64,000 nucleotides of DNA from Candidatus Heimdallarchaeota archaeon (GTDB taxonomy: Archaea; Asgardarchaeota; Heimdallarchaeia; Heimdallarchaeales; Heimdallarchaeaceae), in NCBI GenBank assembly GCA_021399345.1, contig JAAFKI010000112.1, positions 128,001 through 192,000 of the forward strand, given 5' to 3'. Both the position numbers and the translations under genes were made by a program. A model generated the notes under the pieces. It searched no databases and was not told the origin of the DNA. It saw only the letters and a program-made list of their open reading frames with translations. This document shows, piece after piece, positions 1-64,000 of the stretch. How positions within the stretch are numbered: position 1 is the first letter of the stretch; each line of letters starts with the position of its first letter.

Positions 1-2
1 TA

Positions 3-1190
3 TCGTATGATATTGATAATGATGGACACCAGGAGATTCTTCAATTACTCTACTATGGGCTAGCTGTATATAATGTAACAGAATCTATCAATCTAGAATT
101 CTACTTTGATGCTGGAAGTAATTATATAGGATCACCAGCAATTGCTGACATAGATGGGGATAATGAAGTAGAAATCATAATCATGAACACCATTTATGCA
201 TATATTCTTGAACATGATGGAGAAGTTCTTGAACAAATACCAAATTGGATCACAACCGCTAACAAAGTATCACCGATAGTATATGATATTGATAGGGATA
301 ATGAAATTGAGATCGTACATTTATCATTAGGGGGAGTGATTTTGATTAAGGAAACTAATGATTTTGGAATAGCCCCTTGGGTTTATCCTTTAGGCTCGCC
401 AACTCACACATCAAATACCGATTTAGATGAAGATGGATTATTAGATTTTGAAGAAGAGATAATAGGTACAGATGTGAATAACAGTGACACAGATGGTGAT
501 ACAGTGCTAGATGGTCTAGAGGTTAATCAATATGTGCTGAATCCACAAGTTCCGGATACAGACTGGGACAGTGACAGTGATGGGTTGACAAATATTGATG
601 AAATTGATGTATACCTAACAAACCCGTTGAACCCAGATTCAGATTTTGATACTTTAAACGATGGGGATGAGATTTATGTTTATTTTACCAGCCCATTTTC
701 TTCAGATTCCGACGAAGATGGAATGCCAGATAACTATGAAATCCTATATGAAAGTCACGACCCGAATGATCCTTCTGATGCACAAGAAGACCCAGATAAT
801 GACAATCTGATAAATCTAGATGAGAGAGCTATGGGGACTCATCCTGAAGATCCTGACACAGATGGTGATTCTTTACTCGATGGGGATGAGATAAATCGGT
901 ATTATACTAATCCTCTCCAACCCGATGCTAATTTCGATATGGATGGCGATGGTTTAACCAATGTTGAGGAAGTTGACATCTACGGTACTAATCCTGGTGA
1001 TCCAGACAGTGATCAAGATGGTTATACTGACAAAGAAGAGATTAACGCCAAATCTGATCCTCTTGATCCCAACAGCATTCCTAAAGAAAGATCCAACAAT
1101 TGGATGTATAGTTTCATTGCCATTGTACCTATTGTTATTCTTACTCCCATTTATGTTCGCAGATTATATTCAAGAAGGCTATTGAAATGA
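3..1190 (+). CDS. Cell-surface protein with FG-GAP-like and Ca-binding TSP3-like (DxDxDG) repeats and a C-terminal membrane anchor; 5'-partial
   Basis: Frame is open from base 3 (SYDIDNDGHQEI...SPAIADIDGDNEVEII). About 10 repeats of type D(T/S)DGDGLxDxxE...TxPxxPD follow, then a hydrophobic helix and basic tail (FIAIVPIVILTPIYVRR). Confidence 0.8.
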   Translation, partial: SYDIDNDGHQEILQLLYYGLAVYNVTESINLEFYFDAGSNYIGSPAIADIDGDNEVEIIIMNTIYAYILEHDGEVLEQIPNWITTANKVSPIVYDIDRDNEIEIVHLSLGGVILIKETNDFGIAPWVYPLGSPTHTSNTDLDEDGLLDFEEEIIGTDVNNSDTDGDTVLDGLEVNQYVLNPQVPDTDWDSDSDGLTNIDEIDVYLTNPLNPDSDFDTLNDGDEIYVYFTSPFSSDSDEDGMPDNYEILYESHDPNDPSDAQEDPDNDNLINLDERAMGTHPEDPDTDGDSLLDGDEINRYYTNPLQPDANFDMDGDGLTNVEEVDIYGTNPGDPDSDQDGYTDKEEINAKSDPLDPNSIPKERSNNWMYSFIAIVPIVILTPIYVRRLYSRRLLK

Positions 1191-1621
1191 GATGTCCTTA
1201 TTGCGGTTATACCAAAACTGTAAACAAAGAAGGTAAAATACGTGTTTTTACTTGTCCTCGATGTGATTATTTATTTGAAGAACCCCTTAGTAAAGTACTT
1301 CTAGAAAAAGTTCTTTCTGTGCCTTTCTCCAGTTTGATTTATACGCCTCTTTTACTAGTAATAAATTATTACTTTACTCAATTAATCTACAGTGAAAGCA
1401 GTCCTTTATCTTCTGGAGCATTACTGATGTTTCTTATCTTATTAACCGCCATAGTATTGCTTCTTGTGTTCTATATCACAGCGGGAGGAAGCTCTAGGAT
1501 TTTCATTGTTAAACCAACAGAGAATAGAAACTTGATCAAGCAACTAATGGATATTAATTCACTTGTTAAGATTTCAGTTTTTCTGATTATATCCTCCATT
1601 TTTGCTGGAATTTACTTTTGA
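1187..1621 (+). CDS. Zinc-ribbon membrane protein
   Basis: CPYC...CPRC at the N-terminus, about 3 hydrophobic helices, ATGA overlap with the upstream gene. Confidence 0.7.
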   Translation: MRCPYCGYTKTVNKEGKIRVFTCPRCDYLFEEPLSKVLLEKVLSVPFSSLIYTPLLLVINYYFTQLIYSESSPLSSGALLMFLILLTAIVLLLVFYITAGGSSRIFIVKPTENRNLIKQLMDINSLVKISVFLIISSIFAGIYF

Positions 1622-1749
1622 TATAGAATGAATTATATACCAACCCATTTGTTCTTTTCAACTTTATAGAGTATAGCTTTATTGGATATAGAACAACATA
1701 CTACACCAACTTAGTTAACTGACAAATAATTTTGTTTTTCGAGTTAGTT

Positions 1750-1773
1750 AAAAAGAAAAAGAAAAAGAAAAAG
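1750..1773 (-). terminator. U-tract terminator (reads TTTTTC repeats on - strand) downstream of the SBP gene
   Basis: (AAAAAG)x4 on +, about 12 nt past the stop of 1785..3716; archaeal terminators are oligo-T tracts. Confidence 0.55.
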
Positions 1774-1784
1774 GGAATTAAAAC

Positions 1785-3716
1785 TTATTTCCTTTTGCGG
1801 AAGAATGCAATAAATGCGGCAGCACCTATAGCAGCAATTATTCCAAAGACTGGGAACGGAGTTCTCTCAGGTATTGGATATCCAGCAGCTTCTAACCATT
1901 CGAATGAAGCGTCAATGTCATAATTGTACTTGACGATATCATTGAAGTAGAAGTATGCTTGAGAGGGATATACTACGCTATGAGCGACTTGATATTCACC
2001 GTCATGAATGACAGCGTTAATCTCATCTCTGTTAATAGCATAATTTATTGCTTTTCTAACGGCTACACCTACAGTATATTCTTCTTTACCAGATTCAGAC
2101 AAGTAATCAAAGTTATCAACACCACCGATAAATGGTCTACGAAGATTGTAGAACATAAAAGTCAATGATGAACCGACATAAGTTTGTACTTGGAACTTAG
2201 CGTCTGCTTGCATTTGCTTTCTTTCAGCTGGGAATTCACCTAGACCAACAACGTCTAGTTTTCCTGCTTTGAATTCAGCAAGTGCAGCAGAACTATCTGG
2301 AATTACACGCACGTTAATGTTTTTAACGAATGGAGTCATACCAGTTGTTCCGTCGATTGCACCTTTGCCATACCAGCCATCCCATCTTTCCATTACAGTT
2401 ACAGAGCTTTTGATGGAGTAGTCTAAACTATATTTACCACAACCAAAAGCTGAGGTACTGAAAGCTACCCATTGATCTGTTAAGATCATATTGGCGTATA
2501 AACCGGTTGTTTCAACACCACCTTCTGTGTAAGTAACGGTTGGGTCTGTGGAGTTTAAGAAGAACTCAGGTAAGACATACCATGGGAGCATAGCCCACAT
2601 GTCAGCAAATGGTTCGATTTCTACAGAATCTGGGTCACCATCTATATGGACGTGGAAGGATAACTCATCAAGTGGGTCTACATATATGTCAGATATCCAC
2701 TCATGATAGCTTGTACTTTCACTTATTACTTTATTAGCCCAAGCGACATATGTGAAAACTGCATCTTTTGCAGTAACCTGTTGGTTAGTTCCATCACTGT
2801 ATTCTCCATTCTTCAAACCGACCATTAATTCACCAGTTGGAATGTCTGCTAATGGATCAGAATTTGCATCTCTATCTGTAGAGTTGTAAGATGGGTTCCA
2901 ATAGATATCGTCCATCATCCAGAATTGGTAATGGGTTTCATCAATTTGATCCCAATCATATACGAGTCCTGTCTTCAATGGAGCATAGTCTGGGTTCATT
3001 TGAACAATTGGTTCCATCATCAAACCATAAATGAATGAACTGGAGGCATCATCTGAGAATAATGGATTTAGCTCTTTCCAATTTGCATCTGCATCGTTGT
3101 ATTCGTCAAGACTGTCTTGACCATCATGATAACCAGCATAGCTCATGTATGGTAGGGAATCAGATAATCCCCAACGGGAATCATAACCTAGTGTATTAGC
3201 CCATAGACCAACATATGATCTGGAAGAGTATAATGGTAGAATTGGAATAATTTTGTCCATCATTAACTGTTGCCAATCATAAAGTAATGCTTGTCTTTCT
3301 ACTGGGTCTACTAAGGTTACACTTAGATCCTGCATAATTTCAGATTGGTTACCATATGGTAAATCTGGACCTAACCCGAATATGTTCAATGAACCGTCTT
3401 CCATCCAAACATCTCTTGCGCCTGGAGTAGCACCACCACCAGTTAATGTGACGACACCTAGATCGTAGTTGTGTGTTAGAAATAGTGTTCCTAGGAATAC
3501 TACCCATTCTTCTACTTTGACTTCAACCTCAATACCTATATCTCGCAAGTATTGTGCAATGTACAATCCATAATCAGGCCTTACTCCACCGCCGTTTGTT
3601 TTAAATGTTAAATTTGCGATGGGTTCTTGGGCTTGAAGAGTATTTGCATTAAATGCACTCATCACGATCAAGCTAGAGAGAATAAAAATTGCGAAAATTA
3701 TTGGTTTTTTCTTCAT
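1785..3716 (-). CDS. ABC transporter family-5 (peptide/nickel) solute-binding protein, circularly permuted, C-terminally anchored
   Basis: Signal peptide; family motifs IAQYLRDIGIEV, ERQALLYDWQQ..IPILPL, ELNP, VTAKDAVFTY, GCGKY, IPDSSAALAEFKAGKLD, VRKAINYAINR, YDIDASFEWLEAAG; tail TPFP-TM-RKRK; GGTGA SD. Confidence 0.85.
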   Translation of the reverse strand: MKKKPIIFAIFILSSLIVMSAFNANTLQAQEPIANLTFKTNGGGVRPDYGLYIAQYLRDIGIEVEVKVEEWVVFLGTLFLTHNYDLGVVTLTGGGATPGARDVWMEDGSLNIFGLGPDLPYGNQSEIMQDLSVTLVDPVERQALLYDWQQLMMDKIIPILPLYSSRSYVGLWANTLGYDSRWGLSDSLPYMSYAGYHDGQDSLDEYNDADANWKELNPLFSDDASSSFIYGLMMEPIVQMNPDYAPLKTGLVYDWDQIDETHYQFWMMDDIYWNPSYNSTDRDANSDPLADIPTGELMVGLKNGEYSDGTNQQVTAKDAVFTYVAWANKVISESTSYHEWISDIYVDPLDELSFHVHIDGDPDSVEIEPFADMWAMLPWYVLPEFFLNSTDPTVTYTEGGVETTGLYANMILTDQWVAFSTSAFGCGKYSLDYSIKSSVTVMERWDGWYGKGAIDGTTGMTPFVKNINVRVIPDSSAALAEFKAGKLDVVGLGEFPAERKQMQADAKFQVQTYVGSSLTFMFYNLRRPFIGGVDNFDYLSESGKEEYTVGVAVRKAINYAINRDEINAVIHDGEYQVAHSVVYPSQAYFYFNDIVKYNYDIDASFEWLEAAGYPIPERTPFPVFGIIAAIGAAAFIAFFRKRK

Positions 3717-3733
3717 TTTAAGCTCACCTTATT

Positions 3734-4993
3734 TTATTTTCTACGACGCACAAAATATAGCATCGATGCTAGCCCGAGTATTGAGACACTTATAAGTATG
3801 CCGAATCCCAAACCAGTTGATTCTGGTAGTTCGCCAATCCATATGTGGAATATTGCTAAGTCTACTTGTAATCTTGGTGCGGCGTGTCCGTAATCTAGTG
3901 CGATATCATCTGCTGCGAATCCGTATACGAGGAAGTATACATAGTTCTGTCCTACGTTCAATCCAGGTAGTGTATTAGTATGAGATATCAATCCTTTATC
4001 GTTCTCGTAACTGTCTCTGGTAGCATTGTAAAATACATTGTCCATAGCTATGTTTGCACTTCCATTCCATATTACTCCAGGATTGTTATTTACTACCCAC
4101 ATAGTTGTCATTGGCCCCATTTCATAGATACTGTCAATAACAACACCATATATATTGGGTACAAGATTCAGATTTGTATCTGAAGCGTTGAAGTTAGCTT
4201 CTATGCTAGCAGTTACATTTGTTCCTTCTATACCTTCGTCTACCTCTGAGTATTGTGTTGCAAATACTGCTTCGGCAACTGGTCTTGGAGCGTCTAACCA
4301 ATTTGTAATATTGTATCCTTGAGAAGGCAAATCTTCGGAAGCGACTGCGTTAGCTGTAACATTTACATTATTGAAGTATGCTGTTTCTACTAACGTTGGA
4401 ATTATATCTTTGTTTTCTCCGACATAGAATCTCTTCGAATCATGAGAATATTCCCAATGCCAACTTGTGTGATTTGCATCAGATACCAATTCCGCTGCGG
4501 TTATTGTTAGATAGTGCCAACCTATATCCATTTGTAATGGAATATCTTGATAGGTTCCTCTATCTGCTCCAACGTCAAAGTTGCTCATACCCATATCATA
4601 TCCATCGAGTAAAACATCCATTGTTCCTGTAAATCGAGTTGAATTGTAAAGATCGGTTCCTGTGTAACCGGCTGTCCAGTTATTTTGGTCTTCAAAGAAC
4701 CATGCATCAGTTTGGAGACCACCACCTAGGGCAACGGCTCCGAACCAAGCTTCAATTGCAACATCGTAGGAAAATGAAAAACTTATGACATCGTTTTGAC
4801 CGAAGACGGAATTGTCATCTAAGAATCTCTCGTCAAATTCAACCCAACAATAGCCCATATCTATATAAGCTGATGGTACGTAGTTGATTGTGACGTCTAC
4901 TTTGTTGTCGTCAGTTGCTGCATTTGATAAAGCAACAAATCCGACAGTAGATACTACAAAAAGGAAAATTAAAATTAGTCCTTTCTTATTCAT
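3734..4993 (-). CDS. Secreted acidic surface protein with C-terminal TM and basic sorting-like tail
   Basis: Signal peptide, many NxS/T sequons, tail STGLGFGILISVSILGLASMLYFVRRRK, GGTGA SD; 17 bp upstream of the SBP gene. Confidence 0.75.
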   Translation of the reverse strand: MNKKGLILIFLFVVSTVGFVALSNAATDDNKVDVTINYVPSAYIDMGYCWVEFDERFLDDNSVFGQNDVISFSFSYDVAIEAWFGAVALGGGLQTDAWFFEDQNNWTAGYTGTDLYNSTRFTGTMDVLLDGYDMGMSNFDVGADRGTYQDIPLQMDIGWHYLTITAAELVSDANHTSWHWEYSHDSKRFYVGENKDIIPTLVETAYFNNVNVTANAVASEDLPSQGYNITNWLDAPRPVAEAVFATQYSEVDEGIEGTNVTASIEANFNASDTNLNLVPNIYGVVIDSIYEMGPMTTMWVVNNNPGVIWNGSANIAMDNVFYNATRDSYENDKGLISHTNTLPGLNVGQNYVYFLVYGFAADDIALDYGHAAPRLQVDLAIFHIWIGELPESTGLGFGILISVSILGLASMLYFVRRRK

Positions 4994-5188
4994 TTTTTAT
5001 TTCACCTTTGCTTACATCGTTGTAAGCAAATAATTCAACCAATATATAATATAAAAGTATTATGCAATAATATACACTATTAACATATGGTGAGTTGAAT
5101 TTTGAATCTCAAAAAACAAATAATTGCTCAAGAAGGTATTCACAGAACGTTATGCTTCAATCTATGTAAGTAAGCTCTTTTACTTGAC

Positions 5189-5926
5189 TTATTTCAAGTT
5201 GTTAATTATTTTTTTCACTTCATTCAAATCATTGTGAAGGTTGAACATTTTGTTTTCCAGTTCTTCTAGCATTTGTACAATCTTCCCTATTGACTCATCA
5301 GTTTTGGTTGATTCAGTTTTAGTTTTTTGTTCAATTTCAGGAGTTTTCTCGATTTCCTGTACTTCCATCTGCTCCTCCTTTTTATCATCACCGATAATTA
5401 GTCTTCTACTCATATTTTCAAAAAGCTCAATAATATTTTCTCCAGTTAATGCAGATGTTTCATATAATTCTACTGGGAAATTCAGCGATTCCCTGAACTG
5501 CTCAGCTATAGTTTCTATGTCTTCAGGTTGTACTAATCTATCATCTTCGAGGTCTATTTTATTTCCAATAAGATAGATGTTTTTGAGAGAGTTCTTTGAA
5601 TAATTTGATGCCTCTTGTGCCCATTTGTAGCAATTTTCTAAAGATTTAGGATTAGTTACATCAAACACTACAAGTGCACATTTACATCCATGGTAGAAGG
5701 ATGATCTCATTCCATGAAAGATTGATTGTCCTGCAAGATCCCATATTGTTAGAAGTACAGATTCTCCTTCAACAACCACTTTCTGAGCTGCGAAATCAGC
5801 ACCAAGAGTCTTGAGATAATCAGCTCGGAATGACTTTCCCATATATTTTCTGCGAATTGATGTCTTGCCAACCTCTGGATCGCCAATCAAAACAATTTTG
5901 TATGCTCTTTTGGGTTCAAGTGACAT
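5189..5926 (-). CDS. Rab-like small GTPase with C-terminal coiled-coil extension
   Basis: G1 GDPEVGKTS, G2 TLG, G3 WDLAGQ, G4 NKID, G5 TSA; extra ~65 aa ending in heptads (IVQMLEELENKMFNLHNDLNEVKKII). Confidence 0.9.
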   Translation of the reverse strand: MSLEPKRAYKIVLIGDPEVGKTSIRRKYMGKSFRADYLKTLGADFAAQKVVVEGESVLLTIWDLAGQSIFHGMRSSFYHGCKCALVVFDVTNPKSLENCYKWAQEASNYSKNSLKNIYLIGNKIDLEDDRLVQPEDIETIAEQFRESLNFPVELYETSALTGENIIELFENMSRRLIIGDDKKEEQMEVQEIEKTPEIEQKTKTESTKTDESIGKIVQMLEELENKMFNLHNDLNEVKKIINNLK

Positions 5927-6020
5927 ACTATCCCTGCCTTATTTCTTGTTACTTTATTTTAATTCTTTTGTAAATATTATTTGCAAATATATAAGTTAAG
6001 CTGAATCAATTTGCTTTATC

Positions 6021-7373
6021 TCAGCTTTTATTAATCAATTGAGAATACAACCTAAAATAAAATTCTCTTACAACCTCTAAGCTGGATAGTTCTACATATT
6101 CGTTTGCTCCATGCACATTTCCTCCAAGCGGGCCAAATTCTATTGAAGGAACCCCTTTAGCACTAAACCATCTAGAATCTGTTGCTCCTCCCATTTCAAT
6201 CGGATAATCAGATAGTCCCATTTCTTTAGCTACTGCAATGCTTTTTTTAACAAGTGTTGAATCCTTTTTGGTATAAACTGGACCTATGCTCCCTTTTGTT
6301 TCAATTTCAGCATCTATAGTTGAAGAGCTAGCGAATTCCTCAAAATAAGTTCTTACATCATCTATTGTTTTGCTCATGATTCTCAGATCCATCTGACAGA
6401 GATGATAATCCTCTTCTTCGCGATAGTAGTTGAATGTCAAATTTATACCATAGTCACTAGGTGCTGAAGGTATATCAACCTCCTTAAACTTCGTAACCTT
6501 GAGTAAGAACTTAGTTAAATTTTGGTCGTATTCATATTCTTGTTCACTATTCTCGTCTGGGATGATATATTCAATGCTAATCTCGGAGGGTAGAACATTA
6601 TTTTTGACAAAATTGCCTTTTAAAGTTTGAACTACATATGAATTCTCTCTCAAGAAATCAGAAGCTTTATCCATACAATGAACGTCTATTTCTCTCATGA
6701 AATATGCAGCATGCATTGTTCTTTTTCCTGCTATATCTGTAACAAAAGTTTTGCTCGCCTTTCTTCCTTGAATTTTATATGATGTTTTTCTTAGCTTAAG
6801 ATTTGCTACATACGAATTTCTTCGTCTATTGACTACTTGAAGTCCATTTGCATCACCATTTATTACATAATCAGGAATAAGGTTGTTGCTCTCGAGATAC
6901 TTACTTGCTTCTTCTGCACCATTTTTCCCCCCCGATTCCTCATCTAGATTAATGAGATAAATTACAGACCCTTTTTCAGTATTCACAAAATCTTTAGCTA
7001 GACTAATCATGATTGAAACAGCACTTTTCATATCTGCTGTTCCTCTTCCATAGGCTTTATCTTCCTTAATTGTCATCTCAAATGGATCTGTGTTCCAACC
7101 TGGTCCCTCAGGAACAACATCACAATGTCCCAAGAATAAAATTTTAGGAGAACCCCTATCCAAATAAGAAATTAGAGAGGAGTATCCATTTTTTTCATAA
7201 AACAAATTCCTATACCCAAGAGGTTCCAAAAGATCGTCCCCTATAAAATGAAGGATTTCCTTTGAAGGAATTTTGTTTTCGATAGGATTGTTAACAGTAG
7301 GAAATGAAACTAATTTCTTTAAAATCTCAATATAAGATAACAAGCAAATTTCCTCGTTTCTTGATGATTTCAA
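6021..7373 (-). CDS. M20 family metallopeptidase/deacylase (ArgE/DapE-like); start uncertain
   Basis: GHCDVVP, YGRGTADMKS, DEESGG, GGATDSRWF, HGANE motifs. Confidence 0.85.
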   Translation of the reverse strand: MKSSRNEEICLLSYIEILKKLVSFPTVNNPIENKIPSKEILHFIGDDLLEPLGYRNLFYEKNGYSSLISYLDRGSPKILFLGHCDVVPEGPGWNTDPFEMTIKEDKAYGRGTADMKSAVSIMISLAKDFVNTEKGSVIYLINLDEESGGKNGAEEASKYLESNNLIPDYVINGDANGLQVVNRRRNSYVANLKLRKTSYKIQGRKASKTFVTDIAGKRTMHAAYFMREIDVHCMDKASDFLRENSYVVQTLKGNFVKNNVLPSEISIEYIIPDENSEQEYEYDQNLTKFLLKVTKFKEVDIPSAPSDYGINLTFNYYREEEDYHLCQMDLRIMSKTIDDVRTYFEEFASSSTIDAEIETKGSIGPVYTKKDSTLVKKSIAVAKEMGLSDYPIEMGGATDSRWFSAKGVPSIEFGPLGGNVHGANEYVELSSLEVVREFYFRLYSQLINKS

Positions 7374-7438
7374 CTATTTTTAAGATATTTGAAATTTCCC
7401 TATGAAATTATAAACAAAAGAAAAGGATTTCTTCTCAA

Positions 7439-8017
7439 CTAAGGAGCGATAATTAAAGGATTTTGATAAAAGGTGGATATTTTTCTTAGTTTTCCTCCTA
7501 ATTCTGACATGTAAGAATAATCAATAACTATATGGAAAGAAGTACCACTACTAATTTCTCCTTCATTCAAGTTCAAGTTTTCTACTTGGATTGTAAAAGA
7601 TGCATTAATGAAACCATATTGTAGTGTAAAACCAAAATACTCGTCATTCCATGGCTGTGATGTTCCAGTTATTAACCACGGGTTCAAATCATCCAAAACC
7701 TGCCCTGTTGGAAGAAGCATATCAAAGTCCTGAATGTAAATAGAGGGTGATTCTGCATCTAATGACAGATAGAAACTCATTGTATCGGACAAAGTATCTA
7801 TATCTGTGTCATTTATTATTAGGATGTTTAGAGAGATAGCAACGTCTTTTTCTTGAGGAGTATCTAGATAGCCGAATAAATCTACTACATCTACATTTAA
7901 CAGAATGGATCCAACTAAAGCACTTGCCCCCACAACGAGAGAGATAATAATTACACTGGCAAGAACCTCAGAAACACCTCTAGACGACTTACGTAATCTG
8001 TGAAACATCTGATACAC
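7439..8017 (-). CDS. Archaeal type IV pilin/archaellin-like protein (class III signal peptide)
   Basis: Basic leader RLRKSSRG|VSEVLASVIIISLVVG matches the prepilin peptidase site followed by a hydrophobic helix. Confidence 0.75.
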   Translation of the reverse strand: MYQMFHRLRKSSRGVSEVLASVIIISLVVGASALVGSILLNVDVVDLFGYLDTPQEKDVAISLNILIINDTDIDTLSDTMSFYLSLDAESPSIYIQDFDMLLPTGQVLDDLNPWLITGTSQPWNDEYFGFTLQYGFINASFTIQVENLNLNEGEISSGTSFHIVIDYSYMSELGGKLRKISTFYQNPLIIAP

Positions 8018-8134
8018 TCGATTCTACTTTGAATAGTATATGGCAAACGTAGTTTATAACTTTTGAGGATTCGGGCAACTGAAATTGTAGTTGTTTCAAC
8101 AGAAATGAACTAAAAAGACTTAATCGGTTCTGTT

Positions 8135-9802
8135 TTATTTGTTGAATAATTTTTTAATTCCTATAATTCCTTGTTTCAACTTATTGTAAAAACGAATCAG
8201 TACATTAATGAAGGACGATTTAGCTCTTTTGAGCCCAAATTTTGTTTGGGTATAAATATAAATTACATCAGTTTTTATCATTTTATAATTTCTTTCGTCA
8301 AATATGCTGAGATAAATAAAAGGAGGAAGTAATAGGCTTATAACCACAAATAGAATAAGTAAAAACAGTGGATGCAAATATCTGGATTTGGCAATAATTA
8401 TACAGTTAAAGTAATAGAATAAGGCACTCACAAGTATAAATGCGGTGCTTGTGATACCAAATAAAATTCTATTATTATCTGTCAGCGTATAATTTTCTTT
8501 ATCGGTAGAGAGTTCCATTTTTACATCTGACAGATGCTTGAATTTCTTGGGCTTAATTCTTTTAATCAGATTAGAACTTTTTTCTTCAATGAAAGTTAAT
8601 AAACTGAGTACAACAAATGGAGTAATAAATGCATTATAATATTTGTAAATCCCTCTTGAGATGAATAGATGAGTATTTATTATAATCCATGTAGCGAATA
8701 TAATTTGATAACTTTCATTTCCGCCTATTTTCTTTCCATTAAAGTAAGCAAAAACAGCTGTAAAACCATAAAAGAAGAGGAAGGGAATCATATATTTGTT
8801 AAGTACAAAATAGAACTTTGTTAGACTTAGGTTTCCAAGAAATAAGAAACTATTTGCCAAAGTAACAGTATAACCTAAATGTTCTAAATCAACAAATCCT
8901 AAAGGTTTTCCTGGTCCAAAAACTCTCCAAGTATATTCAACAGGTGTCATGACTAACCAAGGAAGAGAAAGAATTAAGGTTGAAAGTAGAAATGGGAAAA
9001 GAAAATCTCTAAATGCAGCTCGTAAGTCTATTTTCTTCCAAATTATTAGGAACCATGGTATCAGCAGAAATAAAGGCATTTGTTTTGATAACCATGCAAC
9101 TGAAAGAAAGAACCCTGTTAGTTTATACTTGTCTTTAATGAATAGTAACAAGCTAATCAGTGTAAAAAAAGTCATTTGTGGCGTATTCAAGAAAACTGAA
9201 TCAACATATAGAAGATTAATAGGCATCATAGAAAAAATTGCAGCCGCCAAGATTCCCAAAGCATGTTTTGTTGAAGTCTTCTCTTTAAATGTTTTAAGTG
9301 TAATCACAATCAAATAGACCATAACAACCGATAACGCATCAAAGACAATGTGTGTCCATTTTACTGATTCTACAATCATTTCAGGCTTATCAAGTTGAGG
9401 AAAAAATGAACTTACAAAAAGGGAGACAAAATATAATCCATAAATGAACATAGGACCATAAGCATATCCATTGAGTGGTCCTTCACCACCAGCATAAGGA
9501 TTCCAATTCTCATAGCGAAAAGATTCTAAATAAGGTTCATAATAATACGAGGCATCTGAATATGCCTCTAAATACCAAACTCTTACTACCTCTGTCCCTT
9601 CATAGTGTAACCAGTTAAATCCGGCACCATGAACCTTCCAATACCATTCTGAAATTAGATTCTTAACATAGAGGGAAAGTGCAAAAAGGAGAATTGAAAT
9701 TGAAATAATAGTGAGTATTTCATATAATTTCTTTTTGCTGATTCTCCTTTGACTGAATCTTTTGGTTTTGAAGTTTCTCAAAGTAGCCATTCTATTCACC
9801 AT
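8135..9802 (-). CDS. GT-C fold polytopic glycosyltransferase (GT87/PIG-M-like)
   Basis: First loop has SDASYYY...NPY...YAYGP; later LSKQMPLFL; more than 10 TM segments. Confidence 0.65.
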   Translation of the reverse strand: MVNRMATLRNFKTKRFSQRRISKKKLYEILTIISISILLFALSLYVKNLISEWYWKVHGAGFNWLHYEGTEVVRVWYLEAYSDASYYYEPYLESFRYENWNPYAGGEGPLNGYAYGPMFIYGLYFVSLFVSSFFPQLDKPEMIVESVKWTHIVFDALSVVMVYLIVITLKTFKEKTSTKHALGILAAAIFSMMPINLLYVDSVFLNTPQMTFFTLISLLLFIKDKYKLTGFFLSVAWLSKQMPLFLLIPWFLIIWKKIDLRAAFRDFLFPFLLSTLILSLPWLVMTPVEYTWRVFGPGKPLGFVDLEHLGYTVTLANSFLFLGNLSLTKFYFVLNKYMIPFLFFYGFTAVFAYFNGKKIGGNESYQIIFATWIIINTHLFISRGIYKYYNAFITPFVVLSLLTFIEEKSSNLIKRIKPKKFKHLSDVKMELSTDKENYTLTDNNRILFGITSTAFILVSALFYYFNCIIIAKSRYLHPLFLLILFVVISLLLPPFIYLSIFDERNYKMIKTDVIYIYTQTKFGLKRAKSSFINVLIRFYNKLKQGIIGIKKLFNK

Positions 9803-9883
9803 TAAGTCGCGGTATAGGTTCTTGAATGTATAATTATTTAAAACATTTAATATTTTCCTCTATGGAATCTTATCATATTATAA

Positions 9884-10798
9884 TCAAACAACAGGATTAT
9901 CATCAGAATATTCTTCCTTAATTATCTGATACCACTGACGGATTATTTTTGCAAAATTTTTAAAGGTATTCTGAACATTAGTACCTTCAGTTAAAGATAC
10001 CATCTCACTTACCACTATAGTCCCATAATTGCCCTCTAACTGTTCTCTAAAGAGTTCAACGACAGATTCAAATTCCTTCAACTCACTTTTCTCAAGTAAA
10101 TCAATTTTGGTTCCGAGGAGCAAGATAGGTGGGCACAGATCATAAGAATATACTTCAAGAAAAGTATCTAACCAATATTGTAATTTCTCAAATGTCTGAA
10201 GTTCAGTTACATCATATACTAGAACAACTCCAAAACTTGCTTTTGCATAAATCCACAGAGGAGAATCAGAAGGAATATCTAAAATAATGCATTCAAAATC
10301 AATATTAAAGTCATCAACAGATTGATTGATTTTTCCGAAATAAACGCCAGGAGCTGGCCTATTAAGTGATTCGCCAGTTAAAGCATAAACAAAAGATTGT
10401 TTTCCTGTTTTATCCTCACCAAGAATTACAATTCTAGCAGAGAATGTTTTCACTAAAACACTTTCAATTGTTTTTGGCTGTGGGATAACTTTAATTCTTG
10501 AAGTATCTGCAACTGCTGATCCTTCCTCCCATGCAAGATCACTATAACTAGGCACGTTTTTCAAGTACCAATTCCAAAATGATTCATGTAAATCATCGAT
10601 ATTGTCCCTAATCAATTCGTGGGCAAAAAACAAGGAGCTTCCCTCTTTTATGAAACCCCAGTTTTCAGGTCGGGAAAAAAAATAATCTTTGATTTCTTTT
10701 AAACTGATTTGGATTTTATCACTTAATTTCTCAGCATCAAAGTAGGAATTACTAAAAAGATAGTTATCTAATATCTCGCTAAGCTCTTCCTTTTGCAC
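9884..10798 (-). CDS. Degenerate Ras/Rab-fold GTPase with ~120 aa N-terminal extension
   Basis: RIVILGEDKTGKQS, VVLVYDVT, LLLGTKIDL, VSLTEGTNV; G3 region reads LDIPSD. Confidence 0.7.
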   Translation of the reverse strand: MQKEELSEILDNYLFSNSYFDAEKLSDKIQISLKEIKDYFFSRPENWGFIKEGSSLFFAHELIRDNIDDLHESFWNWYLKNVPSYSDLAWEEGSAVADTSRIKVIPQPKTIESVLVKTFSARIVILGEDKTGKQSFVYALTGESLNRPAPGVYFGKINQSVDDFNIDFECIILDIPSDSPLWIYAKASFGVVLVYDVTELQTFEKLQYWLDTFLEVYSYDLCPPILLLGTKIDLLEKSELKEFESVVELFREQLEGNYGTIVVSEMVSLTEGTNVQNTFKNFAKIIRQWYQIIKEEYSDDNPVV

Positions 10799-10900
10799 GT
10801 AGTAACCCCCAAGTTATATCGAATCTTAAACTAATCTCAAGATATGCGAACTAAATTTAATATAGGTGCAATGTATTAAAACTTGCTTGTAATTTCTAAA

Positions 10901-11344
10901 TCAAAGAGGCTTCTGAGGGCAAGGGATGGATTTCATCATTGCGTAAGTTTTTTCAGCAGTTTGTAATGACATTCTTAAAAGTTTAATCTCTTCGTTGTTC
11001 AAACCTGCATCTCTAAGTTCAGAAGTAAATGTTTTAGGTGAAATCATGAACCTTCTCCAATTGTCATTTACCTTTAGAAGCTTCTCCATCTTTTTTCTGG
11101 TATTATAGAGATAAGGTCGATTCTTGAAATGTATGAGTGCTTTTCGTATTTCACCCCGTACTATTTCTGCATTTTTTGGTTCAACCTTGCTTTCATTTTC
11201 TTCCAGAAAATGAGTTATTTCCTTAAGAATAGAAGGTTCTATTTCTTCAGTTGAGGGGAAGATACAATTTAAAGCTATATCAATAAACTCCTCAGTATCC
11301 ATTTCAAATGTCATTGTTATGTTTAAAGAACTGAAAAATATCAT
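10901..11344 (-). CDS. Hypothetical helical protein (start may be ~11314)
   Basis: 147-codon ORF filling the gap with the same orientation as its neighbours; no motif recognised. Confidence 0.55.
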   Translation of the reverse strand: MIFFSSLNITMTFEMDTEEFIDIALNCIFPSTEEIEPSILKEITHFLEENESKVEPKNAEIVRGEIRKALIHFKNRPYLYNTRKKMEKLLKVNDNWRRFMISPKTFTSELRDAGLNNEEIKLLRMSLQTAEKTYAMMKSIPCPQKPL

Positions 11345-11437
11345 AAAAGCACATGAGATAGAGATATGATTGTAGACATATTCCCAGTATTACACTTCAG
11401 ATTTTTGAGAAACAATCCTGTTAATTAAAATGTATTT

Positions 11438-13984
11438 TCACACATATGCATCATATTCTGCATAGTTATCTATAATCTTCAATTTAGATTGATTTAGAAG
11501 TTTTATTGATTCAATTGCACCAGTCTTGCTCAAAGGTTGATTGTTGTTACCACATTGGTAAGAATAAGTGCATCTTGGACAACCATCAGAGGTTTTACAA
11601 GTGCAGTTTTCCAGAATTTTCAGTGAACGGTTGAGACCTTCTTCTAGCTTATCATATAGAAGTTTGGATAATCCACTTCCACCTTTTGAGCCATCATATA
11701 CAAAAATTGCTCCAGATTTACCCATAGATATTCCTCCAATCTCAGAACTTCCGCCTCCAGTTAACATTGAACTAGATTCAATCACAACATGTTCAACTGC
11801 GTGAAAGGTTCCATTTAGCAAAAGATCTTCGGGTATGTTTGCAAAAGTGTTTAGAAGATTTATTGGTTTTGGCATTGTGAACATGAATCCTTTTGTTCGA
11901 AAAGAGTAAATTATGGGGTCATCAAATTTTTTCGTTTCAAGAAGTTTGTTTGTAAAAATATCATTGACATTATAACCAGTAACTTGTTCAGTTATTTTCA
12001 AATCACAGTAGATAACCTCAGTTCCAAGAACCTTTTTTCTTTCATTCACGGCCAATATAGATGGAATTGCATATCGATTAGCCGTTGTTTTTTGATTTAT
12101 AGGGGGTATAGGCTGCAAGAGTATTTCTCCACCACCAAATCGATTATCATACTTGAAAGTTGAAGACCTGTAATGTTTACCTCCATGGAGATATATAGCC
12201 CCAGGATGTAATTCTCTAGCAGCCATGGGCATTGATCTTTCCCCTAATCTTTTACCAGTTTTATCTTTTAGCAATAAAGTATCCCCAATCCCCCTTATTG
12301 AATAAGCTCGTAATAGTCGCAATATATCAGTTCTAGATTTAGCTTTATATCCCCCATCTGCTGTTTTCAGCAGTTTTTCTTCTCCCTCTAATTGTGTTAA
12401 CATGGTTTTGTGTTCAGTGAATTCTTCTTGTTCTATTGGTTTTTCCAAGACAGCAGCTAAAAGCTGATAATAGGAAACAATTTCATTTTTAGGTTCAACA
12501 TATCCTTGTCTGATGTCAGCAAAGTATGTTTCTGGATAAACTGAATAGAATGTGCTAATGGGGTCATCGTTTCTTAGAATCAGAGAACCAATTGATTCTT
12601 GTCCTTTTCTTCCAGCTCTTCCCAATCTTTGTATAAAACTTGTAATATTGACAATAGAGGAGACTACGCCATCAACATCACCAATATCAATCCCTAATTC
12701 TAGTGTTGGTGTTGACACTAACGCGTCCAAATCGCCTTCCCTAAATTTCTGTTCTACTTTGTTTCTATACTGTCTTGTTAGACCAGCTCTGTGAACAGCT
12801 GATCTTATTCTTGCAGAACGTAAAAGCAAATTTATTATCTCAGCGTTTTTATGACTGTTCTGAAAACAGAGTGTCTTATGACCGGAAGTTACCAGTTGTC
12901 TTGTTATCTCTGAGGTTATGGTATATTGACTGACATTCCAAGGGATTGTAATCAACAAATGGGTTGGTGCTTTTCTAGCTTCTTCAACTATAATTGCTGT
13001 TACTTCTCTATCAAAAAGCTGAGAAGAAAAGTCAAGTGCATTGCCAATTGTTGCAGAAGATCCAATGAATTGGATTTTATTAGATACAAGTCTTTGAAGT
13101 CGTTTTAAAATAAAATAGAGATTAGATCCGAAAGCACCTATAGCTACATGAATTTCATCAATAATTATGAATTTGAGATTTCTTATTATTGAAACAAAAG
13201 GTAAATTTCTCATATGATAATGTAGCATGTCAGGATTAGTGATAAGAATATCAGGAGGAGATTCAAGAATCTTTTCTCTCTTTGTTTTAGGAGTATCACC
13301 GTCATATACTTCACAAGTGATTCCCAAAGGATTCCCATATTTCTTGATTTTCTTCTCTTGATCTTTGGCTAGGGCTTTTGTTGGATATATGATAAGCGCA
13401 GATAAACCCCTTCTCTGGAGTGGATGGGAAGCTTTATTCCAAATCTGTGTTAAAACGGGCAATGTAAAAGCTTCAGTTTTTCCTGTCCCTGTGGGGGCTA
13501 CAATAACAATATCTTCTCCTTTATCAATTAAATCAAAAGCTTCTTGTTGAAATTCATATAGAGAGACCAAATTATTTTTACTTAGAAAGGAACTCAATTT
13601 TTCTGGAAATTCCATCTTTTTTGAGCTATGTTTGGGGAATTTTTGCTCCAGAAATCCATAGTAGATTAACTCAATATCAGGATTGTTAATTATGTTCTTA
13701 ATTGCGGAAGGAATTTTTTGTGGATCATATCCTCCGTTTTGTATTAGTTTTCTCTTCTCCTCCTTTGTTTTCCTTGGAACAGGGAAGAGATTTTCCTCTT
13801 TTTTCTTTTTTAATTGCTTTGCTAAATCCCTTCGAGATTGCTTAGAATCTACTAATTGAGTGTATGCTTCAGTTTTATCAGTAACAAAAATTGTTTCTTT
13901 AAGACCGCAAAAATTACATTGAAACAGAAAGGAATTTGATTGTCTTGTTACATTCAAATCTTTTTTGCAGTCTGGACATTTCAT
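11438..13984 (-). CDS. DEAD/DEAH-box helicase with C-terminal DUF1998 (Hrq1/MrfA/SftH-like) and N-terminal zinc finger
   Basis: Q-motif LYEFQ, APTGTGKT, YPTKALAKDQ, TNPDML, DEIH, SAT, TLELGIDIG, QRLGRAGR; HAVEH and C-x-C-x4-C-x2-C..C cluster; N-terminal CPDC/CNFC. Confidence 0.9.
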   Translation of the reverse strand: MKCPDCKKDLNVTRQSNSFLFQCNFCGLKETIFVTDKTEAYTQLVDSKQSRRDLAKQLKKKKEENLFPVPRKTKEEKRKLIQNGGYDPQKIPSAIKNIINNPDIELIYYGFLEQKFPKHSSKKMEFPEKLSSFLSKNNLVSLYEFQQEAFDLIDKGEDIVIVAPTGTGKTEAFTLPVLTQIWNKASHPLQRRGLSALIIYPTKALAKDQEKKIKKYGNPLGITCEVYDGDTPKTKREKILESPPDILITNPDMLHYHMRNLPFVSIIRNLKFIIIDEIHVAIGAFGSNLYFILKRLQRLVSNKIQFIGSSATIGNALDFSSQLFDREVTAIIVEEARKAPTHLLITIPWNVSQYTITSEITRQLVTSGHKTLCFQNSHKNAEIINLLLRSARIRSAVHRAGLTRQYRNKVEQKFREGDLDALVSTPTLELGIDIGDVDGVVSSIVNITSFIQRLGRAGRKGQESIGSLILRNDDPISTFYSVYPETYFADIRQGYVEPKNEIVSYYQLLAAVLEKPIEQEEFTEHKTMLTQLEGEEKLLKTADGGYKAKSRTDILRLLRAYSIRGIGDTLLLKDKTGKRLGERSMPMAARELHPGAIYLHGGKHYRSSTFKYDNRFGGGEILLQPIPPINQKTTANRYAIPSILAVNERKKVLGTEVIYCDLKITEQVTGYNVNDIFTNKLLETKKFDDPIIYSFRTKGFMFTMPKPINLLNTFANIPEDLLLNGTFHAVEHVVIESSSMLTGGGSSEIGGISMGKSGAIFVYDGSKGGSGLSKLLYDKLEEGLNRSLKILENCTCKTSDGCPRCTYSYQCGNNNQPLSKTGAIESIKLLNQSKLKIIDNYAEYDAYV

Positions 13985-14109
13985 TGAAATACCTCTCTAT
14001 GTATTATCAGTATTATAATTAATAAAGTTGCAGAGTGCAACATCTTAAAGGATATTTAATGGATAGGTTTAAAATAAGTTATTTGTGTATCGGCACAAGG
14101 TAAGAAAAA

Positions 14110-14367
14110 ATGGCTTCTCAAAGAGTATGTAAATGGAAGCAAGGGATGACTGGAAGAAGTCCTGAAGGAAAGACGCAACAAGTAAAATTTCCCTGCAGAT
14201 ATCCCACAGAAGAACTTACAACCGATTTATGTACATTGTGTCTTCTAGGCGATTTATTTGCAATGTTTTATGCACAGTCAATGAGTTTCAAGAAAAGTTC
14301 AGACATGCAGGAAGAAATTATGGCTTTTCTAAAAGGTTTCACTTCAGAAGATTTTGATATGAGATGA
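14110..14367 (+). CDS. Small Cys-containing hypothetical protein
   Basis: 85 aa, four Cys including CTLC, AAGGT upstream, divergent from the helicase. Confidence 0.6.
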   Translation: MASQRVCKWKQGMTGRSPEGKTQQVKFPCRYPTEELTTDLCTLCLLGDLFAMFYAQSMSFKKSSDMQEEIMAFLKGFTSEDFDMR

Positions 14368-14407
14368 TTACATATCTAATTTTATCATCAATGAATCCAA
14401 ATTAATG

Positions 14408-17400
14408 TTATTTTCTAAAGCGTGAGATAAAGATCACAATCACTAAAACACCAGCTAATGCTCCAGTACTTATGAGAGTGTAAAGCCAAGGGAGTGATGA
14501 GAAAGTAATTTCACTATATTTCTCTGAAAATGGTAAATTGATTTTAATAACTGGTGAGAATGAAATCCATAGAAACTTATTTTGATCACTTTCACTCACA
14601 TTTGCAGGAGAAGTCTTAATTGAGAGGTTCATTATATCTTGTGTACTGCTATCAGATTGGATTTCAGTTGATTGAAAATCTGTTGGACGTATTTCGTAAA
14701 TTGAATCATAATTAATTATTATTGGAGGGATAATGAAATCTTCAGCTAAATCAGAAAGCTGAATTCTAATAACTATTCTATCCCCTGGATAAAGGGTTGT
14801 ATTTGTATAACTAATCAGAATGAAATCAGCTCTTGATGTAATCACTGGAGAAAGTATTTGTTCGTCATCATTTTCTAAAATTATTGTGCAGTTTATTTCA
14901 TCAATTTCAGCTGTCTCCTTACCAAACATTTGAGATATTCTCACTTCAGTTGGAGAAAGACCAGTATTTTCAATTTCATATTCAATATACATTGACCGAT
15001 CATTTTCATGTAAAGTATAGTCTGATGCTACAACAATCTCTGGAACGGGAAAACTTGGTCTTAATACATTTTCGAGCGAAATTGGTGGAAATAGTATTCC
15101 AAACGTTAATGTGGAAGTTAGCAAATTTACAGTTTCACCACCGTAAATCCAAGGAACTGTAGCATCAATCCAAGGAACATAAATTTGCTCTGCTGGTTGA
15201 TTCAAATCAGAAATGAAGCTAATTACTGCTACATATGTATTCAAACCAATATAGCTGTTTGCATTAATTGAGAACTCTTGATTTATAGTCTCTCCAACTT
15301 CAATTGCATCGATATCAAAGGATTTCACTACACTCATATCAGTTGGTAACCATAGGTAATTCAGCCTGAGATTTACAATATCAACATGAATATTATAAGC
15401 TCCAGTTGTCCCTAAATTATTGATTTCAAGGGTGAAAGGAACGATCTCTCCCACTCTGTAAGTTGTCCCGTTTATATTTAATATGCTTTCAAGAACAGCT
15501 TCATCATCACCTAATTGAAAATTCAAACCATTGGTTAGCCCATAATAATCTCTACCAGAAGAATCAAAATACTGATAACGACTCCCTAATGAAACAAAGG
15601 AATCAGTTATTGAATCATAGATACTCAAGAATCTACCTGCGCTGTTTAAACTGGTGAATAAAGCCAGCATTAATGTTTTATAATCGCATTCAACTGTTTG
15701 AAAAACAGTATAATCTTCTAGAATAGTAGAAGCTGGAAAAACTGAAAAGAATCCGAACCTGTCTGCAGAAGTAGGAATATCTGTAATTGACCAGAAAACT
15801 TCATAACTCTCATTAACATCAAGATCTGGAATTTTACATTCTAAGTATCCTCCAAACATAGTGGAATTTTTGTAACTGAAATCTGTAGAACTGAATTGGA
15901 AGAGTGTTTTGTTCTTGTAGAATTCATTGAATACAATGTTGTAAGCATCATTTACTGCAAGTTGCAGTTGTTCATTTATTAGTGGTTCATAATAGGACCA
16001 ATTTGCTGCTATTTTTAATATCCCAATATCCAATATTGGAGAAATTCTTGCCAATACAGCATTATACAAATCCTCCGATAAACCGTTTGTAGAATCAATA
16101 GTCACATATTCATTAATCTCTAAAGTTGTGTTATCCAACCATCTTTCAAGAGAAAGAGTAGTAGTGTTTTCATACCAACCTCTTATATCAAGAATGAATA
16201 TTTGAAAATTATGCATACTATACTGAATATCTAATGTTACCCCTGAGTTGAAAGACTCGTTAATTTGTAAATCATCATGTAGAACTGGAACCTCAAGTCC
16301 TTCTTGAATAAATAATTCCAAATCCCCAGGGATTGGGAAAATAATAGTTGTGTCATTAGCTGTATCGGTTCCAGTATTCTCGATCTCATAAGTCATATTT
16401 AAAATCCCATCATTCTCAAGTAAGAAATCGGAATATGAATTTGATACTGCAATCCTTGGAAAGACAAATTCATCATAAGAGAAGGGATAATAGATTATTT
16501 CAGGATTAAAGGAATCATGAACAATTGTACTGAAAAATTTGAGCACCCATTCAAAAGAACCAGTTGTTGAGCCACCTACATTATCAGGTGGGGGGGATAC
16601 ACTAGTTACATTTGCCAAAAACGGCATGCTAAATGAAAATTTTGATACAAACGCATTAGTCTTAGGGATTAAAGAAGAGTGTAAAGATAAGCTTAAATCA
16701 AAAATTCTCTGATTACCAATGGTTTGAATTTTATTTTCTTGTGCAACAACTGCAGTCCTGATGATTCGTGTAATGATTCCAAGTCTTTTTACCAGAGAAA
16801 AACCAAATGCATAAACTGTAGGGGACTCAATTAACATATCCTCGATTATACCTACAGAGTTGCCATTCTCTTCTTGATAGTCAGATTTGAAAATGGCATC
16901 AAATAAAATTAATGCTTGTGAGTATGAAATTGGAGCCACTAGATATAAAACCGTATCAACGAGAGAGGGATTTTGAATATTGAAAACGCCCAAACTTATA
17001 TTATAAAATTGTTGAACAACACTATTCACAAATTGATATATTGCCTTAATACGTTCGTAGTTTTGTGTTCTCAGTGTAAGTTTGATCACTAAACCATCGG
17101 GATACTTCCAGAGAGGATTAGTCCAAATTTTTGAAAATGAGGATTGGTTTGCTACAATGAAATCAATTTGATTGACATATGTGAGTTCGGATCTAGAAAG
17201 GTCAAGAGGTGTTTGAAGTAAACCCCCATCTAGCTCTAGAGAAGCTATAATAGAGTCGGCTTTTCCAACAATAATATCAAATTTTTCTTGAAAAAGAAGT
17301 AATTGTTCTTCAGCCATTACAAAGGATGGGGTTGTATTAGAACTAGCAGAATAAGCACCCCCAATAAGAATAGGTGTTGATACTATAGAAGAGAGGAATA

Positions 17401-17476
17401 AAATGAGTACCACAAGAATTTTATGAAATGGTGGGGCTATTCTATTCTTTAAATGTTGGAGTTTTTTGGTACTCAT
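14408..17476 (-). CDS. Large secreted/surface glycoprotein with three CARDB/S-layer-type Ig-like domains and a C-terminal TM anchor
   Basis: N-terminal hydrophobic signal; repeats YEIENTG..A, LEINNLG..A, YEIENTG; tail LYTLISTGALAGVLVIVIFISRFRK. Confidence 0.7.
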   Translation of the reverse strand: MSTKKLQHLKNRIAPPFHKILVVLILFLSSIVSTPILIGGAYSASSNTTPSFVMAEEQLLLFQEKFDIIVGKADSIIASLELDGGLLQTPLDLSRSELTYVNQIDFIVANQSSFSKIWTNPLWKYPDGLVIKLTLRTQNYERIKAIYQFVNSVVQQFYNISLGVFNIQNPSLVDTVLYLVAPISYSQALILFDAIFKSDYQEENGNSVGIIEDMLIESPTVYAFGFSLVKRLGIITRIIRTAVVAQENKIQTIGNQRIFDLSLSLHSSLIPKTNAFVSKFSFSMPFLANVTSVSPPPDNVGGSTTGSFEWVLKFFSTIVHDSFNPEIIYYPFSYDEFVFPRIAVSNSYSDFLLENDGILNMTYEIENTGTDTANDTTIIFPIPGDLELFIQEGLEVPVLHDDLQINESFNSGVTLDIQYSMHNFQIFILDIRGWYENTTTLSLERWLDNTTLEINEYVTIDSTNGLSEDLYNAVLARISPILDIGILKIAANWSYYEPLINEQLQLAVNDAYNIVFNEFYKNKTLFQFSSTDFSYKNSTMFGGYLECKIPDLDVNESYEVFWSITDIPTSADRFGFFSVFPASTILEDYTVFQTVECDYKTLMLALFTSLNSAGRFLSIYDSITDSFVSLGSRYQYFDSSGRDYYGLTNGLNFQLGDDEAVLESILNINGTTYRVGEIVPFTLEINNLGTTGAYNIHVDIVNLRLNYLWLPTDMSVVKSFDIDAIEVGETINQEFSINANSYIGLNTYVAVISFISDLNQPAEQIYVPWIDATVPWIYGGETVNLLTSTLTFGILFPPISLENVLRPSFPVPEIVVASDYTLHENDRSMYIEYEIENTGLSPTEVRISQMFGKETAEIDEINCTIILENDDEQILSPVITSRADFILISYTNTTLYPGDRIVIRIQLSDLAEDFIIPPIIINYDSIYEIRPTDFQSTEIQSDSSTQDIMNLSIKTSPANVSESDQNKFLWISFSPVIKINLPFSEKYSEITFSSLPWLYTLISTGALAGVLVIVIFISRFRK

Positions 17477-17573
17477 CTAACATTCCCCTCAATATTTCTT
17501 ATGTTTACGTTTATTGATAAACATTTATTTCTATAAATTTTAAAGTATTCAGTTCTAATTTTCTCGAACTTCG

Positions 17574-18443
17574 TCATATTGAGACCTCCAATAGGTTCAT
17601 TATTATGAACGATAAGGCATTAATCATAAAAACCACAAATAGAGCAGTCAGTCCTGCCTTTTCAAATCTTATTTCTTTAATAACTACTATGGCTTCTAAA
17701 AGAAAACCTACAAAAAATAATTGAAAAATAAAAATCAAAATGATAAACCAGACATCAAGCTCAAAAAGTGAAGTAGGGTCCGTAAAATCAAAAACAAATG
17801 ATAGAATCACAGTTAGTAAAATCATTGGAATTTGCACTACAATAACGCTTTGTAGCAGAGCTAGTTTTCCTGAAGTTTTACGAAATAGTAGAGAAAGTAA
17901 AGCCTCACAAATCAAATAAGTAACAACTGTGGTAATCATGAAGATGAAAGGAGCAACGAAATCAGGTGTTATGAATGAAGGGAATAAAAATATAGGAACA
18001 GCTGATATGAAATATGTTGAAACGAGCAATCCTAAGAACAGAAGGAGAGTAAAACCAAGTGATCTAATTGGATCATTTTTTATAAATTTAAAAACTGGAC
18101 GAAGGAAAATATAGTGTAAAAAGGCAAACTTTCCATAAGCTACTTGGCTTGGTGCTGAAACGTCCAATTCATCCTCAATCAATGCATAAGAGCGTTTTCC
18201 TTGTTCTGTTAAGAAATATCGTTTTGTAGAATCCTGTGAAATCAGAAATCCTAGAGTATCAAGATGGTGATAAAGTGTACCTACTTTCATATGAAAGCGA
18301 TCTTGAATCTCTGTGAAGGAAACAATCTTCCCTTCTCCAATAAAGCATAATAAATCTCTTCTAATTTGATTAGAGAGAGCTTTCCAAATTTCAGGAGAAG
18401 ATTGTTTCTTAGAATTCATATTACTAATAAGTAAAATGGACAA
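17574..18443 (-). CDS. ArsR-like winged-helix regulator fused to a 5-6 TM (Yip1-like) membrane domain
   Basis: ALSNQIRRDLL...SFTEI...GTLYHHLDTL...YFLTEQG HTH, then multiple TM helices. Confidence 0.7.
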   Translation of the reverse strand: MSILLISNMNSKKQSSPEIWKALSNQIRRDLLCFIGEGKIVSFTEIQDRFHMKVGTLYHHLDTLGFLISQDSTKRYFLTEQGKRSYALIEDELDVSAPSQVAYGKFAFLHYIFLRPVFKFIKNDPIRSLGFTLLLFLGLLVSTYFISAVPIFLFPSFITPDFVAPFIFMITTVVTYLICEALLSLLFRKTSGKLALLQSVIVVQIPMILLTVILSFVFDFTDPTSLFELDVWFIILIFIFQLFFVGFLLEAIVVIKEIRFEKAGLTALFVVFMINALSFIIMNLLEVSI

Positions 18444-18466
18444 TCTGTAATTTAAAACTTGGCTTA

Positions 18467-19594
18467 TTATTGATGTCTCTTGATTATGTTGTATAGAGTA
18501 TTTCGCTGCACAGGAATCCTGTTTGCATCACGTATAAGTTCCACAAATTCTTCAATACTTTTTTCTTCTCCAAAAGTACCTCCTGCACTTTTAGTGATTT
18601 CTTCTGTAAAAATGGTTCCACCTAAATCATTCACTCCAGAACCTAATATTACTTGGGAAAATTTTGGGCCCAACTTTACCCATGAAACTTGAAGATTGGG
18701 GATTACCTCTCCTAAATACAGTCTTGCAGTACTGAATAATGCCAAGTCGTGCATCCCCGTACTACTTGGACGAGCTCCAAAGTATTTGTAGAGAACAGTA
18801 TTTGTATGTACAAACGGAAGAGGAACAAATTCAGTAAAACCATTTGAGATTGATTGTATGTGTTTTATTATTGCTAAATGTTCTGCTTCATCAGTAAGAG
18901 ATTCTATGTGGCCATACATCATTGTAGAAGTTGATTTTAAACCACTTAAATGGCCAGTTATTACAATATTTGCCCATTGTTCTGTCGATATTTTATCGGG
19001 ACAGATAATCTTTCTAACATCATCTACAAGAATTTCTGCAGCTGTTCCTGGAAAGGAATCAAGTCCATGATTAGCTAAATCTTTGAATACATCCTCAACA
19101 TTTTCTTCAGATATTTGAGACAAATAAGCTATTTCTGAAGGGGAAAAACCATGGATGTGAATATCATAGGATACAGATTTAATTGTTTTTAGAAGTCCAA
19201 CATAATAATCATAATTCAGCTTAGGATCTAGTCCACCCTGTATGCAAATTTCTGTACACCCGCGAGCTACTGCTTTTTCGGCTTCTAGTTTGATATCATC
19301 AAGAGACAGTCTAGAGTTAGCAACATCCTCTGTTTCACCTCTTAAAATATAAGAGCAGAATCTACAAGTCCCCAAACAATGACGAGAAAAATTGATATTT
19401 TGATTAACCACAAATGAAACATTATCTCCAACTTGTTGAAACCGCAAATCATCAGCTAAAGAGGTTTGAATCCAAAGTTCTTTTCCTCTTTTTTTCAACA
19501 TTTTTGTAAGATCATTAATTTCTTCTTGGTGTGATTCTTTGAATGTAGCTAAATCACATACAAAATCAATTTTCGGAGGTGCTAAATTTTTCAT
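18467..19594 (-). CDS. cofH: FO synthase subunit 2 (radical SAM)
   Basis: VVNQNINFS, CLGTCRFC, TEICIQGG, HIHGFSPSEI, PGTAAEIL, STMMYGH, FTEFVPLPF, QVSWVKLG, NDLGGT. Confidence 0.92.
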   Translation of the reverse strand: MKNLAPPKIDFVCDLATFKESHQEEINDLTKMLKKRGKELWIQTSLADDLRFQQVGDNVSFVVNQNINFSRHCLGTCRFCSYILRGETEDVANSRLSLDDIKLEAEKAVARGCTEICIQGGLDPKLNYDYYVGLLKTIKSVSYDIHIHGFSPSEIAYLSQISEENVEDVFKDLANHGLDSFPGTAAEILVDDVRKIICPDKISTEQWANIVITGHLSGLKSTSTMMYGHIESLTDEAEHLAIIKHIQSISNGFTEFVPLPFVHTNTVLYKYFGARPSSTGMHDLALFSTARLYLGEVIPNLQVSWVKLGPKFSQVILGSGVNDLGGTIFTEEITKSAGGTFGEEKSIEEFVELIRDANRIPVQRNTLYNIIKRHQ

Positions 19595-20666
19595 CTACCT
19601 TGAATTCCTCTATTATTCCGCGCATTCTAGTGTTTAAATACTTTTCATATTGAGGATAAACTGGCAGTCTCTCTTTTAGCGAAAATCCTGCTAAATTAAG
19701 TTCTTTAATCAAGTATTGTTCTTCTTGCCATATCATGTTTGGATTAATATAATCAATAGTGATTGGAGAGATTCCCCCCACATCGTTTGCTCCATGATTG
19801 ATAGCAGTAATAATTCTCTCTCGATTAAGATTGGGTGGGACTTGAATACTCACTCCAGCTGGAAGAATTTTACGTGCCAAAGCAATGGTTAGAAGAACAT
19901 CTTCTTCCTTAGGTGCAGGATGGTCTGACATAGGAGTATTTTCTTGAGGATTGAAATTTTGAACAATTACTTCTTGAATATGATTATATTTCCTACTTAT
20001 ATCTGCAATTAGTTGGAGAGATTCTATTCTCTCTTGCCATGTTTCTCCAATTCCGACAAGAATTCCCGTTGTAAATGGAATCTTTAATTTTCCAGCATTT
20101 TCTATTGTATTAATTCGTAAGGTTGGGTTCTTACCTGGGGAATTTTGGTGAGGTTTCCCCTCATCCATCAATCTTAAGCTGTGTGTTTCCAGCATCAAAC
20201 CCATGCTCGCGTTTGTTTGCTTTAATAAGTTTAAATCTGAAGAAGACAATACCCCCAAATTGGAGTGAGGTAAAAGATGTTGTTCCAAAGCTACTCCACA
20301 CAAATAATTAACATACTCCACGGTAGTTTGAAAATTTAATGCTTTAAGAAATTTCAATGCTGATTGATATTTTTCCTCTGGTTTTTCACCTAGTGTGATT
20401 AAAACTTCTTTGCAATCCTCAGCTTTAGCTTTCATTATTATTTCATTGTATTCTTTAGGAAGAATCCAAGTATTGGGATCATCTGAAACAAAACTACAAT
20501 AATCACAACGATTACGACATTGATGAGTTACAGGGACAAAGACATTTCGGGAAAATGTAATATGTTTGCCATATTTTCTTTCTCTCTTGGTTTCAGCTTT
20601 ACATATTAATTCATCTTGATCATTTTTGAGCAAATGTAAAAATTCGTCAAAGCTCATCTTACTCAT
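19566..20666 (-). CDS. cofG: FO synthase subunit 1 (radical SAM)
   Basis: ITFSRNVFVPVT, CRNRCDYC, LPHSNLG, SMGLMLE, PFTTGILVGIGE, HIQEVIVQNF, IQVPPNL, GGISPITIDYINP. Confidence 0.92.
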   Translation of the reverse strand: MSKMSFDEFLHLLKNDQDELICKAETKRERKYGKHITFSRNVFVPVTHQCRNRCDYCSFVSDDPNTWILPKEYNEIIMKAKAEDCKEVLITLGEKPEEKYQSALKFLKALNFQTTVEYVNYLCGVALEQHLLPHSNLGVLSSSDLNLLKQTNASMGLMLETHSLRLMDEGKPHQNSPGKNPTLRINTIENAGKLKIPFTTGILVGIGETWQERIESLQLIADISRKYNHIQEVIVQNFNPQENTPMSDHPAPKEEDVLLTIALARKILPAGVSIQVPPNLNRERIITAINHGANDVGGISPITIDYINPNMIWQEEQYLIKELNLAGFSLKERLPVYPQYEKYLNTRMRGIIEEFKVDEKFSTSEN

Positions 20667-21339
20667 CTTTCTTCAGTTTTAGAGTAACTAGATAGCCCTC
20701 ATGTAATTTATTCACAGTCTGTATTTCACAGTTAATTGCGTCTCCAATATTGTGAATAGCTTCTTGTTCGAACAAGAGTTTTGCATTCTTTCCTCCAACA
20801 AAAACTGGGGCATAAAAAATGTGCATGATGTCCACCAATCTATTGGTTAAGAACTGTGTAATCACAGTTGAACCTCCTTCTACCAACAATTTATTAATTC
20901 CAAATTGAGTTTTCAAGATTTTCAATACATCAGCCAAATTCAGATATCTTTTATTTTTTTCGAATTCTACTGAAACTACTTTTGCTCCAAGTTTTCTAAT
21001 CTCATCTTGTTTACTTGCTGAAGATTCCTTGGATGTAACAATAATTGATGGTAATCTTTCTTGGTCCTGAAGAACTTTTGCTGTCAACGGAATTCTGCAG
21101 CTAGTATCCAAAATTGTCCTTAATGGAGCAGGTTCTCTAGGTTTGATTTGTCTAACAGATAACAATGGGTCATCCTTGAGAATTGTATTTACACCAACAA
21201 GTATTGCATCAACTGAGTTTCTTAATTCATGCACTCTTACCCAATCTTCAGTGGTTGATAAAATCAGAGCCCCTTCACTAGAAGCGATAGCACCATCTAA
21301 AGAACTAGCAACATTTACAATTACTTCTGGTCTTTCCAC
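20659..21339 (-). CDS. Monofunctional 2,5-diamino-6-ribosylamino-4(3H)-pyrimidinone 5'-phosphate reductase (RibD-C/Rib7/ArfC type)
   Basis: ASSLDGAIA, VHELRNSVDAILVGVNTILKDDPLL, LLVEGGS; no deaminase domain. Confidence 0.85.
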   Translation of the reverse strand: MERPEVIVNVASSLDGAIASSEGALILSTTEDWVRVHELRNSVDAILVGVNTILKDDPLLSVRQIKPREPAPLRTILDTSCRIPLTAKVLQDQERLPSIIVTSKESSASKQDEIRKLGAKVVSVEFEKNKRYLNLADVLKILKTQFGINKLLVEGGSTVITQFLTNRLVDIMHIFYAPVFVGGKNAKLLFEQEAIHNIGDAINCEIQTVNKLHEGYLVTLKLKKDE

Positions 21340-22478
21340 TTTATCACCTTTCCTTTATACATTTGAAGACGTATATCTGTTTGATCTGCTCGCATAGTAA
21401 TTGCAGAATAAACATCTTTAGAGAAGTTTAGATTGTTACTTTCTAAATCTATTGCAAGAAGGTCTCCACTATAATCAACTTCAAGTTGACCAATTTTCTT
21501 TTTAACTATTAAACCAGGATTAACCGTTACCGATTTTAGAACTTCCTTTGGTGAAAGATTTTGGTTATTACTTCGGGCATTGTAAAGTGTGAAAGCCATA
21601 AGTCTAAATGGATCAGGATTACAGAAAAGAACATTATCAGTTCCAAGACCAAGTAGAATTTTATTTTTTGATATAAGTTCCAAAGGGGGAAACTTCAATC
21701 CGTTATACAAGCTCGAAATAGGACAACAAATAATGTTGATTTTGTTTTTACTTAGAAGCTTGAGTTCTTCTTCTTTTGAATAAGTTGCATGAACAATATA
21801 ATCAAATGATTTGTAGTTTCCAATAATTTCTATATCGCGTTTTCCATATTTTGAGATTGATTCTGCGGTAACTTCTTCTGATTCAGAAGCATGTATTGCA
21901 ACAAGTTTAGATGAATTATTCTCTTTTAATTTTGAAATGAGTTTCAAATCATCTTGAGTAATAGAAAAAATATCTCTGATGCCTAAACCATCACTCACCT
22001 TAATAATTTCCTCTAATGTGTCGTTCTTTGTCTGACGACCTAAAATTATTCCGCGAATTGAGTATCTTTCTAGTTCATCTTTTAGTAATTCAATTCCCTC
22101 TATTCCTTCTTCTCTGAAATCTATGAAAGAAGTATAACCATTTTGTACAAGCATTTCTAGAGAATTCTTTATACTTTTAATTTTCTCCTCCTTGGAGCTA
22201 GTTCTGAATTTAGTATGTTTAACACCTTTTGGACCTACAGCATCTTCTAGATTTAATCCATAGGTTTGATCCTTGAGGAAAGAATCTCCAACATGTGTAT
22301 GACCATTGATAAATCCTGGAATTATAACATAAGAAGGAGGTAAAACATATTCAGTAGGTTTCCGTTCCTTGGAAATATTTACTATTATTCCTTCACTATC
22401 AATATGGATACTGACATTTTGAACAAATGTCAAATCAGAGCCTATTAGCGCATTTCCACGTACTGAAACCATTTTCAA
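21321..22478 (-). CDS. Amidohydrolase-superfamily metallo-deaminase (start probably ~22472)
   Basis: PGFINGHTHVGD, IHASE, VHAT, CPISS, LGTDN metal-binding motifs; overlaps the reductase gene. Confidence 0.8.
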   Translation of the reverse strand: MKMVSVRGNALIGSDLTFVQNVSIHIDSEGIIVNISKERKPTEYVLPPSYVIIPGFINGHTHVGDSFLKDQTYGLNLEDAVGPKGVKHTKFRTSSKEEKIKSIKNSLEMLVQNGYTSFIDFREEGIEGIELLKDELERYSIRGIILGRQTKNDTLEEIIKVSDGLGIRDIFSITQDDLKLISKLKENNSSKLVAIHASESEEVTAESISKYGKRDIEIIGNYKSFDYIVHATYSKEEELKLLSKNKINIICCPISSLYNGLKFPPLELISKNKILLGLGTDNVLFCNPDPFRLMAFTLYNARSNNQNLSPKEVLKSVTVNPGLIVKKKIGQLEVDYSGDLLAIDLESNNLNFSKDVYSAITMRADQTDIRLQMYKGKVIKWKDQK

Positions 22479-22595
22479 GGGAGCGAGAGTATTTCAAGCT
22501 AATAAAGTCTTTGTAGAAATTAAAAAACATAAGAATCACTAAACTTATAATTCAACCTTTTGAAATTAGCCTCAAGGCACAATTATGTGATAAAA

Positions 22596-24827
22596 ATGGT
22601 TCGAGTTAAGAATCCAGACGAAATTAGAGACATGATCAAGAATCACCCCATGGAATTAAGAAGAGTCTTTACCATAGCAGCTCATATTGATCATGGAAAA
22701 ACTACAACAAGTGATTATCTTCTTCGAAAAGCAGGTTTGATGTCAGATGCAGATGCTGGTAAAAAGGTAATGATGGACAGCGATGAAGAGGAACAAGAAA
22801 GAGGTATTACTATCTTCACATCTGTTGTTTTGTTGAACTATGAATATGAGAATAAAGATGGAGATTCAAATTCCTATCTCTTTGAAATTAACGATACACC
22901 TGGTCACATTAGTTTTACAGGCGAGGTAAGTAGAGCTCTTCGTGGTTCAGATGGTGTTATTCTGTTAGTGGACGCTCTTGAAGGCGTAATGACACAAACT
23001 GAAACAAATATCAGATTAAGTTTAAACGAAAAGTGTAAACCTGTTCTTTTCATCAATAAAGTTGACAGGTTAATATCAGAGTTGAGATTAGCACCAGGAG
23101 ATGTATTCCAGAAAATTGATAACATCCTCAATGGTGTTAATAAATTGATCAGAGATAATGCTCCTGAAGGGTTAGGAAAGGCTTGGCAAGTATCCTTTAA
23201 AGATGGTTCTGTTTCAGTAGGAAGTGCAAAAGATGGTTGGGCATTCAACATGTCTACCCTACAAAGATTGCAGATAAAACCCCAAGATGTTTTTGCAAAA
23301 TACGATGTAGATGATAAAGATTGGTTAAAAGAAAATCTTCCATTAGAAGAACCTTTACTTGAAATGGTAATAGAACATCTTCCAAATCCAATTGAAGGAC
23401 AAAAAATGAAAATACCGGCGATTTGGGGTGGAGATTTAACCAGTCCAGAAGGCCAAGCACTAATGAATTGTGACCGAGATGGTCCATTAATGGGAATGAT
23501 CACAAAAATCTTCATTGAACCAAAGTCTAAAAGACCAACACTAATTGGAAGAGTTTTCTCTGGCACTTTAAGAAGTTCAGATAGTCTATATCTTGTTGGT
23601 AAAAAAACATCAGCTAGAATTAAACGTCTAGGTGTGATGGAAATTACGGACATTTTAGATGTTGATGAAGTTCCAGCAGGAAATCTATTCGCTATTTACG
23701 GTTTTATAACACCAGCTGGTGAAACTTTTATCCGTGAGGAAGACAAAGGTAAATTTGTTCCATTCGAAGAAATCTCTTATGTAGCTGAACCTGTTGTTAG
23801 TAGAACCATAAAACCAAAAGATCCACAAGATATTGCTAAACTAGGTGAAGTTGTTTCCAAATGGATTATGGCTGATCCGACAGCAGCATTCAGACACGAT
23901 CAAGAATCTAAAACATATGTTCTATCAGGAATAGATCCTCTTCAGATTGAAATTTTAGTAACCAGAATTCGAGATCAAGTAGCTATTGAAGTAAGTGATC
24001 CTATCATCGTCTATAGAGAAGTACCAACTAAAGCAGGAGTTACTGTCCATGCTAAATCACCAAACGGACATAATAGGCTAATGCTTCACATTCAACCTTT
24101 GAACCAAGCTACTATTGATCTAATCAAATCAGGAAAAGTAAATAACGATCAAGATAGAAGAGATAGGGCAATGATTCTTCAACAGGATGGTGGTTGGGAA
24201 GCTAAAAGAGCTAGAAGGATTTGGTACATTAAAGATTCAAACATGATTATTGATGCAACCACTGGTGTTCAAAGGCTTGACAATATTAAAGCCTACATTA
24301 TTCAGGTTTTCGAAGATTTCTGTGAAGGAGCTACTTTGGCCAAAGAACCATTAATGGGTTCATTGTTTACTATTACAGATGCAACTGTTCACGTTGATCC
24401 AGCTCATACAGGTTTTACTGAAATATTCCAAATGTGTTTAGCAGCGTATCATACAACATTTCTAACCAGTGATCCTCAAATACTTGAACCAATGCTCATA
24501 ATTGATATTAAAGTTCCTTCAGATTATGTAGGAAACATGTCTAAAGTAATAACACAACATAGAGGGATTATTCTAGATATGATACAAGAAGGAGACAACA
24601 CTAGAATACGAGGAAAAGTTCCAACAGCAGAAACTATTGATCTTGCAGATGAAATACGTGGAAGCAGTTCAGGTCGAGCTTTCTTTGGTTATGAATTTAC
24701 AGGATTCGAACGTGTTCCAGTAAATCTTGAAACAGAGATTATTGAATCAATTCGTACTCGTAAAGAATTATCTCCTCAAACTCCAGATGTTTCAAATTGG
24801 GAACGTTTCATGTATAAACGAACCTAA
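22596..24827 (+). CDS. Elongation factor 2 family GTPase, divergent (probably the Asgard paralogue aEF-2p)
   Basis: AHIDHGKTT, ERGITI, DTPGH, NKVD and EF-2 domains II-V; diphthamide loop reads HVDPAHTG; ATG at 22596 behind a GTGA SD. Confidence 0.85.
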   Translation: MVRVKNPDEIRDMIKNHPMELRRVFTIAAHIDHGKTTTSDYLLRKAGLMSDADAGKKVMMDSDEEEQERGITIFTSVVLLNYEYENKDGDSNSYLFEINDTPGHISFTGEVSRALRGSDGVILLVDALEGVMTQTETNIRLSLNEKCKPVLFINKVDRLISELRLAPGDVFQKIDNILNGVNKLIRDNAPEGLGKAWQVSFKDGSVSVGSAKDGWAFNMSTLQRLQIKPQDVFAKYDVDDKDWLKENLPLEEPLLEMVIEHLPNPIEGQKMKIPAIWGGDLTSPEGQALMNCDRDGPLMGMITKIFIEPKSKRPTLIGRVFSGTLRSSDSLYLVGKKTSARIKRLGVMEITDILDVDEVPAGNLFAIYGFITPAGETFIREEDKGKFVPFEEISYVAEPVVSRTIKPKDPQDIAKLGEVVSKWIMADPTAAFRHDQESKTYVLSGIDPLQIEILVTRIRDQVAIEVSDPIIVYREVPTKAGVTVHAKSPNGHNRLMLHIQPLNQATIDLIKSGKVNNDQDRRDRAMILQQDGGWEAKRARRIWYIKDSNMIIDATTGVQRLDNIKAYIIQVFEDFCEGATLAKEPLMGSLFTITDATVHVDPAHTGFTEIFQMCLAAYHTTFLTSDPQILEPMLIIDIKVPSDYVGNMSKVITQHRGIILDMIQEGDNTRIRGKVPTAETIDLADEIRGSSSGRAFFGYEFTGFERVPVNLETEIIESIRTRKELSPQTPDVSNWERFMYKRT

Positions 24828-24829
24828 AT

Positions 24830-24900
24830 TCCTTTTTCTAATTTTTCTTTCTTTTTATTTACTTTAAAAAGTGCTTTTTCATATTAAAAAAAGAAATTGA
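24830..24900. terminator. Bidirectional T-tract/A-tract terminator between convergent genes
   Basis: Runs such as tttttctaatttttctttctttttattt followed by aaaaaaagaaa between the EF-2 stop and the 24933 stop. Confidence 0.5.
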
Positions 24901-24932
24901 AAAGAGTAAAAGGAAGAATTGAGTGAAGATTT

Positions 24933-26444
24933 TTATTCTTCTTCCCCTTCTCCAAATTCTGTAGTTAATTGTTCATAGAAAGTATCTTCTTCAGATATTG
25001 GCTCAAGTTCACCTTCTGTTATAACTCCTGGTAGCTCTTCTTCCATAAACTCTTGATCTTCAAGCATTGGATCAATTGCATCCTCAAACCTTGATGAGAA
25101 TCTTTCCTGAATATATCCAATTAAAGAGGTCAAAAGTAATACGATGACAACTATCGGAATTAGTAATAAAACTACACCTTCTGGTTGAAGCATTTCTAGA
25201 GAATTGTATATTGAAGGCGGATATCGGAGAATGAACAATAGTATATCTGGATTTAAAATGACATACAATCCACCTAACATAATTAGCACTCTAAAAAGCA
25301 CTGATGTAAGAACATAGACTATAGTCATTAAAGGTTTAATAGTAACTGCAGCACCAACTAATTTTTCGTCAACTCTTGGATCACTATGAACAAGTCCATC
25401 ATGATATCTTTGCAGTCGAGATGTAAGTTTATCTTGTTGACCGCCTGGTCTTGCAAACAGAGAATCCGAAGCTTTCTCCAAGAAGTAAGTCATACCGGAA
25501 ACACCAAATTTTCTTGCGATCGAACTACCTGTTGCTCCTATGGATTGACCAGCTTTTTTCTCTTCTTCATCTTCTTCAGTTTCTGCAGCAAGTATTGGAC
25601 TTGGAGTCGGAGCTCCTGTAATACCTAATCTGAACTCGCTCAACCTATCAAGTGCTCTTAGTACTCTTTGCTGCCTGCTCTGCGCTGGGTTCAATATATG
25701 AGAAATATATGAGATTTGTAACGATATTTCTAAGAATAAATACGACGATAAAGCGATTAATACTACATCATTCGTGAAAAGCTCTCCTATATTCTTTGTA
25801 GGTGAAAATCTGAAATTGCTCTTGAATAGATGTTTTGCACTTCCGTAAAAGACAATAAATTGTATACTTACAAAAGCTGTAGCAGCTGAACGCATATCAG
25901 CTTTGAATAAAAATGCTACCAATGCAATTCCTAATAGGATAACAAAGAACATCAGAATTGATGCTCTGAATATAGCTTTAAGTGGATAGATAGCATTCAT
26001 TTCAAAGAGCTCCCCAAATGGAGAGAATAAATCTGTAGGATCTACCCCAAAGAGTACATCACTATCGATTTCACCTGGAGGTTGAACATTATTAAATAAA
26101 TCACCTGTTAGAAAAGCTCGCGCACCATATAATATTGCCCCCGCATCACTAGATGAAAAAGCTAAAAATATCATTAAAGGTGCAGTGAAAATAATCAGAG
26201 CTATGAGTTCGAGGATTATAAACAGGAATGATAGAGCATCTAACAAATGCCCATCTGGAAATAATGCAGGATTAGCAAAATCAATTAGAGTAAACAGTTC
26301 TACACCGACCCAAACTATAGCACCGATGGCGATTAATCTGCCAATTAGATGAGTTAAAAGGGTCTGAGTTCTTGCTCCTCTTATTCTACTTTGTACTCCT
26401 CTTATTCCCAAGTCAATTATTCTTGTATCTGATAAAGATTCCAT
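24933..26444 (-). CDS. Polytopic membrane protein, last gene of MoxR operon A, acidic C-tail
   Basis: ATG at 26444 behind GGGTGA; about 7 TM helices, a cytoplasmic insert and an E/D-rich tail. Confidence 0.75.
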   Translation of the reverse strand: MESLSDTRIIDLGIRGVQSRIRGARTQTLLTHLIGRLIAIGAIVWVGVELFTLIDFANPALFPDGHLLDALSFLFIILELIALIIFTAPLMIFLAFSSSDAGAILYGARAFLTGDLFNNVQPPGEIDSDVLFGVDPTDLFSPFGELFEMNAIYPLKAIFRASILMFFVILLGIALVAFLFKADMRSAATAFVSIQFIVFYGSAKHLFKSNFRFSPTKNIGELFTNDVVLIALSSYLFLEISLQISYISHILNPAQSRQQRVLRALDRLSEFRLGITGAPTPSPILAAETEEDEEEKKAGQSIGATGSSIARKFGVSGMTYFLEKASDSLFARPGGQQDKLTSRLQRYHDGLVHSDPRVDEKLVGAAVTIKPLMTIVYVLTSVLFRVLIMLGGLYVILNPDILLFILRYPPSIYNSLEMLQPEGVVLLLIPIVVIVLLLTSLIGYIQERFSSRFEDAIDPMLEDQEFMEEELPGVITEGELEPISEEDTFYEQLTTEFGEGEEE

Positions 26445-26451
26445 ACTTTTG

Positions 26452-27900
26452 TCACCCTTGTCTTTGCATCCTGTTAAACTGAGCCATAATTGTTGGTAGA
26501 AAATCATCTGGTCCTACTGAAATAGAAACAGAATCGTACCTTCTCAGTAATTTAAACATGTTCTGTCTTTCTCCTAACTGCTTTTCGACCATTGCATGAC
26601 CAATCATCTGTTCCACTGGAGATAATTGTTGAGAAACAATCTCAAACCAAGGACCAAATGGCGAAATAACGGTTATATTGTGTTTCTGTGCTCTAGCACG
26701 TCTAACAGCTTTCACCAAACGATCGGGATGTGATTCAAGATCAGTTAGAATCACTATATAGGAGGATCTTTTTACTCTTTGAAGTAGGTAGTTTATAGCA
26801 ACTTCAAGATCTGCTTCTCCTTCAGGTTTAGCATAAGCCAAAGCTTCTAGAAATTGGAATAATCTAGTTCGTGTTGAAGTTACATCGATCCAATTCCGAA
26901 CTTTATCGTTATATATACACATCCCAACTAAGTCTTTCTTCTCGAAAGCAAGATGTATTAGTAAAACTGCACTGCGGATTGCATATTCTAGTTTTGTGTT
27001 CCGTGGTAAACCAGCACCCATACTAGCGGAGGAATCTATCAAAACCAGCAAACGGATATTTTCTTCAGATTCAAACTCACGAACCATCATCTTACCAGAA
27101 CGTGAAAAAGCTTTCCAGTCGATGAATTTGAAAGGATCACCAGTTTGATACTTGCGAATACCCCAGAAATCAGATCCCATTCCTTTGAGTTTGGTTCTAT
27201 GGAACCCAAATAGCAATCCAAGTTGCCTCTTCTTACCTACCATATCTAGTTTCTTAATATCCTCATAACTTGGATAAACTAGAATTTCTGTTTTAGATTT
27301 AATTTCACCTTCTGTTGCATAGAAACCCATTCTATCTCTAATTATTACTTTTGTAGGACCGATTTCGAAAAGTCCTCTAATGGGAATTCGAACTACATAT
27401 CCATATGAGATGGTTTGTCTTGGATTAAGTTGCGTTACGATGAAATTTTCTCCAAGAATCAAATCGAAAACTTCTGGTATGGCATCATAGATTTCAATAG
27501 CTGGCAGTTGATTAACTGATTTGTTTCTGGCAGTTACTTCGATATAGACATAATCACCAGCAAAAGCTTTTGGTTTGGACACTCGTCTCTTAATTTCTAT
27601 TGATTTAGGATTAGAGCCCAACCTGTAGAAAGGCAAACCCAATAGAACTGAAAAGATAAGCATCACTCCACCGATAATGAAGAACCAGATGAGAGTTCCT
27701 TGACTATCTACATAAAAATGAAGGAAATCCATAACTCCAAAACCCTCAGGATCTGGGATGAAATCTGGATCATCTATTTGTGGGTTAAAACCAAACGAGT
27801 CAAGCATCACATTGAGTGATAAATATCCCGCTAGTGCAAAGCCTGCGCTAATCATGATGATTCCAGCAAAGATTAGCCAGCCACCTCGGCGAGTAAACAA
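26452..27900 (-). CDS. DUF58/vWA protein (operon A)
   Basis: 2 N-terminal TM; GSDFWGIRKYQTGD..IDWKA..MMVREFE; MIDAS DSSAS; ILTDLE. Confidence 0.9.
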   Translation of the reverse strand: MFTRRGGWLIFAGIIMISAGFALAGYLSLNVMLDSFGFNPQIDDPDFIPDPEGFGVMDFLHFYVDSQGTLIWFFIIGGVMLIFSVLLGLPFYRLGSNPKSIEIKRRVSKPKAFAGDYVYIEVTARNKSVNQLPAIEIYDAIPEVFDLILGENFIVTQLNPRQTISYGYVVRIPIRGLFEIGPTKVIIRDRMGFYATEGEIKSKTEILVYPSYEDIKKLDMVGKKRQLGLLFGFHRTKLKGMGSDFWGIRKYQTGDPFKFIDWKAFSRSGKMMVREFESEENIRLLVLIDSSASMGAGLPRNTKLEYAIRSAVLLIHLAFEKKDLVGMCIYNDKVRNWIDVTSTRTRLFQFLEALAYAKPEGEADLEVAINYLLQRVKRSSYIVILTDLESHPDRLVKAVRRARAQKHNITVISPFGPWFEIVSQQLSPVEQMIGHAMVEKQLGERQNMFKLLRRYDSVSISVGPDDFLPTIMAQFNRMQRQG

Positions 27901-27923
27901 TATTTTCCACCTAGTTTTTGATT

Positions 27924-28925
27924 CTATACGGGTACTGGTAGATTTCTCAATATTTCATTGACAACCATTGTACCAGTTGTTCCTTCTAATTCTGCTTCTG
28001 GTTTCATCATTAACCTGTGTGCGGAAGCTACTCTTGCAATACGTTTGATATCGTCAGGAATAACATAATCTCGACCACGCATTGCAGCAACGGATTTAGC
28101 AGCATTTAACAAAGCAATACTACAACGAGGACTACCTCCAAGAGAAAGTCTGGGATCGGTTCGGGTTGAGACGGTCAGGTCTTTGATGTACTCCATAAGA
28201 TCCTCATGGATGTAAATTCTAGACTCAACGGTTTCTTTCATCTTGACAATAGTCATGGGAGTGGTAACTCGTCTGACGGTTTCTCGAACCTGACTGTGTT
28301 TCAACTTAATGATATCCATCTCTTCTTCAGGGGAAGGCAAGTCAACTAGCAGTTTGAACATAAAACGATCAACTTGAGCCTCAGGTAAAGGATACGTCCC
28401 TTCTTGCTCGATGGGATTCTGAGTTGCTATAACCAAAAATGGATCGTCCAGTTTGAATGTTGTTCCTTCTACTGTCACTTGTTTTTCTGCCATTGCTTCC
28501 AATAGAGCTGCTTGTGTCTTTGGCGGACTTCTATTTATTTCGTCTGCTAGAAGTATGTTTGTGAATATTGGTCCTTTTCTCATCTTGAAAGTCCCTGCTT
28601 TTGGATCATATATTGTTGTTCCAACCACATCTGATGGTAGTAAATCTGGAGTGAATTGCACTCTTTTAAACTCACACCCTAGTGTTTGAGCAAACGATTT
28701 CGCCATCACTGTTTTAGCTATTCCTGGAACACCTTCTAACAAAGCGTGTCCTCCTCCAAGTAGCGAGATGAACATATCTTCTAGCACATCCAGTTTTCCA
28801 ATGATCACTCTAGCTAGTTCGTTGTATATTTCATCCCATACTCTCTTTACGTCTTTTGGAGTTACAACTGCTTCAGTAGCTGCTTTCGCTTTTCCTTTTA
28901 CTTCTTCATTTTTTTCTTCACTCAT
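27924..28925 (-). CDS. moxR: MoxR-family AAA+ ATPase (operon A)
   Basis: LLEGVPGIAKT, RVQFTPDLLPSD, LLADEINRSPPKTQAALLEAM, ATQNPIEQEGTYPLPEAQVDRF, GGSPR, VIPDD. Confidence 0.95.
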   Translation of the reverse strand: MSEEKNEEVKGKAKAATEAVVTPKDVKRVWDEIYNELARVIIGKLDVLEDMFISLLGGGHALLEGVPGIAKTVMAKSFAQTLGCEFKRVQFTPDLLPSDVVGTTIYDPKAGTFKMRKGPIFTNILLADEINRSPPKTQAALLEAMAEKQVTVEGTTFKLDDPFLVIATQNPIEQEGTYPLPEAQVDRFMFKLLVDLPSPEEEMDIIKLKHSQVRETVRRVTTPMTIVKMKETVESRIYIHEDLMEYIKDLTVSTRTDPRLSLGGSPRCSIALLNAAKSVAAMRGRDYVIPDDIKRIARVASAHRLMMKPEAELEGTTGTMVVNEILRNLPVPV

Positions 28926-28947
28926 TTTTTTCACTTTTCCTTTTTAA

Positions 28948-30612
28948 TTAACCGGGCAATCTATCGATTAAACCCTTTATGAATGTCATATATTTCATAA
29001 ACATGTGTTCTGGTATAATACGTGGTTTTGCCAAATAGGCCTCAATTCTAATTAATGTGTCAAGCAGATCTTTTTGACTTAGTGATGGATCTCTTATACT
29101 GAAGTACTCTGCTATTTCTTGAGGTGAGGACATTGATTGTTTTGTCACCTTTCTCAATCCTCTCAACATTGTTCTGTGAAGTAGACCCACTGCCTCACTA
29201 TATGCCCCCGTGTCAACTATCCTCCGTATCTCTCTTTCAAACCTTGACCTTCCTTTTTCTCCTCTATACTTTGTCCAAAGTATTGGAGTCAGACGGGTTT
29301 TCTTTGGTATCAAACGATATCCCAATATAGCAAAAATAATAGGTATAAATGGTGCATATAGAGGAAACATGGACATTTCTGTAATAAATCTCATTAAAAC
29401 CATGGAGTATACTGTAGCACTATAGAACTTCTGATGTGCGTGCCCTTCATCAAAAATTATGGGTACGGATTTTGGATCAGTTGTATTCATATCTGCTGTA
29501 AGATAATTGAATAAATTGATCGAGAATTGTGCATTATCATTCTCTGTTGGTTGGTCAATCCATTTATTGATAAATATGTCTGGATCTCCAATCATAACTA
29601 TTTTTCCTCGGCCTATTGGTAGAGTCATAATAGGCGCAAACATGGCATTACCCCATTCATCAGCATCAGGTGTTGCTGTTCCTTCCTTTGCAGATTGGAA
29701 ATCTGATTCTAACCAAGATGATTCGGTTGTGTAAAAAGGTAGGAATGGCAAGAAGAAATAACCTGCATCAATACCTAGATGTTCAAGCAAGTTAATAGCT
29801 TGCAGCGGCATCCAATCTGTTCTGTAAGCTTTGACTGTTTCAGCCTCATCTAGAAAGAATGAATGATTTATAGCAACGCTTAATGCTGTTCCAAATTCCA
29901 TCTGAAGTCTATCAACACCAGATGTTAACGGTGTTGAAACAGCTGGGGTTAGAATTGGCTGGGCAGGATTAACTGTATAACTTTCAGCATCCATCAATAC
30001 AGAACCATTAAAAGCAATACCTTTCATCATACCTAGCAGTTCGAAGAAAATGGTTTCTTCTGTTACTCCACCACCCTCTTCACCAAATCCGAACATTTCA
30101 GCTAAGGAAGGTATACCACCCTGCATCATAGCGATTTGATCCCAAGTATTAATTATATTAAATAATGGTTCGAATATTTCAGCCCCTGTTCCATAATCGT
30201 CAGCAACTAGTAAACTTCCTCCTCTCGCTAGGAAAGTTATTAGTGAGATTGTGTCAGTTGTGCTATACTGTGTAGCTGGTCCGATTATCGCAAAAACACC
30301 GGGTTCATATACTCTATTCAACAAAGATAAAGAAGACATACCATTGGTAATACCAGTAAAACCATCATTTTCAAGCACTTGACGTACACTAGATAAACCA
30401 TCCCAACTATCACTATAAATACTGAATTTTGTCCCATATCCACCTAGACCTACAAGACCTAGAAAGATAGGTACTACTACGATCATGAACAGAATAGACA
30501 TCACAATTGTGTATTTTGTGAAACTAAATTTAGGTAATTTAAATCTAGTTCTTGCTCTTGATTGTCTTTCTTGTTCTGCCTTTGCTCTTGGTTGGTTTCC
30601 TTGTTGGCTCAA
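28948..30612 (-). CDS. DUF4350 domain membrane protein (operon A)
   Basis: TM, then FSIYSDSWDGLS, FLARGGSLLVADD, GKIVMIGDPDIFIN, IIFDEGH, TM, helical cytoplasmic tail. Confidence 0.8.
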   Translation of the reverse strand: MSQQGNQPRAKAEQERQSRARTRFKLPKFSFTKYTIVMSILFMIVVVPIFLGLVGLGGYGTKFSIYSDSWDGLSSVRQVLENDGFTGITNGMSSLSLLNRVYEPGVFAIIGPATQYSTTDTISLITFLARGGSLLVADDYGTGAEIFEPLFNIINTWDQIAMMQGGIPSLAEMFGFGEEGGGVTEETIFFELLGMMKGIAFNGSVLMDAESYTVNPAQPILTPAVSTPLTSGVDRLQMEFGTALSVAINHSFFLDEAETVKAYRTDWMPLQAINLLEHLGIDAGYFFLPFLPFYTTESSWLESDFQSAKEGTATPDADEWGNAMFAPIMTLPIGRGKIVMIGDPDIFINKWIDQPTENDNAQFSINLFNYLTADMNTTDPKSVPIIFDEGHAHQKFYSATVYSMVLMRFITEMSMFPLYAPFIPIIFAILGYRLIPKKTRLTPILWTKYRGEKGRSRFEREIRRIVDTGAYSEAVGLLHRTMLRGLRKVTKQSMSSPQEIAEYFSIRDPSLSQKDLLDTLIRIEAYLAKPRIIPEHMFMKYMTFIKGLIDRLPG

Positions 30613-31000
30613 CTACTTCTACACCCTGTTCTCTTATTCCTCTGAAACAGATATCTAGTCTCTGAATTGCTTCTTGATAATCGTCATAAGATATATCGGC
30701 ATCAGTATAACGTGCTATCTCAAATGATGTTAAGTATTCATCCATAACTTCATGTGAAATATTAGCTGTGTTTGCTACATTAATACCAAATTCTCGTCCT
30801 GTTTCATAAGGAGCACGAGCCATGCTAAGAAGACCATCAGCGATGTTTGTTAAACCTCCAAAAGAGGCTATTACAGCACCTCTATAGTCTTGTCGTTGCT
30901 CGAAAATTCTAACATCTGCCATTACAGATGTAAACATTTGGTTTAAAGCCTTAACTTGTTTTCTTCTTTTAAAGAATCCAGAGGATTTACTACGACTCAA
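30545..31000 (-). CDS. Stand-alone DUF4129 protein (operon A)
   Basis: RAPYETGREF...LTSFEIARY motif; TTG start behind AGGTGA. Confidence 0.8.
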   Translation of the reverse strand: MSRSKSSGFFKRRKQVKALNQMFTSVMADVRIFEQRQDYRGAVIASFGGLTNIADGLLSMARAPYETGREFGINVANTANISHEVMDEYLTSFEIARYTDADISYDDYQEAIQRLDICFRGIREQGVEVVEPTRKPTKSKGRTRKTIKSKN

Positions 31001-34000
31001 TTTTCATTTCACCTACTTCAATTTTATCTACTATTTTTAATAATGCACGCACTCCAGCATTGAAATCTTTTTCAGTGATTTCCTCAAAACCATATCGTGC
31101 TTTTTCGAAATACTCTAAAAGAGTACCAATGAGCTCGCGCTCAATTTTACTTTTGTAAGCTAATAATCTTGCAAATTCTGTAGGAGTCTGACTCCTATAT
31201 CTTGGGAGATCATAGAATTCTCTACCAATACCCTCCACAACACTCCATGTCTTTAACAAACCCTGTTTATATCTTCCCTCTAGCCCATCTTTCTTAATAT
31301 CATCAATTATCTCTCGCAGATAATCTCTCAATCTTCTTCTGAATGTTTGTTTCTGGGCATATGTTTTGATTGTATGTCTATTGAACCAGAGGAATAAACC
31401 TGCTAGAATAAGAACAACTGCACCAGCTGCTCCACCTATAATTGCTCCTAAATTACCTATTCCTAATCCACTGCTTTCATAGACTACTGATAAGCTTCTT
31501 AATACAGAACCCGTATTTTCAACTGCATCAGTTGCTGCTATCGTATAAAGGAGAGCATATGTTCCTGAAGTTCTGAATCTAAATTGTGACAAATCTACTG
31601 TTGCTGTGAAAATATCACTAGTACCTATTCTAGTCATTTCTACAGAATAATCTTCAACAACAATTGTAGTTCCAAGTGAAATTGTAATATTAATAGTAAC
31701 AGTAGAAACATTGGTTAATATGTCTATTACTGATGCATTGAATGTTAAAACAGAATCAGGATCAGCTGTACCATTAATTGCATTTACAGTAATTGCGAAA
31801 ATGTTAGGACTATCAGAATCATCTGTAATGAAAAACATTGAAGGAAATAATCCTAGATTAGGCTGAGGTAATGCATTATCATAAGCTCCATAATACCAAG
31901 TATAGTTGTAATTATAATCTAAATCTATATGGTAAGTCCATTCATTTGTAAATGGAACATTTATCATAAGATCTTGAAAGTTTACATCTACAACATTTGT
32001 TAGAAGATTTCTACCTGTAACATTAATTGCAACAAACCACATACCGCTATAAACTTTTGAATCATTAACGAACACAGAAATATCAATAAATGGATTAGGA
32101 ATATTACCTGAATAAGTTACCACAGGAACTGCAACTGCCTCTGGAGGATGAAAATCTCCCACTCTATATAATCCATCTTCAGTATCCGTATAACCAAAAT
32201 TAGCATCATACCACTGCGCTGGAAGAATTTGTCTACTTCCAAATTCATCTAAACCATGTCCTGCATAATCTTTTACTTCCACTGAATATTCAACATACCA
32301 TTGACTTTGAGAAGCATTCATGGTTATGTTATCTTCATATGTGTCAGGTGCAATGTTGGTTAAAGTGACACTGCTTGTTGAATCGTAAACACCTAATTCA
32401 TCATATAAATCATAGTAGATTATAACGGATCTAACCCCTGAATCTGCGTCTGTTGCAACTACTGTGAAAGTAATATTGAAATAAGGATCATGACTTGCAG
32501 TGCTGTTTGGATCAGGTGATAAATTAACACTTACTAAAACAGGTGCTTCAGTATCAGGACCATAAATATTAATCGTTTGTGTGATAGTTGTTGCTGGAGC
32601 ATAATCTCCACCTATTGCTATCAAATCTCCTGTAAAAGCAAGATTGTGATCCCATCCTGCTCCTAAATGTGTCTTATCATATCTCACATAATTTTGTCCT
32701 GCAGTTACAAAGAAGAATGCTTCTTCACCAGCAAAAGTTATTGATATCCTTGCACCTACAGGATTTCCTCCCCATTGATCCTGTGCTTGAAGTTCATAAT
32801 ACTCATCATTTATATCAAAGTCATTCCAAAAAGTTCTATTCCACACATCTCTTGAAGTACCATCTAAAGCTGCCCCTCCATCATTATCAGTTAGAGTTAA
32901 TGAAAGAGCATAATACATATTAAAGTTGTCAGCAGCAGTTGGAGAACTTGGAGCATAATATTTGTAAGTTCCTCCATCATAATCTAATCCTGTAACAGTT
33001 ATAGGTTCTGTTTGAGCTTGAACTGCATAACTGGGAACTAGAGATATTATATCTCTATCTCCACTAGCTGTAGTAAAGTAGAAATCAGGTGGCTCACCTG
33101 TGAAATCTATTTGAAATTGTGAGATAGGACATAAATTCCCATTAATGTCTTCAATTTCTACAGTGAAGTCAATCGGTAATCCTACTGTATAGGAACTTAT
33201 TATATCAGCGATTGTTATACGAACCGTCGTTATGTTTACAGTTAATACTGAATCTAAGGAATCTCCAATCATTCTTGCTCCAGGAAATTCTGCAGCTACA
33301 GGTTGAAGGTAAACAATAAAACCTTGTGTTATATCAGAAACATTAACTAATGGGTTCAAGTATGTGCTAAATTTAATTCCACCTGTAGAATTAGTTGTGT
33401 ATATATCACTTGGAGAGGTATGATTAGATCCATCATAATAATAATATACATTTATCGTTTTTGCGGATTCTAAACCTGAGCTAGAAGATAAGTTTGCTTG
33501 TATTTCAAAGGTATCTCCTATTTCAATTTCCATTGGTATTTTGCTTAATGCACTTCCTATGTTATAATAAGCATCGACTAGTGCTGATTCTTCCGTATTT
33601 CCAAATGCAGATCCAAGTAAGTGTAGAGCAGGATTAAAAGTACCTATTCTCACAAAGAAGCTGAAAGGTAATTGAGTTATATCATAATCTACATCATATG
33701 TTACACTGTCAGTTCCAGCTGCAGGTGCTATTCCACTATATATATGCTGATTGGATGCAAAAACTGCAGTTCCACTATCATCAAACGCATCATAAGTTGC
33801 CCAATCAACAACATAATCAAAACTGGTTCCTGTTGGATCTAAAACAGTTCCATTATCAAAAAGAATCTGTGTTGTAAAAGAATAAGGAAAATTAGGATTA
33901 CCAACTACTGGATTAATACTAAATTCAAGCTCACCATAAATTTCAACTATTACATCTCCAGGACTTCCTTCTAACCTATTTGGATCAGTTAAACTACCTC

Positions 34001-34634
34001 TGAACCAAGTCAATAATGTGATTTCACCAACTTTGGAAAACGGATCTATTGATAGGTCTGAAGTAACTAAATCTATACTAAAAACACCAAGGCTATTAGT
34101 TATTGCAGAACCCACTTCATATTGAGGGTTTCCCTCATAGAATAGTTTGTTCCCTTCAAATGTTGCCTTAGTAATATTATAGTAAAGATATACAGTTTCA
34201 CCATCCCAAAAATCCCCAGGCAAACCTGAAGTAAGAACACCAGTTACAGTAATAGTAACTCCTCTGATATATTGACTACTTGGTGTTGGAAGAGTAATTG
34301 TTTGAGAATCTCCCAAATCGGGGTCTAATAGGTCTGAATTCTTCAACCTAACTTCTAAAATCTGTGCTTCTGGTTTTCTAGCACCACTAAGATTTTCAAC
34401 AAGATTCGATTCATAACCGGGATAACTTTGTCTGTAAGGGAGATTAAATTGAAATTCATTTTTGGTAAGTTCAATTGGGAATTCTTTCCGTAATTCTGAA
34501 GAACCAGTTGATACTGATGAAAGATCTTGAATTTGTTTATTGATTATTGCTTCACTATAAACAGGAATTATCAAACTGCTAGTTAGTCCTACTAGAAAAA
34601 CAATTGTCAATATTTGAAAGGTCCTTCTGTTCAT
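30990..34634 (-). CDS. Large secreted Ig-repeat protein with single TM and cytoplasmic DUF4129 domain (operon A)
   Basis: Signal peptide; beta-rich repeats (DTEAPVL, DFHPPEA, DSDSPNI); TM GAIIGGAAGAVVLILAGLFLW; RYRSQTPTEF...YFEKARYG. Confidence 0.8.
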   Translation of the reverse strand: MNRRTFQILTIVFLVGLTSSLIIPVYSEAIINKQIQDLSSVSTGSSELRKEFPIELTKNEFQFNLPYRQSYPGYESNLVENLSGARKPEAQILEVRLKNSDLLDPDLGDSQTITLPTPSSQYIRGVTITVTGVLTSGLPGDFWDGETVYLYYNITKATFEGNKLFYEGNPQYEVGSAITNSLGVFSIDLVTSDLSIDPFSKVGEITLLTWFRGSLTDPNRLEGSPGDVIVEIYGELEFSINPVVGNPNFPYSFTTQILFDNGTVLDPTGTSFDYVVDWATYDAFDDSGTAVFASNQHIYSGIAPAAGTDSVTYDVDYDITQLPFSFFVRIGTFNPALHLLGSAFGNTEESALVDAYYNIGSALSKIPMEIEIGDTFEIQANLSSSSGLESAKTINVYYYYDGSNHTSPSDIYTTNSTGGIKFSTYLNPLVNVSDITQGFIVYLQPVAAEFPGARMIGDSLDSVLTVNITTVRITIADIISSYTVGLPIDFTVEIEDINGNLCPISQFQIDFTGEPPDFYFTTASGDRDIISLVPSYAVQAQTEPITVTGLDYDGGTYKYYAPSSPTAADNFNMYYALSLTLTDNDGGAALDGTSRDVWNRTFWNDFDINDEYYELQAQDQWGGNPVGARISITFAGEEAFFFVTAGQNYVRYDKTHLGAGWDHNLAFTGDLIAIGGDYAPATTITQTINIYGPDTEAPVLVSVNLSPDPNSTASHDPYFNITFTVVATDADSGVRSVIIYYDLYDELGVYDSTSSVTLTNIAPDTYEDNITMNASQSQWYVEYSVEVKDYAGHGLDEFGSRQILPAQWYDANFGYTDTEDGLYRVGDFHPPEAVAVPVVTYSGNIPNPFIDISVFVNDSKVYSGMWFVAINVTGRNLLTNVVDVNFQDLMINVPFTNEWTYHIDLDYNYNYTWYYGAYDNALPQPNLGLFPSMFFITDDSDSPNIFAITVNAINGTADPDSVLTFNASVIDILTNVSTVTINITISLGTTIVVEDYSVEMTRIGTSDIFTATVDLSQFRFRTSGTYALLYTIAATDAVENTGSVLRSLSVVYESSGLGIGNLGAIIGGAAGAVVLILAGLFLWFNRHTIKTYAQKQTFRRRLRDYLREIIDDIKKDGLEGRYKQGLLKTWSVVEGIGREFYDLPRYRSQTPTEFARLLAYKSKIERELIGTLLEYFEKARYGFEEITEKDFNAGVRALLKIVDKIEVGEMKIES

Positions 34635-34635
34635 T

Positions 34636-37600
34636 TCAGTATTTCACATCCTTATTAATCAGAATGGTAATGCACTCAATTTCCGATAGAAATTCTGCAC
34701 AATTGTAATTCGCTAATTCAAGTATTCCGATGTTGGTAATTCCATATGGTGTCATAATCTGCGAGGATGCAGTAGATTCTGCACCTATGACCTTGTAGCT
34801 CATATGAGATGGTGGAAATGCAATAGTTATTTGCGCAGATATATTCCACGTATCTAGATAAAATACTACCAATCGGTAGAAATTCGGTCCGTATTCTGTA
34901 ACATCTACATTAAGAGTTGTATTAAAGAAGCCATTAATATCTGAGTAACCACTGCCCACATCATTTGCATCATACTGTTCAATAAGCAGATTTGTACTAT
35001 CTCTGTCAAGAACAAATTCATCGAGTAATGTTGTAGCATCGGTTTTATCTGCTGCATCATATGTTGCTTGATTAACTAACCATATTTCTACATTTTCACC
35101 AGTTATAGGGCTTGGTGACCCACCAGGGGGTTCTTGATAAACATAAATATCAACATCAGGAGTGAAGATATCTCCATCAACTCCCTGATCATGGTAATAA
35201 TCACTTGAATCTACAGTTGAATACTTCCCATCGAAATAAAGCATAATTGTGTAAGTATAATTCTGTCCAAACAAGGCTGCAATATAGTACGCAGCACCAA
35301 CTGTAACAGGAGGAGTTAAGGTTGATAAAACATTAGTTGTCCCTAGCATGGTATAAACACTCGAATTACCATTTGGATCCGTATATGCAGATCCTATTAT
35401 TCTTAATGTAGCAGGATCCAATGTTCCAAGAAGTAAATCATTTTTCTCATTTTCATCTAAAATGTAGTAAGTAACTAAGCGACCTTCTAAAGGTATTGTC
35501 AGGTTAGCGAGTTCAAATAGTTCAGTTGAAATTTGATATTGAACTCCTTTTTGCATTAAGAATAAATCAAACACTCCTACTGGAGGTGGACTTGGATTTG
35601 GAAGTGTATCTTTTGTAGCGTTTATACTTATACCCGTTAGATATCCAGTAGGTATAATTACAAATCCCGTATAATTAGTTGAAAGTAACGTCACGTAAGC
35701 TAATAACACATAAGCCGTTCCTCCGGGATTACTCGGATTGTAAACAGTATATTGTACAGGATTCCATTCCGTATAAAGTTCAGCTACTCCTCCAGCTACA
35801 GAAACAGCTGTACCTAGATTGTTTGCTACAGACAATAATCCTGCAGGATTTGTTGAATATGCCTGTAATTGAGCTACTGTTACTGTTGCAAAATTAACCG
35901 TAGATCCCTCTACAAAGCCTGTTTCATCACTGACTGTTGCTCTAAGAGTATAAGTTTTGGCGTAATCTGTAAGATAAACATCTTCGCCATCTATGTTTTG
36001 CTTGGTAACTGGTAAATACAAAGCTGGTTCTCCAAACATTTCTATGCTTACATTGAATGAAGAGTATAGAGTGTTTTCACAATAATACATTGAACTTGTA
36101 TCTATATCAACATAAGGTCCCATTTGGAACTGACCCCATTTGAAGGTAGGTCCTCCAACACCATCATCAACTGGAATAAGAGCTTCTACCCAAGCATAAA
36201 TATTTTCAGATAATGAAAGGGTTCTAACTGTAGCAGTTCCATCTCCAATTGCAAAACCAATAACGGGACGACATGGAATATTATTTAATCTTAAAGTCAT
36301 AATGGCCAAAGCTATATAAGCGGATGCTGAGGTATCTGAACCTTCCAGAAGAAGTTCTGCTCTATCTCGACCATTGTTATCGTCATTATCAGCTGTAGGC
36401 ATCCCAAAATCGGATAGTATCTTTTCTAGAATGTATGATGTTTGCTGGTACATTGTATGACCATTTGTTATTCCATGTTCAGTAGCATTTGCCGCATAAG
36501 CAGCTACCAAAGGAGAGATGGTTTCATAATTCAACGGCTTCTGAAGGAAACGAGCGAATGTTGAATTATACCAACTCGTATGAAGATAAGTATAATCATC
36601 ATAATTTGTTGAATCTGAAATAATGGAGGAGAGGTTGTCATCACTGATAAAATAAGGTTGATAATTGAAATCTCCAAAGAATCCTATTTGATTAGTTGTA
36701 GCTTTCAAAGACAACATGTCATTTAGATTATATTTGACATTAGCTGTTCCTTCTACAGCACACACAGTACCATTTTCATCAACTAAGTTATCTGTCCAGT
36801 TTAAATCATTTGTCAAGAATGGTTCATTATAATTATTACTCCAAGTGGATATTAATTGTGTAAGCAGAGCTGTTTGAACACTATAAACCAATTGAGTTAC
36901 ATCTAATTGTTGATAGCTACTTGGAGGGTCTGAATGTACAGCTGGGTCATTATTTTCAGCTGTTAAATCAAATCTAGTTTCGCCACTCGTCTCAATAAAA
37001 TCCCACGAGCTCGCTTGATAATTATCCCTAACATCCCACCGATAGAGATAGTTCCCTAATGTACCAGAAAGAGCTTCTACTTGTGCTATTTCATCTATAT
37101 CGAGATCTGGGTCTATATCCATGTTATCTAGAAGATCTAGTATACCATCTATGTAAAACGGTGCATCTCCTGTAAAAAGCGAATCAAACCATGAAGGATT
37201 GGTGTCCATTGGTGTGATATCACCAGGAGGTAAATCACGATATTTTCCAATCAAATTAAAATAAGGAGTAAAGAAAGAAACTAATAATGAACCTATGATA
37301 AAACCTACAACCATTATCCTTTTCACATTATGTCTTGTGCGTATTTTTGGGAAAGAAAATGATTTTGCTTCAAAAGCCAACAGGACTAAAAATACCTCTA
37401 GTATTAAAACAACGGGTACAATGTACTTCAGAAATAGATCGGGCAATGGAATAGGAATAAATTCAATAAAATAACTGTTAATAATTGTTACAATTAAAAG
37501 CCCAAGAAATAAAATAGAAAAAGCTATGTTCCAAGCAGTTATACCCCTTGGCATCATTGTAGCGACGGGTAATTTGGTACTTCCTTTTTTCATCTTTTTA

Positions 37601-37689
37601 TATTTAGGAACTACTGCAGGTTTTGTCTTTAGCTTAGCTCCCTCTTTAAACCGCTTAGTGTTTTTAGCCGAATCTTCGCTTTCTGACAT
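34636..37689 (-). CDS. Membrane-anchored transglutaminase-like protein, catalytic triad apparently lost, with C-terminal Ig-like repeats (operon A)
   Basis: 3 N-terminal TM; core AIMTLRLNNIPCRPVIGF...YAWVEALIP...WGQFQMGP. Confidence 0.75.
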   Translation of the reverse strand: MSESEDSAKNTKRFKEGAKLKTKPAVVPKYKKMKKGSTKLPVATMMPRGITAWNIAFSILFLGLLIVTIINSYFIEFIPIPLPDLFLKYIVPVVLILEVFLVLLAFEAKSFSFPKIRTRHNVKRIMVVGFIIGSLLVSFFTPYFNLIGKYRDLPPGDITPMDTNPSWFDSLFTGDAPFYIDGILDLLDNMDIDPDLDIDEIAQVEALSGTLGNYLYRWDVRDNYQASSWDFIETSGETRFDLTAENNDPAVHSDPPSSYQQLDVTQLVYSVQTALLTQLISTWSNNYNEPFLTNDLNWTDNLVDENGTVCAVEGTANVKYNLNDMLSLKATTNQIGFFGDFNYQPYFISDDNLSSIISDSTNYDDYTYLHTSWYNSTFARFLQKPLNYETISPLVAAYAANATEHGITNGHTMYQQTSYILEKILSDFGMPTADNDDNNGRDRAELLLEGSDTSASAYIALAIMTLRLNNIPCRPVIGFAIGDGTATVRTLSLSENIYAWVEALIPVDDGVGGPTFKWGQFQMGPYVDIDTSSMYYCENTLYSSFNVSIEMFGEPALYLPVTKQNIDGEDVYLTDYAKTYTLRATVSDETGFVEGSTVNFATVTVAQLQAYSTNPAGLLSVANNLGTAVSVAGGVAELYTEWNPVQYTVYNPSNPGGTAYVLLAYVTLLSTNYTGFVIIPTGYLTGISINATKDTLPNPSPPPVGVFDLFLMQKGVQYQISTELFELANLTIPLEGRLVTYYILDENEKNDLLLGTLDPATLRIIGSAYTDPNGNSSVYTMLGTTNVLSTLTPPVTVGAAYYIAALFGQNYTYTIMLYFDGKYSTVDSSDYYHDQGVDGDIFTPDVDIYVYQEPPGGSPSPITGENVEIWLVNQATYDAADKTDATTLLDEFVLDRDSTNLLIEQYDANDVGSGYSDINGFFNTTLNVDVTEYGPNFYRLVVFYLDTWNISAQITIAFPPSHMSYKVIGAESTASSQIMTPYGITNIGILELANYNCAEFLSEIECITILINKDVKY

Positions 37690-38088
37690 CTTCTTTCCTC
37701 GTGATTATAAAGTATCAAGAGTACCGATGGTTACCCTAATGACTCTATACTCCTACATTATTCAAAAACTTTTTGCGATATAAATACTTGCAAATTGGCC
37801 ATCAGCCTCGAGAAAAATAGAAGTGCTAAAATTCCTACTTTTAGACTTTGGGAAAGAAATTTACACACTTAGTTTAAATATAAACAAGTCTAAAACAGGT
37901 TTTTTGTGTTAATATATGATTTTGCATATAATATTACTGAAGTAAGGTATTACTAAAAGTTTGAAACAAATCTGAAAATAAACAATCTTGTGTTAATAAA
38001 TAAGCTACAAATTCAATCAATGAAGATGATGTAAAATCAACAAAACAAATTGTGAAGGAATGTCATACATTCATTAAAATATAACTCA

Positions 38089-38127
38089 CATTTATCGATA
38101 AATGGTGAACATTTCTCATATTGAGAA
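38089..38127. promoter_or_regulatory. Two adjacent palindromes upstream of thyX (candidate operator or hairpins)
   Basis: Perfect 16-bp CATTTATCGATAAATG (38089-38104) and TTCTCA-tat-TGAGAA (38113-38127). Confidence 0.35.
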
Positions 38128-38136
38128 CATCGCTAT

Positions 38137-38832
38137 TTGGAAGTGATATCCATTCAAGTAAAGCTGATCTCCTACCCAAAAGAAACTGATTTAATTGCTA
38201 AAATGGCTGCAGCAATCTGTTATTCAGGTGGTCATGATTACGAAGAAATAAGAAAAGATGCTGAGAGTAAACCTGCAGAATATCTTAGTATAATAGTTAA
38301 GAATGGTCATTTATCTATTCTCGAACATAATATCTATGTTTTCTATATTTCTGGTTTAAGTAGAGTAGCAAGTCATCAACTAGTCAGAAAGCGTATTGCT
38401 AGTTATTCCCAACAATCACAAAGATATGTTAATGCAAAAAATTTCAGAGCTGTTATTCCTGATACAATTGAAAAATCACAATTCCTAGAACAGTACAACA
38501 AGAAACTTGAGGATTGCAGCAATTTGTATCAACAAATGGTAGATGGGGGTATTCCGAAAGAAGACGCAAGATTCATCTTACCAGGTGCAACAACAACACA
38601 GCTGATGGTTTCCATGAACGCACACGCTTTAATCGACTTTTTTGTCCAGAGATTATGTGTGCGTAGTCAGTGGGAGATCAGACAACTAGCTGTGGCAATG
38701 TTGGAAGAAGCTCAGAAAGTTTCTCCTTTAATATTCAAGGATTTAGGTGCATATTGTGATTTTTACGGCTATTGTCCAGAAAATGACAAATCATGTGGAA
38801 GAATTAAAACTTTGAAAGAACTAATAAAATAA
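38137..38832 (+). CDS. thyX: FAD-dependent thymidylate synthase
   Basis: GHLSILEH, SRVASHQLVRKRIASYSQQSQRY, KEDARFILP, RLCVRSQWEIR, C-terminal Cys cluster. Confidence 0.92.
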   Translation: MEVISIQVKLISYPKETDLIAKMAAAICYSGGHDYEEIRKDAESKPAEYLSIIVKNGHLSILEHNIYVFYISGLSRVASHQLVRKRIASYSQQSQRYVNAKNFRAVIPDTIEKSQFLEQYNKKLEDCSNLYQQMVDGGIPKEDARFILPGATTTQLMVSMNAHALIDFFVQRLCVRSQWEIRQLAVAMLEEAQKVSPLIFKDLGAYCDFYGYCPENDKSCGRIKTLKELIK

Positions 38833-38900
38833 GGATAAGTAAGCATTCGAATTTTACTTCTTTAGTTTATAGCTATATAGTATACAATAATAGAAAGCAG

Positions 38901-39707
38901 TTATTCACTAAACTCAGATATCTCATCATCGTTGTCTATTGGTACTATAGTTTCATCTTTAATTTTCGGTAAAATTGCATTCATTCTTGTAAGGATAATT
39001 GTATAGAGGATTGCTACAACAATAAGTGAAGGACGAATTATGAATTCAGCTATAGTATTTGGGGGGATTATGAAATAAATTATCGTTGAATATAAAACTG
39101 CAAATAAAATTAGAATCAGTATTGAAATTAAGGGCCAAAACATCTTTTTGATAAGTATCCACCACTTCTGAAGCACATCAAGCTCTTTAACTGGTTCGCT
39201 TTCAAAATCAGTTAAGGTTAAATTATCTTCGTAGTGTTTCACTTGTTCCTTTGCGTAATCTCCAGTTGGTAAAATGTAAAATCTTTCTTGAGAATAGAAT
39301 TCCAGAAAGAACATAGATAGGAGTAATCTCAAGGCTATACAAATCCCTGCAGATACTTGGTAAAGTATGATGTCAATTCTGCCAAGTGTATCTGGGAAAA
39401 ACATGGAATTTACATTTGCAAGTAATAGAGAAAATGCTGTACCCAAAATAAAGAAAATTCCGAAACTCAATTCATTTTTGAGATTCAAATCTCCGCCCCT
39501 AAATAAATCAATCATCAGATTGATAATACCTATTATTAGCCAGATTGTAAAAACATAAACATTCAAACTTATAGCTGACTGTAAAATTATTATTGCGATC
39601 GCTATCACCCCAAATAGATGATGACAAAATATCATAATCTGAGAGCCAGGAGCTGTTTTCTTGGTTTTTTTCCAATCATCCTCAAAGACTTTATCTCTTA
39701 TTCTCAT
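38901..39707 (-). CDS. Polytopic membrane protein, last gene of MoxR operon B, acidic C-tail
   Basis: About 6 TM helices; starts 1 nt after the DUF58 stop; ends DNDDEISEFSE. Confidence 0.75.
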   Translation of the reverse strand: MRIRDKVFEDDWKKTKKTAPGSQIMIFCHHLFGVIAIAIIILQSAISLNVYVFTIWLIIGIINLMIDLFRGGDLNLKNELSFGIFFILGTAFSLLLANVNSMFFPDTLGRIDIILYQVSAGICIALRLLLSMFFLEFYSQERFYILPTGDYAKEQVKHYEDNLTLTDFESEPVKELDVLQKWWILIKKMFWPLISILILILFAVLYSTIIYFIIPPNTIAEFIIRPSLIVVAILYTIILTRMNAILPKIKDETIVPIDNDDEISEFSE

Positions 39708-39708
39708 T

Positions 39709-41100
39709 TTATCGCCCTAATGCTTCTTGTACTAATCTATGTGATGGGGAATATTTATTCATCAACCTGTAAAGTGACAAAATTATGTTATCTTCATACC
39801 CATTAATCTCCACATAATCACCACCAACTGAATATAGAATTCGTCTAATTTCAGCTTCTCTCTTCAGATATTCATCTCTCACTAAACTAGGAAAGACATT
39901 ATCTATGATATCTCTATATTCAATATTCTGAGCTTCATTAGCTATCCATTCAGATGAGGCAAGAATATTGAAATCCATAGTAGAAAAATTAACGAATATT
40001 ACTCGGCTCCCCATAGAATGAAGCAAATGTAACCCTTGAAGTTTCTTTTTTAAATCACCTTCCAAATCAGAAAATATTATAGCTATTGAATGATTCAATT
40101 GATTGTTTTTAGTAAATTTCACAGCATTGATGAAGTTACTTTCAACCCCAAGGGGCTCAATATCAAATAAATTTAACATTAATCTCAATTCATTTCTCCC
40201 AACTTGGGGAACAATGAATCTACTAACATTGTCCCCATATGCAATCACTGCCAAATCATGGCTTGTCCCTCTGATGAGTGAGGAAACTTCAACAGCAGAA
40301 GATAAAGAGTGTTCAAATTTAGGACCAAACATAGTACTTCCTAAATCAAGGTATATTAGGAAGTGAAGATTTCTTTCATCTTCATATTCTCTGGTAATCA
40401 ATTTGTCATGTCTTGCAGTAGCAAACCAGTCTATGTGTTTTACTTCATCACCTGGGAGGTAATCACGAAGTGCAAAGAATTCATCGCCGCGACCCTTAAC
40501 CCTTTGAGCAAATTCATGGACCATTTTAAGAAGAAGTTCTTTCTTTGTTTTCCATGGTATATTGATACGTGGTCTTTGGGGAAGCACCTTTATTGCTGTA
40601 ATTTCTCTCAGAATTCTTAGATTTTTAAACAGCTGTTGATGAGGTCCTACAGCTATTTCTATTGGTCCAATTTCTGCATTTCCTCTTCGAACTGCTAATA
40701 ATATCCATACAACTTTCTGTGTTTGATCTGGTTCTAATCTTAGATATAATTGATCTGGTATGTTGATACTTTGGAAGTGATATGAAAATCGCAATGTGGT
40801 TTTAATCATAATTGTTTTTTTCGAACAATTGGTCAGATTTACTGCAACAGCGAGTAAACCTCTACTCCTTAGATACTCTTTTGATATTCTCACATCAACA
40901 TCAAAAGAAACATCTTGTGTTGTTAGGTAGTGAACAAATGCAGAAGCTATTACTAACCAGAAAAGAAGACCTGGAATAATTAAGAGATAGTTATCAATAG
41001 ATAAACCTAGAACTATAGACAAACTTCCCAAAAGGATGAATATCCTTCCATTCTTTGTTAATTCAAAGACTTTTTCCTCTTCCATAGTTAACTTCCTCAT
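39709..41100 (-). CDS. DUF58 protein (operon B), degenerate MIDAS
   Basis: 2 TM; GDEFFALRDYLPGDEVKHIDWFATAR..ITREYE; DLGST; IFSDLE. Confidence 0.9.
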   Translation of the reverse strand: MRKLTMEEEKVFELTKNGRIFILLGSLSIVLGLSIDNYLLIIPGLLFWLVIASAFVHYLTTQDVSFDVDVRISKEYLRSRGLLAVAVNLTNCSKKTIMIKTTLRFSYHFQSINIPDQLYLRLEPDQTQKVVWILLAVRRGNAEIGPIEIAVGPHQQLFKNLRILREITAIKVLPQRPRINIPWKTKKELLLKMVHEFAQRVKGRGDEFFALRDYLPGDEVKHIDWFATARHDKLITREYEDERNLHFLIYLDLGSTMFGPKFEHSLSSAVEVSSLIRGTSHDLAVIAYGDNVSRFIVPQVGRNELRLMLNLFDIEPLGVESNFINAVKFTKNNQLNHSIAIIFSDLEGDLKKKLQGLHLLHSMGSRVIFVNFSTMDFNILASSEWIANEAQNIEYRDIIDNVFPSLVRDEYLKREAEIRRILYSVGGDYVEINGYEDNIILSLYRLMNKYSPSHRLVQEALGR

Positions 41101-41107
41101 GCTTAGG

Positions 41108-42052
41108 TTAAATTACAACTTCAACTTCTGACAGAATATTTTGGATAATTTCTGAAACCCTAATTTGTTCAATTTCAGCTTCAGGAGACAAGATCAATCT
41201 ATGATTCATGACTGGAAAGAAAATAGATTTGATATCATCTGGTTCTACAAAATCTCTTCCTCTTATTGCAGCAATTGATCTACTTAATGTTAACAAAGCT
41301 ATAGAACCTCTAGGGCTTGCGCCCAATGCTAGAGATGGTACCGATCTTGTAGCAACAACAAGTTTTGCTATATATTCGATTATCTGATTGCTCAAAATTA
41401 CGCCACCTTCTATCTCATTTGATAATTTTTGTAAAGTATCCTTTTTTGTAACAGCGTTTACATCAGCAAACATTTGTTCTTTCTTTTTCAGCAGCATAGA
41501 TATTTCTCCTTGCAAAGAGGGAGGATAAACAGGTATTTTTACAAGGAATCGGTCAATCTGAGCTTCTGGGAGAGGATAGACTCCGGTACTTTCAATGGGA
41601 TTTTGAGTCGCAATTACCATGAAAGGTTCTGGAAGTTTGTATGTTTTTTTTCCTGAAGAAACTTGTTTCTCTTGCATTGCTTCTAAAAGAGCTGATTGTG
41701 TCTTTGGAGGACTTCTGTTTATTTCATCAGTTAGAAGAATATTGGTGAAAACTGGTCCTTCAATGAAATTGAACGAGCTTGTTTCTCTTTCATATATATT
41801 TCCACCAGTAATATCTGCAGGCATCAAATCGCTTGTAAATTGAATTCGTTTAAATCCTACTTTCATTACTTCTGCTAGAGTGCTTGCCATCAAAGTTTTG
41901 GCTATTCCTGGTACACCTTCTAGAAGAACATTTCCTCCACTTAGTAGTGAAGCAAACATAAGTTCAATGACATTTTCATTTCCAACAATCCTTTTCTTCA
42001 TTTCGTCCATAATTTTACTGAATATTTCTTTCGTTTCTTGTATTTGTGTCAT
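41108..42052 (-). CDS. moxR: MoxR-family AAA+ ATPase (operon B)
   Basis: LLEGVPGIAKT, RIQFTSDLMPAD, DEINRSPPKTQSALLEAM, ATQNPIE..YPLPEAQIDRF, GASPR. Confidence 0.95.
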   Translation of the reverse strand: MTQIQETKEIFSKIMDEMKKRIVGNENVIELMFASLLSGGNVLLEGVPGIAKTLMASTLAEVMKVGFKRIQFTSDLMPADITGGNIYERETSSFNFIEGPVFTNILLTDEINRSPPKTQSALLEAMQEKQVSSGKKTYKLPEPFMVIATQNPIESTGVYPLPEAQIDRFLVKIPVYPPSLQGEISMLLKKKEQMFADVNAVTKKDTLQKLSNEIEGGVILSNQIIEYIAKLVVATRSVPSLALGASPRGSIALLTLSRSIAAIRGRDFVEPDDIKSIFFPVMNHRLILSPEAEIEQIRVSEIIQNILSEVEVVI

Positions 42053-43335
42053 TTATATCGCCTTCTTTTTTGTATGATTTCCAACTTCTTAAACAGAAAT
42101 AGGAATGTATCGTGATCTAATTTCTTTGTTAGTGCGAGCTCATAAAGCTCTCTCTCTTCCTCTTCGAATAGATGAGAAGGAACAAATTTCATCTTCTCTA
42201 GAATAAAATAATTATAACCCTTACTTGGATAAAGTTCATGTTGAAAATATAAATAGGAAAGAACTTTTTCCTCAACTGTTGGATTAATGGGGGATCCAAA
42301 TGTATCAAATAGCTCTCTCCGTCTACTCCAGATTTTTTTTGATATAAATTTCTTATAGGATTCCTTTGTTTTATATACGTCTTTAATTCTTGGAGTTAAA
42401 TAATAAAAAATCAACAATAAAAGAACTGCCACGAAGATGAAATATCGAGTTTTTGACAACAAAATCACAGCTCCATATGTTTGGTTAACTATACCTTCTG
42501 TAGAAGCGAAGGGCCACCTTTTGTGGCTTTCTTCAAAACAAACTAAAGATTCTGAACCCCCAGAGTATGCTCCAATAAGATTTATTGCAAGATTAATATT
42601 ATCAAATCCCGCAGTGTACAAATCATTAGAAAGAAAACTTACTGCAGAAATTGCTACTATTACTCCAGAACCTCTACTTATTGCTACAGCTACCTTGTAG
42701 CTTCTAGTACTTTCTGAGACTTGATTCCACATCTTGTCTCCATTTTTGTCGATAAAAGTTGTTGGCTCAGTTGCAATTGATTGAACTTCAGTTTGTTGTG
42801 AGCTTGTTGAAACATAGAGAATTGCTTTCGCTTGAGCAAAACACAATGTTCCATTAACAGTTGCGGGTGAATGTGCAAAAATAAATTCTGGAGTGGGGTA
42901 GTAATTTTCTGTTTCTAAAAGCATAGAAGCAGATATTCCCAAACCTAAATATCTTGCAAGATCATAGGAAGAACCTGACCCCACAAGAAGAAGAAGGGTT
43001 CCCCCTCGCCCAATAAACGAATCTATAACAATTTTTTCTGCAGATCTATAGTTTTTAGCCCCTCCTGCAATTACAAGAATTGAGGAATCAGGTAGTGTCT
43101 TTACTGGTTCGGTTGACAAGATAGTCCTAGTGGTATTAAATCCTCTTTCCTGAAGAAGTGAATTAAAGATAGACAGTCCACTTGGTGAAGTGTCATATAT
43201 TGTATAAGGAGGAGGAGAACTAGTAATATTGATGCTTAAGGGAATTGTAACTATAGCAAATATCAGTAGAGTTTGAATAACCATTTTAAAGAATGGTGAA
43301 TATTTATTGGAAAAGAAAGCCTTTGAAAACTTCAT
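42049..43335 (-). CDS. DUF4350 domain membrane protein (operon B)
   Basis: TM, YTIYDTSPSGLS, FIGRGGTLLL, GSGVIVAIS..FLSN, CFEESH, TM; ATGA-type overlaps on both sides. Confidence 0.75.
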   Translation of the reverse strand: MKFSKAFFSNKYSPFFKMVIQTLLIFAIVTIPLSINITSSPPPYTIYDTSPSGLSIFNSLLQERGFNTTRTILSTEPVKTLPDSSILVIAGGAKNYRSAEKIVIDSFIGRGGTLLLLVGSGSSYDLARYLGLGISASMLLETENYYPTPEFIFAHSPATVNGTLCFAQAKAILYVSTSSQQTEVQSIATEPTTFIDKNGDKMWNQVSESTRSYKVAVAISRGSGVIVAISAVSFLSNDLYTAGFDNINLAINLIGAYSGGSESLVCFEESHKRWPFASTEGIVNQTYGAVILLSKTRYFIFVAVLLLLIFYYLTPRIKDVYKTKESYKKFISKKIWSRRRELFDTFGSPINPTVEEKVLSYLYFQHELYPSKGYNYFILEKMKFVPSHLFEEEERELYELALTKKLDHDTFLFLFKKLEIIQKRRRYK

Positions 43336-44129
43336 TCTACCTCACCTAGTTGTTTTGTTTGAGATATCTGAATATCGATTTCCTTACCACTCAAATCTTT
43401 GATAGTTTTCAATTCCAGTATAAACTGTTCAAGATCATCATAGGTCATTTGAGAAATTCTATATCGTGCCACATAGAAGATATCTATTATCCATTTGAAA
43501 TGGGGGAGGATTTCAGGTAAATCTAGAGATAAGGAAAATTCTTTTGGTGTAAGGTAAGTTTCTCTTTTAATTCCAAGAACCAATTTCATATTCTTATCCA
43601 ATTGATGATATCCAAAGATTATGCCCTCAGCAAAATTTCCTTTTTTCAAATAATCTTCTAAAACATCAACTAAGGTAACAATCCGAGTACTGAATTTTTG
43701 TCTTCTTGTAGAAATTGTGGATTTACTTTGTACTGAACTTGCACTTGTTGAACTCACTTCTTTCCTTTTTCGAAAGTATAGCATGAAAACTAGTATTAAA
43801 ATCGCAACTCCTATGCCTATAGGAAGTATTCGGGAAGAAATACTAGGTTTTTCAGTTTGCGTGATTCCACCATTTGAAGGAGTAGGAGGAGTAGCGGTTG
43901 GGTAAGTTGGTCCAGAAGTGGTTGATAAAGGATCTGACGTCGTATTGAAATCCCCAATATTTGTTGTAGTAAGCGTACTAACCGGAATATCATTAATACT
44001 TTCATAACTTTCTTGAGAACTATTTAACAAGATGAAAATGATTAGACAAACTACTAGAAGTAGAATTCTAAAATTAAAGTACTTACTAATATTTCTAGAC
44101 ATTGTTTTCACCTTCCATGGAATCGTCAA
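43332..44129 (-). CDS. DUF4129 protein with short T/P/S-rich extracellular linker between two TMs (operon B)
   Basis: TM, T/P-rich stretch, TM, then RETYLTPKEF...IFYVARY. Confidence 0.75.
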   Translation of the reverse strand: MTIPWKVKTMSRNISKYFNFRILLLVVCLIIFILLNSSQESYESINDIPVSTLTTTNIGDFNTTSDPLSTTSGPTYPTATPPTPSNGGITQTEKPSISSRILPIGIGVAILILVFMLYFRKRKEVSSTSASSVQSKSTISTRRQKFSTRIVTLVDVLEDYLKKGNFAEGIIFGYHQLDKNMKLVLGIKRETYLTPKEFSLSLDLPEILPHFKWIIDIFYVARYRISQMTYDDLEQFILELKTIKDLSGKEIDIQISQTKQLGEVE

Positions 44130-45081
44130 TAACTAACTTACTCTCACTTAAGAATGCATATACCCTACATAATGGCCAGTAATCAGTCAAGCAAATCTGA
44201 TACTTATGTTCTGCTGTAACATAACCCAAATATGCACATTTGCCTTCAGCAAAATACTTGCAATATTTCTTCTCTGTGGATTTTAATAGGCTCTCTACTT
44301 TTCGATTCATGTAAACCATAGATAATGCGTGGTATTGTCTATCTTCAGATTTAGGCGGTTTATCCAGATCAAAAACTGTTTTTACTGACAGAGGCATTTT
44401 TGGTTGTATTAGGTTAGAATAAGTTATTTTCGCTCCTTTCTTAGGGAGAAACATATTTATGAATAATTTACCAAATCGAACACCTATTACCCCCCCTAGA
44501 GAACCAATAATTAAGAAAGATACTGAAAATACAAAAATGAAACCTAGATACCAAAAACCTGCAAAGACTCCCGAGATACTAGCTGCTAAAGAACTGAATA
44601 AAATCACTTGCGAAAGATGTAGTGTAATAAAAAGTAAAAATGTTATTAGTGCAGAACTAAGAACTAAATCACGCGCTTCTTCTCCCCAAAAAAGTGCACA
44701 AATGATCCCAGCTAAAAAGAATGGTAAAAAAATGGTGAGCACATAATTGGTAATCAGAGAATCTATGTTTTGTGAAATGAAAGTGGATAGAAATGGGAGA
44801 TAAAGAATTTCTTCAGGACTCCAAATAAGTCCATAGAATAATGAAAAATCATCTAAATAATACAATATCAAGCTGAGAGTAATTGATATGGCATAAGTGA
44901 TAGCAAGATACGTTGAGGTTCTTCTGATCAAAACTCCTAGATACTCCCGTTTTCCCCTATTCTTTAAGGAGGGAAAGAATAGCTTATAGAGAAGATATTT
45001 GAAATCAAGCTTAAAGGGAGCAGGTCCCTTTTTTCCTGTTTTTGGTGGGGGAGGGTTGTAAGAAGCATCTCGTCTTTCCAT
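44095..45081 (-). CDS. 4-TM membrane protein with C-terminal C-x7-C-x14-C-x7-C cluster (operon B)
   Basis: Hydrophobic helices, then CKYFAEGKC...QICLTDYWPLC; GGTGA SD. Confidence 0.7.
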   Translation of the reverse strand: MERRDASYNPPPPKTGKKGPAPFKLDFKYLLYKLFFPSLKNRGKREYLGVLIRRTSTYLAITYAISITLSLILYYLDDFSLFYGLIWSPEEILYLPFLSTFISQNIDSLITNYVLTIFLPFFLAGIICALFWGEEARDLVLSSALITFLLFITLHLSQVILFSSLAASISGVFAGFWYLGFIFVFSVSFLIIGSLGGVIGVRFGKLFINMFLPKKGAKITYSNLIQPKMPLSVKTVFDLDKPPKSEDRQYHALSMVYMNRKVESLLKSTEKKYCKYFAEGKCAYLGYVTAEHKYQICLTDYWPLCRVYAFLSESKLVIDDSMEGENNV

Positions 45082-45089
45082 ATTATCAC

Positions 45090-46805
45090 CTAAATTACTA
45101 TAAGATTCGTCCCCCTTGCAGCTTTTATGATGAACCTTATGAACAGAACATCAAGTAATAGTATCAAACTAATACCAATCAGTCCAAAGAAGATTTGATA
45201 GATAGATATTATCAAAAAAACAGCAAATATTGACAAGTACAGGGTTGTTATTAGAAGAGAAAATGCAACAATGGCTGTGATGTTAATAGAAGCTAAAATT
45301 GATTTAACTCTGTTTTTTGAAGATCTGTACCAAGCAATGCTAACACCTAGAGCAATTATAACACTCAGGAGAAATATAGTATTCCCCAAGAAATGCAAGG
45401 AATTTTCAATTGTACTAAAAACAAAAGCAAAGATAATAATTATACCAACTCCTAAAATCCTAGTAAAACCAACAGAAAAATGTATGTAAAGAGGTGGTGA
45501 TGAAGAGCCCATTTTTTCATGCAATGTTGGAACATCTGAACCACATGCCCAACAATTTCTGCTAAAAGCTGGAACAACTTGGTTGCAGTTTTCGCATTGA
45601 AGTTTAGGAAAAGACCAACAATTACCACAAAACTGTCCATTGTAAAGAGGATACTGACATTCAGGACATAGCATCATTCTTGTTGATTCGTCAATAAGTC
45701 TCTTAACACTCTTCTTCTTCTTAATTTTCTTCTCATACATCGTGTTTTTCCCCTCATATTGTTCACAATCATTGATTCTATGTTCACTATGACAACTAGG
45801 ACAAATTTTCGGAACATTAAATAAAATCCAAATCGCAAATAAACCAAAAATACCATAGGAAACATAACCCATTAGTTGAAGTTGGGAAATAATGAATTTC
45901 TCGCTAAAAACTTGGAAATTATAATTCCAGTATGCATGAAAACCAACAGAAATTAACAGAAACAGAATAAAAATTATTCTTGAAGCTAATTTCTTCTTGT
46001 TTTTTCTTGATATGAAGAGAAAACCTACTCCGAATGCAAGTAACATAGAAGTGACAGAATGTAAGGGAAATATAGTTCTCGTATTAATTAGTATGTCTAT
46101 TATTTCTTGATTATTTAATGCTGAAGCGAAATATCCTGTTGGAGGATTGCTCAAAATTGAGAAGGACAGGAACTGTTCAAACAAATCAAACCATGCTCCA
46201 TAAAAAGCCCCTAATAAAACAAAAGTTCGATGGGTTGGGATTAAATTAGTTACAATATTCTTTTTTCCAACGCTAATTCTTGCATAGTTTCCAAGAAGAA
46301 TAAGAAGCGGAAATATCTTTGCAAATTCCTCAATAAGAGGAATTATTGAAACATACAATACTGAATTAGCCAATTCATAAGTAGCTCCTGGCACGCCTAT
46401 TGAAGTTAAAAGACTTCTAAAAGAAAAAATTAGTAAAGTAGCTTTGTTCTCTATCACAGTTGCAAAGTAAGCTGTTAGTGAAGCTGTAACTAATAACAAT
46501 GGAAATATTTTCCTTATAACTGATTTTTCAATATTAGTACTAGTTATGGAGAAAAGAAAATAAAGACTGAAAATCCAAACTAGAAAAAATAGAATAATTA
46601 CAAATATTAGTACAATTGAAAAATAATTTGATTCAACATAATAACTCAATAAAGAATAAGGTAGATACATCATACCAATCAAAATGCCAACTAAAACCAA
46701 TTTTCCTAAGCTTGAAAGACTGAAGATTCTATTGTACAAAAATCTGTTAGGAACCACTATGGAAGAACTACTCTCACTAACATTCTCCTCTGAAGTTCTC
46801 AACAT
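45090..46805 (-). CDS. PrsW-family intramembrane protease with internal zinc ribbons (first gene of operon B)
   Basis: PLIEEFAK, FDLFEQ, PLHSVTS, GFHAYWN motifs; CPSC-H-C, CPEC/CGNC, CENC/CWAC; 4 further TM. Confidence 0.8.
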   Translation of the reverse strand: MLRTSEENVSESSSSIVVPNRFLYNRIFSLSSLGKLVLVGILIGMMYLPYSLLSYYVESNYFSIVLIFVIILFFLVWIFSLYFLFSITSTNIEKSVIRKIFPLLLVTASLTAYFATVIENKATLLIFSFRSLLTSIGVPGATYELANSVLYVSIIPLIEEFAKIFPLLILLGNYARISVGKKNIVTNLIPTHRTFVLLGAFYGAWFDLFEQFLSFSILSNPPTGYFASALNNQEIIDILINTRTIFPLHSVTSMLLAFGVGFLFISRKNKKKLASRIIFILFLLISVGFHAYWNYNFQVFSEKFIISQLQLMGYVSYGIFGLFAIWILFNVPKICPSCHSEHRINDCEQYEGKNTMYEKKIKKKKSVKRLIDESTRMMLCPECQYPLYNGQFCGNCWSFPKLQCENCNQVVPAFSRNCWACGSDVPTLHEKMGSSSPPLYIHFSVGFTRILGVGIIIIFAFVFSTIENSLHFLGNTIFLLSVIIALGVSIAWYRSSKNRVKSILASINITAIVAFSLLITTLYLSIFAVFLIISIYQIFFGLIGISLILLLDVLFIRFIIKAARGTNLIVI

Positions 46806-46993
46806 TTCTATTCTCCTGAAGTAGTTTAGCAGACACAGGTATTTTCTTGTCGAGAAATATAAAATTAATACACTTAAATCTATTTTGGGATAATGATTTA
46901 CTGAAAAACATAAACCTTACTTTCAAAAAATAAAAAAATCTAGAACAAAGATATTTAATAAGAGTGATATTATGCTCTTATAGGTTTTCTGAA

Positions 46994-47251
46994 TTATTCG
47001 ATTAAGGCAGATTCTGTAATGTCTCCAATTGCTTTGAACAACCCAACGAAGAAGACTAACAGACCAACGACTAAACCAATAAACCATACATAGGATACGG
47101 AAGACGCGTCAAGTGCGACAAATCCTAATTCTGCAATTCCGCCGTTAAGTAAAGCTCCAAACGAGATCAAAGCAACAACTAAAGGTATTAAACCAAGAAA
47201 GAAGAACAGAATTGAAACCTTCAATGATTGTATTATGCTTACCATATGCAA
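46994..47251 (-). CDS. Small 2-TM membrane protein
   Basis: Two hydrophobic helices; GAGG upstream. Confidence 0.6.
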   Translation of the reverse strand: MHMVSIIQSLKVSILFFFLGLIPLVVALISFGALLNGGIAELGFVALDASSVSYVWFIGLVVGLLVFFVGLFKAIGDITESALIE

Positions 47252-47353
47252 AACCTCTGTTTTTTATTTTTAAGAATCTATGCCTAAAGAATCTTTTAAA
47301 TGTTTGTTTACTGCCCCCTCAATTTCATGTTTAAACAAAGCTAAGACAAATAA

Positions 47354-48073
47354 TTAGAGCTTCTTAGTAAGCTTTTCTACTTTTTCCTTTATCTCTTGAA
47401 TTCTACTCCGAGAGCCTGCTAGTTGATAATTTTGCAAGGCTTCAGCATAATATTTCAACGCCATCTCTGGTTTTTCATCTTCTACAAAAAGGGCATTGTA
47501 GAACGCAAGATGAGCTTTTATAATTGGTTCCTCAGATCCTCTTTCTTCAATTAACTCTACTGCCTTTTTAAGATATAATTTTCTACCAGAAATATGCTTT
47601 TCTGCTGCAGCTCTAGATATGTATGATTTAGCTTTACAATCCATCTCATCGGCTTTGTTATCAAGTCTCTGATAGGAGATAGCAGCTTGTTCAAAATATG
47701 AGGCGGCATCTACAAACCTTCTTTCTTTCATCTGTTGTATCGCCATAACTCTAAGGATTTTAGCTTGCTGTTCAAAAACTCTTTGATATTCAGTAATCAT
47801 ACCTAATCTTTGGTAGAAACCACCAGAACGACCTAGATAATTAGCTGCTTCTAATGCTTTGTTATATTTTATTGCACTCATTCCCAAGTATTCATTTTGT
47901 AGAGCTTTAGCCACGTCCATTTGCTTTCTATTATCTTCTTCTTTTAGAATTTCAATTGCAGACTCTGCAAACTTAGCAGCTTCTTTGTAGTTCTTTTGCT
48001 GAGCTGCTAATCGTGCTTTTCCCAATTCTTCATTTGCTTTTTCTTTGGAAGATTTTCGAGTTCCTTTAAACAA
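47354..48073 (-). CDS. Alpha-helical TPR/SNAP-like repeat protein
   Basis: Repeats EAAKFAESAIEIL, EAANYLGRSGGFYQRLG, DAASYFEQAAISYQRLD, ALKYYAEALQNYQLAG; TTG start with GAGGTG. Confidence 0.7.
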   Translation of the reverse strand: MFKGTRKSSKEKANEELGKARLAAQQKNYKEAAKFAESAIEILKEEDNRKQMDVAKALQNEYLGMSAIKYNKALEAANYLGRSGGFYQRLGMITEYQRVFEQQAKILRVMAIQQMKERRFVDAASYFEQAAISYQRLDNKADEMDCKAKSYISRAAAEKHISGRKLYLKKAVELIEERGSEEPIIKAHLAFYNALFVEDEKPEMALKYYAEALQNYQLAGSRSRIQEIKEKVEKLTKKL

Positions 48074-48159
48074 TAAAGAACACCTCTCTTAGAAAGTTTT
48101 CAAGCTAGATTAAAATTATAACGTTTTTAAATTACTGTTGGTGACAATCGACAGCTGTT

Positions 48160-48918
48160 TTATCTAAAAAGACGTCGTTCATCGTTAAATTGAAGCTCTT
48201 CAACACCAGAAACTGGAGATCTGAACTGTATTCCTCTTATAATAACAACAGGAATCATCTCTCCTGCTTGTCCCATCACAAGTTCTGCAGCTGAACAAAC
48301 TTCATCAGCAAAAGCTACTATTGTTGATGTAAGTTCATACCCAAAAATATCTTTTCTTCCTCTTGAATCATCAATTACTGGAAAATTGTAAGAACCAATA
48401 GCCACATTGATAGCTCCACGTCTTAGTGCCCTTCCGTGTGTATCAGATACAATTATAGACACATCTTTCTTCAGAAAATTATTTAGGGTTTTGTTTATTG
48501 CCATTGCTGATTTGTTGGAATCATCGGGAAGAGTAACTGCACAATTAGGGCGGGCATTTGATTGATCAACAGCAGAATTCGCACAAATCCAATTATGTTT
48601 TGTTTTAGTAATAATAATGTTATTTTTCACTTTAAGAATCTTCGACGCTTCACTAACAATTAACTGGACTAGAGCAGGATCCTTACCAGTTTTTCTTGCA
48701 ATGTATTCTGCAAAAGGAGAAGAGGAAAGTTTCGGTAAGTAATATTCATTACCTTCTGCTCTTGAGATGATAGTATGAGCAATTACAAAAACATCACCTT
48801 CGTTTATGTCCAGTTTTTCTTTTTGGAGAGAACTTATAATTAGAGCACCTATATTATCGTCTTTAGCTACAATTGGTAGTTTTAATGGTATTAATTCTAC
48901 TCTTGTTATTGCTCTCAC
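48160..48918 (-). CDS. cofE: Coenzyme F420-0:L-glutamate ligase
   Basis: LPIV..DDNI, ISRAEG, ICANSAVDQSN, LPDDS, SDTHGRALRRG, DEVCSAAELVMGQ..PVVIIRG. Confidence 0.9.
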   Translation of the reverse strand: MRAITRVELIPLKLPIVAKDDNIGALIISSLQKEKLDINEGDVFVIAHTIISRAEGNEYYLPKLSSSPFAEYIARKTGKDPALVQLIVSEASKILKVKNNIIITKTKHNWICANSAVDQSNARPNCAVTLPDDSNKSAMAINKTLNNFLKKDVSIIVSDTHGRALRRGAINVAIGSYNFPVIDDSRGRKDIFGYELTSTIVAFADEVCSAAELVMGQAGEMIPVVIIRGIQFRSPVSGVEELQFNDERRLFR

Positions 48919-48944
48919 CTATTGAAATAAGAGTAAGTGAAGGA

Positions 48945-50003
48945 TTAATTAGTTTCGATAGGAGGTAAAGGTTTAGCTGTTTTCTTTTTAATTGATGACA
49001 ATTTAAGGGCCGCAGCTAGAACTTCAGACCACTTATCTTGTTCTATTTTTTCAACATCTAGAACATTTTCCTTAAGAGCTAAATCAAACAACTCTTTTCC
49101 TGCTTGAGTACGAATAATGATTATATTACTATCATCATCAACACCCACATTCCCAATAGATATGTCTGCGAATTCAGCAGAAAAATCTTTACAATATTTA
49201 CATCCTTCAGCTTTTGCATCAGCACATTCTTTGATTTTTATGTCAGTTGTTCCATCTGAACCCACAAAGAAAAATTTACCTCTAGCACAATCTGTTTTAC
49301 TAAGTTCATCTGCACTCAAGCCAAGATTTTGAGTTATAATATTTCTGAAATTCCTTGGATCATAACTGCTCATGCAAAAGAGACCAATTTTGTATTTTAC
49401 TCTATGATCGGCACCTAAATTCTTCATGTTGATAGCATTTGTTAATGTATCAATATGGCATGGTAATCCTACAACAGCTACTGAGTTTTTCTGACTAAGC
49501 TTTATTGAAGTTAATTTTGTTAAAGCAGGATTTAATGTATACTTTGAGCGTGCAGATTTTTTAATATCGAGCTCATTAAGTGCCAAAACTGGAACGGGGC
49601 CTAACAGATCAGCAATATGCCCTGTAACTAACGCACTATCGATATCTCCCTTGCTCATAGCGTTCAAGAGCAAAGTTGTTACTATACCACCGTTTTGAGC
49701 TTTTTCTCTGACATCCTCGAAGACGGAATGTCCTTTGTAAAGTTCTATTATCTCCCCCAAACTTGTTTCATCATATTTAGGTTGTTCTTTTCGTTGTTTA
49801 TATCGCAGACATACATCCACACAAGCACCACACGAAATACAACCTCCAACTAATTTTGGTATAAGCTGTTCAATTGAGATTACATACACAGGACATACAG
49901 CTTCACAGCCACCACATGACACGCAATAACCTGGTTTGATTACTTCCCTATTCAACATAGCAAAATTGGGTCTTCTTTTCTTCTTTGGCTTTGATTCACT
50001 CAT
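48945..50003 (-). CDS. F420-binding FrhB/FdhB-family subunit with N-terminal 2x[4Fe-4S] ferredoxin (FpoF/FqoF-like)
   Basis: CVSCGGCEAVCP, CISCGACVDVC, QNGGIVT, SKY, VGLPCH, IGLFC, CKYCKDFSAEFADISIG. Confidence 0.88.
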   Translation of the reverse strand: MSESKPKKKRRPNFAMLNREVIKPGYCVSCGGCEAVCPVYVISIEQLIPKLVGGCISCGACVDVCLRYKQRKEQPKYDETSLGEIIELYKGHSVFEDVREKAQNGGIVTTLLLNAMSKGDIDSALVTGHIADLLGPVPVLALNELDIKKSARSKYTLNPALTKLTSIKLSQKNSVAVVGLPCHIDTLTNAINMKNLGADHRVKYKIGLFCMSSYDPRNFRNIITQNLGLSADELSKTDCARGKFFFVGSDGTTDIKIKECADAKAEGCKYCKDFSAEFADISIGNVGVDDDSNIIIIRTQAGKELFDLALKENVLDVEKIEQDKWSEVLAAALKLSSIKKKTAKPLPPIETN

Positions 50004-50086
50004 TTTCAGTCAATACCAAATTAGCGAATAAAAAAGCTAACGGTAGGGCATTGTCAAAATAATCAAGGAAAGAATGAAGAAATATA

Positions 50087-51247
50087 CTAGAGTTCTTCAA
50101 TCTCTTCTAGAATGTATCTTGCGCTTCCAGTTTGTTGACTCTGAATTTCTAATTCTCTTTCGGAAACAATTTCTCTTTCGATTCTGTCTAAAGCAACAGC
50201 AAATGCTCCAAAAATACCATAACCATCAGAACGAGAAACATAGGTCTTTCCTTTATTTGTAGAAATTCTCACTCTCACTTGATGAAGAATAGAACCACGA
50301 AACTTTCTTTTAGGAATTGCCTTTGCATGGATATACATTTGACCAGAAGTACCTATTATGTCTGAATATTTCTTTACTATTTCAATTCCCATTTCAATAA
50401 CATCTTCCATGTCTGAATCCTCAACATCTCCAAGAACTCTTAAATAGTAACCTTCAGTTTCTGGGGGCATTGAAACAGTTTCAAGTAAGTCGGTAGTTGT
50501 GATTATTCCAACAGGATGATTTTTCCCATCAACAACTATCAATGCTTTATGATCTGCTTTTTCAAGCTTAACTATAGCTTCTATTAAGAAGTCATTTTCA
50601 GTGCAAGTTGCAACTTCTTGAGTCATCAACTCCTCAACAGTTACTGAGAGTACATCTAGCTGTCCTGCTTTTCTGTAACCTCGTTTTTGTTTTAGAGAAT
50701 CCGATAGAATTAAATCAGTGGTATCGTGTGGGCTCATTATACCCACAAGCTCATTCGATTCATTAACAACTGGTGTTCTAGAGATGTTGTTAGTTCTGCA
50801 AATGGCAATAAACTTAGCAACTGAAGTGTTTACGGTAACTACAATAGGGTTTTGAGTCATAACCTCAATCACCCTTTTGCTGCCAAAAATATCTTCTGAA
50901 GCTCTTAGCAAATCAATATCACGAATTACCCCAATAATATGACCATCATCCACTACAGGAACGGAAAAAATCTTTTCGGATAAAAGCGCTCTTGCAATCG
51001 CATCAGGAGCAGAGTCTTTACTAACTGTAGGCACACGTTTAATTAAATTTGATACTACTGTATCAGGTTGAACTTTTGATTGATGTGTAACATATCGTTT
51101 AGTTAGATAACCAAGAAACACGTCTTTTTCCTCAAAAACCAGTATTTCTCTTGTTTTCTCCTTAAACATAGATGCAACATTTGATAACGGTTCAGTACCA
51201 TCAACTGAAACAAACTCTGTTATAATAGAAGAATCTTCGTCATTCAT
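50087..51247 (-). CDS. 4xCBS-domain protein with C-terminal HPF/RaiA-like domain (Hib-like ribosome hibernation factor)
   Basis: Four CBS units (VPVVDDGHIIGVI, TPVVNESNELVGIMS, VVDGKNHPVGIITTTDLL); C-terminal HQVRVRISTNKGKTYVSRSDGYGIFGAFAVALDRIEREI. Confidence 0.75.
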   Translation of the reverse strand: MNDEDSSIITEFVSVDGTEPLSNVASMFKEKTREILVFEEKDVFLGYLTKRYVTHQSKVQPDTVVSNLIKRVPTVSKDSAPDAIARALLSEKIFSVPVVDDGHIIGVIRDIDLLRASEDIFGSKRVIEVMTQNPIVVTVNTSVAKFIAICRTNNISRTPVVNESNELVGIMSPHDTTDLILSDSLKQKRGYRKAGQLDVLSVTVEELMTQEVATCTENDFLIEAIVKLEKADHKALIVVDGKNHPVGIITTTDLLETVSMPPETEGYYLRVLGDVEDSDMEDVIEMGIEIVKKYSDIIGTSGQMYIHAKAIPKRKFRGSILHQVRVRISTNKGKTYVSRSDGYGIFGAFAVALDRIEREIVSERELEIQSQQTGSARYILEEIEEL

Positions 51248-51380
51248 GCTAGCAAATCATCAACCAATGTTTATAAAAGATTTTGTCGTGTGGTCATATT
51301 AAACTGACAGTGAATAGCTTGGAAGGATAGTCAGGTGGAGAATATTACTGGGGCTTTTATAGGGAATTCCAAGAGAAAAA

Positions 51381-51608
51381 GTGATGACAAAAATACTAAG
51401 AGTAGAGTGTATAGAAGTAGAGTATAAGCAAGCTCTGAGCACACTTTGTCATCAAGTGAAAAATCTCTATAATCGAGCAAATTATCTGGTAAAACAAGCA
51501 CTGAATAACAAGGAAGAGAAGAAACTACTACTATACTATGACCTCAACTCTTTGCTCAAGAACAAGGAATGCTATAAGGTCTCTATAAAAGACGTTCAAC
51601 TATCTTGA
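51381..51608 (+). pseudogene. tnpB: Truncated IS200/IS605-family tnpB (N-terminal fragment only)
   Basis: LCHQVKNLYNRANYLVKQ...YYDLNSLLKNKECYK matches the TnpB N-terminus; it stops before the expected LPAQ..QQ helix, with no RuvC or zinc finger. Confidence 0.7.
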
Positions 51609-51662
51609 CTACTATGGCAAGATGACAAAAACTCATCATAGTTTTATGGAGAATTCAATAAA

Positions 51663-52250
51663 TTAAAGTGAATATTCTTTTCTGAATTTTAGCATATTAT
51701 CGCCATATTGATGAGATAACCTACTTGCATGATGAAATAGCTTGTCTACATTGAAGCCAGAAAGAGCAGAAGACTCCACATAATCAAACTTATGTAATTT
51801 AGTATAATCTAACATTACTTCTTTCTCAATAGATCTAGCTTCATTTAAGTCAAATTTATTTCCACAAACTACAATAGGTATATCTGGACATTTCGAGACA
51901 ACTTCATTTACCCAGATTTCTATCTCATCAGAAGAGCTTTGATTGGTGATATCATAGACAATAACGGCACAAGTGGCACCGGCGTAGTATTTTGGACGGA
52001 GATAAGTAAACATCTCTTGTCCACCTGTATCCCATAAACTAAGTCTGATTTTCAATGGTTCAGTATATATTTCCTTAGTTAAATTTTCATTAAGTTGTTC
52101 TGGAGTTAAGGTTATAGTTTTTGTTAGCCAGCTAACTCCCAAAGTAGGGATATAACTGTGAATAAATGTGTTTAAAGTAAATCTTCTAGCCAATGATGTT
52201 TTTCCAACAAAAGCAGAACCAACGCAGATAATTTTTTGTAACTGATTCAT
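51663..52250 (-). CDS. Rab-like small GTPase
   Basis: GSAFVGKTS, YIPTLG, WDTGGQE, YYAGA, NKFD, SSA; insertion between beta2 and beta3; no C-terminal Cys. Confidence 0.9.
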   Translation of the reverse strand: MNQLQKIICVGSAFVGKTSLARRFTLNTFIHSYIPTLGVSWLTKTITLTPEQLNENLTKEIYTEPLKIRLSLWDTGGQEMFTYLRPKYYAGATCAVIVYDITNQSSSDEIEIWVNEVVSKCPDIPIVVCGNKFDLNEARSIEKEVMLDYTKLHKFDYVESSALSGFNVDKLFHHASRLSHQYGDNMLKFRKEYSL

Positions 52251-52254
52251 TTTC

Positions 52255-53106
52255 TTACCTCCATACTAAATTTAAAACATCTTGTAGAACCCCCAATCCC
52301 ATCATTCTATCCCATTCTACTCTTATCGTTGAAGGGGATTTTGATGCTACAATCTGTCGTAATTCTTTAATTCCTATCTTCTCTTCAACAAAATCCATTA
52401 TTTTCTTTAATAGAACTAAAAATTCTTCTTTTATTTCTATAGCTGTTCCTCTTTGAATATCTATGTCACAGAAACTGAAACCTTCGTCCTCTTTCAAAGA
52501 AAATTTTTCTTTTATTAAGTAGGTATTCTTATTAAGAAAATCGCTTATATCTTCTTTTATTTCTTGCATAGAAACTGTTGTAATCTTCGATTCATTTTCA
52601 ACAAGAAATAGTCTAATTCCTAACCAGATTGAATTCAAAATGTTCTCAAAAACTTCAATCATGTTCCTCTTATCAATATCTTCTATGTGTAAATCAAGTA
52701 CATTCCACAGCATAAATGAATGTGATAATGATTCAGAGATTTCTCTTCTCTTTATTCCTTCAAGTTCATGTAAAAACTCACTGGCGCTTTTCTCATCTTT
52801 TATTTCGAAAGCGTTTAAGAATAATTTCATAAAGAAGAACAGTTGCGATGAAATCATTTCAGTGGAATAATTTGGAGGACTAAGGAGAATAAATAAGAAA
52901 GAATATTTACACATGAAAATTACTTTGGATTTGGCAAATTGGAGTACTTGTAATTCCTCTAATAGTGGTTGTTCTTTAGAACTCATATAAAAATCTAATA
53001 ATGTTTTAACAATAGAATCAACTTCTGTTTCGTCTGCTTTGACAGAAAGAGGTCTACAGAATAAGATTTCCATCTCTTCTTTGTTAATAATATAGAAGCC
53101 CATCAA
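52255..53106 (-). CDS. Longin-like domain protein
   Basis: N-terminal ~100 aa in a bb-a-bbb-a pattern (GFYIINK..ILFCR / IVKTLLDFY / VLQF..SKVIF...FLFILLS / QLFFFMKLFLNAF), then a helical domain; 4 bp from the GTPase gene. Confidence 0.6.
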   Translation of the reverse strand: MMGFYIINKEEMEILFCRPLSVKADETEVDSIVKTLLDFYMSSKEQPLLEELQVLQFAKSKVIFMCKYSFLFILLSPPNYSTEMISSQLFFFMKLFLNAFEIKDEKSASEFLHELEGIKRREISESLSHSFMLWNVLDLHIEDIDKRNMIEVFENILNSIWLGIRLFLVENESKITTVSMQEIKEDISDFLNKNTYLIKEKFSLKEDEGFSFCDIDIQRGTAIEIKEEFLVLLKKIMDFVEEKIGIKELRQIVASKSPSTIRVEWDRMMGLGVLQDVLNLVWR

Positions 53107-53224
53107 TTTACGAACAACCCTTCAATATTCAACATTGTATATTTATACTTAAAAATTTGTTTAATATCATAGCTAGTCAAAGAAAAGAAAATATAATTAA
53201 AAAGAAATAAAAAAGAAGAATCTT

Positions 53225-55438
<2,214 letters not shown>

Positions 55439-55595
55439 TTAAACTATTTTTTGATTAAATTGTAACTATATAATGGTTTGTTTTCTTCCTAGTTAGCATT
55501 AAAATATAGCTAATTAACTATATATAACCATAGAATCTTTTAATGAAACAAAACATCAAGCAAAAATAGATAAAGGGGAGGTTTGATGGCTAAAA

Positions 55596-56519
55596 CTAGA
55601 TTCTGAATGTTAGTTTTAATGCCCCTTCTTTACATGCATCAATACACTCACCACAATTGATGCACATCTTATTCGTAATATCTTTATCATACGTCAGAAT
55701 AGGGACTTGAATTGGACATGCTTTTTCGCAACTATCACAACCACTTGTACATCTGTTCTTGTTTATTCGCAGACCAAATATACTAAATCGACTGAAAAGT
55801 CCTAGAAGTACACCTGTTGGACATAGCCATCTACAATAAGCTCTTGGATATACTGTGATTAATCCAATCACAATGATGAAAATAATTATACGTAAGAAGA
55901 ATAAGAATTTCCATTGACCTATTTCTGCTCCAAAAGAAGCATTTTGCATCCCCCAATATAGGTAATAATACAAAGTTGCAAAAAGTGTTGAGGAAGGGTC
56001 AATGGTGCTAAAAGGCATATCCTTACCCGCACCAAATGTTGTCTTCACACCGCTATTATTGAATGTGATACCAATTATGAAAGACATTATTAAGATAAAA
56101 ACAAGAATTGTTGTGCCAATTTTAGTTAAATTCTTGTTAGTTGGACGGGATACACGCTTTTTCTTAATAGGAATCAGTCTAAATAAATCTTGAAAGAAAC
56201 CAAATGGACAAACCCACCCACAGGTAGTTTTTCCAAAAATTGATCCAAATAGCAAGAATACAGAAAGTGCTAGATATGGAAATACCCATGCTGTAAGAAG
56301 GTATTGTAGAGCTTCAAAGGCATTCCAAACTGTGGAGAAAGGACCACCAGTTGGAAAAGATATCGGAAGGAGTATTGGAAGTCTTCCTATTCCAAAGATT
56401 AAACCATTAAGAAGTCCAAACATTATAATTTGTACAATTGTCCTAATAACCCTAATTTTATGATCTTGAATAGGCCTAAATATAGTCGAAAGTATAGGTT
56501 TTATTTGCTTTGTAGCCAT
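55596..56519 (-). CDS. NapH/MauN-type membrane 4Fe-4S protein
   Basis: CGWVCPFG, CRWLCPTG, CTSGCDSCEKACP, CINCGECIDAC; 4-5 TM. Confidence 0.85.
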   Translation of the reverse strand: MATKQIKPILSTIFRPIQDHKIRVIRTIVQIIMFGLLNGLIFGIGRLPILLPISFPTGGPFSTVWNAFEALQYLLTAWVFPYLALSVFLLFGSIFGKTTCGWVCPFGFFQDLFRLIPIKKKRVSRPTNKNLTKIGTTILVFILIMSFIIGITFNNSGVKTTFGAGKDMPFSTIDPSSTLFATLYYYLYWGMQNASFGAEIGQWKFLFFLRIIIFIIVIGLITVYPRAYCRWLCPTGVLLGLFSRFSIFGLRINKNRCTSGCDSCEKACPIQVPILTYDKDITNKMCINCGECIDACKEGALKLTFRI

Positions 56520-56534
56520 TTCTAATCACTTATC

Positions 56535-56717
56535 CTATCCTGTTATTGGATTTGGAAAACCAGTTACATATGTACTCAAGAAATCTCTCATTACAAAGTC
56601 AGTAAATGAGCTGATTGCTTCGTACCTCAAAATTTGACCTTGAACTATAGCAATAATAAGGAAAATAATTCCTATAGCCAAAAAGAATATCAGGTATATC
56701 CTATTTCTTGCATTCAT
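56535..56717 (-). CDS. Small single-TM protein co-transcribed with the 4Fe-4S membrane protein
   Basis: 60 aa with one TM; 15 bp upstream of 55596..56519. Confidence 0.55.
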   Translation of the reverse strand: MNARNRIYLIFFLAIGIIFLIIAIVQGQILRYEAISSFTDFVMRDFLSTYVTGFPNPITG

Positions 56718-56879
56718 GATGACTGAAGACGTTCAAAAATTACACCTATTAAAAATTTTGCTTTGCGTGAAGTCTTTGTTTAAAATTACAAAATAACTTC
56801 CCTAATGATAAAAGGAATACTGCGAACAGTTTTTTTCTCAATCACAAGGCATTTAAACAGATACATAAAAAGATATAAC

Positions 56880-57146
56880 ATGAACAAAAAGGACACGTGG
56901 AAGGTTACACCACTTAAATCGTGTATTTTAGCAATCCTCGAAAAAAGAGGAGGGGTAATTTTAGAAAACGATTTAGAAAATTCATTAAAAGATATGTATG
57001 GAGACTTTTCAAATAGTGAACTCAATAAAGCTTTAATGACACTAGAAAATCAAGGCTTGGTCCATGTTGGTTGGATATCAAAAACTAAACGTAGAATTCA
57101 AGCAATGACCAAAGACATGCACTTTTTAGCTGTTGGAGAAGACTAA
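56880..57146 (+). CDS. Small winged-helix protein
   Basis: ILAILEKRGG..ENDL...SELNKALMTLENQGLVHV pattern; ATG at 56880 preferred over 56805. Confidence 0.65.
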   Translation: MNKKDTWKVTPLKSCILAILEKRGGVILENDLENSLKDMYGDFSNSELNKALMTLENQGLVHVGWISKTKRRIQAMTKDMHFLAVGED

Positions 57147-57171
57147 AATAACAAAAAATAATATGAAAATT

Positions 57172-58437
57172 TCATATTGTTTCGTTCAATTGTTTTGTGA
57201 AAATAGTTAAATATCTATTAATGATATTGTGTTTTCGTCCTATTTGTAAAGGAAGAGAAACACGGAAAAATTTACTTGATTCTTGATTGACTAAAGAACA
57301 CTGAATAGCTATTTTTTCTATATCAGGATGTACTTCAAGTTTATCTGAGTAGTGATACACTGGAAGTATGAATATAATTTTCCCAGTATCCTTTAGTAGA
57401 TTGGAACCTTCTCTCAGCACTCTTATGTATAACTTTTCGAGAGTTTTCATAGTTTCTCTAGCTTCATCAATTGAAGGTAATTGCTTCAAGAAAGGTCCAA
57501 GATATGGTTCGGTGACAATGGCATCAAGACTTTTCTCTTTCAGAATTTTCCCCAAATCTCTAGAATCTTGACTATAAACTATCCATTTGTCCTTCATTTT
57601 TGCTCTCGCAGGGTATTGAAGACTGAAAGCATTGAGATTATCCTTAGAAGCTCTGAAGCATTTAGGGTCTTTATCCATCCCTATTGTCTGCATTTTTCGT
57701 TTAAGTGCTTCAATAAGTATAGTACCTGTTCCACAGAAGGGATCTAGTAATAACCCATCATTGGAAACCTCAGAGAGAAAGACAAGCGTTCGAGCTAGTT
57801 TAATTGATGTTCCATGAGTAAAAAGTCTTGTTTGACGCCTTTCATCTTGTTTAATATCTAGTAAAGGATTAGTAACCCATTTTGTTATACCAAAGATAAG
57901 TTTGGACTTTACGTTAAAGCTTATTACCTCCAATCCTCTCTTAGGAAAATTCTCCTTGTAAAACTGAAAAGGTGTTATCTCTGAATAGGTTTTTTTCATT
58001 CCAATAATTTTTGTTTGAATCTTCACTTCTTTTGAATAGTTTTTGATGGTTGTTCTGATGTAATTGATAATCCTGTTACGTAACTCTATATTTTTTGCTT
58101 GAACATCCAAAGCAATTTTTAATAAATTATTTTTTTCAGATGAAAATTTTTCTATGTTCATAACTAAGTGATCTTTTAGTTTCAGTTTCCAGATGTCTTC
58201 CTTATCAATACTCACTTCTGAATTCAGGTATCCTGCTTTTATTATGCTCCCTGTATAGTCGAGAATTTTAAAGAATTTAGTAAAAGTATTTCTGTTTAGT
58301 TTTATTAAAATATAATCCATCCATTCAGTGAAAGCAACATCTTTTACACCTAATTTCTTTAACAAAACAGATAATTCCAATTTTGCTAAATCCTTGTTCG
58401 AACCAAGTTTAACAAAAATTGTGTATTTAGAAGACAT
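57172..58437 (-). CDS. Trm11/TrmG10-like SAM-dependent RNA methyltransferase
   Basis: KLARTLV, LLDPFCGTGTILIEA, AIVTEPYLGP; N-terminal THUMP-sized region. Confidence 0.7.
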   Translation of the reverse strand: MSSKYTIFVKLGSNKDLAKLELSVLLKKLGVKDVAFTEWMDYILIKLNRNTFTKFFKILDYTGSIIKAGYLNSEVSIDKEDIWKLKLKDHLVMNIEKFSSEKNNLLKIALDVQAKNIELRNRIINYIRTTIKNYSKEVKIQTKIIGMKKTYSEITPFQFYKENFPKRGLEVISFNVKSKLIFGITKWVTNPLLDIKQDERRQTRLFTHGTSIKLARTLVFLSEVSNDGLLLDPFCGTGTILIEALKRKMQTIGMDKDPKCFRASKDNLNAFSLQYPARAKMKDKWIVYSQDSRDLGKILKEKSLDAIVTEPYLGPFLKQLPSIDEARETMKTLEKLYIRVLREGSNLLKDTGKIIFILPVYHYSDKLEVHPDIEKIAIQCSLVNQESSKFFRVSLPLQIGRKHNIINRYLTIFTKQLNETI

Positions 58438-58445
58438 TTAAATCA

Positions 58446-59483
58446 TCAACCAAAAAATGCGTCAAGACTTTTCTGCTTCAAAGCAGTTTCTTGCCCTTTC
58501 TTTGCTCTTTGGAGAGTATTGATTACTCTTTCTTTTGCAAATCCGCGCTCTTCACATAGAAACTCAACTGTTCCTTCAACATCTATCGATTTGAATTTTA
58601 GGTTAACATCTTCAACTAGTGGAGGATTAAGGAAAATGTCTCTTATTGCTTCATAATCAGCATCAAACTCTATTTTGGTTTCATTTTCCAGAACTGTTTC
58701 TAAGTTTCCATGTTGCTTAATATATTTGTAAGCTGTTTTGGGTCCAACTCCTTTGACACCATCTGGATTGAAGTCTGTACCAATTAAAATGGATAGATCA
58801 ATAAGCTGTTCTCTTGTGATTTCAAGAGCTTGAAGTAATTCTCTTTGATTGTAGAGTTCAACATTTATTGTAGTGAACCTATTAGTTCGAGGAAGTTTTC
58901 TTCTTCCAGATAAAGTCAGGTTTCTTATCAAAATAGGAGAACCGAAAAGTAAACTGTCATAATCCTGAGATGCGACAGCATAAACTTTGTTTTTTCTTAC
59001 TAAATAAGCAGCTTGTGATTCACCGTCTTGAGGTGATTCAACAACAGGAATTCCCATTAGAGATAAAAGCTTCTTACTATCCTCAACCATAGGTTTTGTA
59101 AGCTTACTGGTTCTTTGGGCTACTGTACGAGCTCTTTCCATATCACCTCTTTCCAATGCTTCTTCAAGTTCTTCTCTAGCTTTTTGTTTGACTGCAGCTC
59201 TTCTTTTAATTTCTTCTCTCTTTAGTTGAGATGGTTTTCCATCAAAAACATAAACTAGCTGAATTCCTTTTTCAATCAATTTTGCATTTCTGTACAAGAG
59301 ACCAGATAGATGACTAGTTACCACTCCTTCTGAATCTGTTAAGAGACCTCCATCATATCCACGAATAGAAGCTAAAAACTGGTAGATGATATTGTAAGCA
59401 TCAACTGCTAACTTCTTTTGTCTCAGATGGTCTAAATCGATGGGGGTTCCTTGAAAAAGATCGCTTATTTTTTTGACACCCAT
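58446..59483 (-). CDS. fen: Flap endonuclease 1
   Basis: MGV, DAYNIIYQFL, TSHLSGL, YVFDG, GESQAA, SQDYDSLLFG, GTDFN..GVGPKTA, PIP-box KQKSLDAFF. Confidence 0.97.
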   Translation of the reverse strand: MGVKKISDLFQGTPIDLDHLRQKKLAVDAYNIIYQFLASIRGYDGGLLTDSEGVVTSHLSGLLYRNAKLIEKGIQLVYVFDGKPSQLKREEIKRRAAVKQKAREELEEALERGDMERARTVAQRTSKLTKPMVEDSKKLLSLMGIPVVESPQDGESQAAYLVRKNKVYAVASQDYDSLLFGSPILIRNLTLSGRRKLPRTNRFTTINVELYNQRELLQALEITREQLIDLSILIGTDFNPDGVKGVGPKTAYKYIKQHGNLETVLENETKIEFDADYEAIRDIFLNPPLVEDVNLKFKSIDVEGTVEFLCEERGFAKERVINTLQRAKKGQETALKQKSLDAFFG

Positions 59484-59546
59484 AAGTGTTCACCTAGCAT
59501 GTTAATTTCTATATTTTAGTTAAAAAACTTGCCTAAAAGAAGAAAA

Positions 59547-60227
59547 TTAGCCATAATTCCCAGTTAAAGGTACAAATGCAACTCCACCCATTTTTTTCTC
59601 CGAATATTTGTCTTCAGATTCTCTTTTTATTATAACCAGTTCTTGGTAAAATGTTCTTCCAAGAGGTAAAACGAGAATCCCACCTACTTTCAGCTGCTCT
59701 AACAAAGGAGGAGGTACTCTTTTACTAGCCGCTGCAACAGAAATAATATCATAAGGAGCTTCTTCGAGATAACCCAAACCACCGTCTGATTGAATAATTG
59801 TTACAAGATCAGAATAACCTGTTGTTTCAATGTTTTTCTTAGCAAACTCAGCAAGTTCAGGAATTATCTCACTAGCATAAACATGACCAGGATTAGAAGA
59901 ACTTTGCGGAGCAACCATTTCTGCGAACATTGCAGCATTATATCCACTTCCAGCCCCAACTTCAAGGATTTTATCTCCAATTTTTGGATCAGTACATTTA
60001 GGAGAAATATAAATCATAACCATGTGGATTGCGCTAATTGTTTGCCCTGATAGAATAGGTAGGGGTGTGTCCACGTAAGCTCTGTTTCTATGTTTCTCTA
60101 ATACAAATTCTTCCCGAGGAACATTCATGAAAGCATCTATCATCCCATTTGTGAGAGAAATATCGTGAAAACGAAGTTTAGAAAGAACCTTTTTCTTCTC
60201 TTCGATTATGTTTTCATCAACTGTCAT
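59547..60227 (-). CDS. pcm: Protein-L-isoaspartate O-methyltransferase
   Basis: VPREEFV, AYVDTPL, QTISAIHMV, LEVGAGSGY, APYD, QLKVGG, FVPL; likely start MTVD at 60227. Confidence 0.92.
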   Translation of the reverse strand: MTVDENIIEEKKKVLSKLRFHDISLTNGMIDAFMNVPREEFVLEKHRNRAYVDTPLPILSGQTISAIHMVMIYISPKCTDPKIGDKILEVGAGSGYNAAMFAEMVAPQSSSNPGHVYASEIIPELAEFAKKNIETTGYSDLVTIIQSDGGLGYLEEAPYDIISVAAASKRVPPPLLEQLKVGGILVLPLGRTFYQELVIIKRESEDKYSEKKMGGVAFVPLTGNYG

Positions 60228-60461
60228 TAGAAACAACATGTGCAATGATTCGACTAATTTATAGAAATTTTTGACCTTAATGTATATTTTGGTGAATTGT
60301 TTTTTAACATTTAACAAACTATAAGAACTAACCAGAAAAACATTTCTTGATACTGAAAACTATCATAAGTTTTTAAAAATGATTCATAATATGTATATAA
60401 TAGAATTAATATCTTTAAAGAAGATTAATTAAATTGGTACCGAATTAAAGGAGAATATCGA

Positions 60462-60761
60462 ATGATATCACAAAAACAATTTGAAGAGACTTTAAAATCC
60501 TTAGAGTCGCATCCGGGAGTAAGAGGAGTAATAATCACTAGTAATGATGGACTGCCAATTTCTAGCACACAAAATCTTAGCATGGAAATGAGAGAAAATG
60601 TGTCAGCTCTAGTTGCATCACTTGTAGGTAGGGCAAAGGCAGTTGTTACTGAGCTGAATGAAGGAGAATTGAATTTCTTCACCCTAGATACAAGTCACGG
60701 AGAAATTTTAGTTGCTCCTGAAAATGATTATGTTCTAATTGTATTGAGAGAAAAAAGTTAA
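60462..60761 (+). CDS. Roadblock/LC7 protein (DYNLRB-like, in MglB position)
   Basis: [26 protein letters not shown]...[15 protein letters not shown]. Confidence 0.9.
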
Positions 60762-60808
60762 GAAGGCCTTAAACACGGAGACATTATTGGAAAGTTGATG
60801 AGGAAAAG

Positions 60809-61375
60809 ATGAGAAAAGACGCATCAGGAAAAATGCATTTTAAGTTGGTCTTTGTAGGACCTAGCTTAGCTGGCAAGACTACACTACTGAAGAAACTTCA
60901 CACCGATGTTACAGGGATAAAGAAGGGGGGACTGAATAGCATAGAAGATCCATCAGGAAGAACTATCTATTTTGATTTCAGTCCTTTTATGGCAACATCT
61001 TCAGTGATACTAGACATATACACAGTAGCAGGACAAAGAAGACATAGACATCAAAGGTCTCTAGTGTTAAAGGGAGTGGATGGATTGCTATTTGTAGCAG
61101 ACTCATCCCGAGCAATGTTAGCGGATAATGTAGAATCTGCTGAGGAACTGAAAAATGAACTAGGAGATAAAATTGGTACAGAAACGCCCATTGTTATTGC
61201 ACTGAACAAGAGAGATGCCCCTGATGCAATGCCAAAAAAAGAATTGGTAGATGCTCTTAATTTGGGAGCAAATATACCTGTTTATGAAACAATAGCTATT
61301 GAAGGTATTGGAGTAAAAAGAGCATTTCAATCTCTATCTAGAGAAGTTCTTCTCAAAAAATTATACGCGGTTTAA
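60809..61375 (+). CDS. MglA-family small GTPase
   Basis: KLVFVGPSLAGKTT, RTIYFDF, YTVAGQ, LVLKGVDGLLFVADS, NKRD. Confidence 0.85.
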   Translation: MRKDASGKMHFKLVFVGPSLAGKTTLLKKLHTDVTGIKKGGLNSIEDPSGRTIYFDFSPFMATSSVILDIYTVAGQRRHRHQRSLVLKGVDGLLFVADSSRAMLADNVESAEELKNELGDKIGTETPIVIALNKRDAPDAMPKKELVDALNLGANIPVYETIAIEGIGVKRAFQSLSREVLLKKLYAV

Positions 61376-61401
61376 TCAAGAAAGGGAGAGGATATTTCCA
61401 C

Positions 61402-62118
61402 TTATTGTTTACCTGGCAACAAGAGGATATGATCAATGTTTGAGGTTTCATCTTGGTCAATAATGAAACGCACTGCTTTTGCAACATCTTCAACCGCTAA
61501 CATTTTGGTTCTATCAACTTCTTTTCCATCAAACCAAGGGGTGTCAACTGAACCAGGGTTAATAGTAGCTGCTTTTACTCTAGTACCCTTTAGTTCATCT
61601 CTTAAACACCAAACCATAGCTTGTACAGCATGTTTAGTTCCAGCATAAAGACTACATCTAGCACCCGTTTTCATACCTAAATTGGATGAAGTTACAATTA
61701 CATGACCGCTATTTTGTTCTTTTAATAGTGGTAATACTTTGTTAATCCAAAGGAAAACTCCTCGAACATTTGTATTAAATTGAGCATCATATTGCTTAAT
61801 TGTTAAATCTTCTAAATTGCCAAAGTAACCAACACCAGCATTAGCAAAAAGAACATCTACACCACCTAACTTCTTTTTTACATCTTGAAAATGACTTTCT
61901 ACATCTGCTTCAACACCTACATCACCTACACCATAATGTGCATCACACCCTAGTGAGTTTAACTTACTACATATTTGTTGAAGTCTTTCTTCATTACGAC
62001 CAGTTAAATAAAAACGGTGACCACTTTTTGCCATTTCTAATGCTGCGGCCCCACCAATACCGCTAGAACCTCCGGTGATAATTACACGTAATGATTTTTG
62101 CTCTTTAGTGTCATTCAT
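61402..62118 (-). CDS. Short-chain dehydrogenase/reductase
   Basis: TGGSSGIG, NAG, YAGTK, INPG. Confidence 0.92.
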   Translation of the reverse strand: MNDTKEQKSLRVIITGGSSGIGGAAALEMAKSGHRFYLTGRNEERLQQICSKLNSLGCDAHYGVGDVGVEADVESHFQDVKKKLGGVDVLFANAGVGYFGNLEDLTIKQYDAQFNTNVRGVFLWINKVLPLLKEQNSGHVIVTSSNLGMKTGARCSLYAGTKHAVQAMVWCLRDELKGTRVKAATINPGSVDTPWFDGKEVDRTKMLAVEDVAKAVRFIIDQDETSNIDHILLLPGKQ

Positions 62119-62253
62119 GAAAAGAAATTTCAGCTATAGTTAATATTCTTTTACATTAATCATTAACATATATTCTCTCCACTTCAAACGATTCAAAACA
62201 GTTATTACATTATTGATTCATTTTAACCTATAATATATACAGTTGGTATAATA

Positions 62254-63597
62254 GTGGATTTTGAAACAAAATCATTTCTCTATTTCTTTATTGCATGCAG
62301 AAGGCGTATAAAATCAATGTCTAAAGAGAAACTTGAGAAATATCAATTAAAGAAATCTCAAAATATTGTTCAATACGCTACAAATAATTCAGATTTTTTC
62401 AAAGAATACTACAGAAAGTTAGATTCAAAAGATGTCTGGAATCTCCCTACTGTCGATAAAAAAATAATGATGGAAAATTTAACCAATTATAACACAGTTG
62501 GTTTAAAAAAACAGGAATTAATTGATTTTTGTTTAAGGAATGAAGAAACTCAGAATTTTGATGAACGATATGGAAAGTACAATGTTGCAATGTCTTCGGG
62601 AACAAGCGGTAACAAGGGGGTTGTTATCACTAGTCCTTCTGAGGAAAGATATTTACGCGCTGCGTTTTTTTCACGTTTTAGTTTTCCTCGAACTTTGCGA
62701 TTGAATATTGCATTTATCCTACGTGTGACAACTCCTGCTTTTCAGATTGACAAATTCGGACAAAAACTTACTCACATTAGTCAGTTAAACACAATTGATA
62801 AAATAAAACATCAATTACAAGAACTTCAACCAAACGTGCTTTCAGCTCCTCCTTCAATGCTTGAAATGCTTGCAAACGAGATAAACGAAGGTAGATTGAA
62901 TATCTCCCCCAAGAGAGTAATTTCTTATGCTGAAATACTCTATCCAGAAACCGAAGAAAAGCTTGAACAAATATATGGTAGTAAAATTCATCAAATATAT
63001 CAAGCAAGTGAGGGATCAATAGCTATGTCTTGTAAACATGGTTCTTTACACATTAATGAGGATTTGATATATGTTCAGACCTTAAATTCAGATGGAACAC
63101 CAACACCCCCAGGAGAACCTTGTTATAAAATGATAATCACTGATTTGCATCGAACCGCACAACCAATAATTCGCTATGAATTAAACGACTTGATCATAAC
63201 AAGCCCATATAAATGTGAGTGTGGTTCTTCATTTAGAGTGATTGAGCAAGTTCTAGGTAGATCAGATGATTTGTTTTGGGCAAAAAGAAATGATAATGGT
63301 GAGATGCAATTTATCTTTCCTGACTACATTAGACGTGCTATTATTAGCAGCTCTGAGGAAATCGAAGAATATCAAGCTATTCAGAAAAACTATAGTAAAG
63401 TTGTAATTCATATTATTTCAAAAACTAATGCAGATAAAGGAACTATTTCAAAGTGTATAGAAGAGAAAATCCAACAGGTGTTTGGAAAACATAATTGTAA
63501 AACACCAAAAATTGAAGTTGTTTTTAAAACAAAATTGGAAAGAGATGTCTCTCAAAAGATAATCCGAATCTCTAGAGATTTTGATGTTCCCTTCTAG
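62254..63597 (+). CDS. Adenylate-forming enzyme of the PaaK/F390-synthetase-related group
   Basis: SSGTSGNKG, IYQASEG, LHINED, ITDL..QPIIRYELND, GRSDD. Confidence 0.8.
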   Translation: MDFETKSFLYFFIACRRRIKSMSKEKLEKYQLKKSQNIVQYATNNSDFFKEYYRKLDSKDVWNLPTVDKKIMMENLTNYNTVGLKKQELIDFCLRNEETQNFDERYGKYNVAMSSGTSGNKGVVITSPSEERYLRAAFFSRFSFPRTLRLNIAFILRVTTPAFQIDKFGQKLTHISQLNTIDKIKHQLQELQPNVLSAPPSMLEMLANEINEGRLNISPKRVISYAEILYPETEEKLEQIYGSKIHQIYQASEGSIAMSCKHGSLHINEDLIYVQTLNSDGTPTPPGEPCYKMIITDLHRTAQPIIRYELNDLIITSPYKCECGSSFRVIEQVLGRSDDLFWAKRNDNGEMQFIFPDYIRRAIISSSEEIEEYQAIQKNYSKVVIHIISKTNADKGTISKCIEEKIQQVFGKHNCKTPKIEVVFKTKLERDVSQKIIRISRDFDVPF

Positions 63598-63701
63598 AAT
63601 GAATTCATTTGAAATCTAACTATTTGTCTTATGTAAACAATTTTACCATTTAATAGTCAAAATCTGCGAATATTATTCAATCACCGATATACTTTCTTTT
63701 T

Positions 63702-63998
63702 TTATTTTGCTAAATTTTCTAGAAGATAAAGGCTTGTTTTAACTCCCTTTACAAACCATTCCACCATCATATTTTCATTTGGAGCATGATTATCTTCGTC
63801 TGGCTGTGCATATGGTATAATGTACATTGGTTTCTTTGTTGCTTTGTATAGTGAATACAAAGGTAAGCTTCCACCTGCCAGAGGAATCAGCAAGGGTTTT
63901 TCTCCAAATCCTTTCTGAATAGAACGCTCAAGAATTTCTGTCCAAGGAAGTCCAATTGGTGTAAACATGGGATAAAAACTTGTTTCAGATTTGAAGGA
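63702..63998 (-). CDS. M20 dipeptidase-like protein, C-terminal part (runs off the window)
   Basis: GGSLP and NHAPNEN motifs; frame is open to the window edge. Confidence 0.75.
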   Translation of the reverse strand, partial: SFKSETSFYPMFTPIGLPWTEILERSIQKGFGEKPLLIPLAGGSLPLYSLYKATKKPMYIIPYAQPDEDNHAPNENMMVEWFVKGVKTSLYLLENLAK

Positions 63999-64000
63999 AC

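Follow-up and report, generated by a model that had tools for sequence, protein, structure and literature searches.

A MoxR ATPase paired with a vWA adaptor is established as a remodeller. Operons combining MoxR, vWA and transglutaminase genes were analysed in 2012 (PMC3495828, PMC3507681), and in 2015 an archaeal DUF4350-MoxR-vWA neighbourhood was predicted to encode a secretion or membrane-remodelling complex (PMC5898192). In Actinobacteria, a pathway composed of Ig-repeat sensor, transglutaminase, MoxR and vWA is experimentally supported (bioRxiv 10.64898/2026.09.08.750141). The locus described here belongs to a kind that comparative genomics and partial experiments have already brought to light (arCOG01314, MoxR-DUF58-TgpA, PFNA, Esr); given these studies, its initial annotation as a candidate for an undescribed system was abandoned. 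We infer a module in which an internal MoxR ATPase and a DUF58 adaptor are coupled to surface-anchored proteins, and a single Heimdall-group Asgard archaeon was found to carry two anciently separated versions of it side by side. Our preferred explanation, held tentatively, is that of two paralogous operons in which MoxR would act on the DUF4129-like ends of surface proteins.

The window comprised 64,000 nucleotides of Candidatus Heimdallarchaeota archaeon (assembly GCA_021399345.1, contig JAAFKI010000112.1, positions 128,001 to 192,000 of the forward strand). Domains were called by Pfam profile search of the 14 proteins and thyX, using curated cut-offs (Table 1). All 14 ORFs were recovered on the minus strand at the positions first annotated, and form two tightly packed clusters of seven genes each, operon A (37689-24933, minus strand) and operon B (46805-38901, minus strand). 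Within both operons, neighbouring genes overlap by up to 68 bp or lie at most 23 bp apart (-68 to +23 bp), and many junctions carry a ribosome-binding motif of GGTG type; the distance from the end of the MoxR gene to the DUF58 gene is 23 bp in operon A (A5 to A6) and 7 bp in operon B (B5 to B6). For A7, translation probably begins at 26444 (7 bp past the A6 stop) and not at 26507. Since the flanking genes are housekeeping genes (EF-2, F420 ligase), the operon boundaries were taken as given. Between the operons lies thyX, whose place and direction are the same in 5 Heimdallarchaeaceae genomes; it is an opposite-strand separator and belongs to neither system. ORFs, strands and junctions thereby agree with the initial picture of two co-oriented, tightly coupled operons parted by thyX, and the gene order proposed for both (DUF4129-like, DUF4350, MoxR, DUF58, polytopic protein) was recovered by Pfam and BLASTP. 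The arrangement is kept whole in many genomes, so chance was ruled out. Identity between A and B counterparts was 50% for MoxR, 27% for DUF58 and 26% for DUF4350; A7 and B7 gave no BLASTP match to each other.

Table 1 Features of operons A and B and of the intervening gene (positions in the window)
Feature	Description	Position	Strand	Profile or similarity evidence
A1	1017 aa, membrane, transglutaminase-like	34636..37689	-	Pfam Transglut_core 1.6e-6
A2	1214 aa, surface protein	30990..34634	-	Pfam C-terminal DUF4129 5.9e-7
A3	151 aa, soluble, basic, free DUF4129	30545..31000	-	Pfam DUF4129 0.008, below cut-off
A4	DUF4350 protein	28948..30612	-	Pfam DUF4350 2.1e-14
A5	MoxR-proper AAA+ ATPase, Asgard-wide A clade	27924..28934	-	AAA_3 2.7e-66, AAA_lid_2
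A6	DUF58 protein	26452..27900	-	DUF58 1e-33, VWA_2, VWA
A7	Polytopic, ~503 aa, ~8 TM helices	24933..26444	-	Fifth conserved core component, no named family
thyX	Flavin-dependent thymidylate synthase	38137..38832	+	Pfam Thy1 1.9e-59
B1	571 aa, PrsW-family intramembrane protease (predicted)	45090..46805	-	Pfam PrsW 3.9e-9, DZR
B2	328 aa, 4-5 TM helices, cytoplasmic C-terminal Cys4 motif	44095..45081	-	Weak DUF5518 match
B3	265 aa, 2-TM, cytoplasmic DUF4129-like domain	43332..44129	-	BLASTP to A3 3e-4
B4	DUF4350 protein, cytoplasmic DUF4129-like tail (predicted)	42049..43335	-	Pfam DUF4350 2.3e-12, ABC_transp_aux 1.2e-5
B5	MoxR-proper AAA+ ATPase, Heimdallarchaeia-only B clade	41108..42052	-	AAA_3 2.4e-62
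B6	DUF58, N-terminal TM hairpin, vWA-like domain	39709..41100	-	DUF58 4.9e-18
B7	268 aa, 5-6 TM helices	38901..39707	-	Small family, Heimdallarchaeia only

Both MoxR proteins scored above the curated cut-offs for AAA_3 (221.8 bits for A5, 209.1 bits for B5) and AAA_lid_2 (77.6 and 79.4 bits, respectively). Walker A (GVPGIAKT) and Walker B (LLADEINR in A5, LL[AT]DEINR over A5 and B5) are intact in both, and the D-E pair of Walker B is invariant across 43 family members; from these invariant motifs, MoxR is predicted to be an active motor. Both proteins also exceeded the Pfam bpMoxR cut-off, and related MoxR-vWA systems have been given conflict roles (PMC8195603, PMC7159879). It is nevertheless very improbable that the operons form a MoxR-vWA ternary system acting in biological conflict or against viruses: AAA_3 scores are far above those for bpMoxR in either protein, beta-propeller, effector and toxin domains are absent from the operon proteins, PADLOC returned nothing above noise (one sub-threshold DolB match only), and stable synteny, vertical inheritance across the phylum and housekeeping flanks speak against it.

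In the DUF58 protein A6, an N-terminal TM hairpin is followed by a vWA domain on the cytoplasmic side with an intact MIDAS (DSSAS), of which DxSxS is invariant in all A-type DUF58 orthologues. In B6 the MIDAS is degenerate (DLGST), and among B-type orthologues its position varies or it is lost; with an intact MIDAS in the A type only, the two adaptors cannot bind clients alike. For the DUF58 vWA domains as well as the DUF4129 domains, the positive-inside pattern agrees with cytoplasmic placement. In both A4 and B4, a large ectodomain lies between an N-terminal signal or anchor and a C-terminal TM helix; the predicted layout of A4 runs from an N-terminal anchor through an extracellular GldG/ABC_transp_aux-like domain and the second TM helix to a DUF4129-like tail of ~120 aa in the cytoplasm. 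Compared with the DUF4129 profile, the DUF4350 tail gave an hhalign probability of 85% (E 6.4e-6; eight controls, E 0.4-1), which suggests that the cytoplasmic tails of A4 and B4 are themselves DUF4129-like. This resemblance, added by the present analysis, would provide the shared handle in the proposed mechanism.

In other Asgard families, the lead gene of operon A encodes one giant protein made up of an extracellular transglutaminase (Transglut_core 1e-14 to 1e-19), a region of Ig-like repeats, a membrane helix and, on the cytoplasmic side, a DUF4129; most of these giants have Ser in place of the catalytic Cys. One Asgard orthologue of the A head (L089) matched the TgpA structure 6G49 at 1.6e-5, and for A1 itself there was no PDB match. 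A1 is predicted to contain 3 N-terminal TM helices plus 1, with the transglutaminase-like domain outside the cell. Its residues 351-645 aligned with the transglutaminase region of the giants (hhalign 99%, E 2.6e-18), by which A1 is the counterpart of the N-terminal part of an ancestral TgpA-like giant. When A1 was aligned with two intact transglutaminase-like proteins of the same genome, the whole triad proved to be replaced (Cys to Ser, His to Tyr, Asp to Gly), as it is in 5 orthologues, and the initial call of a pseudo-transglutaminase was upheld. A2 is predicted to start with a signal peptide, to expose an acidic ectodomain with many N-x-S/T sequons (2.0 per 100 aa), to cross the membrane in a TM helix at 1064-1082 and to end in a DUF4129 on the cytoplasmic side. 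The ectodomain matched the Asgard giants over their Ig-like repeats (hhalign 97.7%), and the last repeat, TM helix and DUF4129 of the giants were matched likewise (98.9%); A2 is, on these alignments, the counterpart of the C-terminal part of the ancestral giant. Its earlier description as an Ig-repeat receptor with cytoplasmic DUF4129 holds for the DUF4129 and, through hhalign, for the likeness to the Ig-like region, but Pfam detected no Ig domain in A2. By BLASTP, A3 matched the C-terminus of A2 (5e-4) as well as B3 (3e-4); orthologues of A3 occur in families f1 and f5 and in other Asgard families. Profile comparison showed that the giant gene was split into A1, A2 and A3 in Heimdallarchaeaceae, with loss of the transglutaminase triad.

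The loss of the triad bears on the model of membrane-proximal, ATP-dependent degradation given by Zhang and Aravind in 2012 (PMC3495828), according to which vWA recruits, MoxR unfolds and a peptidase cuts. The slot held in A by the transglutaminase-like (papain-fold) domain is held in B by the PrsW protease, as such a model would have it. For operon A, however, MoxR and the transglutaminase-like domain are predicted on opposite sides of the membrane, with the latter extracellular, the TgpA domain is periplasmic and a transglutaminase in vitro (PMC3507681), A1 is devoid of any catalytic residue, and the Cys-to-Ser exchange in most giants adds to this. The degradation model as a whole is quite improbable; for operon B alone, it merges with the preferred explanation.

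According to that explanation, remodelling of surface proteins through their DUF4129-like ends, the DUF58/vWA adaptor with its TM anchor would tether a cytoplasmic MoxR hexamer to the membrane, and the hexamer would act on the cytoplasmic helical DUF4129-like domains which end each single-pass surface component, i.e. those of the giant or B3, of free A3 and of the DUF4350 protein itself. The DUF4129 handle might conceivably contact the vWA adaptor or MoxR. The energy of ATP hydrolysis would then go into assembling these surface proteins, changing their conformation or extracting them across the membrane. There is precedent for remodelling by MoxR with a vWA adaptor (PMC3495828), and TgpA is co-transcribed with MoxR and DUF58 (PMC3507681). 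The client of operon A would be the giant glycosylated surface protein, in its maturation, anchoring or turnover, and A1 may have been retained as a binding module, not as an enzyme. To name the polytopic A7 or B7 as the membrane platform is a guess, because neither has a recognisable fold or family.

A7 had no match in Pfam or NCBIfam; it is present in 76 of the 83 genomes of the class, and an A7-like protein adjoins DUF58 in all 13 other Asgard loci. The family holds 23 invariant residues, charged ones among them, and the AF2 model of A7 is all-helical and was without a match in the PDB. For B7 there was no Pfam match either, nor a PDB match to its AF2 model; together with its positional analogues in other families it constitutes one family (hhalign 98.2%, E 5e-14), with only 50 clusters among 1.84 billion representatives, and in the phylum sample it was confined to f1-f5. 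Homology between A7 and B7 was not demonstrable (hhalign E 0.12 and 0.0011, probability <=20%). Of the terminal protein with acidic tail first ascribed to both operons, the polytopic character stands; the acidity of the tail is lineage-specific, most relatives having a basic tail or none at all. The conserved, polytopic nature of A7 and its invariant charged residues are also what dedicated secretion or surface display would lead one to expect, a role predicted for arCOG01314 by Makarova, Galperin and Koonin in 2015 (PMC5898192): the GldG-like DUF4350 protein, for which weak ABC_transp_aux and GldG-type matches exist, and the polytopic protein would export or display the giant, powered by MoxR. 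Giant and DUF4350 proteins bear ordinary signal or anchor sequences, however, so that the Sec pathway would be enough; MoxR-proper ATPases are not known as translocases, A7 and B7 are unlike any known channel or secretion component, and operon B lacks a large cargo. Dedicated secretion is on balance improbable.

The head of operon B was confirmed as a member of the PrsW family, with B1 scoring 36.8 bits at a cut-off of 23.5 (PF13367). Its motifs are EEFAK at 159, FDLFE at 206 and HAYWN at 290, together with FPLH; EExxK, FxxxE and HxxxN are kept in 10 of 12 B1 homologues. With these motifs intact, B1 is predicted to be a protease whose active site lies within the membrane. It further contains a cytoplasmic insert of five CxxC pairs (double zinc ribbon, DZR), followed by further TM helices; 10 Cys are invariant in the 12 homologues. 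PrsW of Bacillus subtilis is the site-1 protease of the anti-sigma factor RsiW. B1 has the Pfam domain, the EExxK, FxxxE and HxxxN motifs and the polytopic membrane character in common with it, and differs by the five-CxxC zinc-ribbon insert, the extra TM helices and the MoxR operon; to our knowledge, archaea are without a sigma/anti-sigma system. The Cys-cluster membrane protein of the initial annotation was likewise recovered: the B2 motif C-x7-9-C-x13-15-C-x8-9-C is kept in 9 of 12 positional homologues, its loss not always being paired with loss of the PrsW motifs (L078). B3, with a predicted ectodomain of ~65 aa, had no Pfam DUF4129 match and was matched by the DUF4129-like profiles built here; 11 homologues occupy the same position in B-type clusters.

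These heads were initially read as sensors. The giant (A) or the small ectodomains plus PrsW (B) would detect a surface or envelope signal and pass it through DUF4129/DUF4350 to MoxR-DUF58, which would switch a membrane output, operon B acting by regulated intramembrane proteolysis that frees the Cys4 regulator. The signalling role of PrsW in Bacillus, the conserved Cys4 tail of B2 and the similar gene set of the PFNA operon fit such outside-in sensing, as does the Actinobacterial Esr, in which Ig-repeat surface filament, transglutaminase, MoxR and vWA sense epibionts (bioRxiv 10.64898/2026.09.08.750141). Yet an output such as a kinase, phosphatase, FHA domain or transcription factor is encoded in neither operon, a beta-propeller or any other evident ligand-binding head was not detected either, and operon A, being near-universal, single-copy and vertical, is better accommodated by a housekeeping function than by a diversifying sensor. 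Sensing is possible but rather unlikely. Under the preferred remodelling explanation, the remodelled client of operon B would instead be passed to PrsW and cut within the membrane, and B2, through its Cys4 domain, is the foremost candidate for the substrate or a regulator.

Operon A is not peculiar to the present genome: other Asgard families contributed 13 loci, of which 13 contained its core (giant, DUF4350, MoxR, DUF58, A7-like protein), and its order is kept in f1, f5 and f7. Nearly all Asgards have it, in a single copy passed on vertically, and these comparisons showed it to be the version that Heimdallarchaeaceae possess of an operon common to all Asgard lineages sampled. For operon B, the identical seven genes in identical order were found in f2-f5, the order being kept across the Heimdallarchaeia families f1-f5; outside Heimdallarchaeia, the phylum sample yielded neither B7 nor PrsW-linked clusters. 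This shows operon B as an apparently Heimdallarchaeia-restricted cassette, in which the same core of four genes follows PrsW and the Cys4 membrane protein. The heads are conserved with the MoxR core in both cases, those of B over five families and the giant surface protein of A across the phylum. In the MoxR tree, the B-type clade (SH-aLRT 99) was placed outside all Asgard A-type MoxRs, and a local duplication is therefore dismissed. The initial notion of an old duplication survives insofar as the split is old and the modular systems paralogous. That of swapped head modules was discarded, as the tree resolves two separate old lineages which are neighbours only in Heimdallarchaeaceae. Operons A and B are shown by this phylogeny as anciently diverged paralogues of one kind of envelope-spanning module.

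Among known systems, the Mycobacterium Rv3689-Rv3695-type cluster, which we take to be the bacterial module of DUF4129, DUF4350, MoxR, DUF58, SpoIIM-like and RDD proteins, has the four-gene core in the order of both operons, with polytopic proteins after it. SpoIIM (PF01944) had no match anywhere in the genome, and RDD (PF06271) none in the operons, the only genome matches being on contig C169; A7, B7 and B2 had no Pfam match to either, and A7 and B7 are other, unnamed families. The arCOG01314 complex, like operons A and B a prediction from genomes, resembles them in its membrane-anchored DUF4350 protein with extracellular flavodoxin/GldG-like domain, MoxR (COG0714 ATPase) and Ig-vWA (DUF58), and in the small 2-3-TM and 5-TM membrane proteins and Ig-like surface proteins encoded in one operon. 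It differs by its Ig-like S-layer-type proteins with pfam07760 (DUF1616, COG4743), PF07760 being matched by 0 of 14 proteins here; the TgpA-like giant with DUF4129 tail, the A7 family and the PrsW/Cys4 head are not among the components described there (PMC5898192).

The MoxR-DUF58-TgpA operons (Pseudomonas aeruginosa PA2875-PA2874-PA2873, Bacillus yeaC-yeaD-yebA type; PMC3507681, PMC3495828) combine MoxR and DUF58 with an extracytoplasmic transglutaminase membrane protein bearing a C-terminal DUF4129, and operon A likewise brings MoxR and DUF58 together with a transglutaminase-like membrane protein, all encoded in the same direction. To this set are added, in the Asgard form, DUF4350, the conserved polytopic protein and long Ig-like repeats on the head. 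TgpA is active in vitro and essential, whereas the A head here comprises three genes and has lost the triad; the single-polypeptide layout of TgpA is absent from operon A (split into A1, A2 and A3) but present in clusters of other Asgard families. Esr and the PFNA cluster of bifidobacteria (PMC8430577) also encode a large Ig/FN3-repeat surface protein, transglutaminase, MoxR and vWA/DUF58 together. They have Ser/Thr kinase, phosphatase and FHA outputs and a beta-propeller head, none of which occurs among the 14 proteins here, and are without the DUF4350 and DUF4129 single-pass partners, both of which are present in the operons described. Esr is an experimentally supported case of such a gene set acting as one pathway (bioRxiv 10.64898/2026.09.08.750141).

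Fourteen long minus-strand ORFs and one plus-strand ORF were mapped within positions 24933–46805 (see table). As the initial annotation had proposed, they form two tandem seven-gene operons, A (A1–A7) and B (B1–B7), with thyX as sole separator. Gene junctions inside both operons were between −68 and +23 bp and were frequently preceded by a GGTG motif; for A7 the likelier start is the ATG at 26444, 7 bp past the A6 stop. thyX was located 447 bp from the start of A1 and 68 bp from the end of B7. Both flanks were housekeeping, with EF-2 on the opposite strand below A7 and, past a 188-bp gap above B1, a TPR protein, an F420 ligase and an FrhB-like protein. A 239-aa TPR-like protein (47354–48073, minus strand) just upstream of operon B gave sub-threshold Nup120 HEAT-repeat and TPR_12 matches. 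A promoter and terminator scan, whose consensus is bacterial and not applicable to archaea, returned nothing above shuffles.

Genes of operons A and B and the intervening thyX, with coordinates and domain matches
Gene	Position	Strand	Length	Domain matches and remarks
A1	37689-34636	-	1017 aa	Pfam Transglut_core
A2	34634-30990	-	1214 aa	Pfam DUF4129, C-terminal
A3	31000-30545	-	151 aa	Pfam DUF4129, weak
A4	30612-28948	-	554 aa	DUF4350; weak ABC_transp_aux/GldG-type and IFT52-GIFT matches
A5	28934-27924	-	336 aa	AAA_3 and AAA_lid_2 (MoxR proper)
A6	27900-26452	-	482 aa	DUF58 and vWA
A7	26444-24933	-	about 503 aa	no Pfam match
thyX	38137-38832	+		Thy1 1.9e-59; between operons A and B
B1	46805-45090	-	571 aa	PrsW and double zinc ribbon
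B2	45081-44095	-	328 aa	weak DUF5518
B3	44129-43332	-	265 aa	no Pfam match
B4	43335-42049	-	428 aa	DUF4350; weak ABC_transp_aux/GldG-type and IFT52-GIFT matches
B5	42052-41108	-	314 aa	AAA_3 and AAA_lid_2 (MoxR proper)
B6	41100-39709	-	463 aa	DUF58
B7	39707-38901	-	268 aa	no Pfam match

Topology was predicted from hydropathy and charge, giving one consistent arrangement for both operons. A2 is predicted to start with a signal peptide, followed by an acidic ectodomain of 1037 residues, a single TM helix and, in the cytoplasm, a basic DUF4129 domain; N-x-S/T sequons occurred at 2.0 per 100 aa in the ectodomain, compared with 0.6 in cytoplasmic proteins. The predicted design of B3 is A2-like, but its ectodomain is far shorter (about 65 residues). 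A4 and B4 are predicted to be anchored at the N-terminus, with an ectodomain followed by a second TM helix and by a basic tail of about 120 residues in the cytoplasm; for A6 and B6 the prediction is an N-terminal TM hairpin with the remainder cytoplasmic, on the same side as MoxR. Walker A (GVPGIAKT) and Walker B (LL[AT]DEINR) were intact in A5 and B5, and the Walker B D-E pair was invariant among 43 relatives. The MIDAS of A6 (DSSAS) was intact, and invariant in every A-type orthologue, whereas B6 reads DLGST at this position and other B-type orthologues were variable or without the motif.

The MoxR tree (IQ-TREE, 57 rows, Asgard sequences only, rooted on the third MoxR of the same genome) contained a B clade restricted to Heimdallarchaeia (SH-aLRT 99) and an A clade (89) holding all Asgard A-type MoxRs, with the Heimdall A-type MoxRs nested inside. 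The separate clades agree with the old split suggested at the outset and, on this phylogeny, the operons are anciently diverged paralogues and not products of a local duplication. The B type may stem from ancient duplication or from horizontal acquisition, as the Asgard-only tree fits both. Closed genomes from other families have the two clusters widely separated (by 140 kb in G057 and 830 kb in G045), whereas the B-thyX-A arrangement was present in 5/5 Heimdallarchaeaceae genomes examined, from four genera; the adjacency is therefore a family trait. thyX occupied the opposite strand between the operons in all five; this insertion site is stable, and nothing obvious ties thyX functionally to them. 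The third MoxR cluster, outside the window on contig C55 (about 31980–42530), is without DUF4350 or DUF4129; it encodes a MoxR of 340 aa, proteins of 727 aa (4 TM), 230 aa (2 TM) and 530 aa (10 TM), a short DUF58 protein of 313 aa without TM hairpin, a 620-aa protein with signal peptide and C-terminal TM helix, and a 753-aa 10-TM protein.

ORF maps of related loci were generated using a custom ORF caller, with TM helices called by a hydropathy window, so that individual helix counts are approximate. DUF4350 was detected in 123/151 sampled Asgard genomes, and a single-copy A7 homologue, with 23 residues invariant across Heimdallarchaeia, in 76 of the 83 genomes of this class. According to tblastn on 20-kb stretches, the order DUF4129, DUF4350, MoxR, DUF58, A7 is kept in families f1, f5 and f7; in f4, DUF58, MoxR and A7 alone were found together. 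The gene-neighbourhood survey was extended across Asgard archaea to 13 loci from 13 further families, scanned with profiles built in this analysis, and all 13 carried a lead gene (for a TgpA-like giant or a small DUF4129 protein) followed by DUF4350, MoxR, DUF58 and an A7-like polytopic protein in the same order. As an A7-like protein occurs at all 13 of these loci, A7 is, by conservation, the fifth core component of operon A.

Elsewhere in Asgard archaea (13 other families sampled) the lead gene encodes a single protein of 1170–1850 aa, the giant, with weak TgpA_N, Transglut_core (1e-14 to 1e-19), CarboxypepD_reg, Big and MG2 Ig-like repeats and, in the C-terminal part, a TM helix followed by DUF4129. 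One giant matched the P. aeruginosa TgpA structure 6G49 (1.6e-5), its only PDB match; A1 had no match among PDB sequences. In profile comparisons, A1 351–645 aligned with the transglutaminase part of the giants (99%, E 2.6e-18), A2 117–647 with their Ig-like repeats (97.7%, with the multiple registers that repeats would be expected to give) and A2 930–1213 with their last repeat, TM helix and DUF4129 (98.9%), while A1 and A2 gave no mutual match. Since A1 and A2 match different regions of the giants and not each other, the Heimdallarchaeaceae A head, comprising A1, A2 and A3, is, judged by these profiles, the fission product of a TgpA-like giant. For the Ig repeats first ascribed to A2 the support is only indirect, through the comparison with the giants' repeats, since Pfam found no Ig domain in A2. 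When A1 was aligned with two transglutaminase-like proteins of this genome that are intact, its catalytic positions showed Cys→Ser, His→Tyr and Asp→Gly, and the same triad loss was seen in five orthologues from four genera; by these substitutions the domain is dead, and the pseudo-transglutaminase call was borne out. Most Asgard giants (e.g. at L086, L089, L090, L094 and L095) carry Cys→Ser (Asp or Gly in two) with His and Asp kept, and the catalytic Cys is kept in the giants of families f12 and f23 only; the Cys→Ser giants could be a Ser-His-Asp variant or reflect widespread inactivation.

With B7 as BLAST query, family f1 only was reached (28/30 genomes). Via B6-like DUF58 genes, four other families of the class (f2–f5) were found to hold clusters of these seven genes, unchanged in order and size: PrsW (550–620 aa, 10–13 Cys), a 4–6-TM protein, a 2-TM DUF4129-like protein, DUF4350, MoxR, DUF58 and a 5–6-TM protein. 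The head genes of operon B (PrsW, Cys membrane protein and mini DUF4129) are thus conserved with the MoxR core, in line with their initial assignment to one operon. The terminal proteins of the B-type clusters constitute one family (hhalign 98.2%, E 5e-14); among 1.84 billion representatives the B7 profile retrieved only 50 clusters, convincing matches in the 151-genome phylum sample came from f1–f5 only, and Kariarchaeaceae, the only label from cluster names, belonged to the weakest matches. In B1 homologues the ten Cys of five CxxC pairs were invariant and the PrsW motifs were kept, save for a second line of paralogues, L075 and L079; 9 of 12 B2 homologues had a C-terminal Cys4 motif. L075 (f4) and L079 (f3), which are second B-type copies, have lost the PrsW catalytic motifs and, in their B2 homologues, the Cys4 motif, with the five CxxC pairs kept; L078 is an exception with intact PrsW and no Cys4 motif. 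The f5 clusters (L068:2178-5577, L070:10860-12458, L071:3950-5533, L077:3991-5553) contain upstream one or two ~520-aa proteins whose soluble N-terminal half holds 20–22 Cys and whose C-terminal part has 6 TM helices; these proteins have no counterpart upstream of B1 in the window. Elsewhere in the Asgard sample the cassette was not found: two families outside Heimdallarchaeia do have homologues of the PrsW-zinc-ribbon protein, but these were not beside MoxR.

No family was assigned to A7 or B7 by Pfam and NCBIfam, even when thresholds were relaxed and all family members were scanned, and ESM Atlas scores (≤0.84) were uninformative. AF2 models reached pLDDT 70 and 74, respectively; Foldseek against the PDB gave no match at E 0.001 or better, and VIA wide returned for A7 generic long-helix or BAR-like rows with Z ≤8.9, below the meaningful level for helical proteins. 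Word-indexed homologue searches with A7, B7 and A4 yielded Heimdall-group proteins only. Homology of A7 and B7 was not demonstrated (hhalign E 0.12 and 0.0011). Two independent profile comparisons aligned one short motif before the last TM helices, RLQRY..L..SDP in A7 (341–359) and EQ(L/V)..Y..NL..TDFE in B7 (153–171), which, as the scores are not significant, is a possible trace of common origin. The acidic tail, initially listed as common to both polytopic proteins, is lineage-specific and was therefore rejected as a shared functional feature.

A profile of 36 DUF4350 cytoplasmic tails matched the DUF4129 profile over 100 columns (hhalign 85%, E 6.4e-6), compared with E 0.38–0.97 for the controls, namely the DUF4129 alignment in reverse and seven unrelated families encoded at the same loci. 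We thus hold with moderate confidence that the tail is DUF4129-like; if so, operon A would have three DUF4129-like cytoplasmic modules (A2, A3, A4) and operon B two (B3, B4). In the proposed mechanism, MoxR would be held at the membrane via the TM-anchored DUF58 adaptor and act on the DUF4129-like ends of single-pass partners, resulting in their assembly, conformational change or extraction. The client would be the giant surface glycoprotein in operon A, and in operon B a protein handed to PrsW, for which B2 is a candidate substrate or regulator. For this mechanism as a whole we see somewhat less than an even chance. The main rival, by analogy with the actinobacterial epibiont-sensing pathway Esr (bioRxiv 10.64898/2026.09.08.750141), is outside-in sensing; counting against it are the missing output protein in both operons and the housekeeping-like, vertical distribution of operon A. 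A secretion system (PMC5898192) would be without translocase, and the membrane degradation model of 2012 (PMC3495828) suits the peptidase placement in operon B but puts that of operon A on the wrong side of the membrane; a defence role found no support. Returning to MoxR-DUF58 acting on DUF4129-like ends, a bolder and rather unlikely version would make these a handle common to the giant or mini surface protein, the free protein and the DUF4350 end, on which vWA/MoxR pulls as an inside-out ATP-driven relay of force or conformation across the membrane in every Asgard lineage sampled, with operon B gating PrsW. If true, the B form would be the first archaeal example of regulated intramembrane proteolysis aided by an AAA+ ATPase.

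Among prokaryotic proteins, MoxR is most closely related to the AAA+ domains of dynein and midasin. The DUF4129-DUF4350-MoxR-DUF58 core, whose spread in bacteria and other archaea is taken from the cited papers and Pfam control genomes, is among the more widespread conserved membrane gene sets of unsolved function. One form occurs in every Asgard lineage sampled and descends from a TgpA-type operon, the second is linked throughout the class to an intact PrsW protease, and all single-pass partners seemingly end in the same cytoplasmic domain. These three results make the core more tractable, with testable contacts (vWA or MoxR with DUF4129) and readouts (PrsW cleavage, surface display of the giant).

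SpoIIM (PF01944) had no match anywhere in the genome, which is 88.6% complete, and RDD was found in neither operon. Among described systems, those nearest to operons A and B are the arCOG01314 neighbourhood (PMC5898192) and the MoxR-DUF58-TgpA operon (PMC3507681; PMC3495828), together with the bifidobacterial PFNA operon (PMC8430577) and Esr. Measured against these, the initial designation as an undescribed system was not retained: operons A and B are lineage-specific variants of a known, functionally unsolved kind and not a new category, to which the fission evidence, the A-versus-B MIDAS contrast, the small B7 family and the DUF4129-like DUF4350 tail are added here.
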